Sequence record: SRR31156797_201
Strand: one strand, 5' to 3'
DNA length: 64,000 nt
In this document: positions 1-64,000 of the stretch, in pieces
Layout of the letters: the number at the start of each line of letters is the position of its first letter
Numbering within the stretch: the first letter of the stretch is position 1
Translations under genes and position numbers: made by a program
Notes under the pieces: generated by a model
Told to the model about the DNA's origin: nothing
Database searches by the model: none
Seen by the model: only the letters and a program-made list of their open reading frames with translations

Positions 1-1
1 T

Positions 2-1459
2 TATGGTGAAAGAATGGAGAATACGAAGTTTCAGAAGCACAGTATAAATGCAAGAATTGGAATTAACTTGTCATATGATTGGAAATTGAATTTGAATGGG
101 TCCTTCTTTAAAGGAAATGATGTTGAAACTCCAGGTTCTTTTTGGCATGTATATGGTATGGATTCTAAAGATTTAGAACGATATACTGTTGGTTTTGATT
201 TAAAGGGGAAACAGGGAATTCACAACCTGACTTTTTCGCCATACTATTCTAGGCAAGAGGAGCAAAATTTTGATTTAGGAAACGATTCTTATGGAGATAC
301 GAAATATACTTTTAAGAATTACGGATTTCAATTAAACGATGCGATTTATTTAAACGATCATATTTTAGCAATTGGGATCGATAATAACACTCAAAAGTAT
401 GAGAGTTTAAATTATACTACAGAAGGAAGTCTGGAATCTCCATTTCAACCCGATTATAATAATATTGCTACAGGTTTGTACTCTCAATTTCAAATGAATT
501 TTTTTAATGGAAGACTGAATGCCTCAGTTGGTATGCGTGGAGACAACGTAAAGTTTAAAACCAAAGCAAACGAATTTTTAGGAAATGATTCCAGCTCAGA
601 AGACTATTGGGTGTTTACTAAAAATATTGGCGTGAAATATGATATTGTTGGTGGATTATCAGTTCACTCAAGTTGGGGTGATGCTTTTCTTGCACCGAGT
701 GCATTTCAAGTGGCAGGAGAGTATCAGACAGCATTTGGCAAAACGGTTGGGAAAGCAAGTTTAGATCCTGAAAAATCCAATACATGGGATTTTGGTTTCG
801 GTTATAAAAATTTCAAGAAAGGAATTAATTTTGATCTAACCTACTTTGATACACATCATACTGATAAAATTGTTAATGAGTATTTGGATAATGGTGATAA
901 AACATTCGCTAATGCAGATAAAGCGGATATGAATGGTCTTGAAATAGTCGCTTCATATGATTTTGGTGCTTTAACTGATTACGAATACTCCTTACGTTTT
1001 TATTTAAACTATACTCATATTTTTGATGCAATCGTTAAGACTAAACAGTTTGATGGTTCTTACTTAAAGTCCGAAATGACTTACGTTAGAGATAATAATG
1101 CATCTTTTGGAGTTGAATTTGATAACCTGAAAGGTTTCTCTACGCGCTTAAATGGAAGATATATTGGTCATCGTTATGAAGATAATTACATGTATGCTGC
1201 AGATTATTCAAATTGGCCAAATATTACACGAGCTCCAATAAACTATAAAGGAGAAAATGTAAGAACCGATTTAATTAATGAAGATGTATTGCGTCATCCT
1301 GTATATTACGTTTTTGATTATAGCGCAAATTATAAGATTAATGATCATTATGGTGTTGGGCTTACTGTTGCCAATTTGTTTGATGAAAATTATTCAGAAA
1401 AAGATGGTTACAATATGCCAGGAAGAACGGTAACAGCAAGATTTACATATAAATTCTAA
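2..1459 (+). CDS. TonB-dependent outer-membrane receptor, C-terminal beta-barrel part (5' end outside the window)
   Basis: Frame is open back to the window edge (TAT GGT GAA AGA ATG...). Contains LDPEKS, alternating aromatic beta-strands, VANLFDENY and C-terminal MPGRTVTARFTYKF, typical of TBDRs (BtuB/CirA-like). Confidence 0.9.
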   Translation, partial: YGERMENTKFQKHSINARIGINLSYDWKLNLNGSFFKGNDVETPGSFWHVYGMDSKDLERYTVGFDLKGKQGIHNLTFSPYYSRQEEQNFDLGNDSYGDTKYTFKNYGFQLNDAIYLNDHILAIGIDNNTQKYESLNYTTEGSLESPFQPDYNNIATGLYSQFQMNFFNGRLNASVGMRGDNVKFKTKANEFLGNDSSSEDYWVFTKNIGVKYDIVGGLSVHSSWGDAFLAPSAFQVAGEYQTAFGKTVGKASLDPEKSNTWDFGFGYKNFKKGINFDLTYFDTHHTDKIVNEYLDNGDKTFANADKADMNGLEIVASYDFGALTDYEYSLRFYLNYTHIFDAIVKTKQFDGSYLKSEMTYVRDNNASFGVEFDNLKGFSTRLNGRYIGHRYEDNYMYAADYSNWPNITRAPINYKGENVRTDLINEDVLRHPVYYVFDYSANYKINDHYGVGLTVANLFDENYSEKDGYNMPGRTVTARFTYKF

Positions 1460-1476
1460 AAAGAGAATACTTCTGG

Positions 1477-1508
1477 AAAAGGGCGTTTTATATGAATGCC
1501 CTTTTTTT
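1477..1508 (+). terminator. Intrinsic terminator after TBDR
   Basis: AAAAGGGCGTTT-loop-GAATGCCCTTTTTTT hairpin with U-tract. Confidence 0.8.
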
Positions 1509-1643
1509 ATTGTGTATTGTTAAGTGTATCAAAAAACATAAATAAATATGATATTAAATTTCACAAATGAATTTATTCTATATTCAGATCTTTTTTTTCT
1601 AATATTTTGATTTTGTGTATCTTGTATATAAAATAGGGAGGAT

Positions 1644-2447
1644 ATGAATAAAATAAACACATTTTATAAGGATAGATTCAATTCGTTTTTGGTTCATTTA
1701 TCGAAGGCTAAGGGATTGAAAGAAGAGGATGTTCACAAATTGCGAGTGGATATTAAAAATATTAGAAGTTTATTATTGTTAGTTGATGCATTCGAGATAG
1801 AAGGAGAAGTTGTTGGTAAAATTCTGAAGCAATTACAATCAATTTTTAAATATTCAGGACGTTTACGTTCAATTCAGGTGAGTAAATTGCTGGTTGAGAA
1901 CTGTAAGCTTAAAAATCAAAAAACAATAGTAAATGTTCTTGAAGAACAAAGAAGTAAATGTGAAGATGAATTAAGTAAGAGGCTTGGTAAATTTAAGATT
2001 ACCAAATTTCAAAAGAGAGTGGATGTTTTGAATGAATTTTTAGATAAGGTTGATATTAAGGATGCTAGAGAAAAAGCAGATAGAATAATTCGTGATGAAT
2101 TAGATCTAATTTATAAGTTATGGGCATCTTCACGAGGGGAGGAATATTATCATGATATTCGAAAGTTTTTCAAAATAATTAAATCCATTCTTCAGTTGCT
2201 TACCAATTTACTTGATGATGAAAAATTAAAAAGTGAATTGTCTATTGTAAATGAAACGGAAACGATTCTTGGCAATTGGCACGATCGAGATGTTTTGGAT
2301 AAAAAACTATCCAAAATGCAATCAACATCACCAAATGCAGAGTTTAAATCAATTGTTCGTGAAATAAAAAATAAAAATAGAACCGAAAAAAACAACTTAA
2401 GTAAAGAGTTTAAAAAGAAAATGTTAACTCATTTTCTCAAGCATTAA
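1644..2447 (+). CDS. CHAD-domain (polyphosphate-binding) protein
   Basis: Two H-x2-R-x3-K motifs (VHKLRVDIKNIR, YHDIRKFFK) and LGNWHDRDV; helical, Lys-rich. Confidence 0.85.
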   Translation: MNKINTFYKDRFNSFLVHLSKAKGLKEEDVHKLRVDIKNIRSLLLLVDAFEIEGEVVGKILKQLQSIFKYSGRLRSIQVSKLLVENCKLKNQKTIVNVLEEQRSKCEDELSKRLGKFKITKFQKRVDVLNEFLDKVDIKDAREKADRIIRDELDLIYKLWASSRGEEYYHDIRKFFKIIKSILQLLTNLLDDEKLKSELSIVNETETILGNWHDRDVLDKKLSKMQSTSPNAEFKSIVREIKNKNRTEKNNLSKEFKKKMLTHFLKH

Positions 2448-4843
2448 TCTTTGTTTTTTCGCTTAAAAATATTTTTGATTTTTTGATAAATTGATTTTCG
2501 TTCTTTCTTACGTTTTTCTCTCCGTTCTTTACGTTTCATCAATTTGTCATGATCTTTTGCTTTAACTCCAAAAATATTGTTTAATATTCCTGAATTTTCA
2601 GGCAGATAATGAGGAATATTTAGTTCCGCTAAAATTTCAGGTTCAGGTTTAGCTATTGATGAAAATCCATAGTTATTGTATTTACGATTGGAGCTAATTT
2701 TCTTCATGAATTTACCATAAATTGGTAAAGCCATACTCGCGCCTTGTCCAAGAGTAAGCGATCTAAAATGAATACGCATATCATCTGCACCAACCCATGC
2801 ACCTGCTACTAAATTGGAATTGTATCCAATATACCAACCATCTGCTTGTGAATTGGTAGTTCCTGTTTTTCCAGCCAAATCACCTTCTAACCTGTACACT
2901 TCTCGTAAAGATTTTCCTGTTCCTTCGTTTACTACAGCTTGAAGCATGTGATTAATAATATCAGCATTTTTAGGTGTTAATACATATCTGGGTTCTTCTT
3001 GCTTAGAATTTAAATCAACAATAACATTCCCTTTTTTATCTTCTATTTTGCTTAAATAATAGGGATCAACATGAAGACCTCTATTTGCAAGTGTTGCATA
3101 AACTTGTATCATTTCCAGTAAGGAAATATTAGCTGTACCTAATGCAAGTGATGGAACTTTTGGTAAATGACTATCAATTCCCATTTCTTCAGCCAAGACA
3201 ATGGCATCCCGAATTCCGGTTTCCAACAGAACATCAACTGCTATTGTATTTACTGATTCAGCCAATGCACCTTCCATACTATAGCTACCTTCATATAGAT
3301 TATCAGCATTTCTTGGAGACCAATTGTCATACTCTTTGTAAATCTTTCTTTCGTTTTTATAATAATCGAAAGGAGATGAACCTTCTTCCAAAGCCAATGC
3401 GTAAATAATGGGTTTGAAAACTGAACCAACTTGACGTTTGGCAGTTACATGATCGTATTTAAAATGAGAAAAATCAATGCCTCCAACCCATGCTTTTATT
3501 TTACCAGTTTTAGGTTCCATTGCTAAAAAACCAGTGTTTAAAAGCTGAACGTAATGCTTGATAGAGTCAAGAGGTGACATTTTCACTTGTTTTTCACCAT
3601 TCCAGGTGAAAATTTTCATATTTGTTTTTTTATTAAAATTCTGATTTATCTGTTTTTCTGTTTTCCCCTGTTTTTTAAGTTTTTTGTATCGAACAGATTT
3701 TTGTTTGGCATCACTGATTATATTTTTATTGTCATGCCAGGGATCGGTATTTCCCCAGTGCTTTTTAAAAAGAGATTGTAGTCGCTTTAAATGTTCAGAA
3801 ACAGATTGCTCAGCATAGTTCTGTAGACTATAATCCAACGTTGTTTTTATTCTTAAACCATCTCTATAGATATCATAAAAAGTACCATCATCTTTTGGAT
3901 AATCTTTTAATATTTTATTGACTTCTAATCTTATTTTTTCTCTTAAGTATGGAGCAATTCCACTTCTCGAGGATTGTTTATTGTATTTAATTACAAGTGG
4001 AAGTTTTTTTAATTGTTCAGCTCTGTTATCCGATATAAAATCGTATTTCGCCATTTGTGCAAGAACCGTGTTTCTTCTCTTTTTCGATCTCTCTGGATGC
4101 AAGCGGGGATTATATGACGTTGGTGCTTTCAACATTCCTATAAGAACGGCGCATTCATGTGTTTTTAATTCAGAGGCTGGTTTGCTGAAAAATTGACGTG
4201 AAGCACTTTCTATTCCAAATACATTCTCACCAAAAGATACGGTATTAAGATACAATTGTAGTATCTCTTTTTTTGAATAAATCTTTTCCAAACGTGAAGC
4301 GGTTATAGCTTCTCTCATTTTATTGACAGGCATGCTAAATGCACCGAGTTTCTTCCTTGGATAAAGATTTTTGGCTAATTGTTGACTCAAAGTACTACCA
4401 CCACCAGCACTTCTATCTCGCATGATTAAAGATTTAACCAAAACACGCAACAAGCTTTTTTGATCCACTCCCTGATGTTCATAAAAACGTGCATCTTCCG
4501 TTGCAATCAATGAGTTAATAACATTAGGCGATATATCTTTAAAATTTACATTGGTTCTGTTTTCAGCATAGACTCTCCCAAGTAAAATTCCATCTTCGGA
4601 GTATATTTCAGAAGCTTCAGAATTTTTGATGTTTTTCAGCGTATAATAATCTGGTAATTTACCCCATAACCCAATGTAAACGCTTGAAAATAAAAGACCA
4701 ATAGCTAAAATGACAAAAAATACGCCTAATAAGCTAACTTTTATTAGACTGCGACGAAAAGAGAACTTTTTTGATTTACGCTTATTACCACTCTTTTTCT
4801 TTGAGCGCGTATTTTTAGATGTTGATCTTTTTGTTTTAGACAT
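2444..4843 (-). CDS. mrcA: Class A penicillin-binding protein (PBP1A family transglycosylase/transpeptidase)
   Basis: N-terminal TM; GT51 motifs EDARFYEHQG and GGSTLSQQLAKNL; transpeptidase SVFK, SVN and KTGT. Confidence 0.92.
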   Translation of the reverse strand: MSKTKRSTSKNTRSKKKSGNKRKSKKFSFRRSLIKVSLLGVFFVILAIGLLFSSVYIGLWGKLPDYYTLKNIKNSEASEIYSEDGILLGRVYAENRTNVNFKDISPNVINSLIATEDARFYEHQGVDQKSLLRVLVKSLIMRDRSAGGGSTLSQQLAKNLYPRKKLGAFSMPVNKMREAITASRLEKIYSKKEILQLYLNTVSFGENVFGIESASRQFFSKPASELKTHECAVLIGMLKAPTSYNPRLHPERSKKRRNTVLAQMAKYDFISDNRAEQLKKLPLVIKYNKQSSRSGIAPYLREKIRLEVNKILKDYPKDDGTFYDIYRDGLRIKTTLDYSLQNYAEQSVSEHLKRLQSLFKKHWGNTDPWHDNKNIISDAKQKSVRYKKLKKQGKTEKQINQNFNKKTNMKIFTWNGEKQVKMSPLDSIKHYVQLLNTGFLAMEPKTGKIKAWVGGIDFSHFKYDHVTAKRQVGSVFKPIIYALALEEGSSPFDYYKNERKIYKEYDNWSPRNADNLYEGSYSMEGALAESVNTIAVDVLLETGIRDAIVLAEEMGIDSHLPKVPSLALGTANISLLEMIQVYATLANRGLHVDPYYLSKIEDKKGNVIVDLNSKQEEPRYVLTPKNADIINHMLQAVVNEGTGKSLREVYRLEGDLAGKTGTTNSQADGWYIGYNSNLVAGAWVGADDMRIHFRSLTLGQGASMALPIYGKFMKKISSNRKYNNYGFSSIAKPEPEILAELNIPHYLPENSGILNNIFGVKAKDHDKLMKRKERREKRKKERKSIYQKIKNIFKRKNKD

Positions 4844-5085
4844 TATATTTTTGAGTAATTCTGGTTTATTAAGTAGTAACGAAGAATTTTTATAAAGATT
4901 ATAGAGATTAACACAGATTATTTTCTCTTCAGGGAATAAAAATAGTTAATAAATATCATAATTGTAAGCATTTTATGTAACAGTATGAAAAGGATTTCGT
5001 AATTTACTGTTGACGAATGGTTTTATATTTAATGTAAATACAGTTTTTGTAAAGATTTAACTACTTTAAATTTACTTGGAGAGAT

Positions 5086-6222
5086 ATGAAAGTTGAAAGA
5101 ATAAGTATACAAAGGAAAGATGATTTTCAAGATATTAGAAATATTAAAATTATTCCTGACCTGCTAATTGTTTTCGGGGAAAGATCATTATTAACAGAAC
5201 TTAAGTTATTGAAAGAGATTAGATCAGCTTTTCCAGAGGTAATAATTTTTGGTTGTTCTTCAGCGGGTGAAATATCAGGTGTTGAGGTGAGTGATTCATC
5301 GGTATCTATAACTGCAATTAAATTTGATAATTCACATGTTGAACTTGAATCGGTCTCATTGGCGGATTATGAAGATGGTATAAAAGGTTGTGAATCACTA
5401 ATTAAAAGTTTGTCACCATGTAGTTTGAAACACGTAATGCTACTTTCCGATGGTATAAATATCAATGGAGCAAAGTTAGTTGAAGGAATTGAAGCGCATT
5501 TGCCTAATGATGTTAAAGTTACAGGTGGTTTGGCTGCAGATGGAACAGATTTTAAAGAAACAGTGGTTTTTGATAAAAATGGAAATCCTTCTAAAAACAG
5601 CATTGCTGCTTTAGGATTTTATGGAGATCAAATAACGATAGGATATGGTTCCAATGGAGGCTGGGATAGTTTTGGTCTTGAGCGTTTAGTTACAAAATCA
5701 AAAGATAATATATTGTTTGAGTTAGATGGTAAACCTGCTCTCGAGCTTTATAAATCATTTTTGGGAGAAAGGGCATCAGAATTGCCAGCTTCAGGATTAT
5801 TATTCCCTTTGAGTTTGAGAGAAAATGGTGTGTCTGAGCCTGTGGTAAGAACTATTTTGGGAATTAATGAGGAGGAACATTCTTTGATATTTGCAGGTGA
5901 TATTCCTGAAGGTTCGTATGTAAAGTTGATGAAAGCAAACGTTGATCGTTTAATAAGTGGAGCTGAAAGCTCTGCCATAACAACAACTGAAATGCTTCCT
6001 AAAGATGATGCAGAATTGGCTATATTAATAAGTTGTGTTGGTAGAAAGTTAGTACTAAAACAATTGATAGAAGAGGAAGTTGAGGCAGTTGCTGATGTAG
6101 TTGGAAAGCAGGTTAACATAACTGGATTTTACTCATATGGGGAAATTTCTCCGTTTAGATGCAATACACCATGTTTATTGCATAATCAGACGATGACAAT
6201 TACAACTATTTCTGAAAAATAA
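5086..6222 (+). CDS. FIST-N/FIST-C sensory protein (NosP-like)
   Basis: GCSSAGEI, GGLAADG, ELDGKPA, SCVGRK and GFYSYGEI...LHNQT motifs. Confidence 0.92.
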   Translation: MKVERISIQRKDDFQDIRNIKIIPDLLIVFGERSLLTELKLLKEIRSAFPEVIIFGCSSAGEISGVEVSDSSVSITAIKFDNSHVELESVSLADYEDGIKGCESLIKSLSPCSLKHVMLLSDGININGAKLVEGIEAHLPNDVKVTGGLAADGTDFKETVVFDKNGNPSKNSIAALGFYGDQITIGYGSNGGWDSFGLERLVTKSKDNILFELDGKPALELYKSFLGERASELPASGLLFPLSLRENGVSEPVVRTILGINEEEHSLIFAGDIPEGSYVKLMKANVDRLISGAESSAITTTEMLPKDDAELAILISCVGRKLVLKQLIEEEVEAVADVVGKQVNITGFYSYGEISPFRCNTPCLLHNQTMTITTISEK

Positions 6223-6226
6223 CTTT

Positions 6227-8374
6227 ATGCATCGATTATTGAAGAGACAAATTCGGAAGCATTTATCACAAGATGAACAGGAACGATTTAAAGATTTTCT
6301 GTTTGCCATTGATTCAGCTTATGCCGGTTTTGATACTGACATAAAGCAAATTGAAAATGTTTTAGAGAAGAGTTCCCAGGAATTGTTTAATGTAAATCGT
6401 GAACTGCAAATTAGTTTGGAATCTCAGAAAGAGGAAGCTAAAACTGCAAGTACCAGACTTAAATCTATAGTTGAGAACATTAGTGAAATAATTTTTCAGG
6501 CAAATGTAGAAGGTGAGTGGTTGTATCTAAATTCTGCGTGGACTCATATTACGGGATTTGATTTAAACGATAGTATTGGGATCAATATTTTTGAATTTAT
6601 GCATCCTTCTGACATTGATTTGTGTAAAATAAAATTAAAGAGATTGATCGATGGAGAAGAGGTTGATTGTCAGGGTGAAGTTCGATTTGTAACAAGAAAT
6701 GGAAGTTATAAATGGTGTGAACTTCTGGCTCGAGCATCAATTAACGATAGTGGAATAGTCACAGGTTTAACAGGTTTTATAAAAGATATTTCCACAAGAA
6801 AAGATCTTGAAAAAGAGAAGAACTTAACCATTGAGAAATTCAAGTTAATTTTTGAAAAATCATCAGTTGCTTATTTAATAATAAAAGAGGCACGATTTAT
6901 AGAATGCAATAATGCTTGTGCAAATTTATATGGTGTTGACGGGAAAGAAAATCTTGTTGGTAAATATGTAAAGGATTTTTCACCAGAATATCAACCTGAT
7001 GGTTCAAAATCATCAGGTAAAGCAGTCGAAATGATTCGTATCGCTAAAGAAAATGGTTATAATAAATTTGATTGGGTTCATAAAAAAGCTGATGGTACTG
7101 AGTTCCCTGTTGAAGTGAGTTTAAATCCAATTCAGTTAAGTGAGGGAAATATATTATTTGTTGCTTTGAATGATTTATCGGAGAGAAAAAGAGTGGAATC
7201 AGAACTTATTTTGGCCAAAGAAAAAGCCGAGGAAGCGACTAGGGCAAAAGCATTGTTTTTATCTACTATGTCCCATGAAATTAGAACTCCAATGAATGCC
7301 GTAATTGGTGTAACACACCTTTTATCAGAAGATAATCCCAGGGAAGATCAATTGAGTAATTTGAATATACTTAAGTTATCAGCGGATAATTTAATGACAT
7401 TGATTAACGACGTTTTAGATTTTAGTAAAATTGAAGCTGGTAAAGTAGAATTGGAAAGTATTGATTTTAATTTCCGGAATTTTATTAATAATGTGGCGGC
7501 AGGTTTTCACATGAAAGCGAAAGAGGAGAATTTAGATTTTATTGTGGAGGTTGACCCTAAAATTCCTGCTCATTTGATGGGTGATCCGACACGTTTATCC
7601 CAGATTGTTACAAATTTATGTGGAAACGCAATTAAGTTTACTGATGAAGGATCAGTGTCATTAAAAGTGAATTTTAGCAGCTTTAAGAATGACAATATTA
7701 AATTGCAATTTGAAATTTCTGATACAGGAATTGGTATACCTGCCGATAAAAAGGATCAAATATTTGAGTCATTTTCTCAGGCAGATTCTAATACAACACG
7801 TTTGTATGGTGGTACAGGCTTAGGATTGGCGATAACTGGTAAGTTGATTGAATTGATGAATGGAACCATTTCTGTTGAAAGTGAATTGGATAAAGGAACA
7901 TCTTTTTTTGTAGATGTAGAGTTGAAAACAAGCATGAAATCGGCACAACAGGTCAATTTTAATGATGATTACTTTAAGGAATGTTCTAAAATTGAAGGTT
8001 TGCACGTTTTGGTTGCAGAAGATAATCCAATGAATGTATTGATAATTAAACAATTTTTAAAGAAATGGAATGTTACTTATGAGGTTGCTAAAAATGGTCA
8101 ATCGGCATTAGATAAGATACAGGAAGAAGATTTTGATATGGTTTTAATGGATTTGCAAATGCCAATAATGGATGGTTATGCTGCTTCAGAAAATATAAGG
8201 AAACTAGAAGCAAATAAGTATAAGGAAATTCCAATTATTGCAGTAACAGCTTCAGCTTTTAATGAAATTAGAGGAAAAGTTCTTGCCGCAGGAATGAACG
8301 ATTTTGTAACAAAACCTATTAATCCTGAAGAGCTATTTTTGAAATTAGAGAAATATGCAAAACATTACAATTAA
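6227..8374 (+). CDS. Cytoplasmic hybrid histidine kinase (coiled coil-PAS-PAS-HisKA-HATPase-REC)
   Basis: SHEIRTPMNA H-box, NLCGNAIKFT, DTGIGI, GGTGLGL; REC with AED, LMD, TA and KP; starts 4 nt after the FIST gene. Confidence 0.93.
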   Translation: MHRLLKRQIRKHLSQDEQERFKDFLFAIDSAYAGFDTDIKQIENVLEKSSQELFNVNRELQISLESQKEEAKTASTRLKSIVENISEIIFQANVEGEWLYLNSAWTHITGFDLNDSIGINIFEFMHPSDIDLCKIKLKRLIDGEEVDCQGEVRFVTRNGSYKWCELLARASINDSGIVTGLTGFIKDISTRKDLEKEKNLTIEKFKLIFEKSSVAYLIIKEARFIECNNACANLYGVDGKENLVGKYVKDFSPEYQPDGSKSSGKAVEMIRIAKENGYNKFDWVHKKADGTEFPVEVSLNPIQLSEGNILFVALNDLSERKRVESELILAKEKAEEATRAKALFLSTMSHEIRTPMNAVIGVTHLLSEDNPREDQLSNLNILKLSADNLMTLINDVLDFSKIEAGKVELESIDFNFRNFINNVAAGFHMKAKEENLDFIVEVDPKIPAHLMGDPTRLSQIVTNLCGNAIKFTDEGSVSLKVNFSSFKNDNIKLQFEISDTGIGIPADKKDQIFESFSQADSNTTRLYGGTGLGLAITGKLIELMNGTISVESELDKGTSFFVDVELKTSMKSAQQVNFNDDYFKECSKIEGLHVLVAEDNPMNVLIIKQFLKKWNVTYEVAKNGQSALDKIQEEDFDMVLMDLQMPIMDGYAASENIRKLEANKYKEIPIIAVTASAFNEIRGKVLAAGMNDFVTKPINPEELFLKLEKYAKHYN

Positions 8375-9168
8375 ATTGTAATCCAGGAGTGCATTTTTAA
8401 TAATGGACAAAACTCATTTGAAGGAATTTGTTTGAGAAAAGGATAAGCAATTTCCGATAAATATAAACCTTGAGGATAAGCAAGATTAAGTGGCTTTGGT
8501 GGGATTTTATTTCCTAAGTATTGGTGAAATTCTTCAATGCTTATTTTATTTTCACCAACCTTTATCAATTCATGCATCAATATTCTTATCATTCCTTTTA
8601 GAAAACGGTTTCCTCGAATTTCAAAACGGAAAAATTTACCTGATTGATCTTTATAAAATTGTGCTTTTCTGATTTCACAATTGGTATGATTGTGTCTATC
8701 TGGGGTTTTGCAAAATGCACGAAAATCGTTATCTCCAATTAAAAGATTGGCAGCCATCTGCATTTTTTCGATATCAATTTCAATATTATAAAGAGAGCTT
8801 ATATCATTCAAAAAAGGATTTTTTTCGGTATGAATAAAGTAATTATAGGTTCTTTCACAAGCACTATGTTGTGCATGATTCCGGGAATCTACCTTAATAA
8901 TATCGTAAATAGCAATATCTGTAGGAAGCATTCGATTTATTGCAAACAGGAGTTGATTATCGATTTCTTTATCTACATCAATATGAAAATAGTATTGCGA
9001 TGAATGAACACCAGCATCGGTTCTGCCACATCCTTGGCAGTGTACCTTTTGTTTTAGAAAATTGGATAAAATATCTTCGATACTTTCCTGAACACTTTTG
9101 GCATTAATCTGTTTTTGCCAGCCTCGATATGAACTGCCTTTGTATGCCGCATGGAAAAAGTATCTCAT
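8371..9168 (-). CDS. truA: tRNA pseudouridine(38-40) synthase
   Basis: YKGSSYRGWQ, GRTDAGVH, RFLKGMIR and GLYL motifs. Confidence 0.93.
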   Translation of the reverse strand: MRYFFHAAYKGSSYRGWQKQINAKSVQESIEDILSNFLKQKVHCQGCGRTDAGVHSSQYYFHIDVDKEIDNQLLFAINRMLPTDIAIYDIIKVDSRNHAQHSACERTYNYFIHTEKNPFLNDISSLYNIEIDIEKMQMAANLLIGDNDFRAFCKTPDRHNHTNCEIRKAQFYKDQSGKFFRFEIRGNRFLKGMIRILMHELIKVGENKISIEEFHQYLGNKIPPKPLNLAYPQGLYLSEIAYPFLKQIPSNEFCPLLKMHSWITI

Positions 9169-9357
9169 TACAAATAGTATTGAATGGGTGAAGAATACAA
9201 AGTTAAAAAATCAAATGGTGGAAATTTTAATTCGATTAAATACTTTTTTGATTTAAGGAAATGTTTATAAATAGGTTCTACTGATTCTGAATTATCTAAG
9301 AATAAACTATATTAGGGCACAATTTTAAACAAGACAAACACCTTAATCAACAAACGA

Positions 9358-10971
9358 ATGAAGAAAATATTGATTGCGCTATTTGCAATAGTTGCATTTA
9401 ACTGTCAAATCTCTAAAGCACAAAGTGTATTGGAGCAAGTTAATGATCCTTTTTTTGGAGAAAGTTGTACCAGTATCATGGTTGGAAAAAAAGCATCAAC
9501 CGATGGATCTGTTATCACAAGTCACACTTGCGATGGTCGTTACAGAACATGGTTGAATGTGGAAAAAGGACAAAAATTTGAGAAGGATACTACCGTAAAT
9601 ATTTACAGAGGAACCCTGAAGACTGAAACCCGATGGGATAGAAGAAAAATGAAAGTGGTTGGAAACATTCCACAGGCAAAAGAAACTTATTCTTTCTTAA
9701 ATACTGCATATCCATGTTTAAATGAAAAGCAATTGGCTATTGGTGAAACCACAATTGTTGGTCCTAAAGAATTGGTAAATGAAAATGGAATGTTCCTGAT
9801 TGAAGAATTGGAACGAATTGCTTTAGAACGTTGTACAACTGCTCGTGATGCCATTACATTGATCGGAAAATTGATTAAAGAATATGGTTATGGAGATTGG
9901 GGAGAATGTATTACAATAGCCGATAAAAAAGAAGTTTGGCAATTGGAAATTTTTGGTGAAGGTCCTGATAATATTGGTGGTGTTTGGGCTGCTCAGCGAA
10001 TTCCTGACGATCACGTAGGGGTTTCTGCAAATATTTCTCGAATTGGTAAAATTGAGAAAAAGAATAAGGATTATTTCATGTATTCTGAGAATGTTTTTTC
10101 TGTTGCGAAAGAATTAGAACGTTGGGATGGTAAAGAAGAATTTAAATTTTGGAAGGCTTACGGAAAAGTTGAAAAGCCATTTAAAATTAGAGAATTTTTT
10201 ATTTTGAATTCTTTGGCTCCTTCTTTAGGACTCGATTTGGAGGCTGATGAATTACCTTTCTCAGTAAAACCAGATGAAAAAGTTTCGGTTCGTGATGTAA
10301 TTGCTCTATATCGTGAAACTTACGAAGGAACAAAGTATGATATGACTCAAAATCTTAAAGTAATTAAGAAAAAATATAATGATAAGAAGGAAGAAATTGG
10401 AGTTGATACAATTATTGCTCCAAATGCACATCCTTGGCCAACCAGAGATCATAGAAACCTACGTAACTATTTAAAAGAGGAAACTATTGAATACCAAAGA
10501 ACTGTTGCTGTAGCCTGGTGTTCGTATTCTCACATTATTCAGTTGAGAGACTGGTTACCTGATGAAATTGGAGGTAGAGCTTGGTTTTCTTTTGATAATC
10601 CTGGTCAGAGTCCTCGTATTCCTATTTATTCAGGAACAACAGAATTGCCTGAAAGCTTTCAGTTTTGTGGACAAAAGAGATATCGCGATGATGCAGCAAT
10701 ATGGCAGTATAGAAAAGCGAATAAGCTGGCAACTTTGCAGTGGCAGAAAACTCGTGAAGGCATGATGGAAGAAGTGGCTTATTTCGAGAATAAAGGGTTC
10801 GAAGAATCTGAAAGAGTTGAGATGCAAGTTAAAAAGTTTCTTGAAGAGGGTAAAAAAGAAGAAGCAAAAGAGTTGTTGAATAAATATACTCGCGATTTTA
10901 CAGGAGCTACAATGCTTCGTTGGAAAGAATTAGAGAACAAGTATTGGGGGAAATTCGGATTAGGATTTTAA
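9358..10971 (+). CDS. Secreted peptidase family C69 (dipeptidase/secernin-like Ntn hydrolase)
   Basis: Signal peptide, then SCTSIMVGKKASTDGS (catalytic Cys), NEKQLAIGETT, ALERCTTARDAI and WAAQRIPDD. Confidence 0.9.
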   Translation: MKKILIALFAIVAFNCQISKAQSVLEQVNDPFFGESCTSIMVGKKASTDGSVITSHTCDGRYRTWLNVEKGQKFEKDTTVNIYRGTLKTETRWDRRKMKVVGNIPQAKETYSFLNTAYPCLNEKQLAIGETTIVGPKELVNENGMFLIEELERIALERCTTARDAITLIGKLIKEYGYGDWGECITIADKKEVWQLEIFGEGPDNIGGVWAAQRIPDDHVGVSANISRIGKIEKKNKDYFMYSENVFSVAKELERWDGKEEFKFWKAYGKVEKPFKIREFFILNSLAPSLGLDLEADELPFSVKPDEKVSVRDVIALYRETYEGTKYDMTQNLKVIKKKYNDKKEEIGVDTIIAPNAHPWPTRDHRNLRNYLKEETIEYQRTVAVAWCSYSHIIQLRDWLPDEIGGRAWFSFDNPGQSPRIPIYSGTTELPESFQFCGQKRYRDDAAIWQYRKANKLATLQWQKTREGMMEEVAYFENKGFEESERVEMQVKKFLEEGKKEEAKELLNKYTRDFTGATMLRWKELENKYWGKFGLGF

Positions 10972-10998
10972 TTCGGTTTAAGAACCAAATTATAATAT

Positions 10999-11034
10999 TA
11001 AAAATGGGATGAACATCAGTTCATCCCATTTTTA
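10999..11034. terminator. Bidirectional intrinsic terminator between convergent genes
   Basis: Perfect inverted repeat TAAAAATGGGATGAAC-ATCA-GTTCATCCCATTTTTA. Confidence 0.9.
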
Positions 11035-11035
11035 T

Positions 11036-11470
11036 TTATTGATCTTCAGCAAATTCCTTAAACATACTTAAGTATTTTGTGGTTTGCTTTTTAAACATTC
11101 CCGGCATTATCCATCCAAATACCTTCATAAATCCTTTCAATTGGAATTCCTGTTCTGTAAGATATTTAGTTTTATTATCGCTAATCGAAATGAAACTAAT
11201 TTTTGCCAGATTATAAACTCCTTTTGCCTCATAAGTAGCTATTAGTTCTTCAGGTAAATTATTGCTAACGATAGTTTCTATCATTTCAATTTCTCTTTTG
11301 CCATCTTTAAAAAGCATTTTACTTGTTGAGCCTTTTTCCCCTGGTTTTCCAGTTAAATGTTCTATACTCTGCAAGCCTTGCATCCACTTAAAAAGATTGT
11401 CTTCATCATTAAAAAGAGAGACAACTTTATCAATAGGCTGATTGATTTCAATTTCAACTGTATACTTCAT
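11036..11470 (-). CDS. SRPBCC (START/polyketide cyclase-like) family protein
   Basis: 144 aa; VEIEINQPIDKV...LFKWM N-terminus and C-terminal amphipathic helix. Confidence 0.8.
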   Translation of the reverse strand: MKYTVEIEINQPIDKVVSLFNDEDNLFKWMQGLQSIEHLTGKPGEKGSTSKMLFKDGKREIEMIETIVSNNLPEELIATYEAKGVYNLAKISFISISDNKTKYLTEQEFQLKGFMKVFGWIMPGMFKKQTTKYLSMFKEFAEDQ

Positions 11471-11509
11471 ATTATCATAGGTTTTTGGATGTATTGAAGA
11501 TACAAAAAA

Positions 11510-12241
11510 TTATGCTTTAGCTTCAATAATTAAAGGCATACTGTTCTCAGTAAGCTGATCTCTTTTAAAATTTCCGAAAAATTGTATGTTGGTGAATCCT
11601 GCGTTCTGTAGTAATATTTCAATACTCGATTTTCTTATAGCAAGAAGTGGAATGCAATTTTTAATCTGATCTTGAGATTCTTTAATGCTTAGAATGGTTT
11701 CGAAATTAACTTTATTTTGCTCTTTAAGATATTCGTAATTTCTCTCGAATTTAATGGTGTCATTTTCTATCGTTGGAAGAGATCGAATATCCTGATCAAT
11801 TATTCTATCATAATTAATGATTTGAATTAATAATTTGCCATTAGGTTTTAATGCATCCTTGGCTTTTTCGAAAAATACACCTACCATTTCTTCCGAATCT
11901 AAATGAACTAAAGTATTTCCAAAACAGGCAATAACATTAAAAGTTGATTCGCCAAATACTTCTGTAATATTCAGCATGTTTTCATATAGAAACTCTAAGT
12001 TTTTCTTGTCTTTAGCCTTTTCAATCGCAGTATTAATCATCCCTCTGTCTAAATCAATCCCACTAACCAATTTGTAATTGTTAGCGAGTTCTAATGATAA
12101 ATCACCAATTGCGCAACCAATGTCCAATAATGATAACTGATTAGGAGAAGAATGATGAGAATTCTTGATAAACTCAATTTGTACCTTGTTTAAAGGAAAT
12201 ATATGATGATAATATTTGGCAATGCTCTGGTAAAAATCCAT
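11510..12241 (-). CDS. Class I SAM-dependent methyltransferase
   Basis: LLDIGCAIG motif I, GIDLD, CFGNTLVHL and LKPNG. Confidence 0.9.
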   Translation of the reverse strand: MDFYQSIAKYYHHIFPLNKVQIEFIKNSHHSSPNQLSLLDIGCAIGDLSLELANNYKLVSGIDLDRGMINTAIEKAKDKKNLEFLYENMLNITEVFGESTFNVIACFGNTLVHLDSEEMVGVFFEKAKDALKPNGKLLIQIINYDRIIDQDIRSLPTIENDTIKFERNYEYLKEQNKVNFETILSIKESQDQIKNCIPLLAIRKSSIEILLQNAGFTNIQFFGNFKRDQLTENSMPLIIEAKA

Positions 12242-12299
12242 TTAAACTAATGCTGATTAAATTGGTAAGATAATAAAAAATAGTAATTGCTAACTTGAA

Positions 12300-13532
12300 T
12301 TAAAGCAGCTTGATTTTCAGAGTTAAAGATAAAGTTTCATAATTAGCCTTCATTGCAGACACATTACTAATCAAATTACGATTAGAATAATATCTCGCCT
12401 CAACACTTGCGATGTTTTTATAATCATAACCAATACCAATTGCGAAATTATAATCTGGTTTAATATCAATATCTGTTTGACTTACAGAATACTTTAATGT
12501 TGAATTCAAATCTGTATTGAAGGCTAGTAGTCCGTCTATATGAAATTTTGATCTGTTGTTAAGAAATAGATAATGTCTAATTCCAATTGGTAACTCTAAT
12601 GATTTGTAATCAATAGTAGCAGTTTGAATAGCTAACCGTTCTGTCCCACTAAATTTTACAAATGAAGGAGAAATGAATGCACTCCATTTATTTTTGTTAA
12701 ATGGAAGAATGAATTCTGCTTCAAAACCAAGTTTTAAAAGAGTTTTATCACCAAAATCAGCAGATCTGTTGGTAGAGGCACTGTTTGTTACCGATAGTGA
12801 GACTTGATCAATGCCCGCGGTTAGGTAAAGGTTAAATCTATTCCTTTTCTGGGGATTTAAAGCTTTGAAATTTGCATCATTGCTTTTATTGTAAGATTCA
12901 AAAAAGTTAGTTAGATTTTTTTGTTTGTAAGAAATCTTTTGAATTTCTGATTTTGAAATGTTTGAGGGGCTAAATTCATCATACAATTGTTTTTTATATG
13001 ATTTATTAAAGCAAATCGTTTTATCATCGTTTGACACTTTTTTATATGATCTACTTAAATGTGATTTTAAATCAGTGATATATCTTTTATAAACCAATTG
13101 TTCTGGTGTAGTATGATTCGTGGAATAAAAAAATCTGATCAAACTTTTATCTTCGTACTTATATAAATTAGCTATTCCTTTGACCAAAACTTTAAGAAAT
13201 AGTGTTTCATTATTAAATTCAGGTTCTTTATATGGACTTAAACTTCCCGTTAAATCAGAAGAACGGTCCATTTTTACGTTAAATCTGACGTACTGTATAT
13301 TTGAAGTAAAACCAAACTCTTTTACTCCTTCAATATTGGCAGTTAATATTTCTGTCGTATCATTTATTTTATAATGAAAACTGCTTGGATTGTTTTTCCA
13401 GTCGAGGTTTTTAATTAAGCAATTGACTTTTTCATTGTTGTTTTTAATGAAATAAGCTTGTTCATAATTGATTTGACTGAACGTAACTACTGAGATTAGA
13501 GAAGTTAGAATTAATAGGGCAATTTTTTTCAT
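12300..13532 (-). CDS. Secreted protein with C-terminal outer-membrane beta-barrel
   Basis: Signal peptide ending TFS-Q; C-terminal alternating hydrophobic strands (LELPIGIRHY, FAIGIGYDY, VEARYY); TAAATTTG -7 element at 13578-13585 on the minus strand. Confidence 0.7.
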   Translation of the reverse strand: MKKIALLILTSLISVVTFSQINYEQAYFIKNNNEKVNCLIKNLDWKNNPSSFHYKINDTTEILTANIEGVKEFGFTSNIQYVRFNVKMDRSSDLTGSLSPYKEPEFNNETLFLKVLVKGIANLYKYEDKSLIRFFYSTNHTTPEQLVYKRYITDLKSHLSRSYKKVSNDDKTICFNKSYKKQLYDEFSPSNISKSEIQKISYKQKNLTNFFESYNKSNDANFKALNPQKRNRFNLYLTAGIDQVSLSVTNSASTNRSADFGDKTLLKLGFEAEFILPFNKNKWSAFISPSFVKFSGTERLAIQTATIDYKSLELPIGIRHYLFLNNRSKFHIDGLLAFNTDLNSTLKYSVSQTDIDIKPDYNFAIGIGYDYKNIASVEARYYSNRNLISNVSAMKANYETLSLTLKIKLL

Positions 13533-13590
13533 AACAAGTAGGCTTAGTTATTATAATCATTGTTTATATTGATAAGGCAAATTTATCATT

Positions 13591-16419
13591 TTAACACTTT
13601 AAAGCATTGTTCTTTCTGAATAATCTTGCAATTTTCTTTCTTATGTAGATGCACATAAAAGCTATTATTGGAATAATTAGACTTAATAATTTTGGTTCAC
13701 TCATTCTTTGTGTATCCTCTCCAGGATCTAATGATTGGTTTCCAGATAAAATTTGTTCTTGTTTCTTTTTTAAGATTGCTTTTTGCGATTCGTTTTCTAC
13801 AGCCAGGAATGATGTGACAGGAGTCATAATCTTAGTGGCAAAACTACTTTTAACTAAGCTTATCCATTCTTGATTTGTAGCTTCAGGATGAAATACCTGT
13901 GACATCCATTTGGCTTGCATGTTTAGAGCAGAATACCAGTTTTTTTCCTGTATTTCCAGGTCCGAATTCCGAAAAATAGTTTTTTTTAGAATTATACTTG
14001 CCTCATTATTATTGGCAAGATAACTAATCGAGTTATCTGAGTTTCTATATTTTAAAACTGAGTTGCTGAATGGATTTTCACCAATTTTGGACACTTGTTT
14101 TTTAGGCTTGGAACTTAATGAATGTGCCTGTAGTTCATTATTTTCATCAATATAAAAGAAAAGATCCAAATCGGGATAACTGAGTTTAAAATCAGAAAAA
14201 TCTTTGTCAAGAATAGCTTCATTAATGGAATCTGTAACCGCCACCATAACAGGATAACTGTTACTCTGGGATTTATATGACTGGAAAAGAGTTTTTTTTA
14301 TGGCTCGATCCAAATAGTACCCACCTTCAAAATTTTGCGAATTAAAATGACCTTCCCAATTTGAGTCGAAATCTATTGTGTTTGTATAACTGTTAACAAA
14401 ACTGATTTTGGCATTATAAGAAAGGGATTTATGCTTTTTTATAAGCTGTTCAATGCGTGATGCAAATGATTTTAAATTAACTTTATTGCCTGCGGAAGCA
14501 TCTACTAAAAAATGGAAATATGCTTTGCGTTCTGTTTGTTCCAGAGTCTTTTTATGTTGTGCCGATACATATACCAGATCCTTATTTTCGAAATTATAAT
14601 TTTGGTCTTCAATAGTCTTCCCAAGAGATATAGTGTTACCATCTATGGAAATTCTCATTGGTTCTTTATGTATGAATTCAATACCTGTCTTTCTGGTTTC
14701 TTCATTTGCAAAAGGGCATACCCTAAAGGCAACCTTATTTCCGCTTAGATAATACAAAATTCCCGGATCTCTGTTTTCATTTCTTATTTGAGAAAATACC
14801 CACATAGCAGATTTTTTTTCGGCTAAAATGCCCATCTCTTTTCTATCTCCTACATACAAGTAATAATCACTAATCCAACAACCTTCTGGTAAATGTATAG
14901 TTGTGGCATATTCGGAAAAGTTACTGTTGTTGTGGTTTGTTATTTCCAGATTAACCCAGCTTTTCCATGTTTTTTGATTTTTATCATAGGAGCATTCTGT
15001 ACTAATGTTTGATATTTCTACTTGATCATTACGAATATTTTCTTTTCGAAAGTTAAATGAAGTATGATTAAAAAAGATCTTTTCAATTGTATTGATTTTT
15101 TTATCGGATAGGGTTAGATTATCCAATACTAACCAATTAAAGTAAGTTGATAGGTATGGTAGTCTGTTTCCGATTAAAGGAGTTTCATTTCTATTTTTGT
15201 GTTGTTTTACGATATCGATTGTGTTTTGCAGAGAAGATCTGTTGATATGATATGATTTGGAATAGTTAGGTGTATAAATGTATTCCAGCACTTCTTCTAA
15301 AGTATTTTTGTCATTTAGATATGTGATAGTAATTAAAACAGGTATCGTTACAAAGGCAAGAAGTGAAATCAACCGGAGTTTATTTTTTGATAGGAATGAT
15401 TGTAGATATGAAAAATCCCTTGAAAGTTCATTAATATGTATTACAAATAATACTAAAGGAGTAAGCATCAAAAAACCGATACCTACAGCTATAATTGCAA
15501 TAATTGATAATGGGAGAAATGGTAAGAAAATAAGAAAAAAATAAAATGTGAAGGAAAAGCAAATGCATCTTCCAATAAATAGAAATAGTCTGTATGTTTT
15601 TGTTTCAAAATTGGGTAAACAAATTAAAATTCCGTTCAGAATTGCAAGTATATAAAACCAGTTGTTATTAAAATCACCAAAAATTCCAGTTCCCAAAAAG
15701 TTTGAAATACGTCCATTGTTTATGGCAAGACCTAATAGAGGGAGAAAAATTGAAATAGGAATTTTCCAGGCTAATTCATAGTTTTTCCAAACTTCTGCCT
15801 TCTTACTTGCAATGATATATGTGCCTTTAATTAAGAAAAATAAGAAGATGAGTGTTCCAATTATTACCAGAATAATAATCGTGTGATTTCTAAAATTACC
15901 TTCAACTGGTTTCCATAATGGAAGTATAATCTGGGAGAACAGGTACCATACAATGGGAACAAGTAAAGCTGAGGTAAAACTTATCCATGCTTTTGGATTC
16001 TGAGAGTTTCTTGTAAAATGCGTAACAAGAATAATCAAGGAGTAGATTAGTGTAGGCATTAGGAATGTACCAACATAAAGAATCAAATCTCCTGATATCA
16101 TCCATCTTGGAATGGAAAAAGGAATAATGTCATTGGAGTTGTATCCGTATAAATAGATAAACGAAATGTATACTAATAAAGCAAGAATACCATAAATTGC
16201 TGAGACTTTTTGTTTTTTAAGAATTAAATAGAGTGCATAGACTAGGTTAAGAGTACTTATAATACCTAAGGATAGGGCAAAATTTTTCCAGAGCTGTACA
16301 CTAGTAACATCTAGGAGACTTTTAATAATTTTAAATTCCGAGAAGAACAAATAAAAGAGAACTATTATTGGTAGGGTATTTATAATTAATAGCCATTTAG
16401 GATTAAGTAAGTTTCTCAT
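13591..16419 (-). CDS. MSEP-CTERM sorting-domain protein (multi-TM N-terminus, VIT-like extracytoplasmic region)
   Basis: C-terminus TQRMSEP + hydrophobic helix + RKK; about 10 N-terminal TM helices; TIHLPEGCWISDYYLYV and RDPGIL VIT-like motifs; adjacent exosortase. Confidence 0.88.
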   Translation of the reverse strand: MRNLLNPKWLLIINTLPIIVLFYLFFSEFKIIKSLLDVTSVQLWKNFALSLGIISTLNLVYALYLILKKQKVSAIYGILALLVYISFIYLYGYNSNDIIPFSIPRWMISGDLILYVGTFLMPTLIYSLIILVTHFTRNSQNPKAWISFTSALLVPIVWYLFSQIILPLWKPVEGNFRNHTIIILVIIGTLIFLFFLIKGTYIIASKKAEVWKNYELAWKIPISIFLPLLGLAINNGRISNFLGTGIFGDFNNNWFYILAILNGILICLPNFETKTYRLFLFIGRCICFSFTFYFFLIFLPFLPLSIIAIIAVGIGFLMLTPLVLFVIHINELSRDFSYLQSFLSKNKLRLISLLAFVTIPVLITITYLNDKNTLEEVLEYIYTPNYSKSYHINRSSLQNTIDIVKQHKNRNETPLIGNRLPYLSTYFNWLVLDNLTLSDKKINTIEKIFFNHTSFNFRKENIRNDQVEISNISTECSYDKNQKTWKSWVNLEITNHNNSNFSEYATTIHLPEGCWISDYYLYVGDRKEMGILAEKKSAMWVFSQIRNENRDPGILYYLSGNKVAFRVCPFANEETRKTGIEFIHKEPMRISIDGNTISLGKTIEDQNYNFENKDLVYVSAQHKKTLEQTERKAYFHFLVDASAGNKVNLKSFASRIEQLIKKHKSLSYNAKISFVNSYTNTIDFDSNWEGHFNSQNFEGGYYLDRAIKKTLFQSYKSQSNSYPVMVAVTDSINEAILDKDFSDFKLSYPDLDLFFYIDENNELQAHSLSSKPKKQVSKIGENPFSNSVLKYRNSDNSISYLANNNEASIILKKTIFRNSDLEIQEKNWYSALNMQAKWMSQVFHPEATNQEWISLVKSSFATKIMTPVTSFLAVENESQKAILKKKQEQILSGNQSLDPGEDTQRMSEPKLLSLIIPIIAFMCIYIRKKIARLFRKNNALKC

Positions 16420-16936
16420 TTAATTTTAGTTTTGTGATATTGTTTTTAGTTAAAAGGAAAAATAGAACCAGAAAACTTAGATTGCATACAACTCCAATGG
16501 ATTCATGAATGATGTGTTGTTCAATGCTTAGTAGTTTAATTAGTAGGTTCTGTATACTTAGAGAGATAAATATTCTGGAATTATTAACAAATAAGCTTAG
16601 TAAGTAAGAACAGATCATAACTATAGGGAGGGCAAGAGCTTTGTGCAAATTCTTTTGTAAGGATTCAACTACAATGAAATAGAGCATGGCATTGCACAAT
16701 GCGTAAAAATTAAATCCAGAACATGATTTATCAATTAGCATGTTTATGTGGGAATAGTAATATCCTGTTTCGGGTATATAAATGGATTTGATACCAGTTA
16801 TTAAATCAACCAATATATTAGTTGGTTTCAGAATAAATATCAGGTTGTTTGTATTGGCATTTACAAACCATATTTTTAGCAGAATAAAAATTCCAATTGC
16901 CAGGAAATGGTAAACTAAATTCTTGTTTTTTATCAT
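16403..16936 (-). CDS. xrtK: Exosortase K
   Basis: Short multi-TM protein with exosortase triad SCSG (Cys), NNSRI (Arg) and HESIG (His); overlaps the MSEP-CTERM gene. Confidence 0.85.
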   Translation of the reverse strand: MIKNKNLVYHFLAIGIFILLKIWFVNANTNNLIFILKPTNILVDLITGIKSIYIPETGYYYSHINMLIDKSCSGFNFYALCNAMLYFIVVESLQKNLHKALALPIVMICSYLLSLFVNNSRIFISLSIQNLLIKLLSIEQHIIHESIGVVCNLSFLVLFFLLTKNNITKLKLNEKLT

Positions 16937-17322
16937 TGATTAAATAAGTTTAATAGTAGAGGAAAATAAATAACAAGACCGATAATTAGGAATACAATTG
17001 AGCTAATTAGTACAGCAGCAGCCGAAATATCCTTAATTCGTTTTATTTTATCGTGATGTTCTGCTTGTACAAAATCACATAGGTTTTCAATAGCAGTATT
17101 TATGGTTTCTGTTACTATGACAAAACCAATACTAATAAGGATAGCTATTATTTCAATTCTTCTTAGCTTAAGTACCGATGAAAGAACATACATTACAATC
17201 CCAATTCCTAAATGTATTCTGGCATTGTGTTCCTCTCGAAACAGAATTTTTAACCCACGAAATGCGTGCTTAAAACTTTTTAGCCTATTTCTTAATGAAA
17301 ACTTTTTGCTTTTATTCTCCAT
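16933..17322 (-). CDS. dgkA: Diacylglycerol/undecaprenol kinase (DgkA family)
   Basis: SFKHAFRG, EEHNARIH, ETINTAIE and KDISAAAV; three TMs. Confidence 0.9.
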   Translation of the reverse strand: MENKSKKFSLRNRLKSFKHAFRGLKILFREEHNARIHLGIGIVMYVLSSVLKLRRIEIIAILISIGFVIVTETINTAIENLCDFVQAEHHDKIKRIKDISAAAVLISSIVFLIIGLVIYFPLLLNLFNQ

Positions 17323-17344
17323 CGGTATTAAGTATTATTTGTTG

Positions 17345-18691
17345 TTAATCTTCTGATTTTACCTGAAGTTTATACCAGTTGATATTTCTGGTGAAATACA
17401 TGGTGATTCCAAGAATAACAGTTAGACCAATACTTCCCATTAGCAGAGCATAATCAGCCAATTGAAGCGTGACGAATAAAAATGTATAAATTCCTAAAAT
17501 TGTTGCAGACAGGATACCCGTGAATTTAGCGGATTGAAAAACACTACGAGAGTATAGCAATATTAGTAAAGAGCTGATTCCAGCAGATATCAGGTAGGCA
17601 ATGTTAAAGTTGGAATGTTCAGAAATAGAAATTAGCAAAACATAGAACAAGCAAAGTGCAAGTCCAACCAAAGTATATTGAAACGGGTGAATTCTGCGTC
17701 CATTCATGATTTCAACCAAAAAGAAAACTAAGAAAATTAAGGCTATGGTCATGGCAGCATATTTGGCTGATCGCATCGATTTTTGATAATCGTCTAATGG
17801 CATGATAAGGTCAACACCAAAGCTGGAACTCATTAATTTGCTAGAAAAATTATGGTCAACCCAAGATTGTGGATAGTTACGGTTGAGCAGTAGAACTTTC
17901 CAGCTGGCTTTAAATCCGGAATTGTCTATTTTACGGCTTTTAGGAATAAAATTCCCATTAAAACTAGGAGAGGACCAAGGTGAATTCAAATTGACTTCGG
18001 TAGTACTTCCCACCGGTACAAATGATAGATTTTGACTTCCTTGAAGGTTTAGGTCAAATGAGAAATCAATTTTTTTATTCATCTGATCTGTAAGGTTTGG
18101 AAGATCAATGCTGATTCCCGAGTTTACCAAATCTACTAATTTAGATCCTGGTTCTACGCTTAATTTTTCCTTGTCCCAATTCACAATAATTTGGTCCTCA
18201 ATTCCTCGTAAATCGGATATTCCAACAGTAAGAAAAGCTTTGTCGTACTGAATCTCTTTCAGGTTCGCCTGGTTAATTTTACCTTTTAAATCGAAGTTCC
18301 CGGTAACTTTTAGTTTACTACGATAAACCACCACTTCGTAAATTCCTCGTTTTAATTTATTAGGCTCAATATCACCTGTGGCTTTTAAATTTTCGGGAAG
18401 AATATATAGGTGTTTCGTTTTGGTAATGATTTTATCTTCATCCTTTTGGTATTCGTAAATTAATGGAATTGTAAGAATTGGTCCGTTTATTTGTTGACCT
18501 TCAGCCCATTTTGAGCTTACTTCGTTTAAAACTGATTTGTTTAAAACTTCTCGTTCCTGAATGATTGATTTAATCATGCTGGCAGGAATTAATAAAAGCA
18601 GCATTAATATGGTGATTGTCATTAGTTTTAATCCAACCGATTGTTTTAACCAGCGGTTTAGTTTCTCGAATGGTGATTGTTCTGTATTCAT
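17345..18691 (-). CDS. creD: Inner-membrane envelope integrity protein CreD
   Basis: KRGIYEVVVY, SPWSSPSFNGNF, IHPFQYTLVGLALCLFYVLLISISEH, ALLMGS and TRNINWY. Confidence 0.92.
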   Translation of the reverse strand: MNTEQSPFEKLNRWLKQSVGLKLMTITILMLLLLIPASMIKSIIQEREVLNKSVLNEVSSKWAEGQQINGPILTIPLIYEYQKDEDKIITKTKHLYILPENLKATGDIEPNKLKRGIYEVVVYRSKLKVTGNFDLKGKINQANLKEIQYDKAFLTVGISDLRGIEDQIIVNWDKEKLSVEPGSKLVDLVNSGISIDLPNLTDQMNKKIDFSFDLNLQGSQNLSFVPVGSTTEVNLNSPWSSPSFNGNFIPKSRKIDNSGFKASWKVLLLNRNYPQSWVDHNFSSKLMSSSFGVDLIMPLDDYQKSMRSAKYAAMTIALIFLVFFLVEIMNGRRIHPFQYTLVGLALCLFYVLLISISEHSNFNIAYLISAGISSLLILLYSRSVFQSAKFTGILSATILGIYTFLFVTLQLADYALLMGSIGLTVILGITMYFTRNINWYKLQVKSED

Positions 18692-18712
18692 AATTTTTAG
18701 TTTTTTAAAAGT

Positions 18713-18729
18713 ACTTTGAAATGCAAAGT
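18713..18729. promoter_or_regulatory. Palindromic operator ACTTTG-N5-CAAAGT upstream of creD
   Basis: ACTTTGaaatgCAAAGT; same motif with the same AAAAGT flank at 19658-19674. Confidence 0.7.
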
Positions 18730-18745
18730 GAAATAAGAAAAAAAA

Positions 18746-19036
18746 TTATTTAAGCAATTGCTCTATGGCTTTAATGTGTTTTAAAAATGCCGCCTTTCCT
18801 TCATTGGTACAGCTGTATTTTGTGTTCGGTTTTCGATCCAAAAACTCTTTCTGAACACGTATGTATTCATTCTTTTCTAGAGATTTAAGATGACTGGCTA
18901 AGTTACCATCGGTAACGCCGAGTAAATTTTTTAAGGCGTTAAAATCCAGGTAATCATTAACCACTAATGCAGACATGATTCCCAATCGAATTCGATTTTC
19001 GAAGGCTTTATTTAAATCTTTAAGGATATCTTTCAC
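18746..19036 (-). CDS. Winged-helix (MarR/ArsR-like) transcriptional regulator, about 96 aa
   Basis: FENRIRLGIMSAL and TDGNLASHL. The likely start is GTG at 19036, overlapping the upstream TGA (GTGA), rather than 19102. Confidence 0.88.
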   Translation of the reverse strand: MKDILKDLNKAFENRIRLGIMSALVVNDYLDFNALKNLLGVTDGNLASHLKSLEKNEYIRVQKEFLDRKPNTKYSCTNEGKAAFLKHIKAIEQLLK

Positions 19037-19650
19037 GACGTATACCTTATTTCCATTATTACTCCGTAAATAATATGCAAAAGCCCAAATCCAATGCACC
19101 AAAAAATTAATCCGTAACCAATAAAGAAGGTTGCTGTTAGTCCAAGTACAATTTGCAATAAACCAAGACTTCTAACTTCTGTTAAGGTATATTTACTGGC
19201 ATTTACTAAGGCTAATCCATAGAATAACAAAGTGAGAGGTGCTACTAAACCAATATATCCTTTTAATAGCATGAGGAGACAAAATACTCCACCACTAATT
19301 AAGGGAATCAATAAATTAATAACGAGCCTTTTGGTCTGAGAATCCCAAATGTTTTCTTTCGACTTTTTTGCTTTTAATCTTGTAAAGAAAATTCCAAATC
19401 CTACGGCAAGAATCAGTGTGATAAATCCAATAGTTAATAGTTGGATAAGTTGATCGAAACTTAATAGCGTACGGTTGAAATCCTGGTATCCGGTTTTTGA
19501 ATAAATGGTTTCCCAGGCAAAATATGCTCCTGCTAAAGCTATTACTCCAGCCGAAATTCCTGAAAGTCCGCTTAGGGATATAAATTTGGATGACTTGTTC
19601 ATCATCTCTTTAATATCCTTTAAATCCTCAATGTATTTTTGTTGGTTCAT
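19033..19650 (-). CDS. Conserved multi-pass membrane protein (probable partner of the wHTH regulator)
   Basis: DIKEMMNKSSKFISLSGLSG, FYGLALVNASKYT and GFGLLHIIYG; about 6 TMs; likely ATG at 19650. Confidence 0.75.
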   Translation of the reverse strand: MNQQKYIEDLKDIKEMMNKSSKFISLSGLSGISAGVIALAGAYFAWETIYSKTGYQDFNRTLLSFDQLIQLLTIGFITLILAVGFGIFFTRLKAKKSKENIWDSQTKRLVINLLIPLISGGVFCLLMLLKGYIGLVAPLTLLFYGLALVNASKYTLTEVRSLGLLQIVLGLTATFFIGYGLIFWCIGFGLLHIIYGVIMEIRYTS

Positions 19651-19656
19651 GAAAAG

Positions 19657-19675
19657 TACTTTGTAATTCAAAGTA
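19657..19675. promoter_or_regulatory. Palindromic operator TACTTTG-N5-CAAAGTA upstream of the operon's first gene
   Basis: TACTTTGtaattCAAAGTA, 6 nt upstream of the 19650 ATG. Confidence 0.72.
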
Positions 19676-19744
19676 AAAGTATGAAAAAAATATTTAATTG
19701 CAAGATTTATTTTTAAAATCAATTATTAAGTGAAATAAAAGTGC

Positions 19745-20500
19745 TTAGAAGAGTTCATTTAATTCATCATAGAAAAATTCCTCAGAAACCTTAGGAATGT
19801 TACCCAACGAGTGTTTTCCTCTTAATGGTTTTACGGTATGTGTAACAAGTTCTTCAGTACTTGGCTGAATTAAAGAATTGATTTTATCCTTGTCAATATT
19901 GCAATCTAACCATAGATCTGTAGATTTCTCATTGAGAATTAGTGGCATTCTCGGACCAGGAAGTTTTGGATTGTTGTGAATTCTTGAAAGTAGAGTATTG
20001 GCTTTACAAGTTACAATACTATAAGTACGTTCAACTTCTCCACTTTGCTTATTGAGCCATTCAGACCATAAACCTGCTAGGTTTAAAGGCTCATCATCTT
20101 TTTTATGGATAAAATAGGGAAAGATCTTTTTTTCTCGGTGGTGATGTTCGAAAAATCCATCTACCGGAACAATACATCGTTTATGAATGGCGGAATTTCG
20201 GAACGATGGTTTTTCGAAGATACTTTCGCCACGAGCATTGATGGTATTGTTGTGCAGTTTGTTGGCTTGTTCTTTGTTTTTTGTCCATTCAGGAATTAGT
20301 CCCCATTTTGCTAAAGTTGGAAGTTTAGGTGATTCATTTGTATAAATTAACAGGTTAGGATGAGAGAATCCTGAAACATGATGCCATTGGGTAAGGTATG
20401 GTTCCAAGTCAGTTTCTAATTCTCGAATGATCTCTTTATGATTCATCCGTTTGGCTCTTTTAAGTTGAGCCTCCAATTTGGCTTGAATATCGTAGCACAT
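19745..20500 (-). CDS. SOS-response-associated peptidase (SRAP/HMCES/YedK) abasic-site protein
   Basis: N-terminal Met-Cys, WGLIP, INARGES, RCIVPVDGFFE, LAGLW and IH...RMP. Confidence 0.92.
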   Translation of the reverse strand: MCYDIQAKLEAQLKRAKRMNHKEIIRELETDLEPYLTQWHHVSGFSHPNLLIYTNESPKLPTLAKWGLIPEWTKNKEQANKLHNNTINARGESIFEKPSFRNSAIHKRCIVPVDGFFEHHHREKKIFPYFIHKKDDEPLNLAGLWSEWLNKQSGEVERTYSIVTCKANTLLSRIHNNPKLPGPRMPLILNEKSTDLWLDCNIDKDKINSLIQPSTEELVTHTVKPLRGKHSLGNIPKVSEEFFYDELNELF

Positions 20501-20638
20501 GTTTCAGAAATCTTACATTTAATAAATGAAGTAAGCTTTTATTCCTCTTCCTAAAATAAGAATGATTTCTGTTTGAATCAATTAATACTAGATGATTATT
20601 AGTTGCATTTTAATTAAACTATAATTTTTTGACATGAA

Positions 20639-20723
20639 AAAAGCGTAACAGAATAAAATTCGATTACGCTTTTGATTTTATTGTTCCCTGAAAATCTATT
20701 TTAATAAATTAATTTTCAGGGAA
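20639..20723 (-). terminator. Two tandem hairpins downstream of the Cys-rich protein gene
   Basis: AAAAGCGTAA...TTACGCTTTT (20639-20673) and TTCCCTGAAAAT...ATTTTCAGGGAA (20684-20723). Confidence 0.6.
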
Positions 20724-20736
20724 ATTTTTTGTGGAA

Positions 20737-20997
20737 TTACTCTTGTTCACTTCCTATTTTACACACAGCTCCCATTTTACTCATGATATATTCATAAGAT
20801 CCTTTGTCATGCGGAAGAGTGCAGTCTGTACAGTTTTTAAATCCGTTTGTATATTTAAATTTACCTCCACATTTATTTTTTAGCATGTAAAGCGGACAAT
20901 AACAGAATAAGCAATTGAAATCTTCTTCTTTAACTCCTTTATGACAAGGGAAATATTCGCATTCTTTATTTTGGAAAAATTTATAATTTTCTGACAT
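20737..20997 (-). CDS. Cysteine-rich small metal-binding protein (zf-like domain)
   Basis: CEYFPCH, CLFCYCPLY, CGG and CTDCTLPH. Confidence 0.85.
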   Translation of the reverse strand: MSENYKFFQNKECEYFPCHKGVKEEDFNCLFCYCPLYMLKNKCGGKFKYTNGFKNCTDCTLPHDKGSYEYIMSKMGAVCKIGSEQE

Positions 20998-21118
20998 AAG
21001 GCTATCTTCTTTTTGATATCAATAAACTTGTAAGATTTTTGCAAGTATAGTATAATTATTGGCAAAATAGCAGCTTGTGCAACATAACTATTCATACTGA
21101 TTTCAGTAAATTTCAGCT

Positions 21119-22099
21119 TTAAAATTTTCCAAGAATCTTATCCATTACCCAAGCTGTGTGTGAAGCTGTTCTTCCTGTTGATGGATGTTGTGTGTTATCG
21201 AAAAGTTGGTTTTTCATATTTTGAACATGATAGAGCTGAATATTTTCGGGATTCTCGATAAATATTTCATTTGCTCCATTTTTATCAGTTAGCAGGAGAG
21301 GAGTCTCGTCGAATACAGAAAATGTAATTTTTCCTGTGCTCCCAAAAATTTCAACGATATCTTCTCTTTGGCTACAACCAAAATTCCAACTACCTGTTCC
21401 AGTTATACCGTTTTTATGTAGCCAATTTGCAGTAACAGAATCTTTTGCTTTGTATAAATTTTGTTGGTTAGTACTTATTCCTGATGCATCTTCAATGTCA
21501 CCTAATAGGTGAATGAAAAGGTCAAGTCCATGGCTTGCCAAATCATCAAAATAACCACCTGGAGCAATTTCTGGATTTGTTCGCCAATTGTATTTCCCTG
21601 ATAAATCCAGCGGATTGGCGGGTTTACTTAAATGCCAGCGAATATGCCTAATTTCTCCAATACTATTATTGTTAATCCATGTTTTTACCTGCTCAAAACG
21701 TGGTAAGGAGCGACGATAATAGGCGACAAATAAAGGAAGATCTTTGTTGGAAAACGCCTCGCAAATTTCCACACACTCTTTGTAATTTGGAGCTAAAGGC
21801 TTTTCGATACAACAAATTTTTCCTGCCTCTGCAATTTTTAAAGCATAATATTTATGTGAGTCAGGTGGCGTGGCAATGTAAATGGCATCAATTTCTTTAT
21901 CATGAATTAATTCGTCAGCATTAGAATAGAACTTGTCAACTTTATGCCTTTTGGCAAAATCTTTTGCTTTTTCAGCATCTCGTCTCATTACAGCAGTGAG
22001 CTCAAATTCTTCTATTTTTTGATAGGCAGGTCCACTTTTCAGTTCTGTTACACTTCCACAGCCTAAAATACCCCAACGAATTAAAGTTTTATTTTCCAT
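21119..22099 (-). CDS. Gfo/Idh/MocA family oxidoreductase
   Basis: WGILGCG Rossmann motif, IYIATPPDSH, EKP, GG..DLASH; likely ATG at 22099. Confidence 0.9.
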   Translation of the reverse strand: MENKTLIRWGILGCGSVTELKSGPAYQKIEEFELTAVMRRDAEKAKDFAKRHKVDKFYSNADELIHDKEIDAIYIATPPDSHKYYALKIAEAGKICCIEKPLAPNYKECVEICEAFSNKDLPLFVAYYRRSLPRFEQVKTWINNNSIGEIRHIRWHLSKPANPLDLSGKYNWRTNPEIAPGGYFDDLASHGLDLFIHLLGDIEDASGISTNQQNLYKAKDSVTANWLHKNGITGTGSWNFGCSQREDIVEIFGSTGKITFSVFDETPLLLTDKNGANEIFIENPENIQLYHVQNMKNQLFDNTQHPSTGRTASHTAWVMDKILGKF

Positions 22100-22120
22100 G
22101 TACAATTTTAAATATAAAAC

Positions 22121-22285
22121 TTAATTCCACCATTTTTTTGCATCCGTAATTTGTACAGAATTTATTGTTATGACTTCTCCTATTCTTGGAGTTCTATATT
22201 TTACATTTAGTAATTTGGCGGTTAGTTTTCCAAAACCTGATGACGCTCCTGTAATTAAAACGGTTCTGTTTTTTTCTACTTTCAT
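22121..22285 (-). pseudogene. 54-aa remnant: SDR N-terminus joined in frame to an unrelated C-terminal tail
   Basis: Manual translation MKVEKNRTVLITGASSGFGKLTAKLLNVKYRTPRIGEVITINSVQITDAKKWWN*; TGxxxGxG SDR motif, but the rest of the SDR is missing. Confidence 0.75.
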
Positions 22286-22315
22286 ATCAGATAATCAATT
22301 TTATATTGGATAAAA

Positions 22316-22378
22316 CAAAACTAGTAAGCAGATATGCGAAAGAGGTATACAAATTACTGAAGCTTGTATACGAATTAC
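22316..22378 (-). promoter_or_regulatory. Promoter -7 element plus tandem direct repeats (AraC-type activator site candidate)
   Basis: GTATACAAATTAC (22345-22357) and GTATACGAATTAC (22366-22378), 21 bp apart; TAGTTTTG on the minus strand at 22323-22316. Confidence 0.55.
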
Positions 22379-22440
22379 AGATTGATAATGTAAGTAAGTA
22401 ATGGAATTGATTTACATTCAATAATGAGTTTGATAAAGCA

Positions 22441-22944
22441 TTAATTGTGAAATTTAGAATTATCGACTAATTCTTTTTCCAATTGTTTTAATTCAGTAAT
22501 GTCATCAATTATTGTAACTATATACTTTTCCTTTTCGAAATTAAACAAGCGTGTTGAAAATTGTAAATGTTTATCGGAACGCATTCCATGGTAGTCAATA
22601 AATGGCTTGATAAGATGCTTGTTTTCTACGGGTTTGTTTTCAGCATACGAGAAAAGAGCAGCTATTCGAAGTTCACAACTATTGCACTGAGTAGTAGATC
22701 CACAGTTTCTGTTCTCTTCAATTTGATATGCACAACCTAGTACTTCTCCACATTTTCTATACAATAGTTGTTCATCTTTTTTATTTGAAAAAATTGTAGT
22801 TAAAGGATCATTAAATGCTCTTAGTTTTAAATTATTATCTAAGAGCATTACACAGCTGTTTATATTATTTAAAATAATATTTAAGAAATCACTGCTGCCA
22901 CTTAGTAGGCTAAATCGTTCATTAGTGTGCGTAAGATCTGTCAT
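22441..22944 (-). CDS. Stand-alone PAS-like protein with a Cys cluster
   Basis: ILNNINSCVMLLD...AFN and C-terminal IDDITELK are typical of PAS; CGEVLGC-x9-C-x5-CxxC. Confidence 0.65.
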   Translation of the reverse strand: MTDLTHTNERFSLLSGSSDFLNIILNNINSCVMLLDNNLKLRAFNDPLTTIFSNKKDEQLLYRKCGEVLGCAYQIEENRNCGSTTQCNSCELRIAALFSYAENKPVENKHLIKPFIDYHGMRSDKHLQFSTRLFNFEKEKYIVTIIDDITELKQLEKELVDNSKFHN

Positions 22945-23100
22945 TTTATAAATCCCCCTTATTTAAGTTGTAGTCAATAATCGAATAAGAAAGTTAATAT
23001 AATTTAAAATTAATTCCAAAAAATATGTTATTAAAGATAATCTATAAATATGCAGATGTTGAGTGTTATAGGGTGTTTGGCGGCTTTGTTGTTTTAACTG

Positions 23101-24204
23101 TTAAAGTGGTGTAATATTGTAAATTCCTCTGATAATGACATTGGATAAGTTTTGTGCATCAAGAATTTCGATATATTCATTTGATTCGACTCCAATTGTG
23201 ATAAACTTTCTCTTTAAAAAGATATTGTTTTCAATTTCTTTATCAATTATAAAAATATAAGAATCCGTTCCTGATTTGGAGACAGCTGATATTGGTAATG
23301 CCAAAGCATCTTTTTCATTTGTTTTAATTTCAGCATTAACATATGATCCATAAATAAGATTTCCTTTCGTTACATTAGCTAAGCAAATAATAGATTTCGA
23401 CTTTGAATCAATTGTATTTCCAATACTTTTAATAATTGCTATACTTTCATTTTTGCCTGGACTTATAATAGTAACACTTTGACCTTTTTTTATTGAGTTA
23501 ATATCTTTCTCAAAAAGATTAAGTTTTATCTGTAGCTTATCTGGATTAACAATTTTAGCAAGTAACTCTTGATTTTCAGTATATTTTCCAATTGTAATCT
23601 CATTATTTTCAATATATCCACTTATAGGAGCAACAACGGAAAAATAGGTATATAATTTTCCATTTTTAATCCGGTTTGTATTGAATCCTAAAAGCTCGAA
23701 TTTTAATTGCAAAGATTCGAGATGTATTTTTGATGTAAGATACTTGCTCTGAGAAATTTCAAACTCCTTTTTGGCTCCGATGTTTTCATTCATTAATTCT
23801 TTTTGCCTTAAGTAGTTTGATTTTAGCACATTGGTTTCTATTACTTTATTGGCAAAATCAGTTTGAAGATTTATAAAATCGTTGGATACCAACTTGCAAA
23901 GCACTTGTCCTTTTTCTACAAAATCGCCTGACGAAAAATGGATTGATTTTATTATTCCTTTGATTGGAGTACTAATTTCAGCATATCCATTTGGTTTAGC
24001 TGAAACATAGCCGGTACAACTTATCCTGTCTGTGAAGCAATGGATTTCAGGTTTACCTATTTCCATTTTGTCATTATTGAATTGTTCTTTTGTGATTTGA
24101 ATCAATTCTTCGGATGGAATAATTTCAATGGATTCCTTTGAATGTTGATTTTTACATCCAATTGCTAAAACCATTAGTATTGTAATTACAATTATTTGTC
24201 TCAT
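23101..24204 (-). CDS. RND efflux periplasmic adaptor (CzcB/CusB-like lipoprotein)
   Basis: Lipobox LAIGC; ISTPIKGII..GDFVEKGQ, VVAPISG and LPISAV. Confidence 0.9.
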   Translation of the reverse strand: MRQIIVITILMVLAIGCKNQHSKESIEIIPSEELIQITKEQFNNDKMEIGKPEIHCFTDRISCTGYVSAKPNGYAEISTPIKGIIKSIHFSSGDFVEKGQVLCKLVSNDFINLQTDFANKVIETNVLKSNYLRQKELMNENIGAKKEFEISQSKYLTSKIHLESLQLKFELLGFNTNRIKNGKLYTYFSVVAPISGYIENNEITIGKYTENQELLAKIVNPDKLQIKLNLFEKDINSIKKGQSVTIISPGKNESIAIIKSIGNTIDSKSKSIICLANVTKGNLIYGSYVNAEIKTNEKDALALPISAVSKSGTDSYIFIIDKEIENNIFLKRKFITIGVESNEYIEILDAQNLSNVIIRGIYNITPL

Positions 24205-24206
24205 GA

Positions 24207-27200
24207 TTATTTACTTAAATAGTTCAACTCAATTGCTACCTGATTGTATTTAAACAAGTCATCTAAATGTTTGGTTCTTAGTTCTAATGCATTTTCCATA
24301 CTAATTGCAAATTGGAAAAAATCTACTTCACCTAGTTGAAAAGTCTTTTCTGCATTACGAATAATTTCATTACTTAAGTCAATTCCTGTGTTTTCGAAGT
24401 ACTGTATTGTTTCCTGATATTTTACTAATTCTGATTTTAATTCCCGTTGTTTAGAGTTCAGTTGAATCAAAGTGTTAGCTTCACTTAATTTTGACATAAT
24501 TAAACTGATTTGTGTCGCTTTTATCTTAGACTTATGAGCTTTATAAAAGAGAGGAATGGATAAGCCAATTTGAAATCCTTCGTAGGTTTTATGATTGGAA
24601 TAACTGTTTGAGCCTCGATAATAGGATAAGGAAATATCAGGTAATGTTTTGTTAATTTGAAGCTTTGATAAAAGTTCTTTATGCTGTATATCTAATCTAG
24701 CTTCTTGCATTGTAAAACTTGACTTTGGCTTAAATTCTTCTAATTGAATCTTTTCCAATTTTTGATCCTGAATTTTATAAGGTGCCTGTATTTGAGTGAT
24801 TGAATTTAACTTTGTGTAAGCAATCACTAATTTATGTGAAAGGTCTTTAACTTTTAATGCTGTTTTTTCCTGTTTTGCCTTGGAATTCAATAAATCTAAA
24901 AGACTAATTTCTCCATTTTTGTATTTCAGTTTTGCACTTTTTGTGTAATTGGAAAATAAGGAATCTATCTTTTTTAAAACCTCCATTTTGTTAGTCAGAT
25001 ACAATATTTGGTTGTACGCTAAAGAAATATCCCTAACAATTAACTGCTTGCGATGATGAAAGTTCAATTCTGCTGAGGATATTTTTTGCTTGCTAATTTT
25101 ATTTTGTGCAGAATAAACTGTTGGGAAACTAAAATTTTGTTCTAGCCCAAATATTTTTAGTGGATGCCCATTTTCAGCTATATTGTTTTGATCATATTCG
25201 TAAAATAATTTTGTTTTATCCGGGTTAAAAAATGAAGCTTTTAATGTTTCTTCTTGCTTTAATTGGAGTTCATAAATTTGTAGGTTTTTGTTGTTTTTTA
25301 ATGCTAATTCAATGGTTTCGTTTAAATCATACTCCTTTGTTGTTTGTGCCTTAATTCCAATACAGGACATCGCTATAACAAGAATTGTAATTACAGGTTT
25401 AGAACGGATGAATCGAAGAGGTCGGAAACGAATACCTATAACATTGTAAAAGATTTCGAATAGCAATGGAAGTGCGATCATTGTTAGCATACTAGAACTA
25501 ATTAAACCGCCAATAACTACCGTTGCTAAAGGTCGCTGAACTTCGGCACCTGCTCCGGTCGAAATTGCCATAGGAAGAAAGCCTGTGGCAGCTGCTGCCG
25601 CAGTTAAAATCACAGGTCTTAGACGATCTTTTGTTCCTGTCAGGATTAATTCTCTCATGTTGCGCATTCCACCTTTTTGTAAATCCTTTAGATGCTCGAT
25701 AAGAACGATACCGTTTAAAACAGCTATTCCAAATAGTGCGATAAAGCCAATTCCAGCCGATACACTAAATGGCATCCCTCGTATCCATAAAAACAGAACT
25801 CCACCAATGGATGATAGGGGAACTGCGGTAAAAATCATAATGGCATCTTTGAAAGATTTAAATGCAAAATGTAAAAAGATAAATATTAGTAATAAGGCTA
25901 CAGGAACTGCAAATAGTAAACGTTTGCTTGCATTTTGAAGGTTTTCAAATTGTCCTCCATAATGAATATAGTTTCCAGGTTTTAATTGGATGTTTTCATC
26001 AATACGTGTTTGAATATCTTCTACCACAGATTGAAGATCTTTATTTCTTACATTTACACTAATAGCAACCATTCGGTGAGTATTCTCTCTTGAAATTTTA
26101 GCAGGTCCTTCGGTATATGTAATATCAGCTAATTCACTCATTGGAATAAGGTGAGATTTGTCTAGTGGAATAGGTAAATTTCTGATATTATTTATATCCA
26201 CACGATTTGCTTGATTTAATCTTACTACCAAATCGAATTTTTTTTCTCCTTCAAAAACGCTTCCACTTACAGCACCTCCAAATGCCATAGCTAAATAATT
26301 GTTAAGTGTTTGAATGTTTAAGCCATATCTTGCTATCTGCTTTCGTTTATAAGCAATATTCATCTGAGGTAATCCTTCGGTTTTTTCGATTATAATATCA
26401 GCGGCACCTGGAACTCCCTCAATCGTTTTTTTTATTTCAGCAGCTTTTGCACTCAAATATTTTAGATCATCTCCAAAAATTTTTATGGCAATATCTGCTC
26501 TTACTCCAGTAATCAATTCGTTGAATCTCATCTCTATTGGTTGAGTGAATTCATATTCAATTCCTGGGATTATTGATAAAGCATTTTTAAATAGATCAGC
26601 AAGTTGTTCTTTGTTTTTTGCTGAAGTCCATTCACTTCTGGGATGTAATTTAATAATCATGTCAATTTCTTCCATAGACATGGGATCGGTTGGTACTTCG
26701 GCGGCACCAATTCTGCAAACAATTTGATCAATTTCGGGAAAGCTATCAATTAAAATTTGCTCCATTTCGGTGCACATTTCTACCGTTTTTGATAAGGATG
26801 TTCCCGTTTTTAAAACAGGCTGAATTACAAAATCACCTTCATCGAGCGTTGGTACAAATTCACCTCCCATTCTTGAGAAGATCACCCCGGTAAAAAGTAA
26901 TGCTATTAGTGATAAACCTAATACAATTCTTTTGTGTCCACACGACCATTTCATAATTGGAGTATAGGATTTATACAACCATTCCATAATTTGAGAGGAT
27001 ATATTCCTTTTGTTTATTGGCTCAGGTTTCAAAAATAGAGAGGAAGCTACCGGCAGCCATGTAAAACCAAGAATCATTGCACCTATTATGGCAAAACTAA
27101 AAGAAAGAGCCATAGGACGGAACATTTTCCCTTCAACACCTTGTAAGGATAAAATAGGAATAAAAACAATAAGGATGATTATTTGCCCAAAGATGGCAGA

Positions 27201-28553
27201 GTTCATCATTTTGGAAGCGCCACTTATGGTTAGTTTATCTAATAAAGATTGGCGATTTTCTTTACTGGTGCTGTTAAATTCTTGTGATTTTACTGTAATT
27301 CTGATGGCAATGTATTCTACGATTATAACTGCTCCGTCTATAATAATACCAAAATCTAAGGCTCCTAAACTCATTAGGTTAGCATCTATCCCGAAAACAT
27401 ACATCATGGATAATGTAAATAGAAGTGAAAGAGGAATCATGGATGCAATTACAAGTGCTGACCTTAGATTACCAAGTAGTACAATAACTACAATCATAAC
27501 TATTAAGCAGCCTAAAACTAAATTTTCAATTACGGTGTTGGTTGTTTTTCCAATCAATTCGCTTCTCTCAAGAATTGGATTTACAAAGACACCTTCAGGT
27601 AGGTTTTTTTGTATTTCTTCGACTCTTTTTTTAACTTCATTTATTACCAATTTCGAATTGGCATTTTTCAACATCATAATTTGTCCAAGTACTTTCTCGC
27701 CTTCTCCATTTGCCGTTATGGCTCCATATCTGTTGGCAAAACCAAAATGAACATTGGCTATGTCTTTTACCAAAATTGGTATTCCATTGTTGTTCTGAAC
27801 TACAATGTTTTCGATATCAGTTATCGATTTTATTTGCCCATCGCCTCTTATAAAATAACTTTGATTCGTTTTTTCAATGTATGCAGCTCCGGTTATACTA
27901 TTGTTATTTTGGAGTGCCTCAAACAATTCCATCAGATTTACATTCATCGATTTTAAATGAAGAGGATCTACCTGCACTTCATATTGTTTTAAAAAACCAC
28001 CCCAGCTATTAACTTCCACTACTCCGGGTATTCCAGACAATTGTCTTCGTACAATCCAATCTTGAATTGTGCGAAGTTCCATCGCAGTATATTTATCCTT
28101 AAATTCAGGTTTTACATCTAGAATGTATTGATATATTTCACCAAGACCAGTTGTAATTGGTCCCATTTCAGGAGTTCCGAAACCATTGGGAATATTAGCA
28201 GTAGCATTTTTAATTTTCTCGGCAATTAACTGTCGCGGCAGATAGGTTCCCATATTATCATTAAAGACTAGAGTAACTACTGATAAGCCAAATTTGGATA
28301 CAGAGCGAATTTCTTCAATGCCAGGTAAATTAGACATTTCTAATTCTACAGGTGCAGTTATAAATTGTTCAATTTCCTGAGTAGATAAATTTCCTGAGGT
28401 TGTGATAACCTGAACTTGATTATTGGTTATATCGGGGACCGCACCAATGGGAATTTTTAGAATAGAGTAGGAACCAAAAAGAACGATAGAAAATGTAAAT
28501 AGGATAACTATTAGTTTGTTTTTGGTACTAAAGGCAATTATTTTCTCTAACAT
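24207..28553 (-). CDS. czcA: CusA/CzcA heavy-metal RND permease with fused C-terminal TolC-like domain
   Basis: AVPDITNNQVQV, NLMSLGALDFGIIIDG, RLRPVILTA and EVQRPLATVVIGG; extra about 380-aa OEP-like C-terminus. Confidence 0.92.
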   Translation of the reverse strand: MLEKIIAFSTKNKLIVILFTFSIVLFGSYSILKIPIGAVPDITNNQVQVITTSGNLSTQEIEQFITAPVELEMSNLPGIEEIRSVSKFGLSVVTLVFNDNMGTYLPRQLIAEKIKNATANIPNGFGTPEMGPITTGLGEIYQYILDVKPEFKDKYTAMELRTIQDWIVRRQLSGIPGVVEVNSWGGFLKQYEVQVDPLHLKSMNVNLMELFEALQNNNSITGAAYIEKTNQSYFIRGDGQIKSITDIENIVVQNNNGIPILVKDIANVHFGFANRYGAITANGEGEKVLGQIMMLKNANSKLVINEVKKRVEEIQKNLPEGVFVNPILERSELIGKTTNTVIENLVLGCLIVMIVVIVLLGNLRSALVIASMIPLSLLFTLSMMYVFGIDANLMSLGALDFGIIIDGAVIIVEYIAIRITVKSQEFNSTSKENRQSLLDKLTISGASKMMNSAIFGQIIILIVFIPILSLQGVEGKMFRPMALSFSFAIIGAMILGFTWLPVASSLFLKPEPINKRNISSQIMEWLYKSYTPIMKWSCGHKRIVLGLSLIALLFTGVIFSRMGGEFVPTLDEGDFVIQPVLKTGTSLSKTVEMCTEMEQILIDSFPEIDQIVCRIGAAEVPTDPMSMEEIDMIIKLHPRSEWTSAKNKEQLADLFKNALSIIPGIEYEFTQPIEMRFNELITGVRADIAIKIFGDDLKYLSAKAAEIKKTIEGVPGAADIIIEKTEGLPQMNIAYKRKQIARYGLNIQTLNNYLAMAFGGAVSGSVFEGEKKFDLVVRLNQANRVDINNIRNLPIPLDKSHLIPMSELADITYTEGPAKISRENTHRMVAISVNVRNKDLQSVVEDIQTRIDENIQLKPGNYIHYGGQFENLQNASKRLLFAVPVALLLIFIFLHFAFKSFKDAIMIFTAVPLSSIGGVLFLWIRGMPFSVSAGIGFIALFGIAVLNGIVLIEHLKDLQKGGMRNMRELILTGTKDRLRPVILTAAAAATGFLPMAISTGAGAEVQRPLATVVIGGLISSSMLTMIALPLLFEIFYNVIGIRFRPLRFIRSKPVITILVIAMSCIGIKAQTTKEYDLNETIELALKNNKNLQIYELQLKQEETLKASFFNPDKTKLFYEYDQNNIAENGHPLKIFGLEQNFSFPTVYSAQNKISKQKISSAELNFHHRKQLIVRDISLAYNQILYLTNKMEVLKKIDSLFSNYTKSAKLKYKNGEISLLDLLNSKAKQEKTALKVKDLSHKLVIAYTKLNSITQIQAPYKIQDQKLEKIQLEEFKPKSSFTMQEARLDIQHKELLSKLQINKTLPDISLSYYRGSNSYSNHKTYEGFQIGLSIPLFYKAHKSKIKATQISLIMSKLSEANTLIQLNSKQRELKSELVKYQETIQYFENTGIDLSNEIIRNAEKTFQLGEVDFFQFAISMENALELRTKHLDDLFKYNQVAIELNYLSK

Positions 28554-29116
28554 GACGAAGTTTTTTTGAATTTCAATTCTTGATTGAATTTTAGCGTCAA
28601 CTTAAAACTCATTGCAATAAATATTCATCGCACCTATACTTCGCCACTACCTTAAAATATTTATACTAATAAATTGACTAATTGATTGATTAGAATTTTA
28701 AACTATTTTCAAGTTATGAAAATAATACACCTATGACAAAAAAGATAGCTATTGATTTGGATATGATAAATAATATTAATGTTTTTTGATGTGTAATGTA
28801 ATGGCAAGTAAAACAAAAGATATTAACTTATTAGGCTATTGATACAATAGGGAGTTTATGCACAGACGCTTATTTGCATAAATAGTTGTGCTTGTGACAA
28901 AAGAATTATTTTTCTGAGATGTGTCACTTATTTGTATGAATGTTGGAATAATTTTTTGTTTTATAAACAATTTGCGTTTTATAGCTGTAAAAGGAAACAA
29001 AAATTACTTCTTTCCGTAAATCTGATTTGTAGTTTTCACTGAAAAGTGGGAAGCCCAAAGACTTTACTATTTAAAATTGATGAATGCTTTCACCGGAGAG
29101 CCAATTAAATTTACCT

Positions 29117-29479
29117 ATGAAAAAAATACTTGTTGTTGACGATAAACCATCTATGAGCCAATTAATGGTTCGATTTCTACAAAACTCATTCGATGTAACC
29201 ACCAAGGATGATGGACTTAAAGCTATCTCATGGTTGCAATCTGGTAACATTCCAGATATCATTTTAACAGACCTACAGATGCCAAATATGGATGGTATCG
29301 AGTTAATCAAGCGAATTAAGGAAAGTGGATATTTTAATGATATTCCAATTATTGTTTTAAGTAGTCAGGAGAGTAGTAATGTGCGTGTTGAATGTCTTAA
29401 ACTAGGTGCGGAAGATTACATAATGAAACCATTTAATCCTGAAGAATTGATGATAAGAATTGAACGTTTGATTAAATAG
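29117..29479 (+). CDS. Single-domain response regulator (REC)
   Basis: MKKILVVDD, IILTD, LSS and KPF all intact; likely ATG at 29117. Confidence 0.92.
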   Translation: MKKILVVDDKPSMSQLMVRFLQNSFDVTTKDDGLKAISWLQSGNIPDIILTDLQMPNMDGIELIKRIKESGYFNDIPIIVLSSQESSNVRVECLKLGAEDYIMKPFNPEELMIRIERLIK

Positions 29480-29486
29480 AGATGTT

Positions 29487-30674
29487 ATGGAATCAGTAAA
29501 CAGACAAATGAAGTTGATGTATATTGGCTCTGATGATGTGGTTCTTTCCAAACTAAAAGGATTGAATGGAAGAGTTAATCTTGTGCACCATGCAAATCCA
29601 TTGGAAGCTTCTTCCTGGATTGAAAATAATGGGTTGGTTGATGGTGTTGTTTGTGAGTTGGAATTACCAGGACTGAATGGTTTGGACTATAATGATGTTT
29701 TTGTAAACAAGTTCGATGAGCAACAAAAGATACCATATATATTGTTGGTTGATGAAAAACAACCTGAAATCATTAAAAAAGCCATCCAGCAAAAAATTAG
29801 TGACGTATATACTAAGCCAGTTGATGCTGAAACCATAACTAATAGAGTAAACTTTCTCAAGGTTTTAACGGTGCATATGTCTTTTAATCAGGCAGAAGAA
29901 AACCAAAATGTTAAGGTATACAAAACTCCTTTCTTTAAGCGTACTTTCGATATCGTTTTTTCCAGTTTGGCACTTCTTGGATTATCTCCATTATTGTTGG
30001 CTTTTGTTATTGCTATTCGATTAGAATCCAAAGGAAAAGTGTATTACATATCTAAAAGAGTGGGTACAGGCTATCGAATATTTAATTTCTTAAAGTTAAG
30101 ATCTATGTATCCTGATGCAGACAAGAGATTAAAAGAATTGGAACATCTGAATCAATATCAAAGTGAGGAGAATGTGGAAGAAAATAACGTTGAGGAAGAA
30201 GGTGTTGAGGAAAATCAAGGTATAATATTGTTTGGTGATGAGGAAGAAGTAGCTGAAACAACACATATTAAGAGACAAAAAAACAAACAAGATAAGGCAT
30301 TTGTAAAATTTGAAAATGATCCTCGAATTACTAAGGTTGGTCATATCATACGAAAGTTAAGTATTGATGAATTGCCTCAATTGATAAATGTAATTCGTGG
30401 AGATATGTCAATTGTAGGTAATCGCCCATTACCATTGTATGAAGCGGAAATGTTGACTACCGATGAATGGACTGATCGTTTTAATGGTCCGGCAGGTATT
30501 ACCGGTTTGTGGCAAGTGGAAGCCAGAGGAAAATCTTCAAAAATGTCGCCTGAGGAGCGAAAAAGTTTGGATAATAAATATGTTGAAATTGCGAATAGTA
30601 GTTATTCATTTTGGAAAGATATTTGGATTATTCTACGAACGATACCCGCTGTTTTTCAAAAAGAAAACGTTTAA
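29487..30674 (+). CDS. Receiver-like domain fused to a priming phosphoglycosyltransferase (bacterial sugar transferase)
   Basis: N-terminal REC-like fold (ELPGLNG, KPVD); KRTFDI-TM, KLRSM, DPRITKVG, IDELPQL, GDMSIVGNRP and GITGLWQV. Confidence 0.9.
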   Translation: MESVNRQMKLMYIGSDDVVLSKLKGLNGRVNLVHHANPLEASSWIENNGLVDGVVCELELPGLNGLDYNDVFVNKFDEQQKIPYILLVDEKQPEIIKKAIQQKISDVYTKPVDAETITNRVNFLKVLTVHMSFNQAEENQNVKVYKTPFFKRTFDIVFSSLALLGLSPLLLAFVIAIRLESKGKVYYISKRVGTGYRIFNFLKLRSMYPDADKRLKELEHLNQYQSEENVEENNVEEEGVEENQGIILFGDEEEVAETTHIKRQKNKQDKAFVKFENDPRITKVGHIIRKLSIDELPQLINVIRGDMSIVGNRPLPLYEAEMLTTDEWTDRFNGPAGITGLWQVEARGKSSKMSPEERKSLDNKYVEIANSSYSFWKDIWIILRTIPAVFQKENV

Positions 30675-30684
30675 ATAAGCTTTT

Positions 30685-31422
30685 ATGAAATTAAGATTAT
30701 TGCTGTCCTTGTATGTGTTTTTTGCTGGAACTGGATATTCCACAGCCCAAAATATAGAGGATGTTGTGAATAAAACTGTTCAGGGAAATCAAGTTTCAGA
30801 TTTACTGCTACCGCTTAGCCAAATACAAGATTTGGCAATTCAAAATTCTCCATTGTTGAAATTATACGATTCCGAGATTGTAATTGGTCAATTAAAAATA
30901 AAGGCTGAGAAACGAGATTGGATGTCAAATTTGGGTTTTGAAGCCGGAGCAAAATATGGATTGTATGATAATTTGGTAATTACAGAAGATTTAGGCACAG
31001 GCGAGTCTAATACCTCAACTACGGAACAAACACGATATAGTGTTGGTGTATTTTTAAAAATTCCTCTTAACAATATTGCGGATAGGTCTAATGTAAGACA
31101 GGCAAAAGCTGAGTTGGAGAAAATTCGGTATCAAAAAGAAAATAGTGAACAAGAACTTCGTAAGTTAATTATTATACAATATAATAATGTTTTGAAATCA
31201 AACATGAGTTTGGAAATTAGGAATAAATCTTACGAAATGTTCAAATTACAGTTAATCAGATCTGAGAAAGATTTTGTGAATGGAAAAATTAATATCTCGG
31301 AATATTCAAAAGTACATGATATGACAGTAAGGGCAGAACTGGAATTTAACAATGTAAAAATTGAATTACGTACGGCCATTCAGGTGTTGAATGAAATTGT
31401 AGGAGCTCAGGTTACACTCTAA
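30685..31422 (+). CDS. Short TolC/OEP-like secreted protein
   Basis: Signal peptide STA-Q; LAIQNSPLL, two beta-strands ending LKIPL, then long helices as in one OEP repeat. Confidence 0.65.
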   Translation: MKLRLLLSLYVFFAGTGYSTAQNIEDVVNKTVQGNQVSDLLLPLSQIQDLAIQNSPLLKLYDSEIVIGQLKIKAEKRDWMSNLGFEAGAKYGLYDNLVITEDLGTGESNTSTTEQTRYSVGVFLKIPLNNIADRSNVRQAKAELEKIRYQKENSEQELRKLIIIQYNNVLKSNMSLEIRNKSYEMFKLQLIRSEKDFVNGKINISEYSKVHDMTVRAELEFNNVKIELRTAIQVLNEIVGAQVTL

Positions 31423-31433
31423 ATCTAATTATT

Positions 31434-33644
31434 TTGAATATTATATTCTTTATACGACTACTTCAGAAGCATATGCTAATATTGGTTATTACACCAATAA
31501 TGATGGCTGGGTTGGTATTTTTTCTTACCCAAAATCAACCAAGCAAGTTTGTTTCGCAAACAAAAATATATACTGGAATTGCAACAGGTTCATCAATTGT
31601 TTCACTTGAGGAATCAAAATTTGATTTGTTTGGAACAAGAACTGCTTTTGATAATCTAATTAACCTGATAAAATCGAAAACAACGATTGAAGAGGTTGGC
31701 TTGAAGCTGTTTACTCAGCATATGTTGTTGGATGAAGCCAAACAAGATGTTATTTTAAGAAATCATTATAACGAGCTGATGGCAATTGTTCCTGATGAGG
31801 TGAAGAATTTAGTTGTCAAGAATAATTTTGAAAAAACATATCACAATTTTTTGCAGTACAAGCAAAAGGATCATTCAAATTTTGTGAATGAATTAATTAA
31901 CCTAAATCACCGTCATTATAGTTCTAAAAAGATATTATCCAAAATTAAAGTAAGCCGTGTTCAATCGAGTGACATGATTGAAATAAAGTATGAATCTGAT
32001 GATCCAGGAATTTGTTCAGGAACCTTAAAGTTACTAAACGAGGTTTTTGTAAAAGTGTATTCCGATATTAAGGTAAATCAATCTGATGCTGTCGTTAGAT
32101 ATTTTCAAAAGGAAATTGAAGGAGCAAGAGCTTCTTTAAATGGAGCTGAGGAGGAGTTGGTAGAGTTTAACCGTAATCATAACATCATAAATTATTACGA
32201 ACAAACAAAACATATTGCATCTGAAAAAGAGCATTTTGATTTGATGTACACTCAAATTTTAATGGATCATGTTGCAGCCGAATCGGTATTGAAGGTCTTA
32301 GAAAGTAAGATGTCTGAAAGCGAAAAACGACGGATTAATAGCGATGAGATGATTGCTTTGAGGGATAGCTTGTCAGATGTAAATTATCAAATTTCGATGA
32401 AGATTAGTCGTTCAGAAATTTTTGGAGAGTTAAATGATGACGAAACTGAAAGACTGAATAGGTTAAAAACTAAAGCTGATGAGTTAACTCAATATCTTCG
32501 GAAAAATGTTGAAAAACAATTTGATTTAGATAATAGCATTGAGGGCTTAACGGGTAGTTCAATTCTTGATCAATGGTTGCAAAAAATGATAGAATTTGAG
32601 TCGTCACAAGCACAATTGGAAGTGGGAAAACAAATTACAAAAGAATTTGAAGAATTATTTGAAACCTATGCCCCTTTAGGTGCGAAGATGAAGCGTTTGG
32701 AACGAAAAATTGATGTAGCAGAGAGGAAATATTTATCGATGCTGAATAGTTTAAATACAGCAAAATTAAAACAACAGAACATTGAACTAAATTCGAATTT
32801 AAAGATTGTTGCAGAACCATTTTTTCCTATCGAGGCAGAACCTAGCAAGAGAAAGTTTCTATTAATTATAGCATTTATGGTTGGAGGAATAATTCCAGCT
32901 TTCATAATTTTAGCTTTGGAATTTTTGGATAGCAGTATCAAAACAGTTCATCGAGCCGAAGATAAAACAGGTTTGAAGGTAGCAGCTATGTTCCCTAAGA
33001 ATTTAAATAAAAATGATAAGTTGGATCATGAGTTTATAAATGGAAGAAGTCTGGATGTAATAGCCAGAAAACTGACATTGCTGAATCATAAAGAAGAAAA
33101 TGGTGGAGCTCACAAGATTCTTATATATAGTAACCTGAAGGGGGAGGGCAAGACTTATCTATCAAGTTTACTTTTTGAGAAATTTGAACAATTTGGTTTA
33201 AAAACATTGTTTGTAACTCCTCATGATATTGAAGCTCCTATCGGTTGTACTTGTATTAATTATCAGATTAAACCTAATTTTAATCGTTTATCTAGTATTC
33301 AGGATATTTTGAATGATACTGTAAATATCAATGATTTTGATTATGCTTTTGTTGAATTACCAGCAATTATCTCAAATGCTTATCCATTGAAATGGTTTAA
33401 AGAAGCTGATAATTCATTATTGGTACTTCGTGCAAATCGAGCTTGGACTGAAGCTGATGGCAATTCTTTAAGGGATATAGAATTGGTGAGTGAAGGAAAA
33501 CAATCACAAATAATACTTAATGGTGTGGAACTAACCGAAATGGAAAGTGTGTTAGGAGATTTGCCTAAAAAACGTTCATGGTTTAGGAGAGGAATTAAGA
33601 ATATTTTGAGATTACGCTTTTTCACCAATGCAAATATTCTATAA
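31434..33644 (+). CDS. Polysaccharide co-polymerase (Wzc/GumC-like) with degenerate kinase domain
   Basis: Two TMs flanking a periplasmic coiled coil; P-x3-P-S-K-R before TM2; Walker A-like SNLKGEGKT; TTG start. Confidence 0.85.
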   Translation: MNIIFFIRLLQKHMLILVITPIMMAGLVFFLTQNQPSKFVSQTKIYTGIATGSSIVSLEESKFDLFGTRTAFDNLINLIKSKTTIEEVGLKLFTQHMLLDEAKQDVILRNHYNELMAIVPDEVKNLVVKNNFEKTYHNFLQYKQKDHSNFVNELINLNHRHYSSKKILSKIKVSRVQSSDMIEIKYESDDPGICSGTLKLLNEVFVKVYSDIKVNQSDAVVRYFQKEIEGARASLNGAEEELVEFNRNHNIINYYEQTKHIASEKEHFDLMYTQILMDHVAAESVLKVLESKMSESEKRRINSDEMIALRDSLSDVNYQISMKISRSEIFGELNDDETERLNRLKTKADELTQYLRKNVEKQFDLDNSIEGLTGSSILDQWLQKMIEFESSQAQLEVGKQITKEFEELFETYAPLGAKMKRLERKIDVAERKYLSMLNSLNTAKLKQQNIELNSNLKIVAEPFFPIEAEPSKRKFLLIIAFMVGGIIPAFIILALEFLDSSIKTVHRAEDKTGLKVAAMFPKNLNKNDKLDHEFINGRSLDVIARKLTLLNHKEENGGAHKILIYSNLKGEGKTYLSSLLFEKFEQFGLKTLFVTPHDIEAPIGCTCINYQIKPNFNRLSSIQDILNDTVNINDFDYAFVELPAIISNAYPLKWFKEADNSLLVLRANRAWTEADGNSLRDIELVSEGKQSQIILNGVELTEMESVLGDLPKKRSWFRRGIKNILRLRFFTNANIL

Positions 33645-34985
33645 ATGTTAAATATCATTCGAAAAATAGTAAGAGAGAAAAATGTTTTGTCGCTATCAAC
33701 AAGTATACTGACAGCAGCTTTGGGCTTACTTGGATTCTTACTTCTCACAAGAGGTTTGAGTCAGAGTATGTTTGGAGATTGGGTGTTGTATACTTCATTG
33801 GCAACATTTGTTGATTTACTTCGGTTTGGATTAACAAGTACCGCCTTGGTTCGATTTGCCTCAGGTGGAAATGATGATCAAAAAAAGGCATATTTGGGCG
33901 CAAGCTTTAAAATCGGACTTTTTGTGGTTGGAGCGATAGTTATTATTCTTTGGACCATATTCTTTATCACTGCCAGTTTTGATATACAAATGAATAATGG
34001 CTACTATTTATTTTTGAAATGGTACCCAATTCTAGCTGTTTTAAATTTATCGTGGAACAATTCTGTTTCTTATTTTCAAGCGGGTCAGAATTTTAAATCC
34101 ATACTGTTTATTCGGTTAATTAACGTAGGGAGTTTTGTTCTTTTTCTGATTATAAACAATTTGTTTTTCCGTTTTGGAATCATTGAGATATTATATGCGC
34201 ACTTGGCTTGTAATTTATTACCTAGCATTCTGGTTTTTGTAAAAAAATGGGATGGATTACTTTACATTCGAAGAGCTACAAAAGAAACGGTTTCCGAGAT
34301 GCTGAATTTTGGTAAATTCTCCATGGGAACATTGGTAGGTTCGAGTTTGTTGCGCAGTGCCGATACCTTTATTATTGGTTTAAGCCCAGTTTTAGGATCC
34401 GTAGGTATTGCGCAATATGCCATTCCGTTAAAATTGACCGACCTTCTTGGAATACCTCTGCGTAGTTTTACGGTTACAGCATTTCCTAAAATGTCTAAAC
34501 TAAGCTTAGCTGGTAAAATTGATGAATTCAAAGATGTGTTTTATTCGTATAGTGGTGCAGTAACTTTCTTGTTTGTTCCAGTTGCTATCGGAGGATTTAT
34601 TTTTGCCGAACCATTGGTTTGGTTGCTTGGTGGCGATCAGTACAAAGATTCGTTACCATTGCTTGCTAATATCTTTAGAATCTTTTCTGTTTACTCCATA
34701 TTATTACCAATAGATCGATTTACTGGTGTTGCTTTAGACAGTATAAACCGACCAAAAATGAACTTTTACAAAGTGATTGTAATGACTTCAGCAAATATTA
34801 TAGGAGATCTTGTAGCTGTCTTCGTATTTCAATCTTTGCAGGCAGTCGCATTGGTTACGGTTGTATTTACTTTAATAGGTATTGTAATTGGATATACTTA
34901 TTTAAATAGGGAAATTAGGGTTAATATTTTGCAAGTAGCAAACGGAGGATTGATCTTTTTTAAGAATTTGAGAAGACATTTATAA
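33645..34985 (+). CDS. wzx: Wzx-type polysaccharide flippase (MOP family)
   Basis: About 12 TMs; LTRGLSQSMFG, FGLTSTALVRF, DTFIIG and GIAQY; EPS context. Confidence 0.82.
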   Translation: MLNIIRKIVREKNVLSLSTSILTAALGLLGFLLLTRGLSQSMFGDWVLYTSLATFVDLLRFGLTSTALVRFASGGNDDQKKAYLGASFKIGLFVVGAIVIILWTIFFITASFDIQMNNGYYLFLKWYPILAVLNLSWNNSVSYFQAGQNFKSILFIRLINVGSFVLFLIINNLFFRFGIIEILYAHLACNLLPSILVFVKKWDGLLYIRRATKETVSEMLNFGKFSMGTLVGSSLLRSADTFIIGLSPVLGSVGIAQYAIPLKLTDLLGIPLRSFTVTAFPKMSKLSLAGKIDEFKDVFYSYSGAVTFLFVPVAIGGFIFAEPLVWLLGGDQYKDSLPLLANIFRIFSVYSILLPIDRFTGVALDSINRPKMNFYKVIVMTSANIIGDLVAVFVFQSLQAVALVTVVFTLIGIVIGYTYLNREIRVNILQVANGGLIFFKNLRRHL

Positions 34986-34989
34986 TTCA

Positions 34990-36477
34990 ATGTATATGAG
35001 CAATGATTTTACCATTTCACGAGGAAGCGATATTCTAAGAAAACCAGTTTGGTTTATTGGCTTGCTTGCAATGATGCTGGTATTGTCTTTTATGATTGCT
35101 AAAGGTGGAATGGTTGCTGGTATTGGAATTATTCTTGTTCCTGGTATTTTAACAGCTGTATCGTTCATTTTCAAAATCCCTCGAGTTGGTTTAATTTTTA
35201 TTTACCTATTAAACTATGTAGTACTTGGTTTGGTGAGATATGTGAAGGGAATTCCTTTAGGGCTGAGTATTGATGGAATTCTGATAATGATATATCTGGC
35301 TTTATTCTTTAAATCTTTTTTTGAAAAAGTACCCTGGAAAAATGCAAAAAATGATTTGGTTGTATTGGCTGCTGTTTGGTTTGCTTATGCTATTTTTCAA
35401 TTGGTAAATCCAGAAGCTGTTAGTCGTGTGGCGTGGTTTTATGCTATGCGTGGAGTTGCATTTTATATGTTACTAATTATTCCAATTTTGTTTATTGTTT
35501 TTAATAAGCAAAAAGATTTGGATCTTTTCTTCAAAATGTGGGCTTGTTTGGCACTTTTAGGTTCATTTAAAGGAATAATGCAAAAGCATTTTGGCGTTGA
35601 CCCATGGGAACAGGCATGGCTTGATGGCGGTGGAGAACTTACACATATACTTTTCGGAAAATTAAGAGTTTTTTCATTTTTTTCAGATGCAGGACAGTTT
35701 GGTGCATCGCAAGGTCAGGCAGGTGTTGTTTTTGGAATACTGGCCTTAAATCGTGAGAAATGGGATAAGGTTAAAATATTTTATGGCATTGTGGCTTTTT
35801 TAGGTCTTTATGGAATGATGATTTCAGGAACTCGTGGGGCTATTGCAGTGCCAATTATGGGTTTTGCCTTGTATACTTTTCTAAGGAAAAATATACGTGT
35901 TATGATACTTGGAGCTCTTATGGGATTAATGGTTCTGGTATTTTTCAAATATACTACAATAGGTTCTAGTAATTATACAATCAATAGAATGCGCACTGCA
36001 TTCGATCCCAACGATGCTTCTCTACAAGTTAGGCTAGAGAACCAAAGAAGATTAAAAACCTATATGGCGAGTAGACCATTTGGAGGAGGTATTGGATCGG
36101 CAGGGAACTGGGGGCAACGATTTACTCCAAATACTTTTTTAGCAAATACACCAACAGATAGTTGGTATGTAATGATTTGGGCAGAACAAGGTATTGTGGG
36201 TTTAACTCTACACTTGTTTATTCTCTTTTATGTATTAGGTAAAGGAAGTTATTTGATCATGTTCAAATTAAGGGATAAGAGGTTAAAAATACAGATGATG
36301 GCATTAGCAGGAGGAATGTTTGGAATTATGGTTGCTTCATACGGGAATGGTGTCCTGGGGCAAATGCCCACTGGATTAATAATGTACTCAAGTATGGCTT
36401 TTTTGTTTTTAGCACCTAAACTCGATCAGGATATTGCAGATAAAAAAACTTTGGAAGAGAAAGATAAAACGACTTAA
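34990..36477 (+). CDS. wzy: Wzy polymerase / O-antigen-ligase family protein
   Basis: Multi-TM; SGTRGA, R..PFGGGIG and DSWYVMIWAEQGIVG. Confidence 0.8.
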   Translation: MYMSNDFTISRGSDILRKPVWFIGLLAMMLVLSFMIAKGGMVAGIGIILVPGILTAVSFIFKIPRVGLIFIYLLNYVVLGLVRYVKGIPLGLSIDGILIMIYLALFFKSFFEKVPWKNAKNDLVVLAAVWFAYAIFQLVNPEAVSRVAWFYAMRGVAFYMLLIIPILFIVFNKQKDLDLFFKMWACLALLGSFKGIMQKHFGVDPWEQAWLDGGGELTHILFGKLRVFSFFSDAGQFGASQGQAGVVFGILALNREKWDKVKIFYGIVAFLGLYGMMISGTRGAIAVPIMGFALYTFLRKNIRVMILGALMGLMVLVFFKYTTIGSSNYTINRMRTAFDPNDASLQVRLENQRRLKTYMASRPFGGGIGSAGNWGQRFTPNTFLANTPTDSWYVMIWAEQGIVGLTLHLFILFYVLGKGSYLIMFKLRDKRLKIQMMALAGGMFGIMVASYGNGVLGQMPTGLIMYSSMAFLFLAPKLDQDIADKKTLEEKDKTT

Positions 36478-36488
36478 AATAATCTACT

Positions 36489-37415
36489 ATGCAAGATGAT
36501 AATAGAGAACAACCTTTAGTTTCCATTATTACGGTTAATTATAATCAGGCAGGAGTTACTTGTGAGTTTTTGGAGAGTATTCAAAAAATCACGTATCCAA
36601 ATTATGAGGTAATCGTCGTTGATAATGCTTCACCTACCGAAGACCCATCATCAATAAAAGAGAATTATCCTTTTATAGAATTTATTAAATCGGAAGTGAA
36701 TCTGGGTTTTGCAGGTGGAAACAATTTGGGAGTAAGAGTAGCAAAAGGTGAATATCTTCTTTTCATTAATAATGATACGGAAGTGGAAGCTGATTTTTTA
36801 CAACCTATGATTGAAAAATTTCAGGAGGATGATAATATTGGGATGATGAGTCCAAAAATTCGATTTCATCACACTCCAGATACCATACAATATGCAGGCT
36901 ATACTCCAATGAATCCCTATACAATGCGTCAACATTTAATAGGGTACAGAAAGGTGGACAAAGGTCAGTTTGATGAACCAAAATTTACGTATAGTATCCA
37001 CGGTGCCGCTATGATGGTACCACGAAAAGTAATACAAGAGGTGGGTATGATGACAGAGGTATATTTTCTTTACTACGAAGAGCATGATTGGTGTGCTAGA
37101 ATTAAAAAAGTGGGTTATAAGGTTTTTTATCAACCTAAATCTCTGGTTTTTCACAAAGAATCGATATCAACAGGAAAGGAAAGTCCACTTAAAACTTATT
37201 ACATATCTCGTAATAGAATTGTATACACCAGAAGAAATTCAAAAGGTTTACTATTTATATTGAATTTATTATTCCTCTTGGGTATAACATTGCCAAAGAA
37301 TACTTTAGTTTTTCTTGTTAAGCTGAGATTTGATCTGCTAAAGGCATTTTATAAAGCAATGTTTTGGAATTTATTTCATTTTAAAGGGATTCATCACAAC
37401 CCAAAGCTCTCTTAA
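36489..37415 (+). CDS. Glycosyltransferase family 2
   Basis: SIITVNYN, VVDNAS, NLGFAGGNN, INND and FLYYEEHDW. Confidence 0.9.
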   Translation: MQDDNREQPLVSIITVNYNQAGVTCEFLESIQKITYPNYEVIVVDNASPTEDPSSIKENYPFIEFIKSEVNLGFAGGNNLGVRVAKGEYLLFINNDTEVEADFLQPMIEKFQEDDNIGMMSPKIRFHHTPDTIQYAGYTPMNPYTMRQHLIGYRKVDKGQFDEPKFTYSIHGAAMMVPRKVIQEVGMMTEVYFLYYEEHDWCARIKKVGYKVFYQPKSLVFHKESISTGKESPLKTYYISRNRIVYTRRNSKGLLFILNLLFLLGITLPKNTLVFLVKLRFDLLKAFYKAMFWNLFHFKGIHHNPKLS

Positions 37416-37459
37416 TGCGTATCAATCTACTTTAGAGATTATATCACTAAATACTACTT

Positions 37460-38659
37460 ATGGAATCAATTTTGACTATTTTTCACGTATTAGAATATAT
37501 TTTATTTATCTACTTAGGTATAGCCGGGGTTTACATTCTGATTTTTGCTTTAGCCTCAGTTTTCAAATATCATCCTAAAAGAAAGAAGGATTGTAAGCAG
37601 AGGAAAACTGCTGTTCTTATTCCTGGATATAAGGAGGATGCCGTAATTGTTGATGTTGCTAAGCAAGCTTTATTGCAATCTTATAAACAAGAAAATTACG
37701 ATGTTGTTGTAATCGCAGATTCTTTTCAATCTGAAACTATTGATAAACTTCGTGAACTCCCGATTAAATTAATTGAAGTAAGTTTTCCAAAAAGTACAAA
37801 ATCGAAAGCTTTGAATAAAGCTATGGAAGTACTAGGTGATGATTACGAAATTGCCTGCATTCTCGATGCAGACAATATTATGGAAATGGATGTTTTAGAG
37901 AGAATTAACGAATCGTTCGAGAATGGATATAAAGTAGTGCAAGGTCACAGGGCAGCAAAAAATGTGAATACTTCCTTTGCTATTTTGGATGCTGTAAGTG
38001 AGGAGTTAAATAATAATATCTTTCGTAAAGGACATCGGATTCTCGGATTCTCATCAGCATTAATTGGTTCGGGAATGGCTTTCGAGTACTCTTTCTTTAA
38101 AAACATAATGAAAGAGGTAAATGCTGTAGGAGGATTTGATAAGGAATTGGAATTGCGATTGCTTAAAGACAAGCAAAAAATTGAATATTTACCGGATGCT
38201 ATTATTTACGATGAGAAAATTCAAAAATCAGATGCATTTGCCAATCAAAGAAAAAGATGGTTATCCGCCCAGTTTGTATACTTCCAACGTTATGCAATGC
38301 CAGGTTTGATACATTTGGTTTTTAAAGGGAATGTGGATTTTTTCGATAAGGTTTATCAAATGATCTCTCCACCACGAATTCTACTATTGGGGATGGTTGG
38401 ATTTTTTACAATTGCCTACTGGATGATTCATTTGTTAATTCCCAATTCATTGGAAATGGCATTGACCCAGAATCATTGGAGCATTGTAATGGCAATAGTT
38501 GTAATGGCATTTGTCATTGGCATACCACGAAAGTTTTACAATAAAGCAACCTTACAGGCTATACTGTCTTTACCAAAAGCATTTTTTATCATGTTTGCTT
38601 CTCTATTTAAGCTAAAAGGAGCAAATAAGAAATTTATACATACTCAACACGGACAATAG
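37460..38659 (+). CDS. Membrane-bound GT2 (synthase-like, QxxRW)
   Basis: N-terminal TM; LIPGYKE, IAD, KSKALN, LDAD, QRKRW; C-terminal TMs. Confidence 0.87.
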   Translation: MESILTIFHVLEYILFIYLGIAGVYILIFALASVFKYHPKRKKDCKQRKTAVLIPGYKEDAVIVDVAKQALLQSYKQENYDVVVIADSFQSETIDKLRELPIKLIEVSFPKSTKSKALNKAMEVLGDDYEIACILDADNIMEMDVLERINESFENGYKVVQGHRAAKNVNTSFAILDAVSEELNNNIFRKGHRILGFSSALIGSGMAFEYSFFKNIMKEVNAVGGFDKELELRLLKDKQKIEYLPDAIIYDEKIQKSDAFANQRKRWLSAQFVYFQRYAMPGLIHLVFKGNVDFFDKVYQMISPPRILLLGMVGFFTIAYWMIHLLIPNSLEMALTQNHWSIVMAIVVMAFVIGIPRKFYNKATLQAILSLPKAFFIMFASLFKLKGANKKFIHTQHGQ

Positions 38660-38698
38660 TCTTTATTGACTATAAATAACTACTAACTTAAATTACTT

Positions 38699-39850
38699 AT
38701 GAAGATCGGAATAGAAGGACAACGACTTTTTAGAACCAAGAAACATGGTATGGATATGGTTGCTTTGGAGTTGATAAAAAACCTTCAGGAAATTGATAAG
38801 GAAAACGAATATGTAATCTTTGTTAAGCCTGACGAAGACAAATGCTTAAGCGATACTGAGAATTTTAAAATTGTTGAACTGGGCGGTGGTCCTTATCCTT
38901 TATGGGAACAATGGGCGTTACCAAGAGCAGCAAAGAAATATGGATGCGATGTTTTGCATTGTACCAGCAATACAGCCCCTGTATTTTCAAAAACACCATT
39001 GGTTCTTATTTTACATGATATCATATACCTTGAAAGTATAAGTATTTTTAAGAAAGCAGGAACCTGGTATCAAAAACTGGGTAATATGTATCGTCGTTGG
39101 GTTGTTCCGCCGGTTGTAAAAAGAAGTAAAAAAGTAGTAACGGTTTCCAATTACGAGAAGGAACGAATTGCTAAGTTTTTTGATATGGATAGCAGCCGAT
39201 TGTCGGCGATTTACAATGGAGTAGGACCTCATTTTCAGAAAATATCCGATCAGAATTATTTAAAAGAAATCAAAAATAAATACAATTTGCCGGATCACTT
39301 TATGTTCTTTTTAGGTAATACAGATCCTAAGAAAAACACAATTGGTGTTTTAAAAGCTTTCGCTGATTTTAATGCTCAATCGGAAAAACAATACAAGTTG
39401 GTAATGTTGGATTACGACGAAGGAGCTTTACAAAGTTTACTTGCTGAAATAGGTCATCCTGAAATTCGTGAACACATTCAATTAACCGGATATGTTCCAA
39501 ACATAGAAATGCCAGCAATTATTAATCAATGTGCAGTCTTTTTGTATCCATCGTTGCGCGAGAGTTTTGGTATTCCAATTTTGGAAGGAATGGCTTGCGG
39601 TGTTCCGGTAATTACATCAAACACATCATCGATGCCTGAGATTGCAGAAGATGCAGCTCATATTGTTGATCCTCATAAACCAGAACAAATTACAGAGGGA
39701 ATTGTTAAGATTTTAGCAGACGAGAACTATCGAAATTTATTAGTGGAGAAGGGATTGGAGAGGTCGAAATATTTTTCGTGGAAACGTATGGCAGAAGAAA
39801 ACCTGAAATTATACGCAGAACTTCAAACACCTAAAAATTCACAATCATGA
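38699..39850 (+). CDS. Glycosyltransferase family 4 (GT-B)
   Basis: LHD, KKN, YPSLRESFGIPILEGMACGVPV and FSW. Confidence 0.9.
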   Translation: MKIGIEGQRLFRTKKHGMDMVALELIKNLQEIDKENEYVIFVKPDEDKCLSDTENFKIVELGGGPYPLWEQWALPRAAKKYGCDVLHCTSNTAPVFSKTPLVLILHDIIYLESISIFKKAGTWYQKLGNMYRRWVVPPVVKRSKKVVTVSNYEKERIAKFFDMDSSRLSAIYNGVGPHFQKISDQNYLKEIKNKYNLPDHFMFFLGNTDPKKNTIGVLKAFADFNAQSEKQYKLVMLDYDEGALQSLLAEIGHPEIREHIQLTGYVPNIEMPAIINQCAVFLYPSLRESFGIPILEGMACGVPVITSNTSSMPEIAEDAAHIVDPHKPEQITEGIVKILADENYRNLLVEKGLERSKYFSWKRMAEENLKLYAELQTPKNSQS

Positions 39851-41061
39851 TAGAAGGTAAAAATATTGTAGTGGTTGGAATTCAACCATGGGATATCGAA
39901 ATAGGAAGTAATTGTAAAAATATAGCTACAGAATTCGCAAAAAAGAACAGAGTATTGTATGTGAATTCTCCACTTGATAGAGTTTCAAGGTTCAGGGAGC
40001 GAAAAACGGATAAAATACAGAAGCGAATAAGAGTAAAAAAGGGAGTAGATTCAAGTTTAGTTGAGATAAGTGAGAACTTATGGAACCTTTATCCTAAAAG
40101 TATGGTTGAATCCATCAATTCGATTAAATCAGCTACTGTTTTTGATTATTTGAACAAGCGAAATGCAAGAAAATTCGCCAATGATATTCAAAAAGCTTGT
40201 AAGGAATTGGGCTTCGATAATTTCATTCTATTTAATGATAGCTCGATGTTTTTGGGTCAGCATTTAAAGGAATACTTACAACCTTCAGCCTATGTATATT
40301 ACATGCGCGATTATCTGATAAAAAATCCATATTGGAAGAAACATGGAGTTAGATTGGAGCCAAAATTGATAGCAAAAGCTGATGTAGTGGTGTGCAATTC
40401 GACTTTGTATGCTGAATATGGAGCTAAATATAACAAACATTCCTACATGGTTGGTCAGGGCTGCGATACTACTCTTTTTAACGATTTGGAGCGCGATATT
40501 CAGGTAGCTCAAGATTTAGCTGCTATTCCAAAACCTATTATTGGATATGTTGGATTTCTTACCTCACGTAGGTTGGATATAGAAATCATATCTCACCTGG
40601 CAAAATCGCGTCCTAATTGGAGTATTGTATTGGTAGGTCCCGAGGATGAGAAATTTGCAGGATCGGAATTGCATCAGTTAATCAATGTGCATTTTTTAGG
40701 TAGCAGAGATTCATCGGAACTACCAAACTACATTAAAGGATTTGATGTAACCATGAACCCACAGCTGATTAATGATGCCACAATTGGAAATTATCCGCGA
40801 AAAATAGACGAATATCTGGCGATGGGAAAACCTGTGCTTGCTTCGGCTACTAAAGCTATGGAATACTTTAAGGATTATACTTATTTAGGTAAAACTCCTG
40901 AAGATTATGTGGAGTTAGCTGAAAAATCTCTATCGGAGAATAGTAAAGAACTGGAACTTGCACGAAGAGAATACGGAACGGGACATTCGTGGGAGAACAA
41001 TGTGAAAGAGATTTATAAGTTTCTTGAAGTAGTTGTAAAAGAAAAACAATTGACTTTATGA
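39847..41061 (+). CDS. GT-B glycosyltransferase (TuaH-like)
   Basis: PIIGYVG, LVGP, NVHFLG and PRKIDEYLAMGKPV. Confidence 0.85.
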   Translation: MIEGKNIVVVGIQPWDIEIGSNCKNIATEFAKKNRVLYVNSPLDRVSRFRERKTDKIQKRIRVKKGVDSSLVEISENLWNLYPKSMVESINSIKSATVFDYLNKRNARKFANDIQKACKELGFDNFILFNDSSMFLGQHLKEYLQPSAYVYYMRDYLIKNPYWKKHGVRLEPKLIAKADVVVCNSTLYAEYGAKYNKHSYMVGQGCDTTLFNDLERDIQVAQDLAAIPKPIIGYVGFLTSRRLDIEIISHLAKSRPNWSIVLVGPEDEKFAGSELHQLINVHFLGSRDSSELPNYIKGFDVTMNPQLINDATIGNYPRKIDEYLAMGKPVLASATKAMEYFKDYTYLGKTPEDYVELAEKSLSENSKELELARREYGTGHSWENNVKEIYKFLEVVVKEKQLTL

Positions 41062-41705
41062 GCGTATTAAATAAGATAAAAGGCAACCCTAAATTAAAGG
41101 CTTTTGTACTTTGGAGTATTGCACCAAAGCGAAATCCAAAACCTCGTTTATGGGTTCGATGGTTTCTAAATCCGTTTATTCATAAGAAAGGAAAAGGTGC
41201 TACAATTAGGCGAAGAAGTAGAATTGATGTATTTCCCTGGAATCGATTTGAAATAGGAAAACTAACAACAATCGAAGATTTCTGTACTGTGAATAATGGC
41301 TCAGGTCATGTTTTACTTGGCGATAGAGTTAGAATAGGGATTGGGAGCGTTGTAATTGGACCTGTAGAGATGGGAAGTGGCTCTGGATTAGGACAACATG
41401 TTTTCATTTCAGGATTTAATCATGGATATGAGGATGGGAGCAAAAATTCCAGTGTTCAGGAACTGGATATCAAACCAACTAAAATTGGTGAAGACTCGCA
41501 TATAGGTGCAAATTCGGTTGTGTTAGCGGGAGTTAAGATTGGTAAGCGTTGTCAGATTGGAGCAGGAAGTGTCGTTACCAAAGATATTCCTGATTTTTCG
41601 GTAGCTGTTGGGAATCCTGCAAAAGTGATCAAACAATTTAATCCTGATTCTAATAAATGGGAAAAAATTACTTCTCAGAAAGAAACTAAACAATCAACCT
41701 TATAG
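41058..41705 (+). CDS. Hexapeptide-repeat (LbH) O-acyltransferase
   Basis: IGEDSHIGANSVVLAGVKIGKRCQIGAGSVVTKDIP...GNPAK. Confidence 0.9.
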   Translation: MSVLNKIKGNPKLKAFVLWSIAPKRNPKPRLWVRWFLNPFIHKKGKGATIRRRSRIDVFPWNRFEIGKLTTIEDFCTVNNGSGHVLLGDRVRIGIGSVVIGPVEMGSGSGLGQHVFISGFNHGYEDGSKNSSVQELDIKPTKIGEDSHIGANSVVLAGVKIGKRCQIGAGSVVTKDIPDFSVAVGNPAKVIKQFNPDSNKWEKITSQKETKQSTL

Positions 41706-41745
41706 AAGGTAAAACAGAACTCAAAATCATAAAACTACTTGACTT

Positions 41746-42933
41746 ATGAAATATATAGAAATAACATTTTGGATTGCTCTTTTTATTATTTTTTATTCGT
41801 ATTTGGGATATGGTATTTTACTTTTCCTTATCATTAAATTAAGGCGACTGTTTGGTTTGTCGAAAGCTTATGAAGGCAATGATGATTATCAGCCTGAAGT
41901 TACACTGTTCGTAGCTGCTTTTAACGAAAAGGATTATGTAGATGAAAAGGTGAAAAATTCTCGCAGTTTAAATTATCCAACCAACAAAGTAAAGCAGGTT
42001 TGGGTTACCGATGGTTCGGATGATGGAACTCCTGAAATGTTAAGGAATTATGATGGTGTTGAAGTTTATCATGAAGATGCACGGGGTGGAAAGATTGGAG
42101 CTATGAATCGTGGAATGCAGTTTGTAAAAACGCCAATTGTTATTTTTTCGGATGGAAATACAACATTAGGAGAAGATTCCATACAGGAAATAGTCAATCT
42201 ATTTAAGAATCCAAAAGTTGGCTGTGTTTCGGGAGAAAAAAGAATTTACCAAAAAGATGCCGACGCTGCAGCCGGTGCCGGTGAAGGTTTGTATTGGAAA
42301 TATGAATCGACTTTAAAGAAATGGGATGCTGAATGGTATTCGGTTGTTGGTGCAGCTGGTGAGTTGTTTGCCATTAGAACCGAATTGTGGCAGGAAGTTG
42401 AGAAAGACACTTTACTTGATGACTTTATCATTTCTCTACGTGTTGCTATGTCTGGATATACCATTCAATACAATCCTAATGCTTATGCCATTGAAACAGC
42501 TTCGGCAAATGTAAAGGAAGAGTTGAAACGTAAGGTTAGAATTTCGGCTGGAGGAATTCAATCAGTTGTAAGATTAAGTCCTTTATTAAATCTCTTTAAA
42601 TTTGGACGATTATCCTTTCAGTACATTTCGCATCGTGTTTTACGATGGACTTTAACACCTCTGTTATTGCTATTTATTATTCCTTTGAATTTTGTTTTGG
42701 CGTATAATTCAGGAATGAATCCAACGAATATTTATACTCTGTTATTCTGCGGGCAAATGGTTTTTTATGCAGCAGCATTAATTGGTTGGTTTTTGGAGAA
42801 TCGTAGAATTAAGGTAAAGGCTCTGTTTGTTCCCTATTATTTCTTTATTATGAATTTGTCAGTTTATCTTGGCTTTCGAAGATATATTAAGGGCAATCAA
42901 TCTGTTAAGTGGGAGAGAGCTAAAAGAGGTTAG
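41746..42933 (+). CDS. Membrane-bound GT2 (PgaC/IcaA-like)
   Basis: N-terminal TM; VAAFNE, DGSDDGT, GKIGAMN, SDGN, LLDD and RKVRI; C-terminal TMs. Confidence 0.87.
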   Translation: MKYIEITFWIALFIIFYSYLGYGILLFLIIKLRRLFGLSKAYEGNDDYQPEVTLFVAAFNEKDYVDEKVKNSRSLNYPTNKVKQVWVTDGSDDGTPEMLRNYDGVEVYHEDARGGKIGAMNRGMQFVKTPIVIFSDGNTTLGEDSIQEIVNLFKNPKVGCVSGEKRIYQKDADAAAGAGEGLYWKYESTLKKWDAEWYSVVGAAGELFAIRTELWQEVEKDTLLDDFIISLRVAMSGYTIQYNPNAYAIETASANVKEELKRKVRISAGGIQSVVRLSPLLNLFKFGRLSFQYISHRVLRWTLTPLLLLFIIPLNFVLAYNSGMNPTNIYTLLFCGQMVFYAAALIGWFLENRRIKVKALFVPYYFFIMNLSVYLGFRRYIKGNQSVKWERAKRG

Positions 42934-43000
42934 TTTATTCTAGTTATGATATAAACATCTCTATTTTCATTTATCAATCAGATAAATTGAATGATACAGA

Positions 43001-43026
43001 AAAAGGAACGAATATTCGTTCCTTTT
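43001..43026. terminator. Bidirectional terminator between the EPS operon and the REC-HK gene
   Basis: Perfect 26-bp palindrome AAAAGGAACGAATATTCGTTCCTTTT. Confidence 0.85.
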
Positions 43027-43052
43027 GTGCTTTATGTAGATTACGTAAAAGG

Positions 43053-44180
43053 TTAATTTTTACTTACAGGTAATTGTATGATAAATTTACTTCCTTCTCC
43101 TAGTGTGCTTTCAACCAGTAATCGACCATTCATCTGAACAACAAAACTGTTGGCAACCTTAAGTCCTAAACCACTTCCTGATTCACCATTAGTTCCATAG
43201 GTTGAAAGATGTTCTTTTTCATTGAAGAGTTTTGGAAGGTCTTCTTCAGGTATTCCAATTCCCGAATCTGTGATTGTAATTTTAATTTCTCCGTTCTGAG
43301 TTTCTGCTTTTATACTAATTTCACCACCATCTGGTGTAAATTTAATGGCATTGGAAATGATGTTTTTCATGGTCATCTTCAACATGTAAGCATCGGTCTG
43401 AAGGTTGAGGTTTTCAGGAATATCGGGTGTGAAACTCAAATTTTTCATTGCAAGATTTCCCTTGAACATGAAATAGGTACTTTCAATTAAGTTTTCAATA
43501 GGTATATCTTCAGGAGTATATTTTAAAATGCCACTTTGAGATTTAGCCCAGCCTAAAAGGTTTTCTAACAGTTCATAAACCTCTTCGCTCGATTGTACTA
43601 GAGTTCCCATTGTATCCTTGTAATCATCACTATTAAACTCAAATAAGCCTTTCGAGAGCAATTCAAGTGTCATTTTTATATTACCTAACGGACCTCTAAG
43701 ATCATGACCAATTACAGAAAACATTTTATCTTTAAGTTCGTTAAGTTCACTTAAGTGGTTGGTTGTTTTTTGGAGTTCATCACGGGTGAATTTTAACTCT
43801 AAATGAGTTTTTATTCTAATGATTAGTTCTTCTTTATTGAATGGTTTAGTGATGTAATCAACTCCTCCCAATTCAAAACCTTTTACAATTTTTGATTTTT
43901 CACCAACAGCAGTTAAGAATATGATAGGTAGGTTTTCGTTCTTTTTATCTGATTTTAATATTTTACATACTTCGAACCCATCCATTTCTGGCATCATTAC
44001 GTCTAATAAAATTAAATCGGGTTGAGTTCGTTCAACCAAATCAATGGCATCTTTACCATTGGTTGCAATTACGATTTTAAAATTTAATTCGCGTAAAGTA
44101 AGTGCAACAATTTTAAGATTATTAGGATTATCATCAACTACTAATACAGTTGGTGTATTTCCGGGAATATTTATTTCCAT
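43053..44180 (-). CDS. REC-HisKA-HATPase hybrid kinase (N-terminal receiver, no sensor domain)
   Basis: VVDD, LLDVMMP, LTA and KPF; GHDLRGPL, NAIKFT, DSGIGI and GSGLGL. Confidence 0.92.
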   Translation of the reverse strand: MEINIPGNTPTVLVVDDNPNNLKIVALTLRELNFKIVIATNGKDAIDLVERTQPDLILLDVMMPEMDGFEVCKILKSDKKNENLPIIFLTAVGEKSKIVKGFELGGVDYITKPFNKEELIIRIKTHLELKFTRDELQKTTNHLSELNELKDKMFSVIGHDLRGPLGNIKMTLELLSKGLFEFNSDDYKDTMGTLVQSSEEVYELLENLLGWAKSQSGILKYTPEDIPIENLIESTYFMFKGNLAMKNLSFTPDIPENLNLQTDAYMLKMTMKNIISNAIKFTPDGGEISIKAETQNGEIKITITDSGIGIPEEDLPKLFNEKEHLSTYGTNGESGSGLGLKVANSFVVQMNGRLLVESTLGEGSKFIIQLPVSKN

Positions 44181-44414
44181 ATTCTTTTCTCGTAATTAAA
44201 ATAGAGTTTTTGGATACTACTAGTCTTGTTAACGAAATTAGATACGGAAAAACTCTTTCGAGGGTTAGATTTTTTAAGACTTTATTTTAAATAAATTAAA
44301 TCAAATGTAGAACTATGTTTGCTATCTTTCGTATTAATAATTTCATACTTAAACTGTTTGCATTTAACGTGTGATTTTAAAATATTGCTTACTACTTAAA
44401 ATAGACATCTGCTT

Positions 44415-44957
44415 ATGAAAGGATTGGTTTTTTGTGAATTTCTCGAAATGGTTGAAAAGGAATTCGGATACGAAATGGTTGATGAAATTATAGAAAAATC
44501 AAATTTACCTAGCAAAGGAATTTATACATCAGTTGGAACATATTCCCATGAAGAAATGTTTACTCTGGTTATGAATCTAAGTGATAAAACCAATATACCT
44601 GTATCAAAATTGTTTTATACGTATGGAGTGTATGTTTTTGGTGTATTTGGTAAGGCCTATAAAGAATTAATAGCTGGGCACACTGATGCTTTTCAGTTTT
44701 TATGCAGAGTGGAAGATACAATTCATGTACAAGTTTTAAAACTATATCCAGAAGCAGAATTGCCAAAAATTGCCACTAAGATACTTTCTAATAGTAAGAT
44801 GGAGATGATTTATACATCGCAAAGAAGAATGGCAGATTTTGCTGAAGGTTTAATTCAAGGATGCTTAAATCATTTTAAGGAAAAGGCAATTATTAGTAAA
44901 GAGATTCTTGTAGAGGATCAAACTCAAGTATTGTTTACAATTGAAAGAACCGTATGA
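44415..44957 (+). CDS. Stand-alone H-NOX (heme NO/O2-binding) protein
   Basis: MKG start, proximal His104 (TIHVQV), Pro117 and the YxSxR heme motif (Y133-S135-R137). Confidence 0.93.
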   Translation: MKGLVFCEFLEMVEKEFGYEMVDEIIEKSNLPSKGIYTSVGTYSHEEMFTLVMNLSDKTNIPVSKLFYTYGVYVFGVFGKAYKELIAGHTDAFQFLCRVEDTIHVQVLKLYPEAELPKIATKILSNSKMEMIYTSQRRMADFAEGLIQGCLNHFKEKAIISKEILVEDQTQVLFTIERTV

Positions 44958-47923
44958 GCAAGGAATTTGAATTGATAAAAAGAAAGCTTGGAAGAGAAAA
45001 AGAGGCTCGTAAGCAAGCAGAAAAACTTTTGGAAGAAAAATCGTTGGAGCTTTATGAATCAAACCAGCAACTGAAAAGTTTGAATAATAATTTGGAAGAT
45101 CTTGTTGAAGAGAGAACTCAAAAGCTTTTAGAAACTGAGCAGGAATATTTTACTTTAGTTGAAAGCATTACAGATATAATATGTAAAGTTAATCTTCGAG
45201 GACAAATTATATTTGTAAATCAGATTGCCAGTGAAATAATGGGACAATCGAAACAGAAATTACTTGGGAAAAATGTATTGAGTTTTGTTCCAATCGAATA
45301 TCGAAGAAAGATATTTAAATATTTCGCTCGTCAGTTTTTAAAGAATAAATGTATTAGCTATTTTGAATTGCCAATTCTTACCAGAAACGATACAATATTA
45401 TGGGTTAGAGTAAATGTGCAGTTCACAGAGGATAAATGCAAAGATTGCGAGTTAAAAAGGTGTTTTTTAGCTGGAGTAATGGATGAGGTAACCTCCCAAA
45501 ATAATTGTAATTTCAAAGAAATTATTATTGTTGCTCACAATATTACCGAAAGAAAGAAAAATGAATTTGAAATTGCACGAAACTTAAATCAACAAGAAAT
45601 TTTAACTGAAATATCGGTAAATTACAATTCCCTTGATGATTTTGAGAGTAGTACAAATGAAACCGTTCGTATAATTGGTGAACATACAGGTGTTAGTAGG
45701 GTTTATATTTTCGAGAATAGTATCGATGGAAAAATAACTAGCAACACTTATGAATGGTGTAATAAGGGAATAGAATCTAAAAAGGAAGAATTACAGAGTA
45801 TTCCATATGCTAGTATTCCTTCATGGAAAAAGTTATTGGAAGAGGAAGGTCTTATTTATTCGGAAACTATTGTTGATTTGCCTGATGATTTAAGAGTAAT
45901 TCTTGAACCACAAGGAATAAGGTCAATAATTGTTTTGCCATTAGTAATCTCAGGTAAAATGTTTGGTTTTATTGGCTTCGATGAATGCAATTCCAATCAT
46001 CCTTGGTCAAAATCAGAGATTGAATTACTAAGAACGATTAGTAGTATTATTTCCACCGCATTTTTGAGAAATCAAATTCAAACAAACCTTATTCTTAGTG
46101 AAAGAGAAAATCGTGGTATCATCAACTCAATTCCTGATGAAATTTTAAGATTAAGACGCGATGGAGAAGTAATTGCATTTCAATCAAAGTGTGAAGAAAG
46201 TTTATTTGAAAAGTTAAAAAATAAGGATGTAAATTCTATATGTGATGTCTTGAACGATGAATTGAGTAATTCATTTATTTCTGCAATTGAAGAGTGCCTT
46301 GTAAAAGGAGATTTCATGTTTAATTTTAGCAGTTTTAATCGGGATAAGATGTTGTACTCGGAGGCACGATTTGTTAAATTGAACTCGAAAGAAGTACTTG
46401 TGATAGTTAGGAATGTTACTGATTTAAAGGAGAAAGAAAAACAACTTCAGGTAGAAAAAAATAAGGCTGAACAGGCATCAAAAGCAAAATCGGAATTTCT
46501 AGCGAATGTATCTCATGAAATTCGAACTCCAATGAATGCGATTCTTGGCTTTAGTGAATGGTTGCATTCTAATGTCGAAAATCCTCAGCACAAGAATTAC
46601 CTACATACCATTTTAACTAGTGGAAGGAATTTATTAGCCTTGATTAATGATATTCTTGATCTGTCTAAAATTGAGTCAGGTAAAATGAATATTGAGTTGG
46701 AACCAATGCAATGCAAAATTGTAATCAATCAAATTAAACAGGTTTTTAAGCAGAAATTAGAGGTAAACAATTTAGCTTTTAATATAACGGTCGATAGTTC
46801 GGTACCTCAATACATCTATATGGATGAGGTGCGTTTTTACCAAATTCTATTTAATCTGGTAGGTAACTCCATTAAGTTCACCTCTAAAGGATACATTCAT
46901 GTTTCGGTTTCGGCAGTTAAGACTAGCGACCCTAATGCGATTAATTTATTTGTTAATGTAGAAGATACTGGAATTGGAATAAAGGAAGATCAACAAGAAA
47001 ATGTTTTTAAAGCTTTTACGCAGCAAAGTGGACAGAGTAATAGATATTACGAAGGAACCGGCTTAGGCTTAACGATTGTTGGAGGCTTACTTAAAAAGTT
47101 AAATGGAGAAATTAGTTTACAAAGTGAAGTTGGTCGTGGTTCTAAATTCACAATCAATTTTAAGGATGTAAAAATTGCAGAGATTTCAGCAGAGGAAGAT
47201 CAGCAAACAAAAGAATTGAATAATTTTACATTGGAGCCTTGTAAAATTCTAATAGTAGATGATTTAAAATTCAATATTTTGGTTTTGAAGAGAATTATAG
47301 AATTCAAAAATGTTACTTTCTTCGAAGCTGAGAATGGTGAGCAGGCTATTGAAATGATGGAAACTGAGCAACCGGATATTGTTTTTATGGATATCCGTAT
47401 GCCAGGGATGAATGGTTATGATGCAACTGAAGTGATAAAAAATAATGAAGATTGGAAGGATATTCCTGTAGTTGCCTTTACTGCATCAATTATGAATGAT
47501 GAACTGGATAGAATTCATGCTTTGTTCGATGAATATCTTCAAAAACCAGTTTTCAGAAAAGATGTATTTGGTGTACTTAAGCGCTTTTTGCCTTATCGAT
47601 ATATGGATGAAGTAGAAGCAGAAGTTGTAAAAGAGGAGGTGAAGCTCTCAGGAGAATGCATTGCTGTTTTACCGGAGGTAATATCCAATTTGGAAGATGA
47701 TTTTTTACCTGAATGGACTAAAATTAAGGACGATTTAATTATTTATGAAATCGAAAATTTTAGTAAAAATTTATCTGCATTTGCATTTAAGAAATCATGT
47801 GGAGTTTTAGATGAATATTGCAAGGAATTGGATATGGCCATTCAATCTTTTGATATTGAATTGATAGAAAAGCAACTTAGTGGTTTCGATATGGTAATTT
47901 CTGATTTAAAAACATATTTGTAA
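44954..47923 (+). CDS. H-NOX-associated hybrid histidine kinase (coiled coil-PAS-GAF-PAS-like-HisKA-HATPase-REC)
   Basis: ATGA overlap with the H-NOX gene; GAF (VSRVYIF, YEWC, GFIGFDEC); SHEIRTPMNA; GTGLGL; REC with VDD, FMD, TA and KP. Confidence 0.93.
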   Translation: MSKEFELIKRKLGREKEARKQAEKLLEEKSLELYESNQQLKSLNNNLEDLVEERTQKLLETEQEYFTLVESITDIICKVNLRGQIIFVNQIASEIMGQSKQKLLGKNVLSFVPIEYRRKIFKYFARQFLKNKCISYFELPILTRNDTILWVRVNVQFTEDKCKDCELKRCFLAGVMDEVTSQNNCNFKEIIIVAHNITERKKNEFEIARNLNQQEILTEISVNYNSLDDFESSTNETVRIIGEHTGVSRVYIFENSIDGKITSNTYEWCNKGIESKKEELQSIPYASIPSWKKLLEEEGLIYSETIVDLPDDLRVILEPQGIRSIIVLPLVISGKMFGFIGFDECNSNHPWSKSEIELLRTISSIISTAFLRNQIQTNLILSERENRGIINSIPDEILRLRRDGEVIAFQSKCEESLFEKLKNKDVNSICDVLNDELSNSFISAIEECLVKGDFMFNFSSFNRDKMLYSEARFVKLNSKEVLVIVRNVTDLKEKEKQLQVEKNKAEQASKAKSEFLANVSHEIRTPMNAILGFSEWLHSNVENPQHKNYLHTILTSGRNLLALINDILDLSKIESGKMNIELEPMQCKIVINQIKQVFKQKLEVNNLAFNITVDSSVPQYIYMDEVRFYQILFNLVGNSIKFTSKGYIHVSVSAVKTSDPNAINLFVNVEDTGIGIKEDQQENVFKAFTQQSGQSNRYYEGTGLGLTIVGGLLKKLNGEISLQSEVGRGSKFTINFKDVKIAEISAEEDQQTKELNNFTLEPCKILIVDDLKFNILVLKRIIEFKNVTFFEAENGEQAIEMMETEQPDIVFMDIRMPGMNGYDATEVIKNNEDWKDIPVVAFTASIMNDELDRIHALFDEYLQKPVFRKDVFGVLKRFLPYRYMDEVEAEVVKEEVKLSGECIAVLPEVISNLEDDFLPEWTKIKDDLIIYEIENFSKNLSAFAFKKSCGVLDEYCKELDMAIQSFDIELIEKQLSGFDMVISDLKTYL

Positions 47924-47943
47924 TTATTAATTCCCAATAATTT

Positions 47944-47979
47944 AAAAAGCTCGTAACAATAACTGTTACGAGCTTTTTT
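47944..47979 (+). terminator. Intrinsic terminator
   Basis: AAAAAGCTCGTAACA-ataac-TGTTACGAGCTTTTTT. Confidence 0.88.
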
Positions 47980-48124
47980 GTTTATGATTGAATATTGATG
48001 AATCCTTTGTTAAAAAAAGTACAAGATTACCCTTATTTTATCCATTTATTACTTTCTAAACACTCCTTAATTTTGTCTTGTAAATAATCTTAAAGAGCTA
48101 TTAACTTCTTTTAAATAGATAATT

Positions 48125-48763
48125 ATGAGTAAAAAAGTATTGTATATAACAGCAAATCCAAAAACCGAAGAGGAATCATTTGGTTTACAAGTGGGAAGAG
48201 AGTTTATTGAGGAGTATAAACAGCAGAATCCTATGGATGAGCTTACAGAATTGAATCTTTTTGAAACGGATGTACCATTATTGAGTGCTACTGCCTTTGA
48301 TGCATTTGGAGTATTACAAAATGGAGGAAGCCTAGAAGAGTTAAGCAACGAACAGAAATCATTTTTGGGAAGTTTAAATCTACTTTTAGAACAATTTATA
48401 GCTGCAGATGCTTATATTTTTGTAAGTCCATTATGGAATTTTTCTATTCCACCTGTATTAAAGGCTTACATAGATGTTATTCTGCAAGCAGGCAAAACCT
48501 TTCATTATACTGATAATGGACCGGAAGGCTTAATGAAAGGTAAAAAAGCAATCCATATTCAAGCATCTGGAGGAATCTATAGTAAAGGGAATGCGGTGGA
48601 AATGGAATTTGGTCATCGATATTTGAAAACTGTACTTGGTTTTATAGGAATTTCAGACTTGAAGCTGATTCCGGTTGAGGGTGTGGCAATTGGACATTTA
48701 GATGTGAATGAAATAGTGAAATCGTCATCAGAAAAGGCTAGGGAGATGGCATTGGAATTTTAA
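48125..48763 (+). CDS. azoR: FMN-dependent NADH-azoreductase / quinone reductase
   Basis: PLWNFSIPPVLKAYID, AGKTFHYT..GPEGL and ASGGIY. Confidence 0.9.
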   Translation: MSKKVLYITANPKTEEESFGLQVGREFIEEYKQQNPMDELTELNLFETDVPLLSATAFDAFGVLQNGGSLEELSNEQKSFLGSLNLLLEQFIAADAYIFVSPLWNFSIPPVLKAYIDVILQAGKTFHYTDNGPEGLMKGKKAIHIQASGGIYSKGNAVEMEFGHRYLKTVLGFIGISDLKLIPVEGVAIGHLDVNEIVKSSSEKAREMALEF

Positions 48764-48786
48764 AAGTTGATTTTATTCTAATAATC

Positions 48787-48825
48787 ATGCGAATAGAATC
48801 ATTTTCTGAATCTATTCGCATTTTT
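48787..48825 (+). terminator. Intrinsic terminator after azoR
   Basis: ATGCGAATAGA...TCTATTCGCATTTTT. Confidence 0.75.
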
Positions 48826-48951
48826 AGTATCTTGGAGATAATGGTAATTGTTAAAAATCCTTTAAATGTCGGAGTGAAGACATTTTTGACTTTTAAGTAT
48901 ATGTAAAAACAACTATTTTTGTAGTTTAAGTGTCGGACAAATTTTCAACTC

Positions 48952-51321
48952 ATGAAGTTAGATCAATTAATATTGACCAATAAAGAAGTTCCTTTCAAGA
49001 AATCATTAAGTTTTCTTCCTTTGATTAAAAGAATTAAGGCAGAAACAGGTTGTAGTACAAGATCTTGTATTCATGGTAAATCCATTTTGGAATTAGTTGA
49101 GAAAACACCTGAGTTAGCAAGAATTGACTTTCCTATTGAAGATACGGAGAGGTTTAAAGATGAAATTCATCACCTGATGTCATATTTGATAACTCCAATT
49201 CAGTACGAAAATGGGATTGGAGTGGCTTCTACACCTTTCGACGATGATAATTTTTACCATACACCAAAGTATTTGGAATTGTATAACAATGAAAATTATG
49301 AGATAGAATTGGTAGAGCAAAAGCATCAGGATGAGTGTTTTAAGACTTTCACGATGCTGATGTACGCATACATGATGATCCTTCCGAAATATTACAATTT
49401 CGGATTGGAAATGGATTATTTGTTCATGTATAAAGTAACTGATAAACTTAACGGATTAGTTAAATATTATAAACTGGAGTTTGATAATTCATGTTTAGAA
49501 CTTAAATATGAAGGAAAACTTCCGAAGCTTAGCGAAGACCAAATTCATCAAATGATTAATGATCCATTGAATATGGATTTTTGGCTTAAAACTCTTCCGC
49601 TTGACAAATTTACTTTCTGTGGATTTTTATCTTTTTGGTATGTTGATGTGACTCAAATAGAGGTGATCTCATCTTTAAAATCGCAATTACTTGAAAAATC
49701 GGCAATCATTAATAAAGATAATTTTATTGATTTAGAACAAAGTATTCGCTCATTATTGTCATTGCCGAATTTAAATTTAGGTGTAATTGCCATAGGTATG
49801 AATCAGGGGAATGTAGAAAACCCCTCTAATTTTTGGCATGGATTTTTAGATCCCAACAAGTATAAATGCGATGCTTATCAAGGAACATTTTATGAAGAAG
49901 CTGGTCGCTCTAGTGCTCCTGAGTTAATAAATGATTTATCACAGGTAAAAAATCCGGGAAAAATTGAGAAGGCTTTACTAGATAAAGGAATTCGTAATAT
50001 AAGTGTAATACCTTTAGAATTCGAGGGAGAACTAATTGGTATGATGGAATTGGGATCTACCAAAGCTTTTGATATCAATTTTACAAAACTGAGAATTATT
50101 AAAGATATTATTCCTGTTTTCTCGATTGCTCTGCAACGTACAAGTGATGAATTGAAAAATAAGATTGAAGCGACCATTAAGGAAGAGTGTACGGCAATAC
50201 ATCCAAGTGTTGAGTGGAGATTTCAGCAAGCTGCTGCAAATTTATTAGGGAAGAGAGTGGCAGGTGAAAATGCAAGGATGGAAGAAATCGTATTCCCTAA
50301 TGTTCATCCTTTGTATGGTGCAATTGATGTGCGTCATTCATCTGTGATAAGAAATCAAACCATTCAGGATGATTTGGTGGAACAATTACAATTGATTCGT
50401 AAGGTTCTGACAGCGGTATACGAAATCAGGGAAATGCCTATTTACGATCAGTTGATTTACAAAATTGATTTCTTTATTAAGAGCATCCGGGATGGACTTT
50501 CATCAGGAGATGAAATGAATGTTTTAAATTTTGTTCGCCATGATGTTGAACCACTATTTTCTCATTTTGAAAAAGATGGGGATGAGGTAAGAAATGCAGT
50601 GAATATCTATAGGCAAAATATTGATCCTGAATTAAATATTGTATATAAACGACGTAAGGATTTTGAAGATAGTTTAGGATTGATTAATGATTGTGTAACC
50701 TCTTATATAGAGAAAGAGCAGGAAAAAGCTCAATTAATGTTTCCTCATTATTTTGAAAAATATAGAACTGACGGAGTAGAACACAATATTTATATCGGTC
50801 ATAGCATTGCAAATAACCAAAGTTTTGATCGTATTTATTTGAAAAATCTACGTTTATGGCAATTGATCATTAGTGCAGAGTTGGCACGAAAAACGAAGGC
50901 TCTTAAAAAATCCTTGCCAATTCCTTTGGATACGACTGGTTTGATCCTTGTTCACTCCCAACCATTAGCTATACGTTTCCGTCAGGATGAGAAGCAATTT
51001 GATGTTGATGGAGCCTACAATATAAGATATGAAATTGTTAAAAAACGCATTGATAAAGCTGTAATAAAAGGAACAAATGAGCGATTAACACAGCCAGATA
51101 TGCTTGCCATAATCTTTAGTCAGGAAAGTGAAATGACAGAGTATTTAAGGTATTTGGAATATCTAATTGCCGGAGATTATTTTGAAGATAAGATTGAACA
51201 ACTTGACTTAGAAGATTTGCAAGGAGTATATGGATTGAAGGCTATTCGTGTGAAAGTGAAAAATGGACCGGAAGCAATTAATACCCTACAGCTTGCTGAA
51301 GATTTAAAAATGGATAATTAA
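48952..51321 (+). CDS. Large cytoplasmic GAF-domain protein with uncharacterised C-terminal domain
   Basis: GAF features (LINDL, GIRNISVIPL, LIGMMELGS); C-terminal FPHYFEKYRTDGVEHNIYIG and FDVDGAYNIRYE; no TM. Confidence 0.75.
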   Translation: MKLDQLILTNKEVPFKKSLSFLPLIKRIKAETGCSTRSCIHGKSILELVEKTPELARIDFPIEDTERFKDEIHHLMSYLITPIQYENGIGVASTPFDDDNFYHTPKYLELYNNENYEIELVEQKHQDECFKTFTMLMYAYMMILPKYYNFGLEMDYLFMYKVTDKLNGLVKYYKLEFDNSCLELKYEGKLPKLSEDQIHQMINDPLNMDFWLKTLPLDKFTFCGFLSFWYVDVTQIEVISSLKSQLLEKSAIINKDNFIDLEQSIRSLLSLPNLNLGVIAIGMNQGNVENPSNFWHGFLDPNKYKCDAYQGTFYEEAGRSSAPELINDLSQVKNPGKIEKALLDKGIRNISVIPLEFEGELIGMMELGSTKAFDINFTKLRIIKDIIPVFSIALQRTSDELKNKIEATIKEECTAIHPSVEWRFQQAAANLLGKRVAGENARMEEIVFPNVHPLYGAIDVRHSSVIRNQTIQDDLVEQLQLIRKVLTAVYEIREMPIYDQLIYKIDFFIKSIRDGLSSGDEMNVLNFVRHDVEPLFSHFEKDGDEVRNAVNIYRQNIDPELNIVYKRRKDFEDSLGLINDCVTSYIEKEQEKAQLMFPHYFEKYRTDGVEHNIYIGHSIANNQSFDRIYLKNLRLWQLIISAELARKTKALKKSLPIPLDTTGLILVHSQPLAIRFRQDEKQFDVDGAYNIRYEIVKKRIDKAVIKGTNERLTQPDMLAIIFSQESEMTEYLRYLEYLIAGDYFEDKIEQLDLEDLQGVYGLKAIRVKVKNGPEAINTLQLAEDLKMDN

Positions 51322-51345
51322 AATTATTATTACTATAAAAATAGG

Positions 51346-51372
51346 GAAGCCTTTCGAAAGAGAGGTTTTTTT
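51346..51372 (+). terminator. Intrinsic terminator
   Basis: AAGCCTTTC-GAAA-GAGAGGTTT followed by a T-tract. Confidence 0.8.
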
Positions 51373-51520
51373 ATTCTTTATGATATTGAATATTAACAAT
51401 TGATACATTTTTAAGTTTAAAAAGGAATTTGTATTATTGTTTGAAGAAATGGTTTTGTATTCAAGCTATTAAAAATAGAATCCCCACACATTTTATATTT
51501 ATTTCTGAACTTTAAATTTA

Positions 51521-53731
51521 ATGAGGTACATTTTACTTTGTCTGATTGTTGTCTCTTTCTTAACAAAAGGTGTTGCGCAATCAAATGTTGATAGTTTACA
51601 AAAGAAAGAACGACCAAAAATTGGTTTGGTATTAAGTGGTGGTGGTGCTAAAGGTTTTGCCCATGTTGGTGTACTTAAGGTGATTGATGAGTTGGGAATT
51701 CCTATTGATTATATTTCCGGGACGAGTATGGGGAGTATTATTGGTGGCTTTTATGCAATTGGTTATTCTGCAGTCGATATTGAAAAAATGATTCTAAGTC
51801 AAGACTGGGATAAACTTTTAGCAGATGAGGTATCCCGTAAACATGTCCCTTTTCTTGCCAAGCAAAATTACGAGAGACATGTGTTGTCATTTCCGATTAA
51901 GCCTAAAGGTATTGAATTGCCAAGTGGAATTGTGAAAGGTCAAAATGTAATTAATTTATTTGAGCGATTATCTATAGAATATCATAATGTTGATAATTTT
52001 AGAAAATTACCCATTCCTTTTGTTTGTGTTGCTACAGATTTAGAAACGGGAGAGGCCGTAATTTTGGATAAAGGATATTTGCCTGAAGCCATGAGAGCAA
52101 GTATGGCAATTCCAACCGTGTTTTCACCTATCGAAATAGATGGAAAATTGTTAGTTGATGGAGGAATGGTGAACAATTTCCCAGTAAAGGAAGTGGTTGA
52201 AATGGGAGCCGATATTGTTATTGGTGTTGATGTTCAGGCAGGACCAAAATCAAAGGAGGAATTAAATTCTTTTTTAGATGTTATCAATCAAACAGTATCA
52301 CTAATGTCTTTAAAAGAATTTAAGAAAAATATTGACTTTGTTGATGTTTACATTAAGCCTGACATTAATAATTATTCAGTTGGGAGTTTTGATGAAGCTG
52401 ATTCCTTGATCCGAAAAGGAGAGGAAATCGGACGAACTTTTATTCCTGCCTTAAAAGCTTTAAAAGATAAATATCAATTAAAGAAAAATAAGATAAAAAA
52501 ATACAAACCACCTGTTGATTCAACAACTTACTACGTTAAAAATATTGAATTTGAAGGTTTAAATGAAGTAAGTAATTCTCTCTTATCGGGTAAATTAAAT
52601 TTAGATACTCCTGGTGAAGTGAGTTTGTATCAATTGCAGAAAGGTATTAATCGTGGATTTGGAAGTAGATATTTTGATCATGTCGACTTTAAAATGGTAG
52701 GGAATAAGACTAAATCTCTTCAAGTTCGTGTTAAAGAAAGAACAACTAAAAGATTTAATGTGGGATTACGGTACGATTCCGATAATCAAGCTGGTGTTTT
52801 GCTGAATACCACATTTCGTAATAAGTTAAGAAGTGGATCGCAATTATCCTTCGATTTAAAACTGGCAGAGAGTCCACGATTTGTTACAACCTATTCTATT
52901 GATAATGGATTAAAACCGGGACTCACACTACAAGCAGAATATAACGACTGGGAAGTTAATGCTTATGAAGACGGAGAAAAAGTAGGGAATTTCGATTTAG
53001 ATTACGTTAGGTTGGATATAAATACACATTCCATTTTGAAAGAATCATATTCTGTTGGAATTGGTGCAAAGGCAGAATACTATAAGGTTGCTTCTAATTT
53101 TACTATGGTTAATATTCCGGAAAATGAAACTAATGAAGATGATTTTTTCTTTTCATATTATGCATTTTTAAGGGTGGATTCACATGAAAAGGCTTACTAT
53201 CCTAAAAAAGGAGTTAGTTTGTATGGAGAATACAAATTGGTAACAAATAATGGAGCAAGTTTGGATGGAATGGAGAGACCTGCTTCTATAGCCTATTTAA
53301 AATTTCAAAAAGCGATTAGTGTAAGTCCTGCATTAACAATTTATCCAAAGTTTTATGGTAGAGTTATTTGGGGTAAAAATATTCCAGATTTTTTTATGAC
53401 TTATACCGGAGGTATTGATCAAACGGATTATTTTGATATTCAGATTCCATTTGTCGGACTGGATAGAATGGAAATGGCTACTACAAATTCATTTGTGTTC
53501 AGAAGTGATTTTCAATACGAATTATTTAAAAATAACTACTTGGTACTAAAAGCCAATTTTGGAAAACTTACTGATGACGTTAATAATTCTTTAGATGAAG
53601 GAGAATGGATTAGAGGTATAGGTTTAACTTATTCATACAATAGCTTGATTGGTCCTATGGAGTTTTCTTTAATGTATTCGAATAAAAAAGAGAAAGTTTT
53701 GAATTACGTTAGTTTAGGTTTTTGGTTTTAA
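51521..53731 (+). CDS. Patatin-like phospholipase with POTRA and Omp85-like barrel (PlpD architecture)
   Basis: Signal peptide; SGGGAKG, GTSMG and DGG; IEFEGL...VKE POTRA; C-terminal SLIGP...YVSLGFWF. Confidence 0.9.
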   Translation: MRYILLCLIVVSFLTKGVAQSNVDSLQKKERPKIGLVLSGGGAKGFAHVGVLKVIDELGIPIDYISGTSMGSIIGGFYAIGYSAVDIEKMILSQDWDKLLADEVSRKHVPFLAKQNYERHVLSFPIKPKGIELPSGIVKGQNVINLFERLSIEYHNVDNFRKLPIPFVCVATDLETGEAVILDKGYLPEAMRASMAIPTVFSPIEIDGKLLVDGGMVNNFPVKEVVEMGADIVIGVDVQAGPKSKEELNSFLDVINQTVSLMSLKEFKKNIDFVDVYIKPDINNYSVGSFDEADSLIRKGEEIGRTFIPALKALKDKYQLKKNKIKKYKPPVDSTTYYVKNIEFEGLNEVSNSLLSGKLNLDTPGEVSLYQLQKGINRGFGSRYFDHVDFKMVGNKTKSLQVRVKERTTKRFNVGLRYDSDNQAGVLLNTTFRNKLRSGSQLSFDLKLAESPRFVTTYSIDNGLKPGLTLQAEYNDWEVNAYEDGEKVGNFDLDYVRLDINTHSILKESYSVGIGAKAEYYKVASNFTMVNIPENETNEDDFFFSYYAFLRVDSHEKAYYPKKGVSLYGEYKLVTNNGASLDGMERPASIAYLKFQKAISVSPALTIYPKFYGRVIWGKNIPDFFMTYTGGIDQTDYFDIQIPFVGLDRMEMATTNSFVFRSDFQYELFKNNYLVLKANFGKLTDDVNNSLDEGEWIRGIGLTYSYNSLIGPMEFSLMYSNKKEKVLNYVSLGFWF

Positions 53732-53800
53732 TAGAAATACTAAAAATCAATTGTTCTCGTTTTGATTGGTAAGATTTAAATTTAATAAAGTAGAATTTGC

Positions 53801-54862
53801 ATGAATTTCAATAAACTTCTCCTATTACTATCTTTAGTGATTTTATTTGGGAATTCGGTGATAGCTCAAATCGAATCAGATACTACCAACTATGATTGGA
53901 ACCCAAGTGTAGTTGGAGTAGGACCAGTAAGAGGATTTGAAGTGTCTTATCATGCGAATTCGAATTTTGATATTGGATCAGATTCAGATATTTATGGAAA
54001 GGGAAAAGGAGAAATAGATTACAACAGAGTATTTAAAACCAAATTGCGCTTTCCCATTTGGTTGAAAAAAAATCTAAAAATCGCTGGTAGTTTCGAATAT
54101 AGCGATGAAGAAATACATTTTAAAGATATTGAAAATACTAGTTATCCATTATATCGAAGTCTTGATGATAAAAATTTGAAAAGTCTTGGAGGTAGCATTT
54201 ATTTGATGACTCAACTGAGAAGAAACAAGTATTTTATGATTCGTTTTAATGCAAAATTAAAGGGAGATTATTGGAAAGAACATATTGGAGACGTAAGTAA
54301 ATATACCTTTTTAAAAATGGAGGTATCACCGCTTATTGGCTGGAAGGTGAACAAATATAAATCTTGGGGGGTAGGAGTTGCATTTTCATATACTTTTGGA
54401 GATCCTTTAATTTTTCCAATATTTGCCTACAATCACACCTTTGCTGACAAGTGGGGTGTGGAAGCATTTTTACCAGCAAAAATAAAATTGCGTTATCAGG
54501 CTTCTAAACTTTGCTTTATCAATGCAAAAACTTACTTAAAGGGAGGTAGCTACAGTATACATCTTGACGATCCGGCATTAAATGATTTTAAAACATTAGA
54601 ATTGAGAAGGTCCGATGTGAACTTCTCAATAGAAATTGATAAGGGTATTACAGATTGGTTGTGGTTATCATTGGAAAGTGGTTACAGAACAAATATTAAT
54701 TTTGATGTGACAAACAAGAATAATACGTTTAGCTTATCCGGAAGTAAACTTACAAACGAGAATAATATCATTGATTCTTATGCCAAAGGAGGTATGTTTT
54801 ACAACCTTTCCTTGTTTATTGTTCCATCAAAAACATTACTCAAAAAGATTGGTTTAAAGTAA
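53801..54862 (+). CDS. Outer-membrane beta-barrel protein (DUF6268-like)
   Basis: Signal peptide VIA-Q; amphipathic strands; FGDPLIFPI and EAFLP. Confidence 0.65.
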   Translation: MNFNKLLLLLSLVILFGNSVIAQIESDTTNYDWNPSVVGVGPVRGFEVSYHANSNFDIGSDSDIYGKGKGEIDYNRVFKTKLRFPIWLKKNLKIAGSFEYSDEEIHFKDIENTSYPLYRSLDDKNLKSLGGSIYLMTQLRRNKYFMIRFNAKLKGDYWKEHIGDVSKYTFLKMEVSPLIGWKVNKYKSWGVGVAFSYTFGDPLIFPIFAYNHTFADKWGVEAFLPAKIKLRYQASKLCFINAKTYLKGGSYSIHLDDPALNDFKTLELRRSDVNFSIEIDKGITDWLWLSLESGYRTNINFDVTNKNNTFSLSGSKLTNENNIIDSYAKGGMFYNLSLFIVPSKTLLKKIGLK

Positions 54863-54864
54863 GA

Positions 54865-54893
54865 AAGGCAATATCCATAACGAATATTGCCTT
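54865..54893. terminator. Hairpin between convergent genes
   Basis: AAGGCAATAT-9nt-ATATTGCCTT. Confidence 0.65.
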
Positions 54894-54903
54894 AAATTAT
54901 TCC

Positions 54904-56067
54904 TTAAATTGAGTCTATTTCATTTGAGAATATCGAGCTAGCAATATCTCTTAAATTATATCTTGATGCCATTGCCTCGCCATAGGCTCCTGTAGTTCTT
55001 ATGGCAATTAAATCATTCCTTTTAGTTGCAGGCAAATCTACAGATTTACCAAAACAATCGGATGATTCGCAAATAGGTCCAACCACATCATATTTATCTA
55101 TAGAACCATTTGAACTAATATTTTCAATTTTGTGATAGGCTTGATAAAGTGCAGGTCGTAATAATTCTGTCATTCCAGCATCTAAAATGGCGAACTTGGT
55201 GTTTACACCATTTTTAACGTAAAGAACTTTAGAAATTACACTTCCACACTGGGCTACAACCGAACGTCCTAGTTCAAAATGAAGTTCTTGCTTTGGTTTT
55301 AAATTCAAAAATTCATCAAAGATTCCAAAGAATGTTGGAAAATCAGGAATCGGATTTTCATCCGGATTTTCATAATCAACTCCAAATCCTCCTCCTACAT
55401 TAATATGGTCTACGAATACTTGTCGGTTGGTAAACCATTCCTGAATTTCATTAATTCTTAAACAAAGACCTTTAAAAACACTTAAGTCGGTTATTTGAGA
55501 TCCAATATGAAAGTGTAAACCAATTAGTTTAAGGTTTTTTAGGACTTGCAGATTTTCTAAAACACTTTCAAATTCCCATCGATTAATTCCAAATTTATTT
55601 TCTTCGATTCCAGTTGTAATGTAATGGTGTGTATTGGCATTTACATTCGGGTTGATACGAATGGCAATTCTTGCTGTCTTACCCGCTTCTTCTGCCAATT
55701 CGTTAATCAATTCCATTTCTGGTATCGATTCACAATTGAAACAAAAGATATCAGAATCAAGAGCAGTTCGAATTTCTTTATCTGATTTACCTACACCTGC
55801 ATAAACGATCTTATCCGATGTAAATCCACATTCTAAAGATCGGTTGATTTCATTACCACTCACACAATCGGCACCAAATCCATAGGATTGAATTTTTTTC
55901 ATGATACCATGATTTGCATTTGCCTTTACGGCATAGTGAACATGATATCCATACTTAGAGGATTCGGTTTGAATTGTATTAAGAGTTTGCTCCAAAATAT
56001 TCATATCATAGAAATAGAATGGAGTATCTATATTATTGAATTTTTCTATTCTCTTACTGTTGAACAT
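54904..56067 (-). CDS. lysA: Diaminopimelate decarboxylase
   Basis: YAVKAN (PLP Lys), HFHIGSQ, NVGGG, ELGR, RPALY and GPICESSD. Confidence 0.95.
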   Translation of the reverse strand: MFNSKRIEKFNNIDTPFYFYDMNILEQTLNTIQTESSKYGYHVHYAVKANANHGIMKKIQSYGFGADCVSGNEINRSLECGFTSDKIVYAGVGKSDKEIRTALDSDIFCFNCESIPEMELINELAEEAGKTARIAIRINPNVNANTHHYITTGIEENKFGINRWEFESVLENLQVLKNLKLIGLHFHIGSQITDLSVFKGLCLRINEIQEWFTNRQVFVDHINVGGGFGVDYENPDENPIPDFPTFFGIFDEFLNLKPKQELHFELGRSVVAQCGSVISKVLYVKNGVNTKFAILDAGMTELLRPALYQAYHKIENISSNGSIDKYDVVGPICESSDCFGKSVDLPATKRNDLIAIRTTGAYGEAMASRYNLRDIASSIFSNEIDSI

Positions 56068-56094
56068 GATTAAAAATTGGTTGAAAGTGTAACA

Positions 56095-57405
56095 TTAGAA
56101 CAAATGATTACTTAATGCCTGAAGAGCAGCAATCTTATCTTCCTGATTTACTAAAACAGAGATGTTGTGCTTGCTTCCGCCATATGAAATCATACGCAAA
56201 GGGATATTTTCAAGAGCACCCAAAACTTTCTTAGCACTTCCTGCTGATTCCGAAATAAAATCACCAACAATACAAATAATTGATTGATTTTGATCTATTT
56301 CAACACTTCCGTATTTAGCCAATTCGCTTTCTATTTCCTTCAAATTCGAATCATCATCAATGGTTAAAGAAACGGCAACTTCCGATGTGGTAATCATGTC
56401 TATCGGAGTCTTGTAAATTTCGAATACTTCAAAAACTTTGCGCAAGAATCCGTAAGCTAAAAGCATACGACCTGATTTAATTTTGATTGCTGTAATTCCA
56501 TCTTTAGCAGCAATAGCTTTAATCCCTTTTCCAACCAGATCATTGGAGATTAAGGTTCCTGAATCTGTTGGACTTAGAGTGTTTTTTAAGCGTACAGGTA
56601 CACTTTGTGATTTACAAGGCATGATACTGGAAGGGTGCATAATTTTAGCACCAAAATAGGCTAACTCAGCAGCTTCGTCGAAGGATAATTGTTCAAGTGC
56701 TTTGGTATTTTCAACATATCTTGGATCGTTGTTGTGAAAACCATCTATATCAGTCCAAATTTGAACCTCTTCTGATTGCAATACAGATCCTATTAATGAG
56801 GCTGTGTAGTCACTTCCACCTCTCTTTAAATTGTCGATTTCGCCATAAACATTTCTACAAATAAAACCCTGGGTAATGTATAATTTGTGTTCTGTTTCTT
56901 CGCTAAGAATTCGGTCTAAATTTTCTTTGATATAGAAATAATCTGGTTCACCATCCTTATCTATTCTCATGAAATTTAGAGCAGGTAGGAACACTGAATT
57001 AACTCCAGATTCTGACAAATAGTAGTGAAACATAGCAGTTGAAATCAATTCTCCCTGAGCCAAAATCGCCTTTTCCTGAAGTGTGGTAAAGCTTCGGAAA
57101 ACAAAATTTCGGATGTAATTAAAATGAGATGTAATTAGCTCATTTCCTTTTGATTTATATTCTTCACTTGCATATAAATCGACTATTCTTTCTCGATATT
57201 GCTGTTCTAACTCAGTGATCTTTTCGTTAGCTAAATCATTCTGTTCCTGATACAATAGTTCCGTAATTTCAACCAGAGCATTTGTGGTTCCTGCCATTGC
57301 TGATAAAACGATAATTCTGGACTCATCCGCCTGGACGAGTTGAGCCAAATTTTTAATTCTCTCAGGCGATCCTACTGATGTTCCGCCAAATTTTAAAACT
57401 CTCAT
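56095..57405 (-). CDS. lysC: Aspartate kinase (monofunctional, two ACT domains)
   Basis: KFGGTSVG, RGGSDYTA, WTDIDG and ELAYFGAK. Confidence 0.95.
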   Translation of the reverse strand: MRVLKFGGTSVGSPERIKNLAQLVQADESRIIVLSAMAGTTNALVEITELLYQEQNDLANEKITELEQQYRERIVDLYASEEYKSKGNELITSHFNYIRNFVFRSFTTLQEKAILAQGELISTAMFHYYLSESGVNSVFLPALNFMRIDKDGEPDYFYIKENLDRILSEETEHKLYITQGFICRNVYGEIDNLKRGGSDYTASLIGSVLQSEEVQIWTDIDGFHNNDPRYVENTKALEQLSFDEAAELAYFGAKIMHPSSIMPCKSQSVPVRLKNTLSPTDSGTLISNDLVGKGIKAIAAKDGITAIKIKSGRMLLAYGFLRKVFEVFEIYKTPIDMITTSEVAVSLTIDDDSNLKEIESELAKYGSVEIDQNQSIICIVGDFISESAGSAKKVLGALENIPLRMISYGGSKHNISVLVNQEDKIAALQALSNHLF

Positions 57406-57489
57406 TGGTTAATAGTTTTTTGTAATCCAATTCAATTGGAGTGTTTGTTATTGTATTTGCTTTACTATGTTTTTTAGAATTATAAGTTC

Positions 57490-57520
57490 AAAAAAAGCCT
57501 GCAGAATTTCTGCAGGCTTC
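57490..57520 (-). terminator. Leader (attenuator) terminator upstream of lysC
   Basis: Minus strand GAAGCCTGCAG-AAATT-CTGCAGGCTTTTTTT, about 85 nt before the lysC ATG. Confidence 0.85.
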
Positions 57521-57561
57521 TATATTTTATGAGCGTTACATTATTCTACATACAAGTTTTA

Positions 57562-57618
57562 TCACAACTGTTTATTGCGTTTAATCTGTTTCTTGTGTTT
57601 GTAAACTAATATCGTCAT
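57562..57618 (-). CDS. Putative Lys-rich leader peptide MTILVYKHKKQIKRNKQL
   Basis: ATG preceded by A-rich AAAAAAAGAG; 5 Lys codons within the 10 codons at positions 7-16; lies just upstream of the leader terminator. Confidence 0.7.
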   Translation of the reverse strand: MTILVYKHKKQIKRNKQL

Positions 57619-57728
57619 CTCTTTTTTTTAATTTCTGATGTAAAGATGTATAAAATCCGAACAAAAACAATGAAATATTTTCAAATTGTTAAAAAATTAA
57701 CTGAAAATTATTTTTCAAACGTTTTAAA

Positions 57729-58073
57729 TTAAAATAGAATTCCATTCCAGCCCCAAAAGCCTCTTGGCACATCCATAAATTCAACATACACTCTGTCTTT
57801 CGGAATTTTTAGTTTCTCTTCAGCCAAACACGCAAACTTATTCGATAAATCTTTTGTTTTAGTATCTGGTAATCCGATACTTTTTAGTTGAAGAAAAATG
57901 GCTGGATCATTCATTCCTCCTAAGGTCATCTCAATTTTAGGCTCAAATGCTGTCATTACATATTTCTCTGGTTTTCCCAGTTCGAAAGAAATTAATGTGG
58001 AGCATTCTTTCAGAAAATCTTGTTGTTTTCTGCTTGAAAAACTTTTGTTAGTTTGAACTTTTAAATAGGGCAT
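57729..58073 (-). CDS. MIF/phenylpyruvate tautomerase family protein
   Basis: N-terminal Met-Pro, LGKPEKYV, KSIG, DRVYVEF and WGWNG. Confidence 0.88.
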   Translation of the reverse strand: MPYLKVQTNKSFSSRKQQDFLKECSTLISFELGKPEKYVMTAFEPKIEMTLGGMNDPAIFLQLKSIGLPDTKTKDLSNKFACLAEEKLKIPKDRVYVEFMDVPRGFWGWNGILF

Positions 58074-58206
58074 ATGTAAAAGTTTTAAGGTTAAGAATCA
58101 ATTGTATAAAGATCTTTAAATAGGTGTTATTCGAAGTAATTTCTCTGAATAACAAGGCATAAGTTATTATTTAATCATCTATTTACAAAATTAAGGAAGT
58201 TCTTCT

Positions 58207-58563
58207 TTAATTGGATTCTAGTTCCGTTTTAGCATTTTCAACGGTCTTTTTCGAGTTGCCAATAAATATTTTATCATTGATTAAAAGGACTGGTCGTTTC
58301 AAAAATGTGTATTCAGATAGAATGTAATTCTTATAATCATCTTCGGTTAAATTTTGATCTTTAAGTCTAAGTTCTTTGTATTTCATAGCGCGGCGGCTAA
58401 ATAAACTCTCATAAGAACCGGCTAGTTTAGCCATCTCTTCCAATTGTTCAGATGTTATTTTATCCAATTTAATGTCTTGTTGGATAAAATCAGAATCTAA
58501 ATTCAATTCTTTAATAATACGTTGACAAGTTGAACAATTTCCAAGGTGATATATTTTCTTCAT
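58207..58563 (-). CDS. ArsC/Spx/YffB family thioredoxin-fold protein
   Basis: CSTC and LKRPVL motifs. Confidence 0.85.
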   Translation of the reverse strand: MKKIYHLGNCSTCQRIIKELNLDSDFIQQDIKLDKITSEQLEEMAKLAGSYESLFSRRAMKYKELRLKDQNLTEDDYKNYILSEYTFLKRPVLLINDKIFIGNSKKTVENAKTELESN

Positions 58564-58569
58564 TTTCTT

Positions 58570-59466
58570 TTATTTACTATTACTTATTATTTTATCTATA
58601 ATTTCTTCTACTTGTTTTAGGTTTTTACTTTGAGTCTGGATCGCGAAATATTTGTCGTAATATGTGGTTTGCACTCCTTGCCACAATTCCTTAATTGTTC
58701 CTGTTTCTATCAATTCATTGCAAACACTTAAAGGTAACAAACACAAACCTTCGTTTTGTTGAATTGCGCTTAGAATTGCAGTAAGGTTTGGAATAACATA
58801 CCTGGGTTTAAAATATGGACGTTTTTTGAAATTGTCTATCCAAAATGATTTAATGGTTTCCATTTTATGAGAATAGGAGTACCAATTTTGTTCGCTAAGC
58901 CATTTTTCAGCTTCATCTATTTTTTTTTCATAAATAAAGCGATTAAAAGGAACTGTGTCTAAATCTTTACTACATATTAAAATCACTGCTTCTCTGCACA
59001 AATGTCTGTATTCAATGTTTTGATAATTGTGTTGTAGTGTGGTAATAATTAAATCCAGTTGCTTTTTGAATAATTTATCCTGTAGGTTCTCGGTTTCTCC
59101 AAAAGTGAACTCAACATTCATGTCTAGTTGATCCAATATGGATGCAAATGCATAACTAAACATTTCCATGGGCATTCCAACTCTGGCTGTAGGTCTGTTT
59201 TTTAAGGTTCTTCGTTTAAAATTCTCTTCGGTTTTTTCCAATCTTATTATGGCATCTTCAATTTGATTGTACAACTGAATTCCATGAGGTGTTGGTAACA
59301 TTTTACGAGGTTTACGCTCAAATAATTTTACTCCCATATAAGTTTCGAGTGCGGTAAGCTGTTGACTAACTCCAGGTTGTGTAAGAAGTAAAGTTTCAGC
59401 TGCACCAGTTAATGTGCCTCGTTCATATATTGCTTTAAATGTTCTGTACCATTCAAGATTTACCAT
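58570..59466 (-). CDS. LysR family transcriptional regulator
   Basis: TLTGAAETLLLTQPGVSQQLTALE...LFER HTH. Confidence 0.93.
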   Translation of the reverse strand: MVNLEWYRTFKAIYERGTLTGAAETLLLTQPGVSQQLTALETYMGVKLFERKPRKMLPTPHGIQLYNQIEDAIIRLEKTEENFKRRTLKNRPTARVGMPMEMFSYAFASILDQLDMNVEFTFGETENLQDKLFKKQLDLIITTLQHNYQNIEYRHLCREAVILICSKDLDTVPFNRFIYEKKIDEAEKWLSEQNWYSYSHKMETIKSFWIDNFKKRPYFKPRYVIPNLTAILSAIQQNEGLCLLPLSVCNELIETGTIKELWQGVQTTYYDKYFAIQTQSKNLKQVEEIIDKIISNSK

Positions 59467-59561
59467 GTCGAATAAATAAATTTATATAAAAGTATAAAAA
59501 GAATAACTTTATTTATACATGAGAAGGTCTTAAATTTGTGTTAAAATATTTCAGGAAAGTT

Positions 59562-60233
59562 ATGCCAAAAGTATTGTTCGCTTTAACAAGTCATTTTAAA
59601 GATGAGAATGGATGGGAATCTGGATGCTATGTGTTAGAAGTAGCAGTACCCTATTTTCATTTAATTAAAAATGGAATAGATATAGATTTTATATCTCCTA
59701 AAGGAGGTACAGTTCCAGTTAAAAAATTGGATTTGGATGATCCTAAAGTTCAAAGTTTCTTAAAGGATAAAGAGGCAGGTGAGAAATTTTATGCATCGAA
59801 ATTACCTAGTGAGGTAAATCCTGAGGATTACGATGCCATTTATTTTCCAGGAGGTCATGGAGTCGTTTTTGATTTGCCAAATGATAAGGAAATAGCGGAT
59901 ATTGCTAGTAATATATATGAAAATGGAGGGTTTGTATGTGCAGTTTGTCACGGAGGAGCTGGGCTGTTAAATGTGAAAAAATCGAATGGTAAAAATCTTA
60001 TTGATGGAAAAAATGTAACCGGCTTTAGCAATTGCGAAGAAATTGCGATCGGCACAGACACAAAAGTTCCTTTTCTTTTAGAGGATGCCTTAAAAGAGAA
60101 AGGAGCAAACTACTCATGTGCTGCAAACTGGCAGGAATATGTTGTAGTTGATGAACGAATAATTACAGGACAAAATCCAGCATCAGATCTGTTGATGGCT
60201 AAGGAATTGGTAAAAGCTTTAAAGAAGAAATAA
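59562..60233 (+). CDS. DJ-1/PfpI (Hsp31-like) glyoxalase/deglycase family protein
   Basis: E..PY, PGGHG, AVCHG and ITGQNPAS; ATG at 59562 preferred because a TAAATTTG -7 element occupies 59531-59538. Confidence 0.88.
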   Translation: MPKVLFALTSHFKDENGWESGCYVLEVAVPYFHLIKNGIDIDFISPKGGTVPVKKLDLDDPKVQSFLKDKEAGEKFYASKLPSEVNPEDYDAIYFPGGHGVVFDLPNDKEIADIASNIYENGGFVCAVCHGGAGLLNVKKSNGKNLIDGKNVTGFSNCEEIAIGTDTKVPFLLEDALKEKGANYSCAANWQEYVVVDERIITGQNPASDLLMAKELVKALKKK

Positions 60234-60257
60234 TAATTATAAAACAAATAGATAAAG

Positions 60258-61412
60258 ATGGAAAATTTTGATTTTTACAATCCGGTAACGGTATTATTTG
60301 GAAAAGGAAAAATTGCTGAACTAGATAAGCACATTTCTAAGGATGCTAAAATATTAATGACTTATGGTGGCGGAAGCATCAAAAAAAATGGTGTTTACGA
60401 TCAGGTTATGGAAGCATTAAAAGATTTTAATGTAACCGAATTTGGTGGTATTGAGCCTAATCCTCATTTTGAGACCTTAATGAAGGCAGTTGATATCGTA
60501 CGTGATGAAAAGATTGACTTTCTTTTGGCAGTTGGTGGAGGTTCCGTATTGGACGGAACTAAGTTTATTGCAGCAGCAGCTAACTATAAAGGTGAAGATG
60601 AGTGGGATATTTTGTCTAAAAGAGCAAATATTGATTCTGCTGTCGAAATAGGTGCAGTACTTACTCTTGCAGCAACTGGTTCGGAAATGAATAGTGGCGG
60701 GGTAATTACCAAAGCAGCTACAAAAGAAAAGATGGCTTTTGGTAATCCGTTGTTGTTTCCTAAATTTTCAGTCTTAGATCCGGAAACAACTTACTCATTG
60801 CCAATGAGACAAATTACAAATGGTATTGTTGATGCTTACGTTCATGTAATGGAGCAGTATTTGACTTACCCAGTTAATTCACCAGTTCAGGATCGTTTTG
60901 CCGAAGGATTGTTGTTGACCTTAATTGAAGAAGGTCCTAAGGCAGTAGCTACCGAGACTCCCAATTATGAGAACAGAGCCAACTTGATGTGGGCAGCTAC
61001 CATGGCATTAAATGGTTTGATTGGAATGGGTGTTAAGAGTGATTGGGCAACTCACATGATTGGTCACGAACTAACCGCTTTCCATGGTATTGATCATGCC
61101 GTTACTTTGGCAATTGTTCTTCCTGGATTGTTGACTCAACTGAAAGAACAAAGAGGAGAGAAGTTGTTACAGTATGCTGAAAGAGTATGGAATATTACTG
61201 AAGGTACTGATGAGGAGAGAAAAACATTGGCAATTCAGAAAACAGAAGAATTCTTCCAAAGTGTTGGTATTGCTACTCGTTTGAGTGATCACAATGTTGG
61301 ACAGGATAGCATTGATATCATTTCGAATCGATTTAAAGAAAGAGGATATGTTGGTATGCTTCCAGATGTTGCAGTAACGGATGTTGCTGAGATTTTAGAA
61401 GCTCGTTTATAG
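60258..61412 (+). CDS. yqhD: NADPH-dependent iron-containing aldehyde reductase (YqhD/BdhA-like)
   Basis: YGGGSIK, GIEPNP, GGGSVLD, ATGSEMN, DW.THMIGHELTA and IDHA. Confidence 0.88.
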   Translation: MENFDFYNPVTVLFGKGKIAELDKHISKDAKILMTYGGGSIKKNGVYDQVMEALKDFNVTEFGGIEPNPHFETLMKAVDIVRDEKIDFLLAVGGGSVLDGTKFIAAAANYKGEDEWDILSKRANIDSAVEIGAVLTLAATGSEMNSGGVITKAATKEKMAFGNPLLFPKFSVLDPETTYSLPMRQITNGIVDAYVHVMEQYLTYPVNSPVQDRFAEGLLLTLIEEGPKAVATETPNYENRANLMWAATMALNGLIGMGVKSDWATHMIGHELTAFHGIDHAVTLAIVLPGLLTQLKEQRGEKLLQYAERVWNITEGTDEERKTLAIQKTEEFFQSVGIATRLSDHNVGQDSIDIISNRFKERGYVGMLPDVAVTDVAEILEARL

Positions 61413-61433
61413 GAAATTATAAAAAATGGAATG

Positions 61434-61467
61434 AAAAGTCCTTCTCATATCGAGAGGGACTTTTTTT
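61434..61467 (+). terminator. Intrinsic terminator
   Basis: AAAAGTCCTTCTC-atatc-GAGAGGGACTTTTTTT. Confidence 0.88.
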
Positions 61468-61613
61468 GTTTGCCTTCGATCTTATTGTGTTGAACGACGT
61501 TCCATTAGAGTTGGTCGACAACTTTAAATATCTGATATTTTTGGTCTGTAATTTGCATCCTGTCAGGCGAATCCGGATGAAATAGTAATTGTAGAATGAT
61601 TAAAATTTAGAAA

Positions 61614-62291
61614 ATGAGAAATTCAATTAAGAAGAGATATCGTAGTATTTATTTGTTAGGAATAACTATGATGAGTATGGCATTTTTAGCGTCATGTGAT
61701 GATGAGGGAGCTGAATATGTTGATGAATTGGATACAATCGTAACAAGATATGACGAGAGTTTTGACTTTGAAGGTGTTCAAACCTATGTAATGCCAGATA
61801 CCGTTATTTATGTACCCGAAGTGAGTATTAAATCGGAATCAAGAGAAGAATTTGATGAAGTGGTATTAAAGCAGGTTGCTGAAAACTTCGAGAAGATGGG
61901 ATATACTCGATTGGAAGAAAATGCGGATGGATCTGAAGATCCAGATGTGATTGTAACGATCAGTTTAATGGAGAGAGATGTTTATGCTGTTTATCCGTAT
62001 CCCGGATATTGGTACGACTACTGGGCTTGGTACGATTGGGGATATTGGGGTTTCCCATGGATTGGACCTGGATATTCGCCTTATTACCCTCCATACTGGG
62101 GAGTATATTCTTACTCAACAGGAACTTTGGTTGTAGATATGATTCAGCCAGTTCAGATTGATGAAGAGAATCATGTTCCTGTAATTTGGAATGGCTTATT
62201 CAATGGAATTGCTTCTTACGGGCTTGATGAGAGAATGCTGGAAGGTATCGACCAAATGTTTGAGCAATCACCTTATTTATCACAACAATAA
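61614..62291 (+). CDS. Lipoprotein, DUF4136-like
   Basis: Lipobox FLAS-C; DFEGVQTY, Y/W/G/P-rich loop, GTLVVDM, IWNG and IDQMFEQSP. Confidence 0.75.
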   Translation: MRNSIKKRYRSIYLLGITMMSMAFLASCDDEGAEYVDELDTIVTRYDESFDFEGVQTYVMPDTVIYVPEVSIKSESREEFDEVVLKQVAENFEKMGYTRLEENADGSEDPDVIVTISLMERDVYAVYPYPGYWYDYWAWYDWGYWGFPWIGPGYSPYYPPYWGVYSYSTGTLVVDMIQPVQIDEENHVPVIWNGLFNGIASYGLDERMLEGIDQMFEQSPYLSQQ

Positions 62292-62303
62292 AATTAGCGG
62301 AGT

Positions 62304-62912
62304 ATGAAAAAGATTAGCATATTAATTATTGCACTTATTACCATTGGAACATCATTAGATACTTTGGCACAAAAAAGAGGTTTTGTTTCTATAGCATGGA
62401 AAACAGGATTAACACTAAATGATTCTAAAAATTATGCAGATGAGTTTAGTTTAGAAGGAGGACAATTTGGATTTGAAAGATTTGTAGCCAAGAATTTGAG
62501 TTTAGGTATGGATTTAAGTTATTCTCATTTTTATGAGGAATCAGGGAGAATTAGCTACGAAACAGGCAATACAACATATACCGGATCGGGTTTTAAATAT
62601 TTAGATGCAACACCAATATTGGTAAGTGGGAAATATTATTTAGGTCTGGATAAGCAAGATGCTAAAATAGTTCCTTATGTTGGAGTAAGTACCGGAACTT
62701 ACTATATAAAGGAGAGATTAGAGATTGGGTCCATTGCATTTGAAGATGATGGTTGGGCTTTTGGCTTTGCTCCTCAAGCCGGATTTATGGTACGATTGGA
62801 CAAAAAAGCATGGTTCTTTACCGATTTTACCTATAATACTATTTTCGAGAGTGGAGATATTGATAAGCATACCTATCTTACCGGAAGCTTTGGGATTAAG
62901 ATTGGTTTTTAA
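62304..62912 (+). CDS. Small (8-stranded OmpA/OmpW-like) outer-membrane beta-barrel protein
   Basis: Signal peptide TLA-Q; PYVGVSTG and FGFAPQAG; terminal Phe. Confidence 0.8.
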   Translation: MKKISILIIALITIGTSLDTLAQKRGFVSIAWKTGLTLNDSKNYADEFSLEGGQFGFERFVAKNLSLGMDLSYSHFYEESGRISYETGNTTYTGSGFKYLDATPILVSGKYYLGLDKQDAKIVPYVGVSTGTYYIKERLEIGSIAFEDDGWAFGFAPQAGFMVRLDKKAWFFTDFTYNTIFESGDIDKHTYLTGSFGIKIGF

Positions 62913-62931
62913 TTACTTATAAATAATCAAG

Positions 62932-62966
62932 AAGAGGTCATGCCAGTTTATGGTATGACCTTTTTT
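62932..62966 (+). terminator. Intrinsic terminator
   Basis: AGGTCATGCCA-gttta-TGGTATGACCTTTTTT. Confidence 0.85.
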
Positions 62967-62999
62967 AGTGTTAAGAAATTATGAAATATGGATTTGAGG

Positions 63000-63037
63000 T
63001 TTGCAAACTTAAAACAATGTCGTATGTTTGCGTCATT
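63000..63037 (+). promoter_or_regulatory. Bacteroidota sigma-A promoter of the ars operon with overlapping imperfect inverted repeat (ArsR operator candidate)
   Basis: TTTG (63000-63003)-N19-TATGTTTG (63023-63030); AATGTCGTA-tgtt-TGCGTCATT at 63016-63037. Confidence 0.7.
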
Positions 63038-63058
63038 AGAAATAGGAGATGATATCAT

Positions 63059-63385
63059 ATGAAGAAACTAGAACTTTTCGAAACAGAACAACAGGAAATA
63101 GCTGCAATGGCAAAGGCTTTATCTCATCCGGCGCGAGTTGCAATATTGCAATTCCTCGCAGCAACACCTACTTGTATTTCTGGTGATATATCTGATTTTC
63201 TTCCTTTAAGTAGAACAACCGTTTCTCAGCATTTAAAGGAATTAAAATCAATAGGATTGATAAAGGGAGATGTGGAAGGATTGAAGATTAAGTATTGTTT
63301 GAATGAGGAGGGAATAAGTAAATTGAAGAGTTTATTTGGAGATTTTTTAAGAGAAATAACTCCTACAGAAAATAATGTGTGTTAG
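63059..63385 (+). CDS. arsR: ArsR/SmtB family repressor
   Basis: AKALSHPARVAIL, TCISGD and TVSQHLKEL; upstream of arsC and acr3. Confidence 0.9.
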   Translation: MKKLELFETEQQEIAAMAKALSHPARVAILQFLAATPTCISGDISDFLPLSRTTVSQHLKELKSIGLIKGDVEGLKIKYCLNEEGISKLKSLFGDFLREITPTENNVC

Positions 63386-63463
63386 TGAAATTTAAAGAAG
63401 AACGGAACAAGACTCAATAGATGAATGTCTTGTTCATTCTTAAATCTAAAAGAGAATAGAAGA

Positions 63464-63886
63464 ATGAAAGTATTGGTTTTGTGTACAGGAAACTCATGTA
63501 GAAGTCAAATGGGTGAAGCAATTTTAAGAGAGATTAATCCAGAATTGGAAGTAGTTTCGGCGGGAACAAAAATTGCAGATCAAGTGCATCCATTAGCCGT
63601 GAAAGCTATGGAAGAAATTGGTGTTGATATCAGCTCTCAACGTCCAAAAATGGTGGATGAGTTTTTGGAAGATGGCGTTGATTATTTGATCTCTGTATGT
63701 GGTGGAGCAAAAGATGCTTGTCCTGCCTTTTTAGGACCTGTTGGAAAGCGTTTGCACATTGGTTTCGACGATCCAGCTTATGCTGAAGGAACAGAAGAAG
63801 AGATATTTGAGGTGTTTAGAAGAGTGAGAGAAGAAATTCGTAGAGATTTCGCAAAATTTAACGAGGAGTACATCCTAAACAAATAA
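63464..63886 (+). CDS. arsC: Thioredoxin-coupled arsenate reductase (LMW-PTP fold)
   Basis: [16 protein letters not shown]...CP and FDDP; likely ATG at 63464. Confidence 0.92.
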
Positions 63887-63890
63887 GAAA

Positions 63891-64000
63891 ATGGGCGCGT
63901 TAAACAAGAAATTATCATTTCTGGACAGATATCTTACTTTATGGATATTTGCTGCGATGGCTATAGGTGTAGGAGCAGGTTATTTCTTTCCATCGATGGC
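63891..64000 (+). CDS. acr3: ACR3 arsenite efflux transporter (5' fragment, truncated by the window end)
   Basis: Manual translation [30 protein letters not shown], the characteristic Acr3 N-terminus. Confidence 0.9.

Follow-up and report, generated by a model that had tools for sequence, protein, structure and literature searches.

The locus studied here raises the question of whether an NO signal can change exopolysaccharide (EPS) synthesis without c-di-GMP enzymes or a DNA-binding regulator, as its first-pass annotation had proposed. The window, that is, the whole stretch of 64,000 nucleotides that was analysed, comes from a marine Bacteroidota, Marinifilum sp. The genes of interest lie in three units delimited by terminator-like hairpins (Table 1), namely an EPS operon (29117-42933), a convergent gene for a REC-histidine kinase (REC-kinase, 43053-44180), and an operon of hnoX and a PAS-GAF hybrid kinase gene (44415-47923). 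Pfam and NCBIfam profile searches on 18 ORFs recovered every element of the claimed H-NOX, kinase and EPS gene set in its place. The count of four receiver-type domains also held in Pfam, with one of the four degenerate, and, as claimed, no HTH, GGDEF, EAL or HD-GYP domain was matched in the block's proteins (Pfam, E ≤ 1e-3). Furthermore, the 31 other window ORFs scanned gave no match to c-di-GMP enzyme families.

Table 1. Features of the EPS and H-NOX block in the Marinifilum window.
Feature	Position	Strand	Evidence
REC1, single-domain response regulator	29117-29479 (ORF from 29084)	+	Response_reg 107.5 bits (Pfam)
Putative pseudo-receiver (~1-135) and small monotopic phosphoglycosyl transferase core (151-391), predicted priming enzyme	29487-30674	+	Bac_transf (PF02397) 180 bits (cut-off 27 bits), Response_reg 31.0 bits (cut-off 30.2 bits)
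Half-length TolC-like outer-membrane protein, 245 aa	30685-31422	+	OEP 83.3 bits; kept after PGT in relatives
PCP/Wzz-like co-polymerase, 736 aa	31434-33644	+	Weak family matches only: TIGR03007 44 bits (far under cut-off), GNVR E = 0.0015; position conserved in relatives
Wzx-type flippase	33645-34985	+	Polysacc_synt_3 49.5 bits
Wzy-type polymerase	34990-36477	+	Wzy_C 42.2 bits
GT2	36489-37415	+	Pfam; orthologues within same locus type in relatives
GT2	37460-38659	+	Pfam; orthologues within same locus type in relatives
GT4	38699-39850	+	Pfam; orthologues within same locus type in relatives
GT4-like	39847-41061	+	Pfam; orthologues within same locus type in relatives
Hexapeptide acetyltransferase	41058-41705	+	Pfam; orthologues within same locus type in relatives
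GT2	41746-42933	+	Pfam; orthologues within same locus type in relatives
Hairpin, 11 pairs, terminator-like in both directions, between convergent EPS operon and REC-kinase gene	43001-43026		Sequence read, hairpin search
REC-HisKA-HATPase kinase, 375 aa, no sensor domain	43053-44180	-	Pfam
Stand-alone H-NOX, predicted NO type (no distal Tyr)	44415-44957	+	HNOB (PF07700) 139.8 bits (curated cut-off 25.5 bits), residues 2-160
Hybrid kinase: coiled coil, PAS, GAF, (PAS), HisKA, HATPase, REC, His-less HPt-like helical bundle (~870-989)	44954-47923	+	Pfam; tail from structure model
Terminator-like hairpin, 15 pairs, closing the hnoX-kinase operon	47944-47978	+	Hairpin search

The EPS operon is of the Wzx/Wzy type and comprises 12 genes with intergenic gaps of -4 to 44 nt. 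Its first gene encodes REC1, a canonical single receiver, and its second a fusion of a receiver-like domain to a small monotopic phosphoglycosyl transferase (small monoPGT, hereafter PGT). The ten genes after these encode a half-size OEP, a PCP-like protein, Wzx, Wzy, three GT2 and two GT4-type proteins and one hexapeptide acetyltransferase. Operons of this type carrying REC1-PGT are widespread in Bacteroidales, and REC1 was found directly upstream of the PGT gene in 32 of 35 loci, on the other side in one, while two loci were cut by contig ends. Alignments of REC1 orthologues begin with the Met encoded at 29117. Across 32 sequences D52 (the acceptor), K104, P105 and a KPFNPEEL motif are invariant, D8, D9 and S82 are at least 90% conserved, and Pfam placed no output domain on the protein. 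In the PGT N-domain, the window sequence has Glu at the acceptor site (end of beta3), as do 28 of 36 orthologues, whereas 4 have Asp, 2 Ser and 2 a gap; the Thr/Ser position (beta4) holds A, V, D or H, the Lys of beta5 is present in 14 of the 36, and Pro follows that position in 30. A canonical response-regulator receiver is ruled out here by the Glu acceptor and the missing conserved Thr/Ser, and the residue pattern identifies the fused domain as a putative pseudo-receiver. For the same two reasons, the earlier proposal that phosphate is transferred to the protein at 29487 is unlikely to be correct. The catalytic core has D294-E295-L-P-Q and 60+ other positions invariant in 32 orthologues, and we take the Asp-Glu pair to have the catalytic role known from PglC work; TIGR03025 scored 227.6 bits on this protein, under its cut-off (NCBIfam).

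A predicted complex of pseudo-receiver residues 1-140 and REC1 placed REC1 on the pseudo-receiver with an ipSAE of 0.61 (best of three controls, 0.00). In the benchmark, solved complexes attained this mark in 51 of 78 cases and mismatched pairs in 2 of 108, while 7 of 44 blind neighbour pairs passed too. The model was computed without supplied alignments, and part of its score may be memory because the solved structures include many receiver-receiver dimers. The runs agreed on 100% of contacts with a partner pLDDT of at least 89, and the residues that are most conserved in either partner fall within the modelled interface (one side, D106, R120 and L124; opposite side, G43, S70 and G71). On this model, the pseudo-receiver more likely serves to dock REC1 than to accept phosphate.

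As the kinase of REC1 we propose the REC-kinase, which would be gated via its own receiver. It lies within about 22 kb of the REC-PGT gene in at least 14 of 67 genomes of the order, and is a more general partner of the EPS locus than H-NOX. In G255, G267 and G271 (genomes are designated by G numbers) it sits at the 3' end of the operon. In G096, G221 and G354 the three genes are contiguous with the kinase immediately upstream of REC1-PGT, an arrangement that fits one step, 43053 to 29117, of the relay suggested earlier (44954 to 43053 to 29117/29487), whereas 29487 as its target is the unlikely part. Because the architecture of this kinase is so common (163 of 301 genomes match at E ≤ 1e-45, often with several copies per genome), the orthology of distant copies is uncertain.

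On the input side, hnoX overlaps the hybrid kinase gene by 4 nt. Among solved chains, 6bde and 6ocv come closest to the window H-NOX (E about 1e-42), ahead of the Shewanella oneidensis H-NOX chains 2kii and 4u99. In the alignment with solved Shewanella H-NOX, the proximal His corresponds to H104 and the YxSxR motif to Y133-T-S135-Q-R137, positions that we take, as established knowledge, to serve in heme ligation and propionate binding. The alignment offset (1-160 to 1-158; H104 to H102) upheld the earlier matching of F9 and F142 to positions 9 and 140 of Tt H-NOX, where the Tt protein has W9 and Y140. According to the available part of PMC8738867, a distal-pocket Tyr is required for O2 binding in H-NOX. 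The window protein, without this Tyr, is predicted from its sequence to belong to the NO-selective subclass.

The C-terminus of the hybrid kinase gave no match to Hpt (PF01627) even at E ≤ 10. The best structural matches of the modelled tail (pLDDT 76.7) were HPt domains, with Z 11.2 to 9 (1sr2, Z 11.2, rmsd 2.7, 90 aligned; 3myf, Z 10.2); generic helical bundles reached Z 8-9, all Foldseek E values were >0.001, and the HPt-like label denotes a moderate structural match only. This HPt-like tail is His-less: window residues ~863-989 contain no His, and none is invariant across seven orthologues. The first-pass annotation had spoken of a phosphorelay, and since the block holds no His-bearing Hpt, the chain is not a classical His-Asp-His-Asp relay. 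Stand-alone Hpt proteins are encoded elsewhere in Marinifilum and could carry the signal away from the EPS locus. Moreover, H-NOX need not dominate the hybrid kinase, because the latter has PAS and GAF inputs of its own.

The expected synteny was found: in three different arrangements, orthologous H-NOX and hybrid kinase genes adjoin an EPS locus of this type. In Marinifilum the pair is downstream of the EPS operon (on one contig in 8 of 10 family genomes, 15.5-18.5 kb apart), in G354 it is upstream and divergent, and in G278, a member of another family, it is upstream and co-directional. The locus-linked orthologues share 50-55% (H-NOX) and 42-51% (hybrid kinase) identity, the G278 hybrid kinase being 42% identical over the full length. 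Recurrence in three different gene orders argues for real wiring. As a general part of the EPS locus, H-NOX did not stand, since it was not found in 60 of the 67 order genomes with the PGT, nor in 21 of the 32 family genomes with it. It is a lineage-specific add-on, and most loci are without it.

The best explanation, to which we give about an even chance, is a two-component cascade attached to the Wzx/Wzy EPS operon, through which an NO signal would change EPS priming at the enzyme level. Its observed parts are domain content, residue patterns and synteny; each of the phosphotransfers, the binding of NO and the sign of regulation are inferred. The core common to many genomes would consist of the sensor-less REC-kinase, REC1 and the small monoPGT with its pseudo-receiver N-terminus. 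The REC-kinase would phosphorylate REC1, and REC1~P would dock on the alpha4-beta5-alpha5 face of the pseudo-receiver and thereby change the activity of the priming enzyme, gating polymer synthesis at the first committed step, as EpsW~P does with EpsZ in Myxococcus. The PAS/GAF hybrid kinase would modulate the REC-kinase via the receiver of the latter, by direct His-to-Asp transfer or docking, because the hybrid kinase has an HPt-like tail that lacks a His. This kinase would, in Marinifilum, G354 and G278, have acquired a translationally coupled NO-type H-NOX, which in its NO-bound form would inhibit the kinase, by analogy with HnoK, HqsK and HahK, and NO would thereby act on EPS priming independently of c-di-GMP. 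An additional transcriptional branch via an unlinked NtrC-type activator is likely. A purely protein-level form of gating is more doubtful. Here, NO-H-NOX would shut the hybrid kinase, with the His-less tail as a docking scaffold, and reset the REC-kinase, and the change in REC1~P would make or break a receiver/pseudo-receiver heterodimer on the small monoPGT. If true, this would be an NO output free of both c-di-GMP and transcription, and a new way of regulating monomeric PGTs.

It is possible, at well under an even chance, that the signal acts mainly on transcription, as the Syp system of Vibrio fischeri does. The H-NOX/hybrid kinase and the REC-kinase would then feed an NtrC-type sigma-54 activator of the EPS operon that has moved out of the Marinifilum cluster, with REC1 and the pseudo-receiver-PGT separate or secondary. 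An NtrC-type REC-AAA-HTH_8 gene indeed follows the REC-kinase directly in G278, G168 and G157, and the claimed lack of a DNA-binding regulator thus holds for the window block but fails for these three genomes. In three of four Marinifilum genomes, 35-38 kb separate the PGT gene from the best NtrC orthologue (49% identity; paralogues reach at most 40%), which stands beside a REC-PAS kinase, and the chain from HahK through the SypF Hpt to SypG provides a precedent (available parts of PMC12369376 and PMC8738867). However, no sigma-54 activator gene is present in the block or elsewhere in the window, the NtrC orthologue of G005 is 218 kb away, and the near-universal pairing of REC1 and pseudo-receiver would be left unexplained. 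A simple scan for -24/-12 patterns found nothing upstream of REC1, hnoX and the REC-kinase gene in the window; it is uninformative either way because it was empty in G278, G168 and G157 too.

We consider it improbable that there is no signalling link at all, with the hnoX-hybrid kinase operon signalling via an unlinked Hpt to other targets (e.g., an Hpt-STAS-REC-PP2C partner-switching operon), the adjacency reflecting conserved gene order, and only the REC-kinase, REC1 and PGT belonging to the EPS locus. Unrelated downstream genes in Marinifilum (a 789-aa protein, patatin-Omp85, DUF6268, ornithine decarboxylase) are equally syntenic, hybrid kinases as a rule depend on an Hpt and His-bearing Hpt genes occur only elsewhere, and in G085, G246 and G293 related H-NOX genes (41-46% identity) are paired with short hybrid kinases on contigs other than that of the EPS locus. 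Nevertheless, the adjacency spans three gene orders in two families, the REC-kinase is on the H-NOX side in Marinifilum and G278 but on the REC1 side in G354, and analogous hybrid GAF/PAS kinases adjoin the REC-kinase in the same place at loci without H-NOX (G140, G067 and G215). Least probable by far is that REC1, which has no output domain, is a phosphate sink or competitor for the REC-kinase, like DifD in the Dif/EpsW pathway among the single-domain receivers serving as sinks in related systems (PMC12802240, available part), and that the pseudo-receiver is merely a structural or oligomerisation domain, given the strict gene pairing of REC1 and pseudo-receiver-PGT, their identities among Marinifilum species (95-97% for REC1 versus 78-82% for the PGT) and the conserved residues of both partners in the predicted interface.

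Returning to the enzyme-level cascade, its output had been presented as undescribed, but both halves are published, EpsW~P-EpsZ in PMC12802240 and HnoX-HahK-Syp in PMC12369376 and PMC8738867, as far as the available parts of these papers go; what is new is the combination of two recently described control schemes. For Myxococcus xanthus, post-translational activation of EpsZ by EpsW~P is described (Schwabe et al., mBio 2025, PMC12802240, available part), and the likeness is that a phosphorylatable single-domain regulator controls the initiating monoPGT of a Wzx/Wzy EPS pathway, by direct contact in the case of EpsW and by a contact proposed from the complex model here, in a step without c-di-GMP or DNA binding. 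Dimerisation activates EpsZ, a large monoPGT, whereas the window enzyme has a small monoPGT core and an N-terminal pseudo-receiver, the likely docking site. The dimerisation mechanism is not simply transferable because small monoPGTs are reported as monomers in the same source, which also credits O'Toole et al. 2021 with having already noted receiver-small monoPGT fusions. The window PGT is not itself an EpsZ-type large monoPGT (4-TMH bundle, DUF and catalytic domain, no dimerisation beta-hairpin), as its 395 aa hold only the receiver-like domain and the catalytic core; it is at most EpsW/EpsZ-like in its working, not a member. Further, in that source the kinase acting on EpsW is DifE, a CheA-like protein from a chemosensory system, whereas the window has a REC-HisKA kinase encoded at the locus. 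Unlike in the EpsW-EpsZ pair, only 7 nt separate the regulator gene from the PGT gene, and hnoX lies near the window locus, whereas no H-NOX input is known for EpsW.

With HnoX-HahK-SypF-SypG/SypE of V. fischeri, the locus shares an NO-type hnoX just upstream of a hybrid kinase gene and a locus-encoded exopolysaccharide controlled through other two-component proteins, and G278, G168 and G157 resemble Syp further in their sigma-54 activator, like SypG. Syp signalling runs through the SypF Hpt and SypG, a DNA-binding protein, with hnoX-hahK outside the syp locus (PMC12369376 and PMC8738867, in the parts available), whereas the window block has no Hpt His and no activator, and its terminal components would be REC1 and the pseudo-receiver on the priming enzyme. 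The HnoK network (Shewanella oneidensis, Vibrio cholerae) and HqsK (V. harveyi, V. parahaemolyticus) pathways have as their final components c-di-GMP enzymes or LuxU, an Hpt of quorum sensing, according to the accessible text of PMC8738867, and neither is encoded in the window. What they share with it is a stand-alone H-NOX without distal Tyr whose gene overlaps a histidine kinase gene. Plant PRR/TOC1 pseudo-receivers have Glu at the acceptor site, and Arabidopsis AHP6 is a pseudo-Hpt without His; there, as is predicted here, signalling fold and partner surfaces are kept while the phospho-accepting residue is lost. Unlike these plant proteins, the window would unite a pseudo-receiver and an HPt-like, His-less domain (HPt-like by a moderate structural match) in one bacterial pathway, with the former being part of a membrane glycan-priming enzyme.

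Closest to the window is an uncultured Marinifilum, whose H-NOX is 97% and whose flanking proteins are 94-99.6% identical to those encoded here. ORF listing, Pfam and NCBIfam bore out the gene anatomy that the first-pass annotation had given for the block at 29117-47923, namely an exopolysaccharide (EPS) operon, a REC-HisKA-HATPase kinase gene without a sensor domain (REC-kinase) and an hnoX-hybrid kinase operon. The EPS operon, with intergenic gaps of -4 to 44 nt, encodes a single receiver (REC1), a fusion of a receiver-like domain to Bac_transf (the small phosphoglycosyl transferase, PGT), a 245-aa half-TolC-like OEP protein, a 736-aa PCP-like protein, Wzx, Wzy, three GT2 enzymes, two GT4-type enzymes and one hexapeptide acetyltransferase. 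A 234-nt spacer separates the REC-kinase gene from the divergent hnoX. No match to the HTH, GGDEF, EAL or HD-GYP families was found by Pfam in the proteins of the block, and c-di-GMP enzyme families were likewise without a match in 31 other window ORFs scanned. A sigma-70 promoter scan, whose coverage does not extend to Bacteroidota promoters, gave 79 matches, fewer than the mean of 87.7 in shuffles. The export part has the half-length TolC-like protein and the PCP-like protein, the latter with weak family matches only, and the two are conserved as a pair 3' of PGT in relatives; no Wza/OPX is present. Elsewhere in the window, a CusA/CzcA-type RND permease is fused C-terminally to an outer-membrane factor domain, an unusual joining of inner- and outer-membrane components. 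Another fusion protein combines a patatin-like phospholipase with POTRA and an Omp85 barrel (PlpD-like architecture), and its gene is kept 3' of the kinase operon in every Marinifilum locus.

Features of the block, of the rest of the window and of Marinifilum genome G002 that are discussed in the text
Feature	Sequence	Position	Strand	Remarks
FIST_N/FIST_C protein and PAS-PAS-HisKA-HATPase-REC hybrid kinase genes	window	5086-8374	+	FIST gene directly upstream
RND permease-OEP fusion and HlyD-type adaptor genes	window	23101-28553	-	fusion of 1448 aa; ACR_tran 5-1035, OEP 1280-1447; adaptor gene next
EPS operon	window	29117-42933	+	12 genes
REC1 gene	window	29117-29479	+	single receiver
PGT gene	window	29487-30674	+	pseudo-receiver fused to small monotopic phosphoglycosyl transferase
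Export part of EPS operon	window	30685-33644	+	TolC-like and PCP-like proteins
Hairpin	window	43001-43026		11 pairs; between EPS operon and REC-kinase gene
REC-kinase gene	window	43053-44180	-	REC-HisKA-HATPase; convergent with EPS operon
hnoX	window	44415-44957	+	4-nt overlap with hybrid kinase gene
Hybrid kinase gene	window	44954-47923	+	989 aa; PAS-GAF-HisKA-HATPase-REC
Hairpin	window	47944-47978		15 pairs; ends hnoX-hybrid kinase operon
Patatin-POTRA-Omp85 gene	window	51521-53731	+	downstream of kinase operon
Second, divergent H-NOX gene	G002:C1:300807-320800	about 9929-10483	-	about 30% identity
Hpt, STAS and REC-PP2C (SpoIIE) operon	G002:C165:195000-204000	4289-6700	+	stand-alone Hpt of 159 aa

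PGT orthologues were collected from 35 loci of four Marinifilum genomes and a sample of the order, giving an alignment of 36 sequences. At the acceptor position of the N-terminal domain (window residue 57, in VVCELELPG), Glu is present in 28 of 36, Asp in four and Ser in two, with a gap in the remaining two; the beta4 Thr/Ser position is occupied by A, V, D or H, and the beta5 Lys is kept in 14 of 36. In REC1, D52, K104, P105 and the KPFNPEEL motif are invariant among 32 sequences, and D8, D9 and S82 are found in at least 90%. The N-terminal domain of PGT is thus a pseudo-receiver. With Glu usually at its acceptor position and the beta4 Thr/Ser missing, direct phosphorylation of PGT, one of the transfers postulated earlier, is unlikely; judged by its residues, REC1 is the phosphorylatable partner. 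The REC1 gene lies directly 5' of the PGT gene in 32 of the 35 loci, and on the other side in one, contig ends truncating the remaining two. Identity between Marinifilum species is 95-97% for REC1 and 78-82% for PGT. PGT retains an intact catalytic core, with DELPQ present and over 60 positions invariant. An insertion at residues ~208-270 of its catalytic domain carries a four-Cys motif (CPxC...CSP...ICE) in most orthologues; Marinifilum and a few others have an acidic, Cys-free stretch in its place.

We then modelled PGT residues 1-140 with REC1 in three runs with three controls, predicted without alignments of our own. The complex score was 0.61 (best control 0.00). Solved complexes attain this mark in 51 of 78 cases and mismatched pairs in 2 of 108. 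The score is to be read with two facts in mind: solved structures often contain receiver dimers, and in the method's own test 7 of 44 blind neighbour pairs also passed. All runs agreed in 100% of contacts, with partner pLDDT of at least 89. In the model, residues 96-134 of the pseudo-receiver (alpha4-beta5-alpha5) pack against REC1 loops 34-45 and 66-72, and the predicted interface includes D106, R120 and L124, three of the eight near-invariant positions of the pseudo-receiver, and near-invariant G43, S70 and G71 of REC1. The model supports binding of REC1 to the pseudo-receiver of PGT.

To place the signalling genes, an order sample of 301 genomes centred on G002 (Marinifilum) was used. PGT was found in 67 of them (E<=1e-30), and REC-HisKA kinases of the 375-aa type in 163 (E<=1e-45), often several per genome. 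According to compared coordinates and the regions read, at least 14 of these 67 genomes have a REC-kinase no more than about 22 kb from PGT, in varied positions: contiguous with REC1 and PGT (G096, G221); last in the operon or just after GT2c (G255, G267, G271); convergent with or following the operon, with GAF/PAS hybrid kinases and no H-NOX (G140, G067, G215); convergent at about 19 kb, where no hybrid kinase was seen (G137); some 10 kb upstream, with an NtrC-type activator after it (G157); at about 21 kb (G082); or linked with an H-NOX in the same cluster (G002, G278, G168). EPS loci of this type therefore have the REC-kinase, usually with an adjoining hybrid kinase, as their general signalling partner. 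Identities of linked (35-56%) and unlinked (about 40-44%) copies overlap, so distant copies are regarded as putative orthologues.

The order EPS operon, REC-kinase, hnoX, hybrid kinase is kept in 8 of 8 readable Marinifilum loci; one contig starts at the REC-kinase, leaving the EPS side outside. Unrelated genes downstream of the kinase operon are equally conserved in these loci, and the Marinifilum order alone therefore shows colinearity only. The decisive cases come from two other lineages. G278 belongs to a different family from G002 (its family sample of four genomes does not include G002), and its H-NOX and hybrid kinase are 50% and, over the full length, 42% identical to those of the window. 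There, hnoX, the hybrid kinase, a 162-aa REC, the REC-kinase, an NtrC-type REC-AAA-HTH_8 protein and DUF4114/DUF4842 are followed on the same strand by REC1, PGT, OEP, PCP, Wzx, Wzy, an insertion and GTs. In G354, which is of the same family as G002 and not Marinifilum-like in identity, the hybrid kinase and hnoX are divergent from UDP-glucose dehydrogenase, an epimerase, REC-kinase, REC1, PGT, OEP, PCP and onwards. The position of the REC-kinase thus varies between the H-NOX side and a place directly 5' of REC1. The Marinifilum, G278 and G354 arrangements therefore place the same sensor/kinase pair at the EPS locus in three gene orders, and the linkage proposed earlier is better supported than by neighbourhood alone. 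Furthermore, orthologous H-NOX (at least 54% identity) occurs in 11 of 96 family genomes, all 11 of which have PGT; in nine it lies on the same contig, 4.3-18.5 kb apart, and in two H-NOX is at a contig edge.

Several findings speak against a general link of H-NOX to the EPS locus. H-NOX was found in 22 of the 301 order genomes, and most PGT-bearing genomes are without it: no match was obtained in 60 of 67 at order level, and the orthologous H-NOX was missing in 21 of 32 at family level. In G085, G246 and G293, H-NOX (41-46% identity) is paired with short HisKA-HATPase-REC kinases beside histidine-utilisation or other genes, on contigs separate from that of the EPS locus, and G082 has an H-NOX of another type on another contig. 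An MCP-adjoining H-NOX in G168, about 2 kb from GT genes of the locus, was rejected as a fourth linked case; it represents a different subfamily, since it gave no tblastn match to the window or G278 H-NOX at E<=1e-8. In the same genome, contigs C5 and C202 (regions L124 and L125) appear to abut in a split NtrC gene (residues 8-355 are encoded at the start of C5, residues 338-461 at the end of C202), which would give one 40-kb EPS/signalling cluster when joined.

The best solved relatives of the window H-NOX are 6bde/6bdd and 6ocv (E about 1e-42), followed by Shewanella oneidensis H-NOX. H104 aligns with the proximal His and Y133-x-S135-x-R137 with the YxSxR motif. By coordinate offsets (1-160 to 1-158), F9 and F142 fall at positions 9 and 140 of the Thermoanaerobacter/Caldanaerobacter H-NOX, where the residues are W9 and Y140. 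According to PMC8738867, O2-binding H-NOX require a distal Tyr, and the lack of it marks the NO-specific class of facultative anaerobes; the earlier prediction, from F9 and F142, that this protein is NO-selective therefore stands. Marinifilum genomes have a second, divergent H-NOX with no adjoining kinase, its neighbours being esterase, YceI and LpoB-like genes. The FIST protein encoded upstream of another hybrid kinase in the window, whose sole NCBIfam match is NosP (68 bits, far under the cut-off of 450), could be part of a second gas- or NO-type sensor-kinase pair within these 64 kb.

The hybrid kinase tail (about residues 870-989) has no Hpt match in Pfam even at E<=10, where matches are noise; it contains no His in the window and no invariant His in seven orthologues. 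The chain is thus no classical His-Asp-His-Asp relay, and the earlier term phosphorelay needs correction. In the predicted structure of the tail (pLDDT 76.7 overall, 83-92 over the bundle), the best match is RcsD/YojN 1sr2 (Z 11.2, rmsd 2.7, 90 residues aligned), followed by Shewanella 3myf (Z 10.2) and by plant AHPs, HptB, BarA and ArcB (Z about 9), with unrelated helical bundles at Z 8-9; Foldseek against PDB gave no match at E<=0.001. The model suggests that the tail is probably a His-less HPt-like domain. His-bearing Hpt proteins are encoded elsewhere in Marinifilum genomes, three per genome, one of them (159 aa) in an operon with STAS and REC-PP2C proteins. This operon forms a partner-switching module and could take up phosphate from Hpt-less hybrid kinases. 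The G168 EPS locus has a REC-SpoIIE gene between its hybrid kinase and REC-kinase.

The absence of a DNA-binding regulator claimed in the first-pass annotation holds for the block, which has no HTH, but not necessarily for the system, given that in G278, G168 and G157 the REC-kinase has an NtrC-type activator as its neighbour. In Marinifilum, the best orthologue (49% identity; paralogues reach at most 40%) adjoins a REC-PAS kinase 35-38 kb from PGT in G002, G003 and G004 and 218 kb from it in G005; at 35-38 kb it would lie just outside the window. No -24/-12 pattern (TGG-N9-[TC]GC) was found upstream of REC1, hnoX or REC-kinase in the window, G278, G168 or G157, and three Marinifilum loci had a doubtful match only. 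As even the NtrC-bearing relatives gave no match, the scan is uninformative on sigma-54 control.

Starting from the observed parts, residue patterns and linkage of the module, we propose that the hybrid kinase would act on the receiver of the REC-kinase, and that NO-bound H-NOX would reduce hybrid kinase activity, as for HnoK, HqsK and HahK (PMC8738867). The REC-kinase would in turn phosphorylate REC1, and phosphorylated REC1 may dock on the pseudo-receiver and change the priming activity of PGT. If true, this would be an NO output needing neither c-di-GMP nor quorum-sensing components. The module is common (67 of 301 sampled order genomes), and the versions in Marinifilum, G354 and G278 have in addition a defined input that can be tested, NO via H-NOX. 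Because of this input, and because some Marinifilum species are cultured, they offer a convenient experimental entry point for the whole family.

Post-transcriptional throttling of Wzx/Wzy polysaccharide pathways is poorly understood. To our knowledge, the first clear case is EpsW-EpsZ, from 2025. In this system, a phosphorylated single-domain regulator activates the priming PGT post-translationally, and its authors propose that such control is widespread, state with reference to O'Toole et al. 2021 that receiver domains can occur on small monoPGTs, and caution that activation by dimerisation may not hold for small PGTs that are monomeric (PMC12802240). On the input side, the syp polysaccharide locus of V. 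fischeri is under NO/HnoX control through a hybrid kinase (PMC12369376; PMC8738867). Both halves of the output once thought undescribed have thus been reported. Our literature searches found nothing on H-NOX in Marinifilum and no 'pseudo-receiver' among the leading matches for glycosyltransferase or exopolysaccharide in Bacteroides, and the monoPGT superfamily preprint (PMC11257628) makes no mention of receivers. EpsZ is a dimeric large PGT, whereas the window enzyme is a small PGT with a built-in pseudo-receiver; the Bacteroidales module would, if the proposal is true, extend the EpsW-EpsZ principle to small, monomeric PGTs via the pseudo-receiver. The finding is a new combination, or variant, of two known schemes and not a new kind of system: it brings together input through H-NOX, an intermediate REC-kinase, a small PGT with its receiver/pseudo-receiver pair and the probable His-less HPt-like tail.

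Follow-up and report, generated by a model that had tools for sequence, protein, structure and literature searches.

A small priming transferase with a Glu-type pseudo-receiver domain is encoded beside a canonical receiver in Bacteroidota

Within a 64,000-nucleotide stretch of DNA from a marine bacterium of the Bacteroidota (subsequently designated the window), the gene at positions 29487..30674 (plus strand) encodes a transferase of 395 amino acids. Judged by its sequence, the N-terminal domain of this protein is a pseudo-receiver, i.e. it possesses the fold of a response-regulator receiver and misses the residues needed for phosphotransfer. The gene directly upstream encodes a receiver in which these residues are present. 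As the best explanation for the data as a whole, we propose that the phosphorylated upstream receiver docks on the pseudo-receiver/transferase and thereby alters priming of polysaccharide synthesis. We regard this scheme as moderately probable; binding, the interface, the direction of the effect and the role of Glu57 at the phospho-acceptor position are parts of it that we infer.

Results

A small PglC-like transferase is predicted to prime a Wzx/Wzy-type pathway

The product of 29487..30674 matches the Pfam family Bac_transf (PF02397) with residues 151–391, scoring 180 bits against a cut-off of 27. These residues (29937..30659, plus strand) constitute a PglC-like catalytic domain of the small monotopic phosphoglycosyl transferases. 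NCBIfam places the C-terminal part of the protein among the polyprenyl glycosylphosphotransferases, with scores under all equivalog cut-offs. In Foldseek searches, the C-terminal half matched PglC (8e37_A) with an E-value of 3e-13 and a TM-score of 0.81 on the target, whereas the TM-score with WbaP (8t53_A) was just 0.37; the transmembrane bundle and the DUF of the large enzymes are both absent from the protein. The closest named relatives are proteins of Marinifilum species annotated as ‘sugar transferase’, which are 63–72% identical over the N-terminal 150 residues.

In an alignment of 46 sequences, residues D294, E295 and P168 are invariant, as are further columns of the catalytic core besides D294-E295, and S167 is conserved in at least 90% of the sequences in an 18-row alignment. 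We take D294-E295 to be the catalytic Asp-Glu dyad and S167-P168 to be the Ser-Pro break in the re-entrant membrane helix. An AlphaFold2 model of the transferase, calculated from 46 sequences with a mean pLDDT of 77, has a membrane helix at residues 149–181 that contains S167-P168, and an acidic insert at residues ~222–253, which was modelled with low confidence. With D294-E295 and the other invariant columns present, the catalytic core is intact. PglC of Campylobacter (PDB 8e37, 8g1n) has the fold, the Asp-Glu dyad and the Ser-Pro kink of the membrane helix in common with the enzyme encoded in the window, but it lacks both an N-terminal regulatory domain and the insert of ~65 residues in the catalytic domain.

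The transferase gene is followed on the same strand by a gene for a half-length TolC-like outer-membrane protein (30685..31422; 245 aa; Pfam OEP, 83 bits) and by a gene for a Wzc-like co-polymerase (31434..33644; 736 aa) with a weak match to GNVR. The remainder of the operon (33645..42933, plus strand) encodes, in this order, a flippase, a polymerase, two GT2 and two GT4 glycosyltransferases, a hexapeptide acyltransferase and another GT2 enzyme. Among ten annotated related loci, the OEP gene comes next after the transferase gene in six, and in the same six it is followed by a Wzc-like counterpart of 720–792 aa; three of these counterparts match CbiA or AAA_31 below or near the Pfam cut-off and three match no family. 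When the 560-nt leader was searched for a regulatory RNA, only a chance match to a snoRNA was obtained (E-value 0.45; 20 bits versus a gathering threshold of 101).

Its domain and the content of the operon identify the product of 29487..30674 as the enzyme that primes a Wzx/Wzy-type polysaccharide pathway; it is predicted to load a sugar-1-phosphate onto undecaprenyl phosphate. The original prediction for this gene, a priming glycosyltransferase with an N-terminal receiver-like domain, is therefore sustained: the open reading frame is real and Pfam detects both Bac_transf and Response_reg in its product.

The N-terminal domain keeps the receiver fold and has lost the phosphotransfer residues

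The N-terminal domain comprises residues 1–137 (29487..29897, plus strand). Pfam recognizes Response_reg (PF00072) at residues 34–121, a borderline match with 31 bits versus a cut-off of 30.2. In Foldseek, the N-terminal half of the protein matched many receiver domains with TM-scores of 0.75–0.85 and rmsd values of 2.0–2.6 Å. The blocks of the AlphaFold2 model that cover residues 11–120 have pLDDT values of 87–96 and adopt a (beta-alpha)5 fold, in which strands 1, 3, 4 and 5 correspond to residues 8–13, 53–57, 84–88 and 106–109, respectively. A long helix 5 (residues 114–137) is followed by a poorly modelled linker, which leads to the membrane helix of the catalytic domain.

Glu57 is encoded by a GAG codon at 29655..29657 (plus strand). 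When PDB sequences were searched with phmmer, the segment DGVVCE57LELPGLNG aligned with the corresponding segments of Spo0F (DGVLLDMKIPGMDG) and CheY3 (DFVVTDWNMPGMQG), which places Glu57 on the acceptor Asp. Alignment with the receiver encoded upstream (IPDIILTDLQMPNMDG) gave the same register and likewise placed Glu57 at the acceptor site, and in the model Glu57 resides at the end of strand 3, like the acceptor of receivers. Both alignments and the model thus bear out the earlier assignment of Glu57 to the phospho-acceptor position.

Further members of the catalytic quintet are altered as well. The positions of the canonical Asp pair are taken by Gly14-Ser15, while D16-D17 open helix 1. The acid pair had originally been described as displaced. 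Its canonical positions are indeed changed, but the pair has been lost rather than shifted: position 16 is Asp in 48 of 86 family members (see below) and position 17 is not conserved. The Thr/Ser site is occupied by Val88, a substitution that the original prediction did not include. The KP motif, which had been reported as kept, is present as K110-P111, although Lys is found at this position in just 35 of 93 family members. Hence, of the quintet positions G14-S15, E57, V88 and K110, only the Lys is kept. Since the acceptor site is Glu, the Mg-binding acid pair is missing and the Thr/Ser site is Val, the domain should not be phosphorylatable. This conclusion is well supported at the level of sequence and agrees with the earlier notion that the enzyme is not itself phosphorylated; moreover, the combination of Asp, Ser/Thr and Lys occurs in 0 of 97 N-terminal domains of the family.

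Phosphorylation on another Asp was considered in this context. The earlier work had named an Asp at the acceptor site, such as Asp52, as the finding that would speak against its assignment. Asp52 lies just ahead of strand 3 and is the common first Asp of the ‘PDxxxxD’ pattern; it was ruled out as alternative acceptor by the register of the alignments and by its position in the AlphaFold2 model. A genuine receiver phosphorylated on D52, D16 or D17 is scarcely credible. Asp52 is kept in 78 of 95 family members and D16-D17 are close to the former active site, but D52 corresponds to the Asp that commonly opens strand 3 (IPDIILTD in the upstream receiver), on the opposite side from the active site, and the metal-binding pair is Gly-Ser, with no conservation at position 17.

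Loss of the catalytic residues is a property of the whole family

Residues 1–150 were used to search 1.84 billion representative proteins, which yielded 185 matches at E ≤ 0.001, of which the best 150 were listed. Among these listed matches, the transferase-bearing proteins and many N-terminal fragments carry a signature that distinguishes them from the ordinary receivers lower down. It consists of [LIV]-Y-[IV]-G where receivers have the acid pair, an acceptor site with Glu or, in some cases, Asp, and the motifs L-P-G-x-N-G, P-F-I-L and D-D-x-Y-x-x-P. From the close matches, the representatives and all open reading frames of the examined loci, we gathered 97 distinct N-terminal domains, requiring at least 40 bits with a family profile and a score 10 bits above that with a profile of canonical receivers. 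Divergent members from Bacteroides, Prevotella and Chitinophagaceae scored below 40 bits and were excluded, their acceptor site being not reliably alignable; in several of them Pfam detects no receiver.

As the selection profile was made from family members, the counts at the defining columns are partly circular. At the acceptor column, 95 aligned domains have Glu in 74 cases, Asp in 14, Gln in 3, Ser in 2 and Asn and Ala in 1 each; an acidic residue is thus present in 88 of 95. Position 14 is Gly in all 86 domains aligned there. At the Thr/Ser position, Ser or Thr is found in 34 of 97 rows, the commonest residues being Ser (27), Ala (15) and Val (13). Of 15 distinct close sequences, including that of the window, 14 have Glu at the acceptor site and one has Asp. 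Alignment of homologues had been put forward as a check of the original assignment; the frequency of Glu in the family argues that its presence in the window is not due to chance. On this sequence basis, the fused domains as a whole are a pseudo-receiver family and the case of the window is not a one-off.

Two residues outside the former active site are more conserved than Glu57, namely Asp106 in strand 5 (92 of 93) and Arg120 in helix 5 (88 of 92).

The prevalence of acidic residues at the acceptor site raises the possibility that Glu57 is a phosphomimetic, which would make the domain a constitutive ‘on’ module, while the upstream receiver acts elsewhere, for instance as a phosphate sink or on the Wzc-like protein. 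According to sections of a 2025 review, many regulators become partially active when their acceptor Asp is replaced by Glu (PMC12632262), and the 88 acidic residues among 95 members would fit. However, a phosphomimetic Glu is expected to engage Lys110, and Lys110 is present in just 32 of 70 members with Glu, compared to 2 of 14 with Asp and 0 of 7 with other residues; these counts are uncorrected for relatedness, so that Lys110 tracking Glu57 is a trend only. In the family, Lys and Thr/Ser, the expected partners of such a Glu, are mostly absent. In addition, the phylum-wide adjacency of receiver and transferase described below persists in loci without OEP and Wzc-like genes (L001, L013, L021, L024), and the same sections of the review report that the phosphomimic idea was disproved for some pseudo-receivers (PMC12632262). 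We therefore consider a constitutive module quite unlikely.

A single-domain receiver is encoded directly upstream of the transferase throughout Bacteroidota

The gene at 29117..29479 (plus strand) encodes a single-domain receiver of 120 aa, which matches Response_reg with 108 bits and is the presumed phosphorylatable partner of the transferase. All residues of its quintet (D8, D9, D52, S82, K104) are kept. Seven nucleotides separate the end of this gene from the ATG of the transferase gene. The ATG at 29117 was chosen as start over that at 29084 because orthologues begin with MKKKIL. The Pfam score, the complete quintet and the 7-nt gap confirm the earlier description of a fully canonical single-domain receiver immediately upstream.

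To assess conservation of this arrangement, genomes were scanned at one genome per species with a full-length alignment. At least 601 relatives matched and the best 80 loci were kept. The best 26 of these 80 loci all belong to Bacteroidota; they derive from Bacteroides, Prevotella, Flavobacterium, Lacinutrix, Sediminibacterium, Pedobacter, Mucilaginibacter, Rufibacter and Dawidia and also include Saprospiraceae and Chitinophagaceae. A receiver-only reading frame of 121–155 aa is located directly upstream on the same strand at 24 of the 26 loci, with gaps from -29 to +114 nt, whereas L016 and L018 deviate from this pattern and encode bare transferases of 268–269 aa. The remaining 54 of the best 80 loci mostly encode large transferases of other phyla, and a single-domain receiver was found upstream at none of them. 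A separate sample was obtained with the N-terminal domain as sole query in 151 genomes of one order, of which 27 matched; 12 loci were examined. The receiver is encoded directly upstream at ten of these loci and 380 nt downstream at another, and at the remaining one the upstream position is taken by a partial receiver-like reading frame. Marinifilum genomes were not among the matches of either genome search, and the best match at the order level is 39% identical.

The upstream receivers that keep the catalytic set are 31–49% identical to that of the window and have the motif K-P-F-N-P-x-E-L in common. Across 36 loci, the quintet is kept in 28 and lost in 6 (L019, L021, L022, L023, L025, L026), and 2 more are uncertain reading-frame calls. 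Phosphorylation control would thus not be universal, given the six receivers without catalytic residues. In these six loci the gene pair persists in spite of the loss of catalytic residues in both halves, which argues, as far as sequences can tell, that the protein partnership of receiver and transferase is the conserved feature. Altogether, synteny strongly suggests that the transferase is regulated by the neighbouring receiver, which partly supports the original interpretation of regulation by binding of this receiver.

The site of contact could differ from the one that we favour. In L002 and L017, an orthologous receiver precedes transferases of 263 and 248 aa, respectively, which lack the N-terminal domain. 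The pseudo-receiver is therefore not required for the pairing, and the upstream receiver may touch the catalytic domain instead of, or besides, the pseudo-receiver. If it contacted the catalytic domain directly, in the manner of the Myxococcus pair EpsW-EpsZ (see Discussion), the pseudo-receiver would have another use, e.g. in self-association or membrane positioning. The receiver of L002 is 49% identical to the 29117..29479 product and the closest to it in its alignment, and passages of the EpsW-EpsZ paper describe a model with the receiver on the catalytic domain (PMC12802240). On the other hand, the N-terminal domain is present on the transferase in 22 of the 24 paired loci. The near-invariance of Asp106 in strand 5 and Arg120 in helix 5 likewise speaks for use of the pseudo-receiver, with a role of this face in dimers as described in the Discussion. 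Direct contact with the catalytic domain as the main mode is unlikely in our judgement, but it is the most probable of the explanations that compete with docking on the pseudo-receiver.

Prediction of a receiver–transferase complex

Complex prediction for the full enzyme together with the upstream receiver gave scores of 0.58, 0.59 and 0.52 in three runs (median 0.58), whereas the best of three controls scored 0.01; no interface was returned. The runs agreed in at least 78% of the contacts and the pLDDT of the partner was at least 83. The mark applied here is reached by 51 of 78 solved complexes and by 2 of 108 mismatched pairs. Scores up to 0.60 include 5 of the 78 solved complexes and all 4 passing mismatches (of 180). 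A value of 0.58, obtained without our own alignments as input, falls into a range in which predictions are false in the majority of cases, except for pairings that were likely a priori. Furthermore, the pass may reflect likeness or memory, because receiver–receiver dimers are abundant among solved structures. The predicted complex thus lends weak support, adding a small increment to a prior that was already fairly high from synteny.

A kinase/H-NOX cluster adjacent to the operon is a candidate signal input

Downstream of the operon, Pfam identifies a REC-HisKA-HATPase kinase (43053-44180, minus strand), a divergently oriented H-NOX gene (44415-44957) and, overlapping the latter, a gene for a PAS-GAF hybrid kinase (44954-47923). 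Due to its adjacency, this cluster (43053..47923) is a candidate for the signal input. That it feeds the switch and ties nitric-oxide sensing to polymer synthesis is improbable. H-NOX (PF07700) was found in one of five other fusion-bearing genomes, where it is on a different contig from the gene pair, and it was rejected as a general input. No Hpt domain was found within the 64-kb window.

Some pseudo-receivers bind c-di-GMP, and the N-terminal domain could likewise belong to the signalling side, as a binder of a small ligand or as a decoy for a kinase. The loops around the former active site on the face to which kinases dock are conserved (L60, P61, G62, N64, G65 and P83), and competition for kinase binding has been hypothesised for pseudo-receivers in sections of the above review (PMC12632262). 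However, no kinase is a conserved neighbour of the pair: of 10 annotated loci, just L012 and L020 have kinase genes beside it. We regard a role of this kind as improbable, and slightly more so than a constitutive module.

Discussion

We favour a mechanism in which the receiver encoded by 29117..29479 is the phosphorylatable half of the pair. Following phosphorylation by a kinase, this receiver would dock on the transferase. The likeliest mode is a receiver:pseudo-receiver heterodimer formed through the helix4-strand5-helix5 face, to which Asp106 and Arg120 would contribute. Receivers of the OmpR/PhoB type form their active dimers through this face, with an Asp supplied by strand 5 and an Arg by helix 5. 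The long helix 5, which continues towards the catalytic domain in the membrane, would transmit the effect of docking and alter the priming activity. Owing to the conserved Glu (or Asp) at its dead acceptor site, the pseudo-receiver would be kept in one active-like conformation that is competent for pairing, and therefore the phosphorylation state of the partner alone would matter. In this manner, the receiver probably acts as an on/off switch of polymer synthesis that works at the level of proteins. The most far-reaching version of the proposal is that a phosphorylation-dependent heterodimer of a live and a dead receiver on a monomeric transferase, with the Glu locking the dead half, constitutes the switch of exopolysaccharide initiation across Bacteroidota; we consider this version plausible, but somewhat short of probable.

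There is a precedent for control of priming by a response regulator. In Myxococcus xanthus, the phosphorylated single-domain regulator EpsW binds and stimulates the priming transferase EpsZ and is proposed to promote its dimerisation, according to the passages of that study considered here (Schwabe et al., mBio 2025; PMC12802240). The window resembles this system in that a regulator, phosphorylatable as far as sequence tells, is encoded together with a priming transferase. However, EpsZ is a large monotopic transferase composed of a transmembrane bundle, a DUF without the dimerising beta-hairpin, and a catalytic domain. In contrast, the enzyme of the window is a small PglC-like transferase that carries its own dead receiver and belongs to another phylum. 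In the discussion of the same paper, it is mentioned with reference to O’Toole et al. (2021) that receiver domains are fused to small transferases, and that these are monomers, so that the mechanism may differ from that of EpsW-EpsZ (PMC12802240). The receiver-fused small monotopic transferases of O’Toole, Imperiali and Allen (PNAS 2021), as described in that passage, represent the same architecture class as the enzyme of the window. The passage speaks of ‘receiver domains’ and is silent on a loss of catalytic residues and on an obligatory upstream partner (PMC12802240). Our literature search, in which the transferases of O’Toole et al. (2021) were covered through the citing passage, found no description of the fused domains as Glu-acceptor pseudo-receivers or of an obligatory upstream receiver. 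A retrieved article on Prevotella intermedia (PMC9262359) was, in the part considered, not relevant to the pseudo-receiver transferase or the gene pair in Bacteroidota.

Pseudo-receivers of other systems provide partial parallels. As stated in sections of the 2025 review, the acceptor Asp is most often replaced by Glu in pseudo-receivers, receiver:pseudo-receiver heterodimers are proposed as a mechanism, and the activation mechanisms of bacterial pseudo-receivers are termed a mystery (PMC12632262). Plant PRRs and fungal Rim15p are described there with features of the N-terminal domain studied here, i.e. a receiver fold with a Glu acceptor and without phosphotransfer chemistry, but they are fused to DNA-binding or kinase outputs, whereas the domain of the window is joined to a membrane-bound glycan-priming enzyme and has a live receiver as neighbour (PMC12632262). 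Likeness also exists to the BldM-WhiI heterodimer of Streptomyces and to the hypothesis put forward for CmrR/CmrT, in which an atypical or pseudo-receiver pairs with another receiver. Unlike the pair in the window, however, both cases concern transcription factors and do not involve control of an enzyme, as far as the cited sections report (PMC12632262).

Control of the priming step addresses the question of how undecaprenyl phosphate is rationed among competing glycan pathways. Post-translational control of priming by a response regulator was first shown in 2025, in a single myxobacterium. If our proposal is true, this principle of control would also apply to a second architecture of the enzyme and across an entire phylum, and its reach would include gut Bacteroides and Prevotella, Flavobacterium and soil Sphingobacteriia. 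The mechanism would be distinct from the EpsW-driven dimerisation of a large transferase. With its alternation of Glu and Asp, the dead acceptor site is a convenient target for mutagenesis, and bacterial pseudo-receivers would gain a concrete, testable function, which would be the first defined job for a bacterial pseudo-receiver of the Glu type.

Conservation of the receiver–transferase gene pair

At two of the related loci, the small transferase encoded next to the receiver is a bare enzyme without pseudo-receiver: in both L002 (5482-6768) and L017 (2350-3609), the orthologous single-domain receiver lies immediately 5' of the transferase gene, which encodes proteins of 263 and 248 aa, respectively. 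In the Pedobacter and Chitinophagaceae loci L019, L021, L022, L023, L025 and L026, it is the upstream receiver itself that lacks catalytic residues, as exemplified by Ser or Glu at the acceptor position and Gly in the acid pair. Despite these losses, the receiver–transferase gene pair is retained in all six loci.

A lineage-variable insert in the catalytic domain

Alignment of the 46 transferase family sequences (alignment A4) delimited an insert in the catalytic domain (residues 208-275; window 30108-30311), whose form varies between lineages. A Cys-x2-Cys...Cys...Cys motif, which possibly represents a zinc ribbon, is present within the insert in 16 of the 46 family members. In Marinifilum, Bacteroides and Prevotella the insert is a low-confidence acidic stretch, and in Sphingobacteriia and Chitinophagia it comprises just 28-34 residues.

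Genes neighboring the transferase

Behind the transferase gene, at 30685-33644, come genes for an OEP protein of about 245 aa, TolC-like but of half length, and for a Wzc-like protein. Such a pair is located 3' of the transferase in 6/10 annotated related loci (L004, L007, L010, L012, L015, L020), and its Wzc-like member measures 720-790 aa. In the window and in these six loci, the pair occupies the expected place of a Wza exporter.

Elsewhere in the window, a single 1448-aa ORF (24207-28553, minus strand) encodes a complete RND pump of the AcrB type (901 bits) with an OEP outer-membrane-factor domain fused to its C-terminus; an HlyD-type adaptor gene (23101-24204) adjoins this ORF. At 5086-8374, a FIST-domain protein is encoded 4 nt ahead of a PAS-PAS hybrid histidine kinase carrying a C-terminal receiver. 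Finally, at 43053-47923, a REC-HisKA-HATPase kinase gene is divergent from an H-NOX gene, which overlaps by 4 nt with the gene for a PAS-GAF-HisKA-HATPase-REC hybrid kinase. This cluster, beside the polysaccharide operon, may constitute a nitric-oxide-responsive phosphorelay.

Follow-up and report, generated by a model that had tools for sequence, protein, structure and literature searches.

A candidate ribosome-mediated lysine attenuator upstream of lysC-lysA in a Marinifilum relative

Leader-peptide attenuation is a textbook mechanism, described for Trp, His, Phe, Leu, Thr and Ile/Val. The enterobacterial trp, his, thr, leu, phe and ilv attenuators combine a short promoter-proximal ORF rich in codons for the end product, with the biosynthetic operon downstream, and a leader RNA with three exclusive pairings (1:2, antiterminator and terminator), in which the regulatory codons lie in segment 1 and the stop codon lets the terminating ribosome cover segment 2. 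The lysC-lysA leader analyzed here shows the same predicted arrangement. It differs from these attenuators in its amino acid, lysine, in its Bacteroidales host, in Lys codons that are spaced instead of forming one run, and in the antiterminator, which in the genus of the analyzed DNA is predicted to join segment 2 to both terminator arms and not to the 5' arm alone. Bacteroidales generally show little or no Shine-Dalgarno pairing, and translation initiation in this phylum differs from that of E. coli.

A comparison within the phylum is offered by the Bacteroid-trp leader, which contains an ORF with Trp codons. Table 1 of PMC2864571 gives this leader (RF01692) as a candidate cis-regulatory leader of a Bacteroidetes amino-acid operon. 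It shares with the lysC leader the position ahead of such an operon in Bacteroidetes, but amino acid, genes and sequence differ. For lysine, the L box has been described as the RNA-level control of lysine genes (PMC1262725). The attenuator proposed here would resemble the lysine riboswitch (RF00168) in its target, lysC, and in premature termination at ample lysine; since the lysC leader carries no aptamer, sensing lysine would fall to the ribosome instead of the RNA. In Sinorhizobium meliloti, the translated sORF SEP5 in the 5' UTR of an aspartate-metabolism gene contains six Thr and three Lys codons in a cluster, and its authors suggested that it is a leader peptide (PMC10117765). SEP5 is unlike the lysC leader in its mixed Thr/Lys codons, its aspartate dehydrogenase gene and its phylum, and the passages of that paper describing SEP5 mention neither a terminator nor an alternative structure. 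The literature consulted held no description of a lysine leader-peptide attenuator, although the Flavobacterium leader-peptide list of PMC9723704 may include one, and PMC6429828, PMC2211319 and PMC4833913 contained nothing bearing on lysine leader-peptide control. Ribosome-mediated attenuation is a known mechanism, and its lysine version is apparently not yet described.

Organization of the lysC-lysA locus

The window, i.e. the whole stretch of 64,000 nucleotides taken from sequence record SRR31156797_201, belongs to a host related to Marinifilum. On the minus strand, the sequence reads in the order promoter, uORF, terminator, lysC-lysA:

57641..57670, minus strand: putative promoter of the Bacteroidetes type, with TTG at 57670-57668, a 19-nt spacer and an 8-nt -7-like box at 57648-57641
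57562..57618, minus strand: leader uORF of 18 codons plus stop, read as an ATG frame, with 5 Lys codons
57600-57598, 57594-57592, 57591-57589, 57582-57580 and 57573-57571, minus strand: Lys codons 7, 9, 10, 13 and 16 of the uORF
57490..57519, minus strand: intrinsic terminator, 11-bp stem (57519-57509 with 57505-57495), loop of 3, 7 U to 57490, -17.5 kcal/mol
57426..57440, minus strand: small hairpin (-4.2 kcal/mol) between terminator and lysC, within the read-through 5' UTR
56095..57405, minus strand: lysC, aspartate kinase of 436 aa (Pfam AA_kinase and ACT)
54904..56067, minus strand: lysA, diaminopimelate decarboxylase of 387 aa (Pfam), 27 nt 3' of lysC

The lysC product scores 295.8 bits against the NCBIfam asp_kinases model (cut-off 208.7), while its top model, lysine-sensitive aspartokinase 3, reaches 381 bits and stays under its own cut-off of 455. 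LysA passes the NCBIfam lysA equivalog model with 383.6 bits (cut-off 297.9), and a terminator-like hairpin follows 3' of the gene (54893-54865). Judged by these models, the genes under the putative control are lysine-specific, with lysA above the equivalog cut-off and the best model of lysC below its cut-off. The genome of one relative encodes three additional aspartokinase paralogues. In relatives, a hairpin of other sequence was seen by eye at the site matching 57426..57440.

The Bacteroidetes promoter consensus is TTG/TAnnTTTG. The promoter-like element proposed in the initial annotation was found in its place, with the TTG, the 19-nt spacer and the -7-like box, and the 18-codon uORF with Lys at positions 7, 9, 10, 13 and 16 was likewise recovered as described. 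The uORF starts 22 nt past the end of the box (57641) and is thus a short promoter-proximal ORF. Between 57760 and 57380, no other -7-like box is preceded by a TTG at a distance of 17-21 nt; the interval from the terminator to lysC contains none, so that a lysC start downstream of the hairpin, named earlier as the result that would speak against attenuation, finds no promoter-like site in this sequence scan. Relatives carry comparable promoter boxes at equal distance 5' of the uORF, and leaderless loci carry them immediately 5' of lysC.

The lysC ATG (57405) lies 84 nt 3' of the terminator, close to the 85 nt given before, and the strong hairpin itself, with its 11-bp stem and 7 U, ends at 57490 as annotated. 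This hairpin might instead serve no regulation and simply mark where transcription of the MIF-family gene upstream ends (or that of a small RNA or small-protein gene), with lysC having its own start further downstream. The MIF-family gene (58073-57729) indeed points in the same direction, and no separate hairpin stands between it and the leader. In addition, an RNA-library contig spans it to about 57623-57650: among four RNA runs, library X1 yielded contigs at 57406-57528, 57499-57616 and 57623-58100 and a contig of library X2 ends at 57650, all of them assembled contigs that carry no information on transcript start, end, strand or level. However, the hairpin lies 210 nt past the MIF-family stop and behind a promoter-like site, no such site follows it before lysC, and the Lys enrichment as well as the helix P1 and the antiterminator described below would be left unexplained. 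Furthermore, the same module is found ahead of lysC at loci with a divergent upstream gene (L024, L042, L051) or with a separate upstream terminator (L017, L013, L024), which argues that the leader hairpin belongs to lysC. We consider an origin of the hairpin without regulatory function highly improbable.

Alternative structures of the leader and modelled ribosome positions

The 161-nt leader folds with -36.6 kcal/mol, compared to -19.9 ± 3.3 in 200 shuffles (z -5.1). Apart from the terminator, folding delineated the following elements:

57592..57618, minus strand: segment 1, the 5' strand of helix P1, spanning codons 1-9 with the start codon, Lys 7 and Lys 9 among them
57528..57556, minus strand: segment 2, which supplies the 3' strand to P1 and the 5' strand to the antiterminator, beginning 6 nt past the uORF stop
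57563..57579, minus strand: small inner hairpin formed by codons 14-18 together with the stop
57497..57553, minus strand: antiterminator, a predicted alternative hairpin pairing 57553-57528 with 57522-57497, -13.9 kcal/mol

The pairing of segment 1 with segment 2 proposed in the initial annotation is part of the minimum-energy fold and is longer than claimed, comprising 23 pairs (57618-57592 with 57556-57529). The P1 duplex reaches -15.6 kcal/mol in contrast to -7.6 ± 2.6 in shuffles (p=0.008). Among the leaders compared, P1 was significant at p<0.05 in 9/19; it was not in 8 Ancylomarina-group leaders, L012, L017 and L181. Segment 2 represents the best-conserved block of the leader after the terminator. 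A similar inner hairpin occurs in relatives, with one-sided changes only.

The terminator between uORF and lysC is strongly conserved as a structure: among 22 sequences, 98.7% of 237 cells pair and three pairs are altered on both sides. The weak pairing of segment 2 with the 5' arm of the terminator, suggested earlier as the antiterminator, did not withstand comparison with shuffled sequence (E -5.4, shuffle mean -5.5, p=0.52). Similarly, in a duplex test of 12 Marinifilaceae leaders neither segment 2 nor the 70 upstream nt paired significantly with the 5' arm alone (p 0.19-0.87). In this series of duplex tests, which extended to other lineages, the row for L024 was disregarded because the wrong hairpin had been picked. 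In the predicted antiterminator, both terminator arms pair with segment 2 (-6.3 ± 2.2 in shuffles, p=0.005). This pairing is retained in 84.7% of 391 cells across the 22 sequences, versus 31-52% for slid partners, and three of its pairs are altered on both sides, a number matched by 5/500 shuffles; the covariation is thin because the pairing blocks are nearly invariant. In L183, segment 2 differs in step with a change carried by the two terminator arms. Leaders from outside Marinifilum have a weak antiterminator, with p 0.06-0.40 in L006, L009, L012, L013, L014, L017, L181, L183, L184 and L185. RNAalifold applied to the MAFFT alignment A1 recovered the terminator as sole structure, since the uORF part of this alignment is out of structural register.

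In the window, P1, antiterminator and terminator are thus mutually exclusive, as they compete for segment 2 and the terminator arms; the support for P1 and the antiterminator is weaker or not significant among the leaders of Labilibaculum and the Ancylomarina group. Of the 1:2 / 2:3 / 3:4 logic first proposed, the three exclusive structures stand, whereas the antiterminator takes another form, built from segment 2 and both arms. The folding of the alternatives asked for at that stage accordingly yielded P1, the terminator and the both-arm antiterminator, but not the pairing restricted to the 5' arm. Because its 3' strand stops 2 nt short of where the terminator stem finishes, the antiterminator is itself a hairpin adjoining the U run and may retain some termination.

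At equilibrium, folding with a masked ribosome footprint never displaced the terminator in Marinifilaceae. As the terminator is always the minimum-energy fold under these conditions, an attenuator model needs kinetic control. In stepwise folding with the ribosome on Lys 10, the antiterminator was the minimum-energy fold of the growing transcript as long as the final 3-6 nt of the 3' arm had not emerged. With a footprint of 30 nt, modelled stalls at Lys 7, 9 and 10 led to the antiterminator, while the free RNA or a ribosome at the stop gave the terminator, as did stalls at Lys 13 or 16, for which no read-through is predicted. In the model, a stall in the first Lys cluster frees segment 2 and a ribosome at the stop masks it, which corresponds to the codon placement expected of an attenuator. 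All eight Marinifilum leaders (8/8) formed terminator pairs as free RNA and with a stop-bound ribosome, and flipped to the antiterminator with the ribosome on the Lys cluster of segment 1. The same switch table showed no clean switch for four Labilibaculum leaders, L012, L014, L015, L016 and L017, and a switch for Lys 4 only in L013.

Lysine codons and occurrence of the leader in relatives

Lys accounts for 5/18 uORF codons, and this enrichment in codons of the end product is conserved. The AAA/AAG triplets within the uORF are distributed over frames 0/+1/+2 as 5/0/0, a count that is partly circular because uORFs were chosen as the ATG frame richest in Lys codons. As a control, an ATG-uORF with at least four Lys ending 0-60 nt upstream was found at 19/30 terminators located up to 450 nt upstream of lysC and at 14/239 other terminator-like hairpins of the same 80 loci, the same rule being used for both groups; this is not an independent-sample test, since the lysC-side rows are kin. 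In 18/18 aligned Marinifilaceae leaders, the uORF ATG, its frame and an in-frame stop are retained despite indels. Three Lys columns are kept in these 18 leaders with changes between AAA and AAG, and adjoining codons switch amino acid.

Counting uORFs with at least three Lys codons plus a terminator ahead of lysC, the module was present at 21/80 related genome loci, which answers the conservation check named initially, and in unrelated sequence forms in other Bacteroidales. L082, with a terminator but no ATG uORF, was excluded. Within a sample of the order (107 matches in 106/301 genomes, of which 17/107 were left out of the upstream count), 9/90 matches with an examined upstream region carried the module. 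In metagenomes, the automatic rule identified 14/78 loci, or about 11/78 after two were judged false and one doubtful; the matches concerned are L226, L234 and L230, and the 'uORF' of L226 resembles the terminal part of the gene upstream. Lys-rich uORF and terminator are conserved before lysC in three genera. A BLAST search of three relatives' genomes for a second leader copy found the lysC copy alone, and a 19-nt exact leader match in G002 was dismissed as chance, being located inside a coding region.

Six further leaders from other Bacteroidales lineages (L051, L107, L137, L161, L162 and L172) are unlike that of the window in sequence, and each has a strong classical 2:3 antiterminator, located in the last uORF codons or just past the stop (E -13 to -17 kcal/mol, p 0.002-0.016). 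In L238, the classical 2:3 pairing is retained with different codons.

The initial annotation had noted no lysine riboswitch, and RF00168 was indeed absent: at E-values up to 10, nothing in 57300-57850 matched the covariance model of the five-helix L-box aptamer, nor did the whole window contain a match at gathering score or any other Rfam family. Nor was a lysine riboswitch found near lysC in 20 related leaderless loci. Leader models stayed below gathering score (Leu_leader 23.3/50, Thr_leader 20.4/55 and Trp_leader 15.4/41 bits); these matches come through the terminator only, the Leu_leader alignment shown covering nothing else, and no part of the leader matched Bacteroid-trp (RF01692) at E-values up to 10.

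The leader could also contain a different RNA sensor, either a new lysine riboswitch or a target for a protein reading repeated A-rich units, next to which the uORF would be incidental. Its strong structure (z -5.1), the A-rich units that recur every 9 nt in the uORF and the nucleotide-level conservation of segment 2, terminator and the central uORF block in three genera fit such a sensor. However, the leader matches no Rfam family and forms one long hairpin and the terminator instead of a multi-helix pocket. The retention of the reading frame in 18/18 leaders likewise speaks against such a sensor, and unrelated leaders share just a Lys-rich ORF and an antiterminator at its end, which a ligand or protein model does not predict. 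We therefore regard this explanation as very unlikely.

Within the uORF, the peptide motif K-x-x-K-[RH]-N-K and its 3-codon spacing are conserved. The nucleotides of this block are themselves highly conserved, so that an RNA-level constraint may act there. An attenuator that depends on translation might respond to a signal other than Lys-tRNA charging, such as general translation stress, or the motif might be an arrest peptide that, within the ribosome tunnel, responds to free lysine or to some other ligand. Motif and spacing are conserved beyond the need of a simple codon counter, the uORF of the distant locus L107 contains the similar stretch K-Q-V-K-R-I-K, and Lys 13 and 16 sit where a modelled stall leaves segment 2 unfreed. 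On the other hand, the non-Lys motif positions vary, L051, L091, L042 and L172 keep the Lys richness and the antiterminator position but not the motif, and segment 1 contains the first Lys cluster, an arrangement shared with classical attenuators; the conservation of the block's nucleotides could equally be accounted for by the inner hairpin. Such a signal appears unlikely.

Proposed mechanism and significance

Altogether, the leader probably acts as a ribosome-mediated lysine attenuator that sets read-through into lysC-lysA, as first suggested; this reading was supported on every test open to sequence alone. The putative attenuator is located where a lysine riboswitch would otherwise stand. 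We infer translation of the uORF, stalling at its Lys codons and lowered termination by the alternative hairpin as its working parts. Transcription would begin a few bases past the -7 box, and the A-rich leader would load a ribosome that translates the 18-codon uORF while RNA polymerase advances. When Lys-tRNA is ample, the ribosome would reach the stop and cover the first part of segment 2; once it has left, segment 1 (codons 1-9) and segment 2 would form P1. In either state, segment 2 would be occupied, the terminator would form and the transcript would end at 57490. When Lys-tRNA is scarce, a ribosome stalling at Lys 7, 9 or 10 within segment 1 would block P1, and segment 2 would capture the 5' arm of the terminator and later the 3' arm, as each emerges. 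A long, weak-based hairpin, 2 nt short of the terminator stem, would then replace the terminator and polymerase would enter lysC-lysA.

Taken together with the unrelated leaders, there is about an even chance that these elements represent the first lysine-specific leader-peptide attenuator family, filling the role of the L box in part of Bacteroidales. On this joint reading, the family would comprise two seemingly related architectures: a classical one, where the last uORF codons provide the antiterminator strand that pairs with the 5' arm, and a derived Marinifilum one, where pairing of segment 2 extends to both arms and the terminator is turned inside out. Besides serving to count codons, the K-x-x-K-[RH]-N-K motif may have a further function at the level of the peptide or the RNA.

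If true, a lysine attenuator would fill a gap among the amino acids sensed by leader peptides and explain how the entry into lysine synthesis is controlled in Bacteroidales that lack an L box in the neighbourhood of lysC, as was the case at all 20 loci searched. Adding the leaders to RNA-family libraries could end their omission from genome annotation. The leader family would also display an antiterminator rebuilt in evolution, from pairing with the 5' arm alone to pairing with both arms, and would offer a clean setting in which to test how transcription and translation are coupled in this phylum.

Organization of the lysC leader

In the window, lysC, lysA and the leader before them comprise the following features:

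57670–57668 and 57648–57641, minus strand: promoter-like site, a TTG and an 8-nt −7-like box separated by a 19-nt spacer
57618 (ATG) to 57564–57562 (stop), minus strand: upstream open reading frame (uORF) of 18 codons, with Lys at codons 7, 9, 10, 13 and 16
57519–57509 / 57505–57495, minus strand: terminator hairpin (stem 11 bp, loop 3 nt) followed by a 7-U run to 57490
57405–56095, minus strand: lysC, aspartate kinase of 436 aa, passing the general aspartate-kinase model
56067–54904, minus strand: lysA, diaminopimelate decarboxylase of 387 aa, 27 nt after lysC and above the NCBIfam equivalog cut-off
54893–54865, minus strand: terminator-like hairpin after lysA

Reading the sequence, we found the promoter-like site, the uORF with its five Lys codons and the strong terminator where the initial annotation had placed them; the distance from the U run to the lysC ATG, proposed as about 85 nt, is 84 nt. 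The Bacteroidetes promoter consensus is TTG / TAnnTTTG. In a motif scan of 57760–57380, the box at 57648–57641 was the sole −7-like box with a TTG 17–21 nt upstream, and it is followed by 22 A-rich nucleotides up to the uORF ATG. The same scan bears on an alternative raised in the initial annotation, a lysC start downstream of the hairpin: between hairpin and lysC it found no such promoter-like motif. Seven RNA runs contain part of the stretch, and four of them were examined. Their contigs cover the leader (57499–57616 with zero differences in X1, one RNA-library contig set); as assembled contigs they carry no starts, ends, strand or level, and they do not enter the conclusions. The top-scoring NCBIfam model for lysC was "lysine-sensitive aspartokinase 3", at 381 bits under its cut-off of 455.

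Genes for a MIF-family protein, an ArsC-family protein and a LysR-type regulator lie co-directionally 5' of the leader (57729–59466, minus strand). There is no terminator between the MIF-family gene and the lysC promoter, so some MIF transcripts may run on and end at the attenuator. In Marinifilum and Labilibaculum, too, this co-directional gene is the upstream neighbour. In three other loci carrying the leader (L024, L042, L051; L numbers denote lysC loci of related genomes, order-sample genomes and metagenomes), the nearest upstream ORF is on the opposite strand, and a separate terminator stands further upstream in L013, L017 and L024. From this gene arrangement, we infer that the hairpin belongs to lysC and not to the upstream gene.

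Two further elements were observed in front of lysC. A small hairpin at 57426–57440 (minus strand), about 20–28 nt before the ATG and part of the read-through mRNA, has counterparts in L002, L006, L007, L008 and L019, whose differing stem sequences look compensatory by eye. The A/U-rich 10–12 nt directly before the ATG (~57406–57418, minus strand) are near-identical across Marinifilum, Labilibaculum and Ancylomarina leaders and may represent translation-initiation context.

Alternative folds of the leader

Folding of the 161-nt leader gave −36.6 kcal/mol, whereas shuffled sequences averaged −19.9 ± 3.3 (z −5.1). The pairing of segment 1 with segment 2 proposed in the initial annotation was recovered in this fold and extended: the resulting helix P1 joins 57618–57592, from the start codon to codon 9, with 57556–57529 through 23 pairs in five helices, reaching −15.6 kcal/mol alone versus −7.6 ± 2.6 for segment 1 shuffles (p = 0.008). 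The fold also contains a small inner hairpin at 57579–57563 (minus strand).

The proposed pairing of segment 2 with the terminator 5' arm was not supported: across the upstream 70 nt, the most stable duplex with this arm reached −5.4 kcal/mol, and shuffles averaged −5.5. Instead, an antiterminator engaging both arms emerged when the terminator's own pairs were penalised in folding. It is a single long hairpin, in which 57534–57532 and 57540–57537 pair with the 5' arm, and 57550–57543 with the end of the terminator loop and the 3' arm. It reaches −13.9 kcal/mol, versus −17.5 for the terminator and −6.3 ± 2.2 for spacer shuffles (p = 0.005). The hairpin ends 2 nt short of the terminator stem end, beside the U run, and has a weak base rich in A-U and G-U pairs.

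Stepwise folding of a growing transcript with a 30-nt ribosome footprint centred on Lys 10 gave the 5'-arm pairing as the minimum-energy structure once the arm was made. This pairing spread to the 3' arm on its emergence, and the terminator took over only with the last 3–6 nt of the stem. Ribosome positions were compared on transcripts truncated 4 nt short of the stem end. In each of the eight Marinifilum leaders, terminator pairs formed on the free RNA and with a ribosome placed at the stop codon, whereas a ribosome on the segment 1 Lys cluster gave antiterminator pairs and zero terminator pairs; modelled stalls at the two distal Lys codons gave the terminator.

In these models, the switch is less clear outside Marinifilum than within. 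No clean switch was seen in four Labilibaculum leaders, L012, L014, L015, L016 and L017, and in L013 it appeared for Lys 4 only. Against shuffles, the antiterminator reached p = 0.005 in 4/4 Marinifilum leaders tested and p < 0.05 in L016 (0.015), L187 (0.02) and L015 (0.045); values were 0.06–0.11 in L012 (0.06), L183 (0.06), L009 (0.10) and L014 (0.11), and 0.20–0.40 in L013, L017, L181, L185, L184 and L006. P1 was significant at p < 0.05 in 9/19 leaders (5/5 Marinifilum, 3/3 Labilibaculum and L187), and not in eight Ancylomarina-group leaders, L012, L017 and L181. In a 22-sequence alignment, antiterminator pairs formed in 84.7% of 391 cells versus 31–52% with slid partners, the structure being taken from one member, which favours it; terminator pairs formed in 98.7% of 237 cells. 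Three antiterminator pairs carry changes on both strands; at least as many arose in 5/500 shuffles. In L183, one terminator base pair is changed on both arms, and the segment 2 base facing the 3' arm is changed to match.

Conservation and spread of the leader

The lysC protein of the window shares 98% identity with that of an uncultured Marinifilum, 82–90% with other Marinifilum and Labilibaculum, and 72–75% with Ancylomarina and other Marinifilaceae. Conservation of a Lys-rich uORF and terminator before lysC had been suggested as a check. The 450 nt upstream of lysC were searched by a single rule, which asked for a terminator-like hairpin and, ending at most 60 nt before it, an ATG-started frame of 8–45 codons with at least three Lys. 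This module was found in 21/80 genome loci (17/17 of L001–L017, plus L019, L024, L042 and L051); the sequence of L027 ends inside the element. An order sample of 301 genomes included 106 with a lysC match at E ≤ 1e-100 (107 matches), and 9 of the 90 upstream regions examined carried the module (L081, L091, L101, L107, L137, L161, L162, L172, L175). Among 78 usable metagenome loci the rule picked 14, of which L226 and L234 were judged false and L230 doubtful. By the same rule, at least three, four and five Lys were counted for 22, 19 and 13 of the 30 hairpins upstream of lysC, versus 34, 14 and 8 of 239 control hairpins of terminator type from other parts of the 80 genome loci, which denotes an enrichment and not a probability because the lysC-side rows are phylogenetically related.

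Several loci deserve separate mention. L082, not among the nine, has a terminator 22 nt before lysC and no ATG uORF; a frame that opens with TTG and overlaps the −7 box includes three Lys codons in a row, so this may be a leader that has decayed or initiates differently. The Prolixibacteraceae-type loci L050, L059, L062, L069, L071, L074 and L076 have no Lys leader and share a conserved ~25-nt 5' UTR block within the last 40 nt before lysC, a candidate for a different regulatory element. Besides the lysC orthologue, the Marinifilum flexuosum genome (G002) encodes three aspartate-kinase homologues. Two measure ~420–445 aa; the third is an open frame of 822 aa, as long as fusions of a kinase with another domain typically are. 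By BLAST, the leader occurs only at the lysC orthologue among the four.

Codon alignment of 18 Marinifilaceae uORFs placed the ATG 9–13 codons ahead of a K-[RHP]-[NKY]-K core, except in L012 (7 codons) and in L017, which lacks the core and is unanchored; an in-frame stop follows 2–10 codons after the core in all. Three columns are Lys almost throughout (17 or 18 of 18 uORFs), with an Arg in L007 as the exception, and the residues between them vary (Q/L/H/E, I/Y/N, R/H/P, N/K/Y). Both AAA and AAG are used; in L016, for example, two of the three columns read AAG against AAA in its relatives. All five AAR triplets of the window uORF are in frame, with none in either other frame; for ten lineages treated as independent the totals are 54, 21 and 18, which is partly circular since frames were picked for Lys content. 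The central uORF block is also highly conserved at the nucleotide level, and it may be under RNA-level constraint.

Six loci (L051, L107, L137, L161, L162, L172) have leader sequences unlike that of the window. In each, a stretch in the last uORF codons or just past the stop, where a terminating ribosome would cover it, is strongly complementary to the terminator 5' arm (−13.1 to −17.1 kcal/mol, p 0.002–0.016); this duplex was not significant in L091 (p = 0.17) and L175 (p = 0.21). A synonymous Cys codon change in this stretch between L137 and L161 is matched in the 5' arm, and in L238, a relative of L051, the pairing is retained although the amino acids differ. Free L042 RNA has an antiterminator as its fold of lowest energy, and modelling a ribosome at the stop abolishes it. 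Judged by these modelled pairings, other lineages use the classical antiterminator form, with 5'-arm pairing. These independent leader forms provide the strongest argument for selection on a Lys-rich frame and a ribosome-dependent hairpin choice. The uORFs of L137 and L161 are long (39 and 41 codons) and have a common N-terminal stretch with N-K-R, whose resemblance to the Marinifilaceae peptide core hints at a common origin of the two architectures.

Probable lysine attenuation in Bacteroidales

A permissive Rfam scan of 57300–57850 returned no lysine riboswitch, T box or Bacteroid-trp; all matches were sub-threshold, Leu_leader scoring 23.3 bits versus a gathering score of 50, and the MicC, SpF39 and Leu_leader alignments rest mostly on the terminator. 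There was no match at gathering score in the whole 64-kb window, and no Rfam match in 20 related lysC loci without leader either.

In a full-text literature search with little coverage of subscription journals, we found no description of a lysine leader-peptide attenuator; an earlier one is possible, for instance in comparative-genomics work on attenuation in Bacteroidetes. Lysine is linked to the L box, and His, Thr and Phe to attenuators, in PMC1262725; "strong clues" for leader-peptide attenuation are reported ahead of amino-acid operons of Flavobacterium psychrophilum (PMC9723704), and Bacteroides thetaiotaomicron sORFs are called reminiscent of leader peptides (PMC7366714). Bacteroid-trp appears in Table 1 of PMC2864571, and a leader peptide with Thr/Lys codons was suggested before an aspartate dehydrogenase gene in Sinorhizobium (PMC10117765).

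Altogether, the leader is quite probably a ribosome-mediated lysine attenuator. Classical attenuation read out on the Lys codons would be its most likely working, assuming that the uORF is translated. The choice of structure would have to be kinetic, as the terminator always wins at equilibrium, and the Marinifilum antiterminator, itself a hairpin beside the U run, would relieve termination to some extent. The observation is real, and the overall interpretation of the initial annotation is essentially right, with its antiterminator replaced by the corrected one. Leader-peptide attenuation as such is known; its application to lysine, in Bacteroidales, would be new, and the antiterminator geometry predicted in the genus of the window is unusual.
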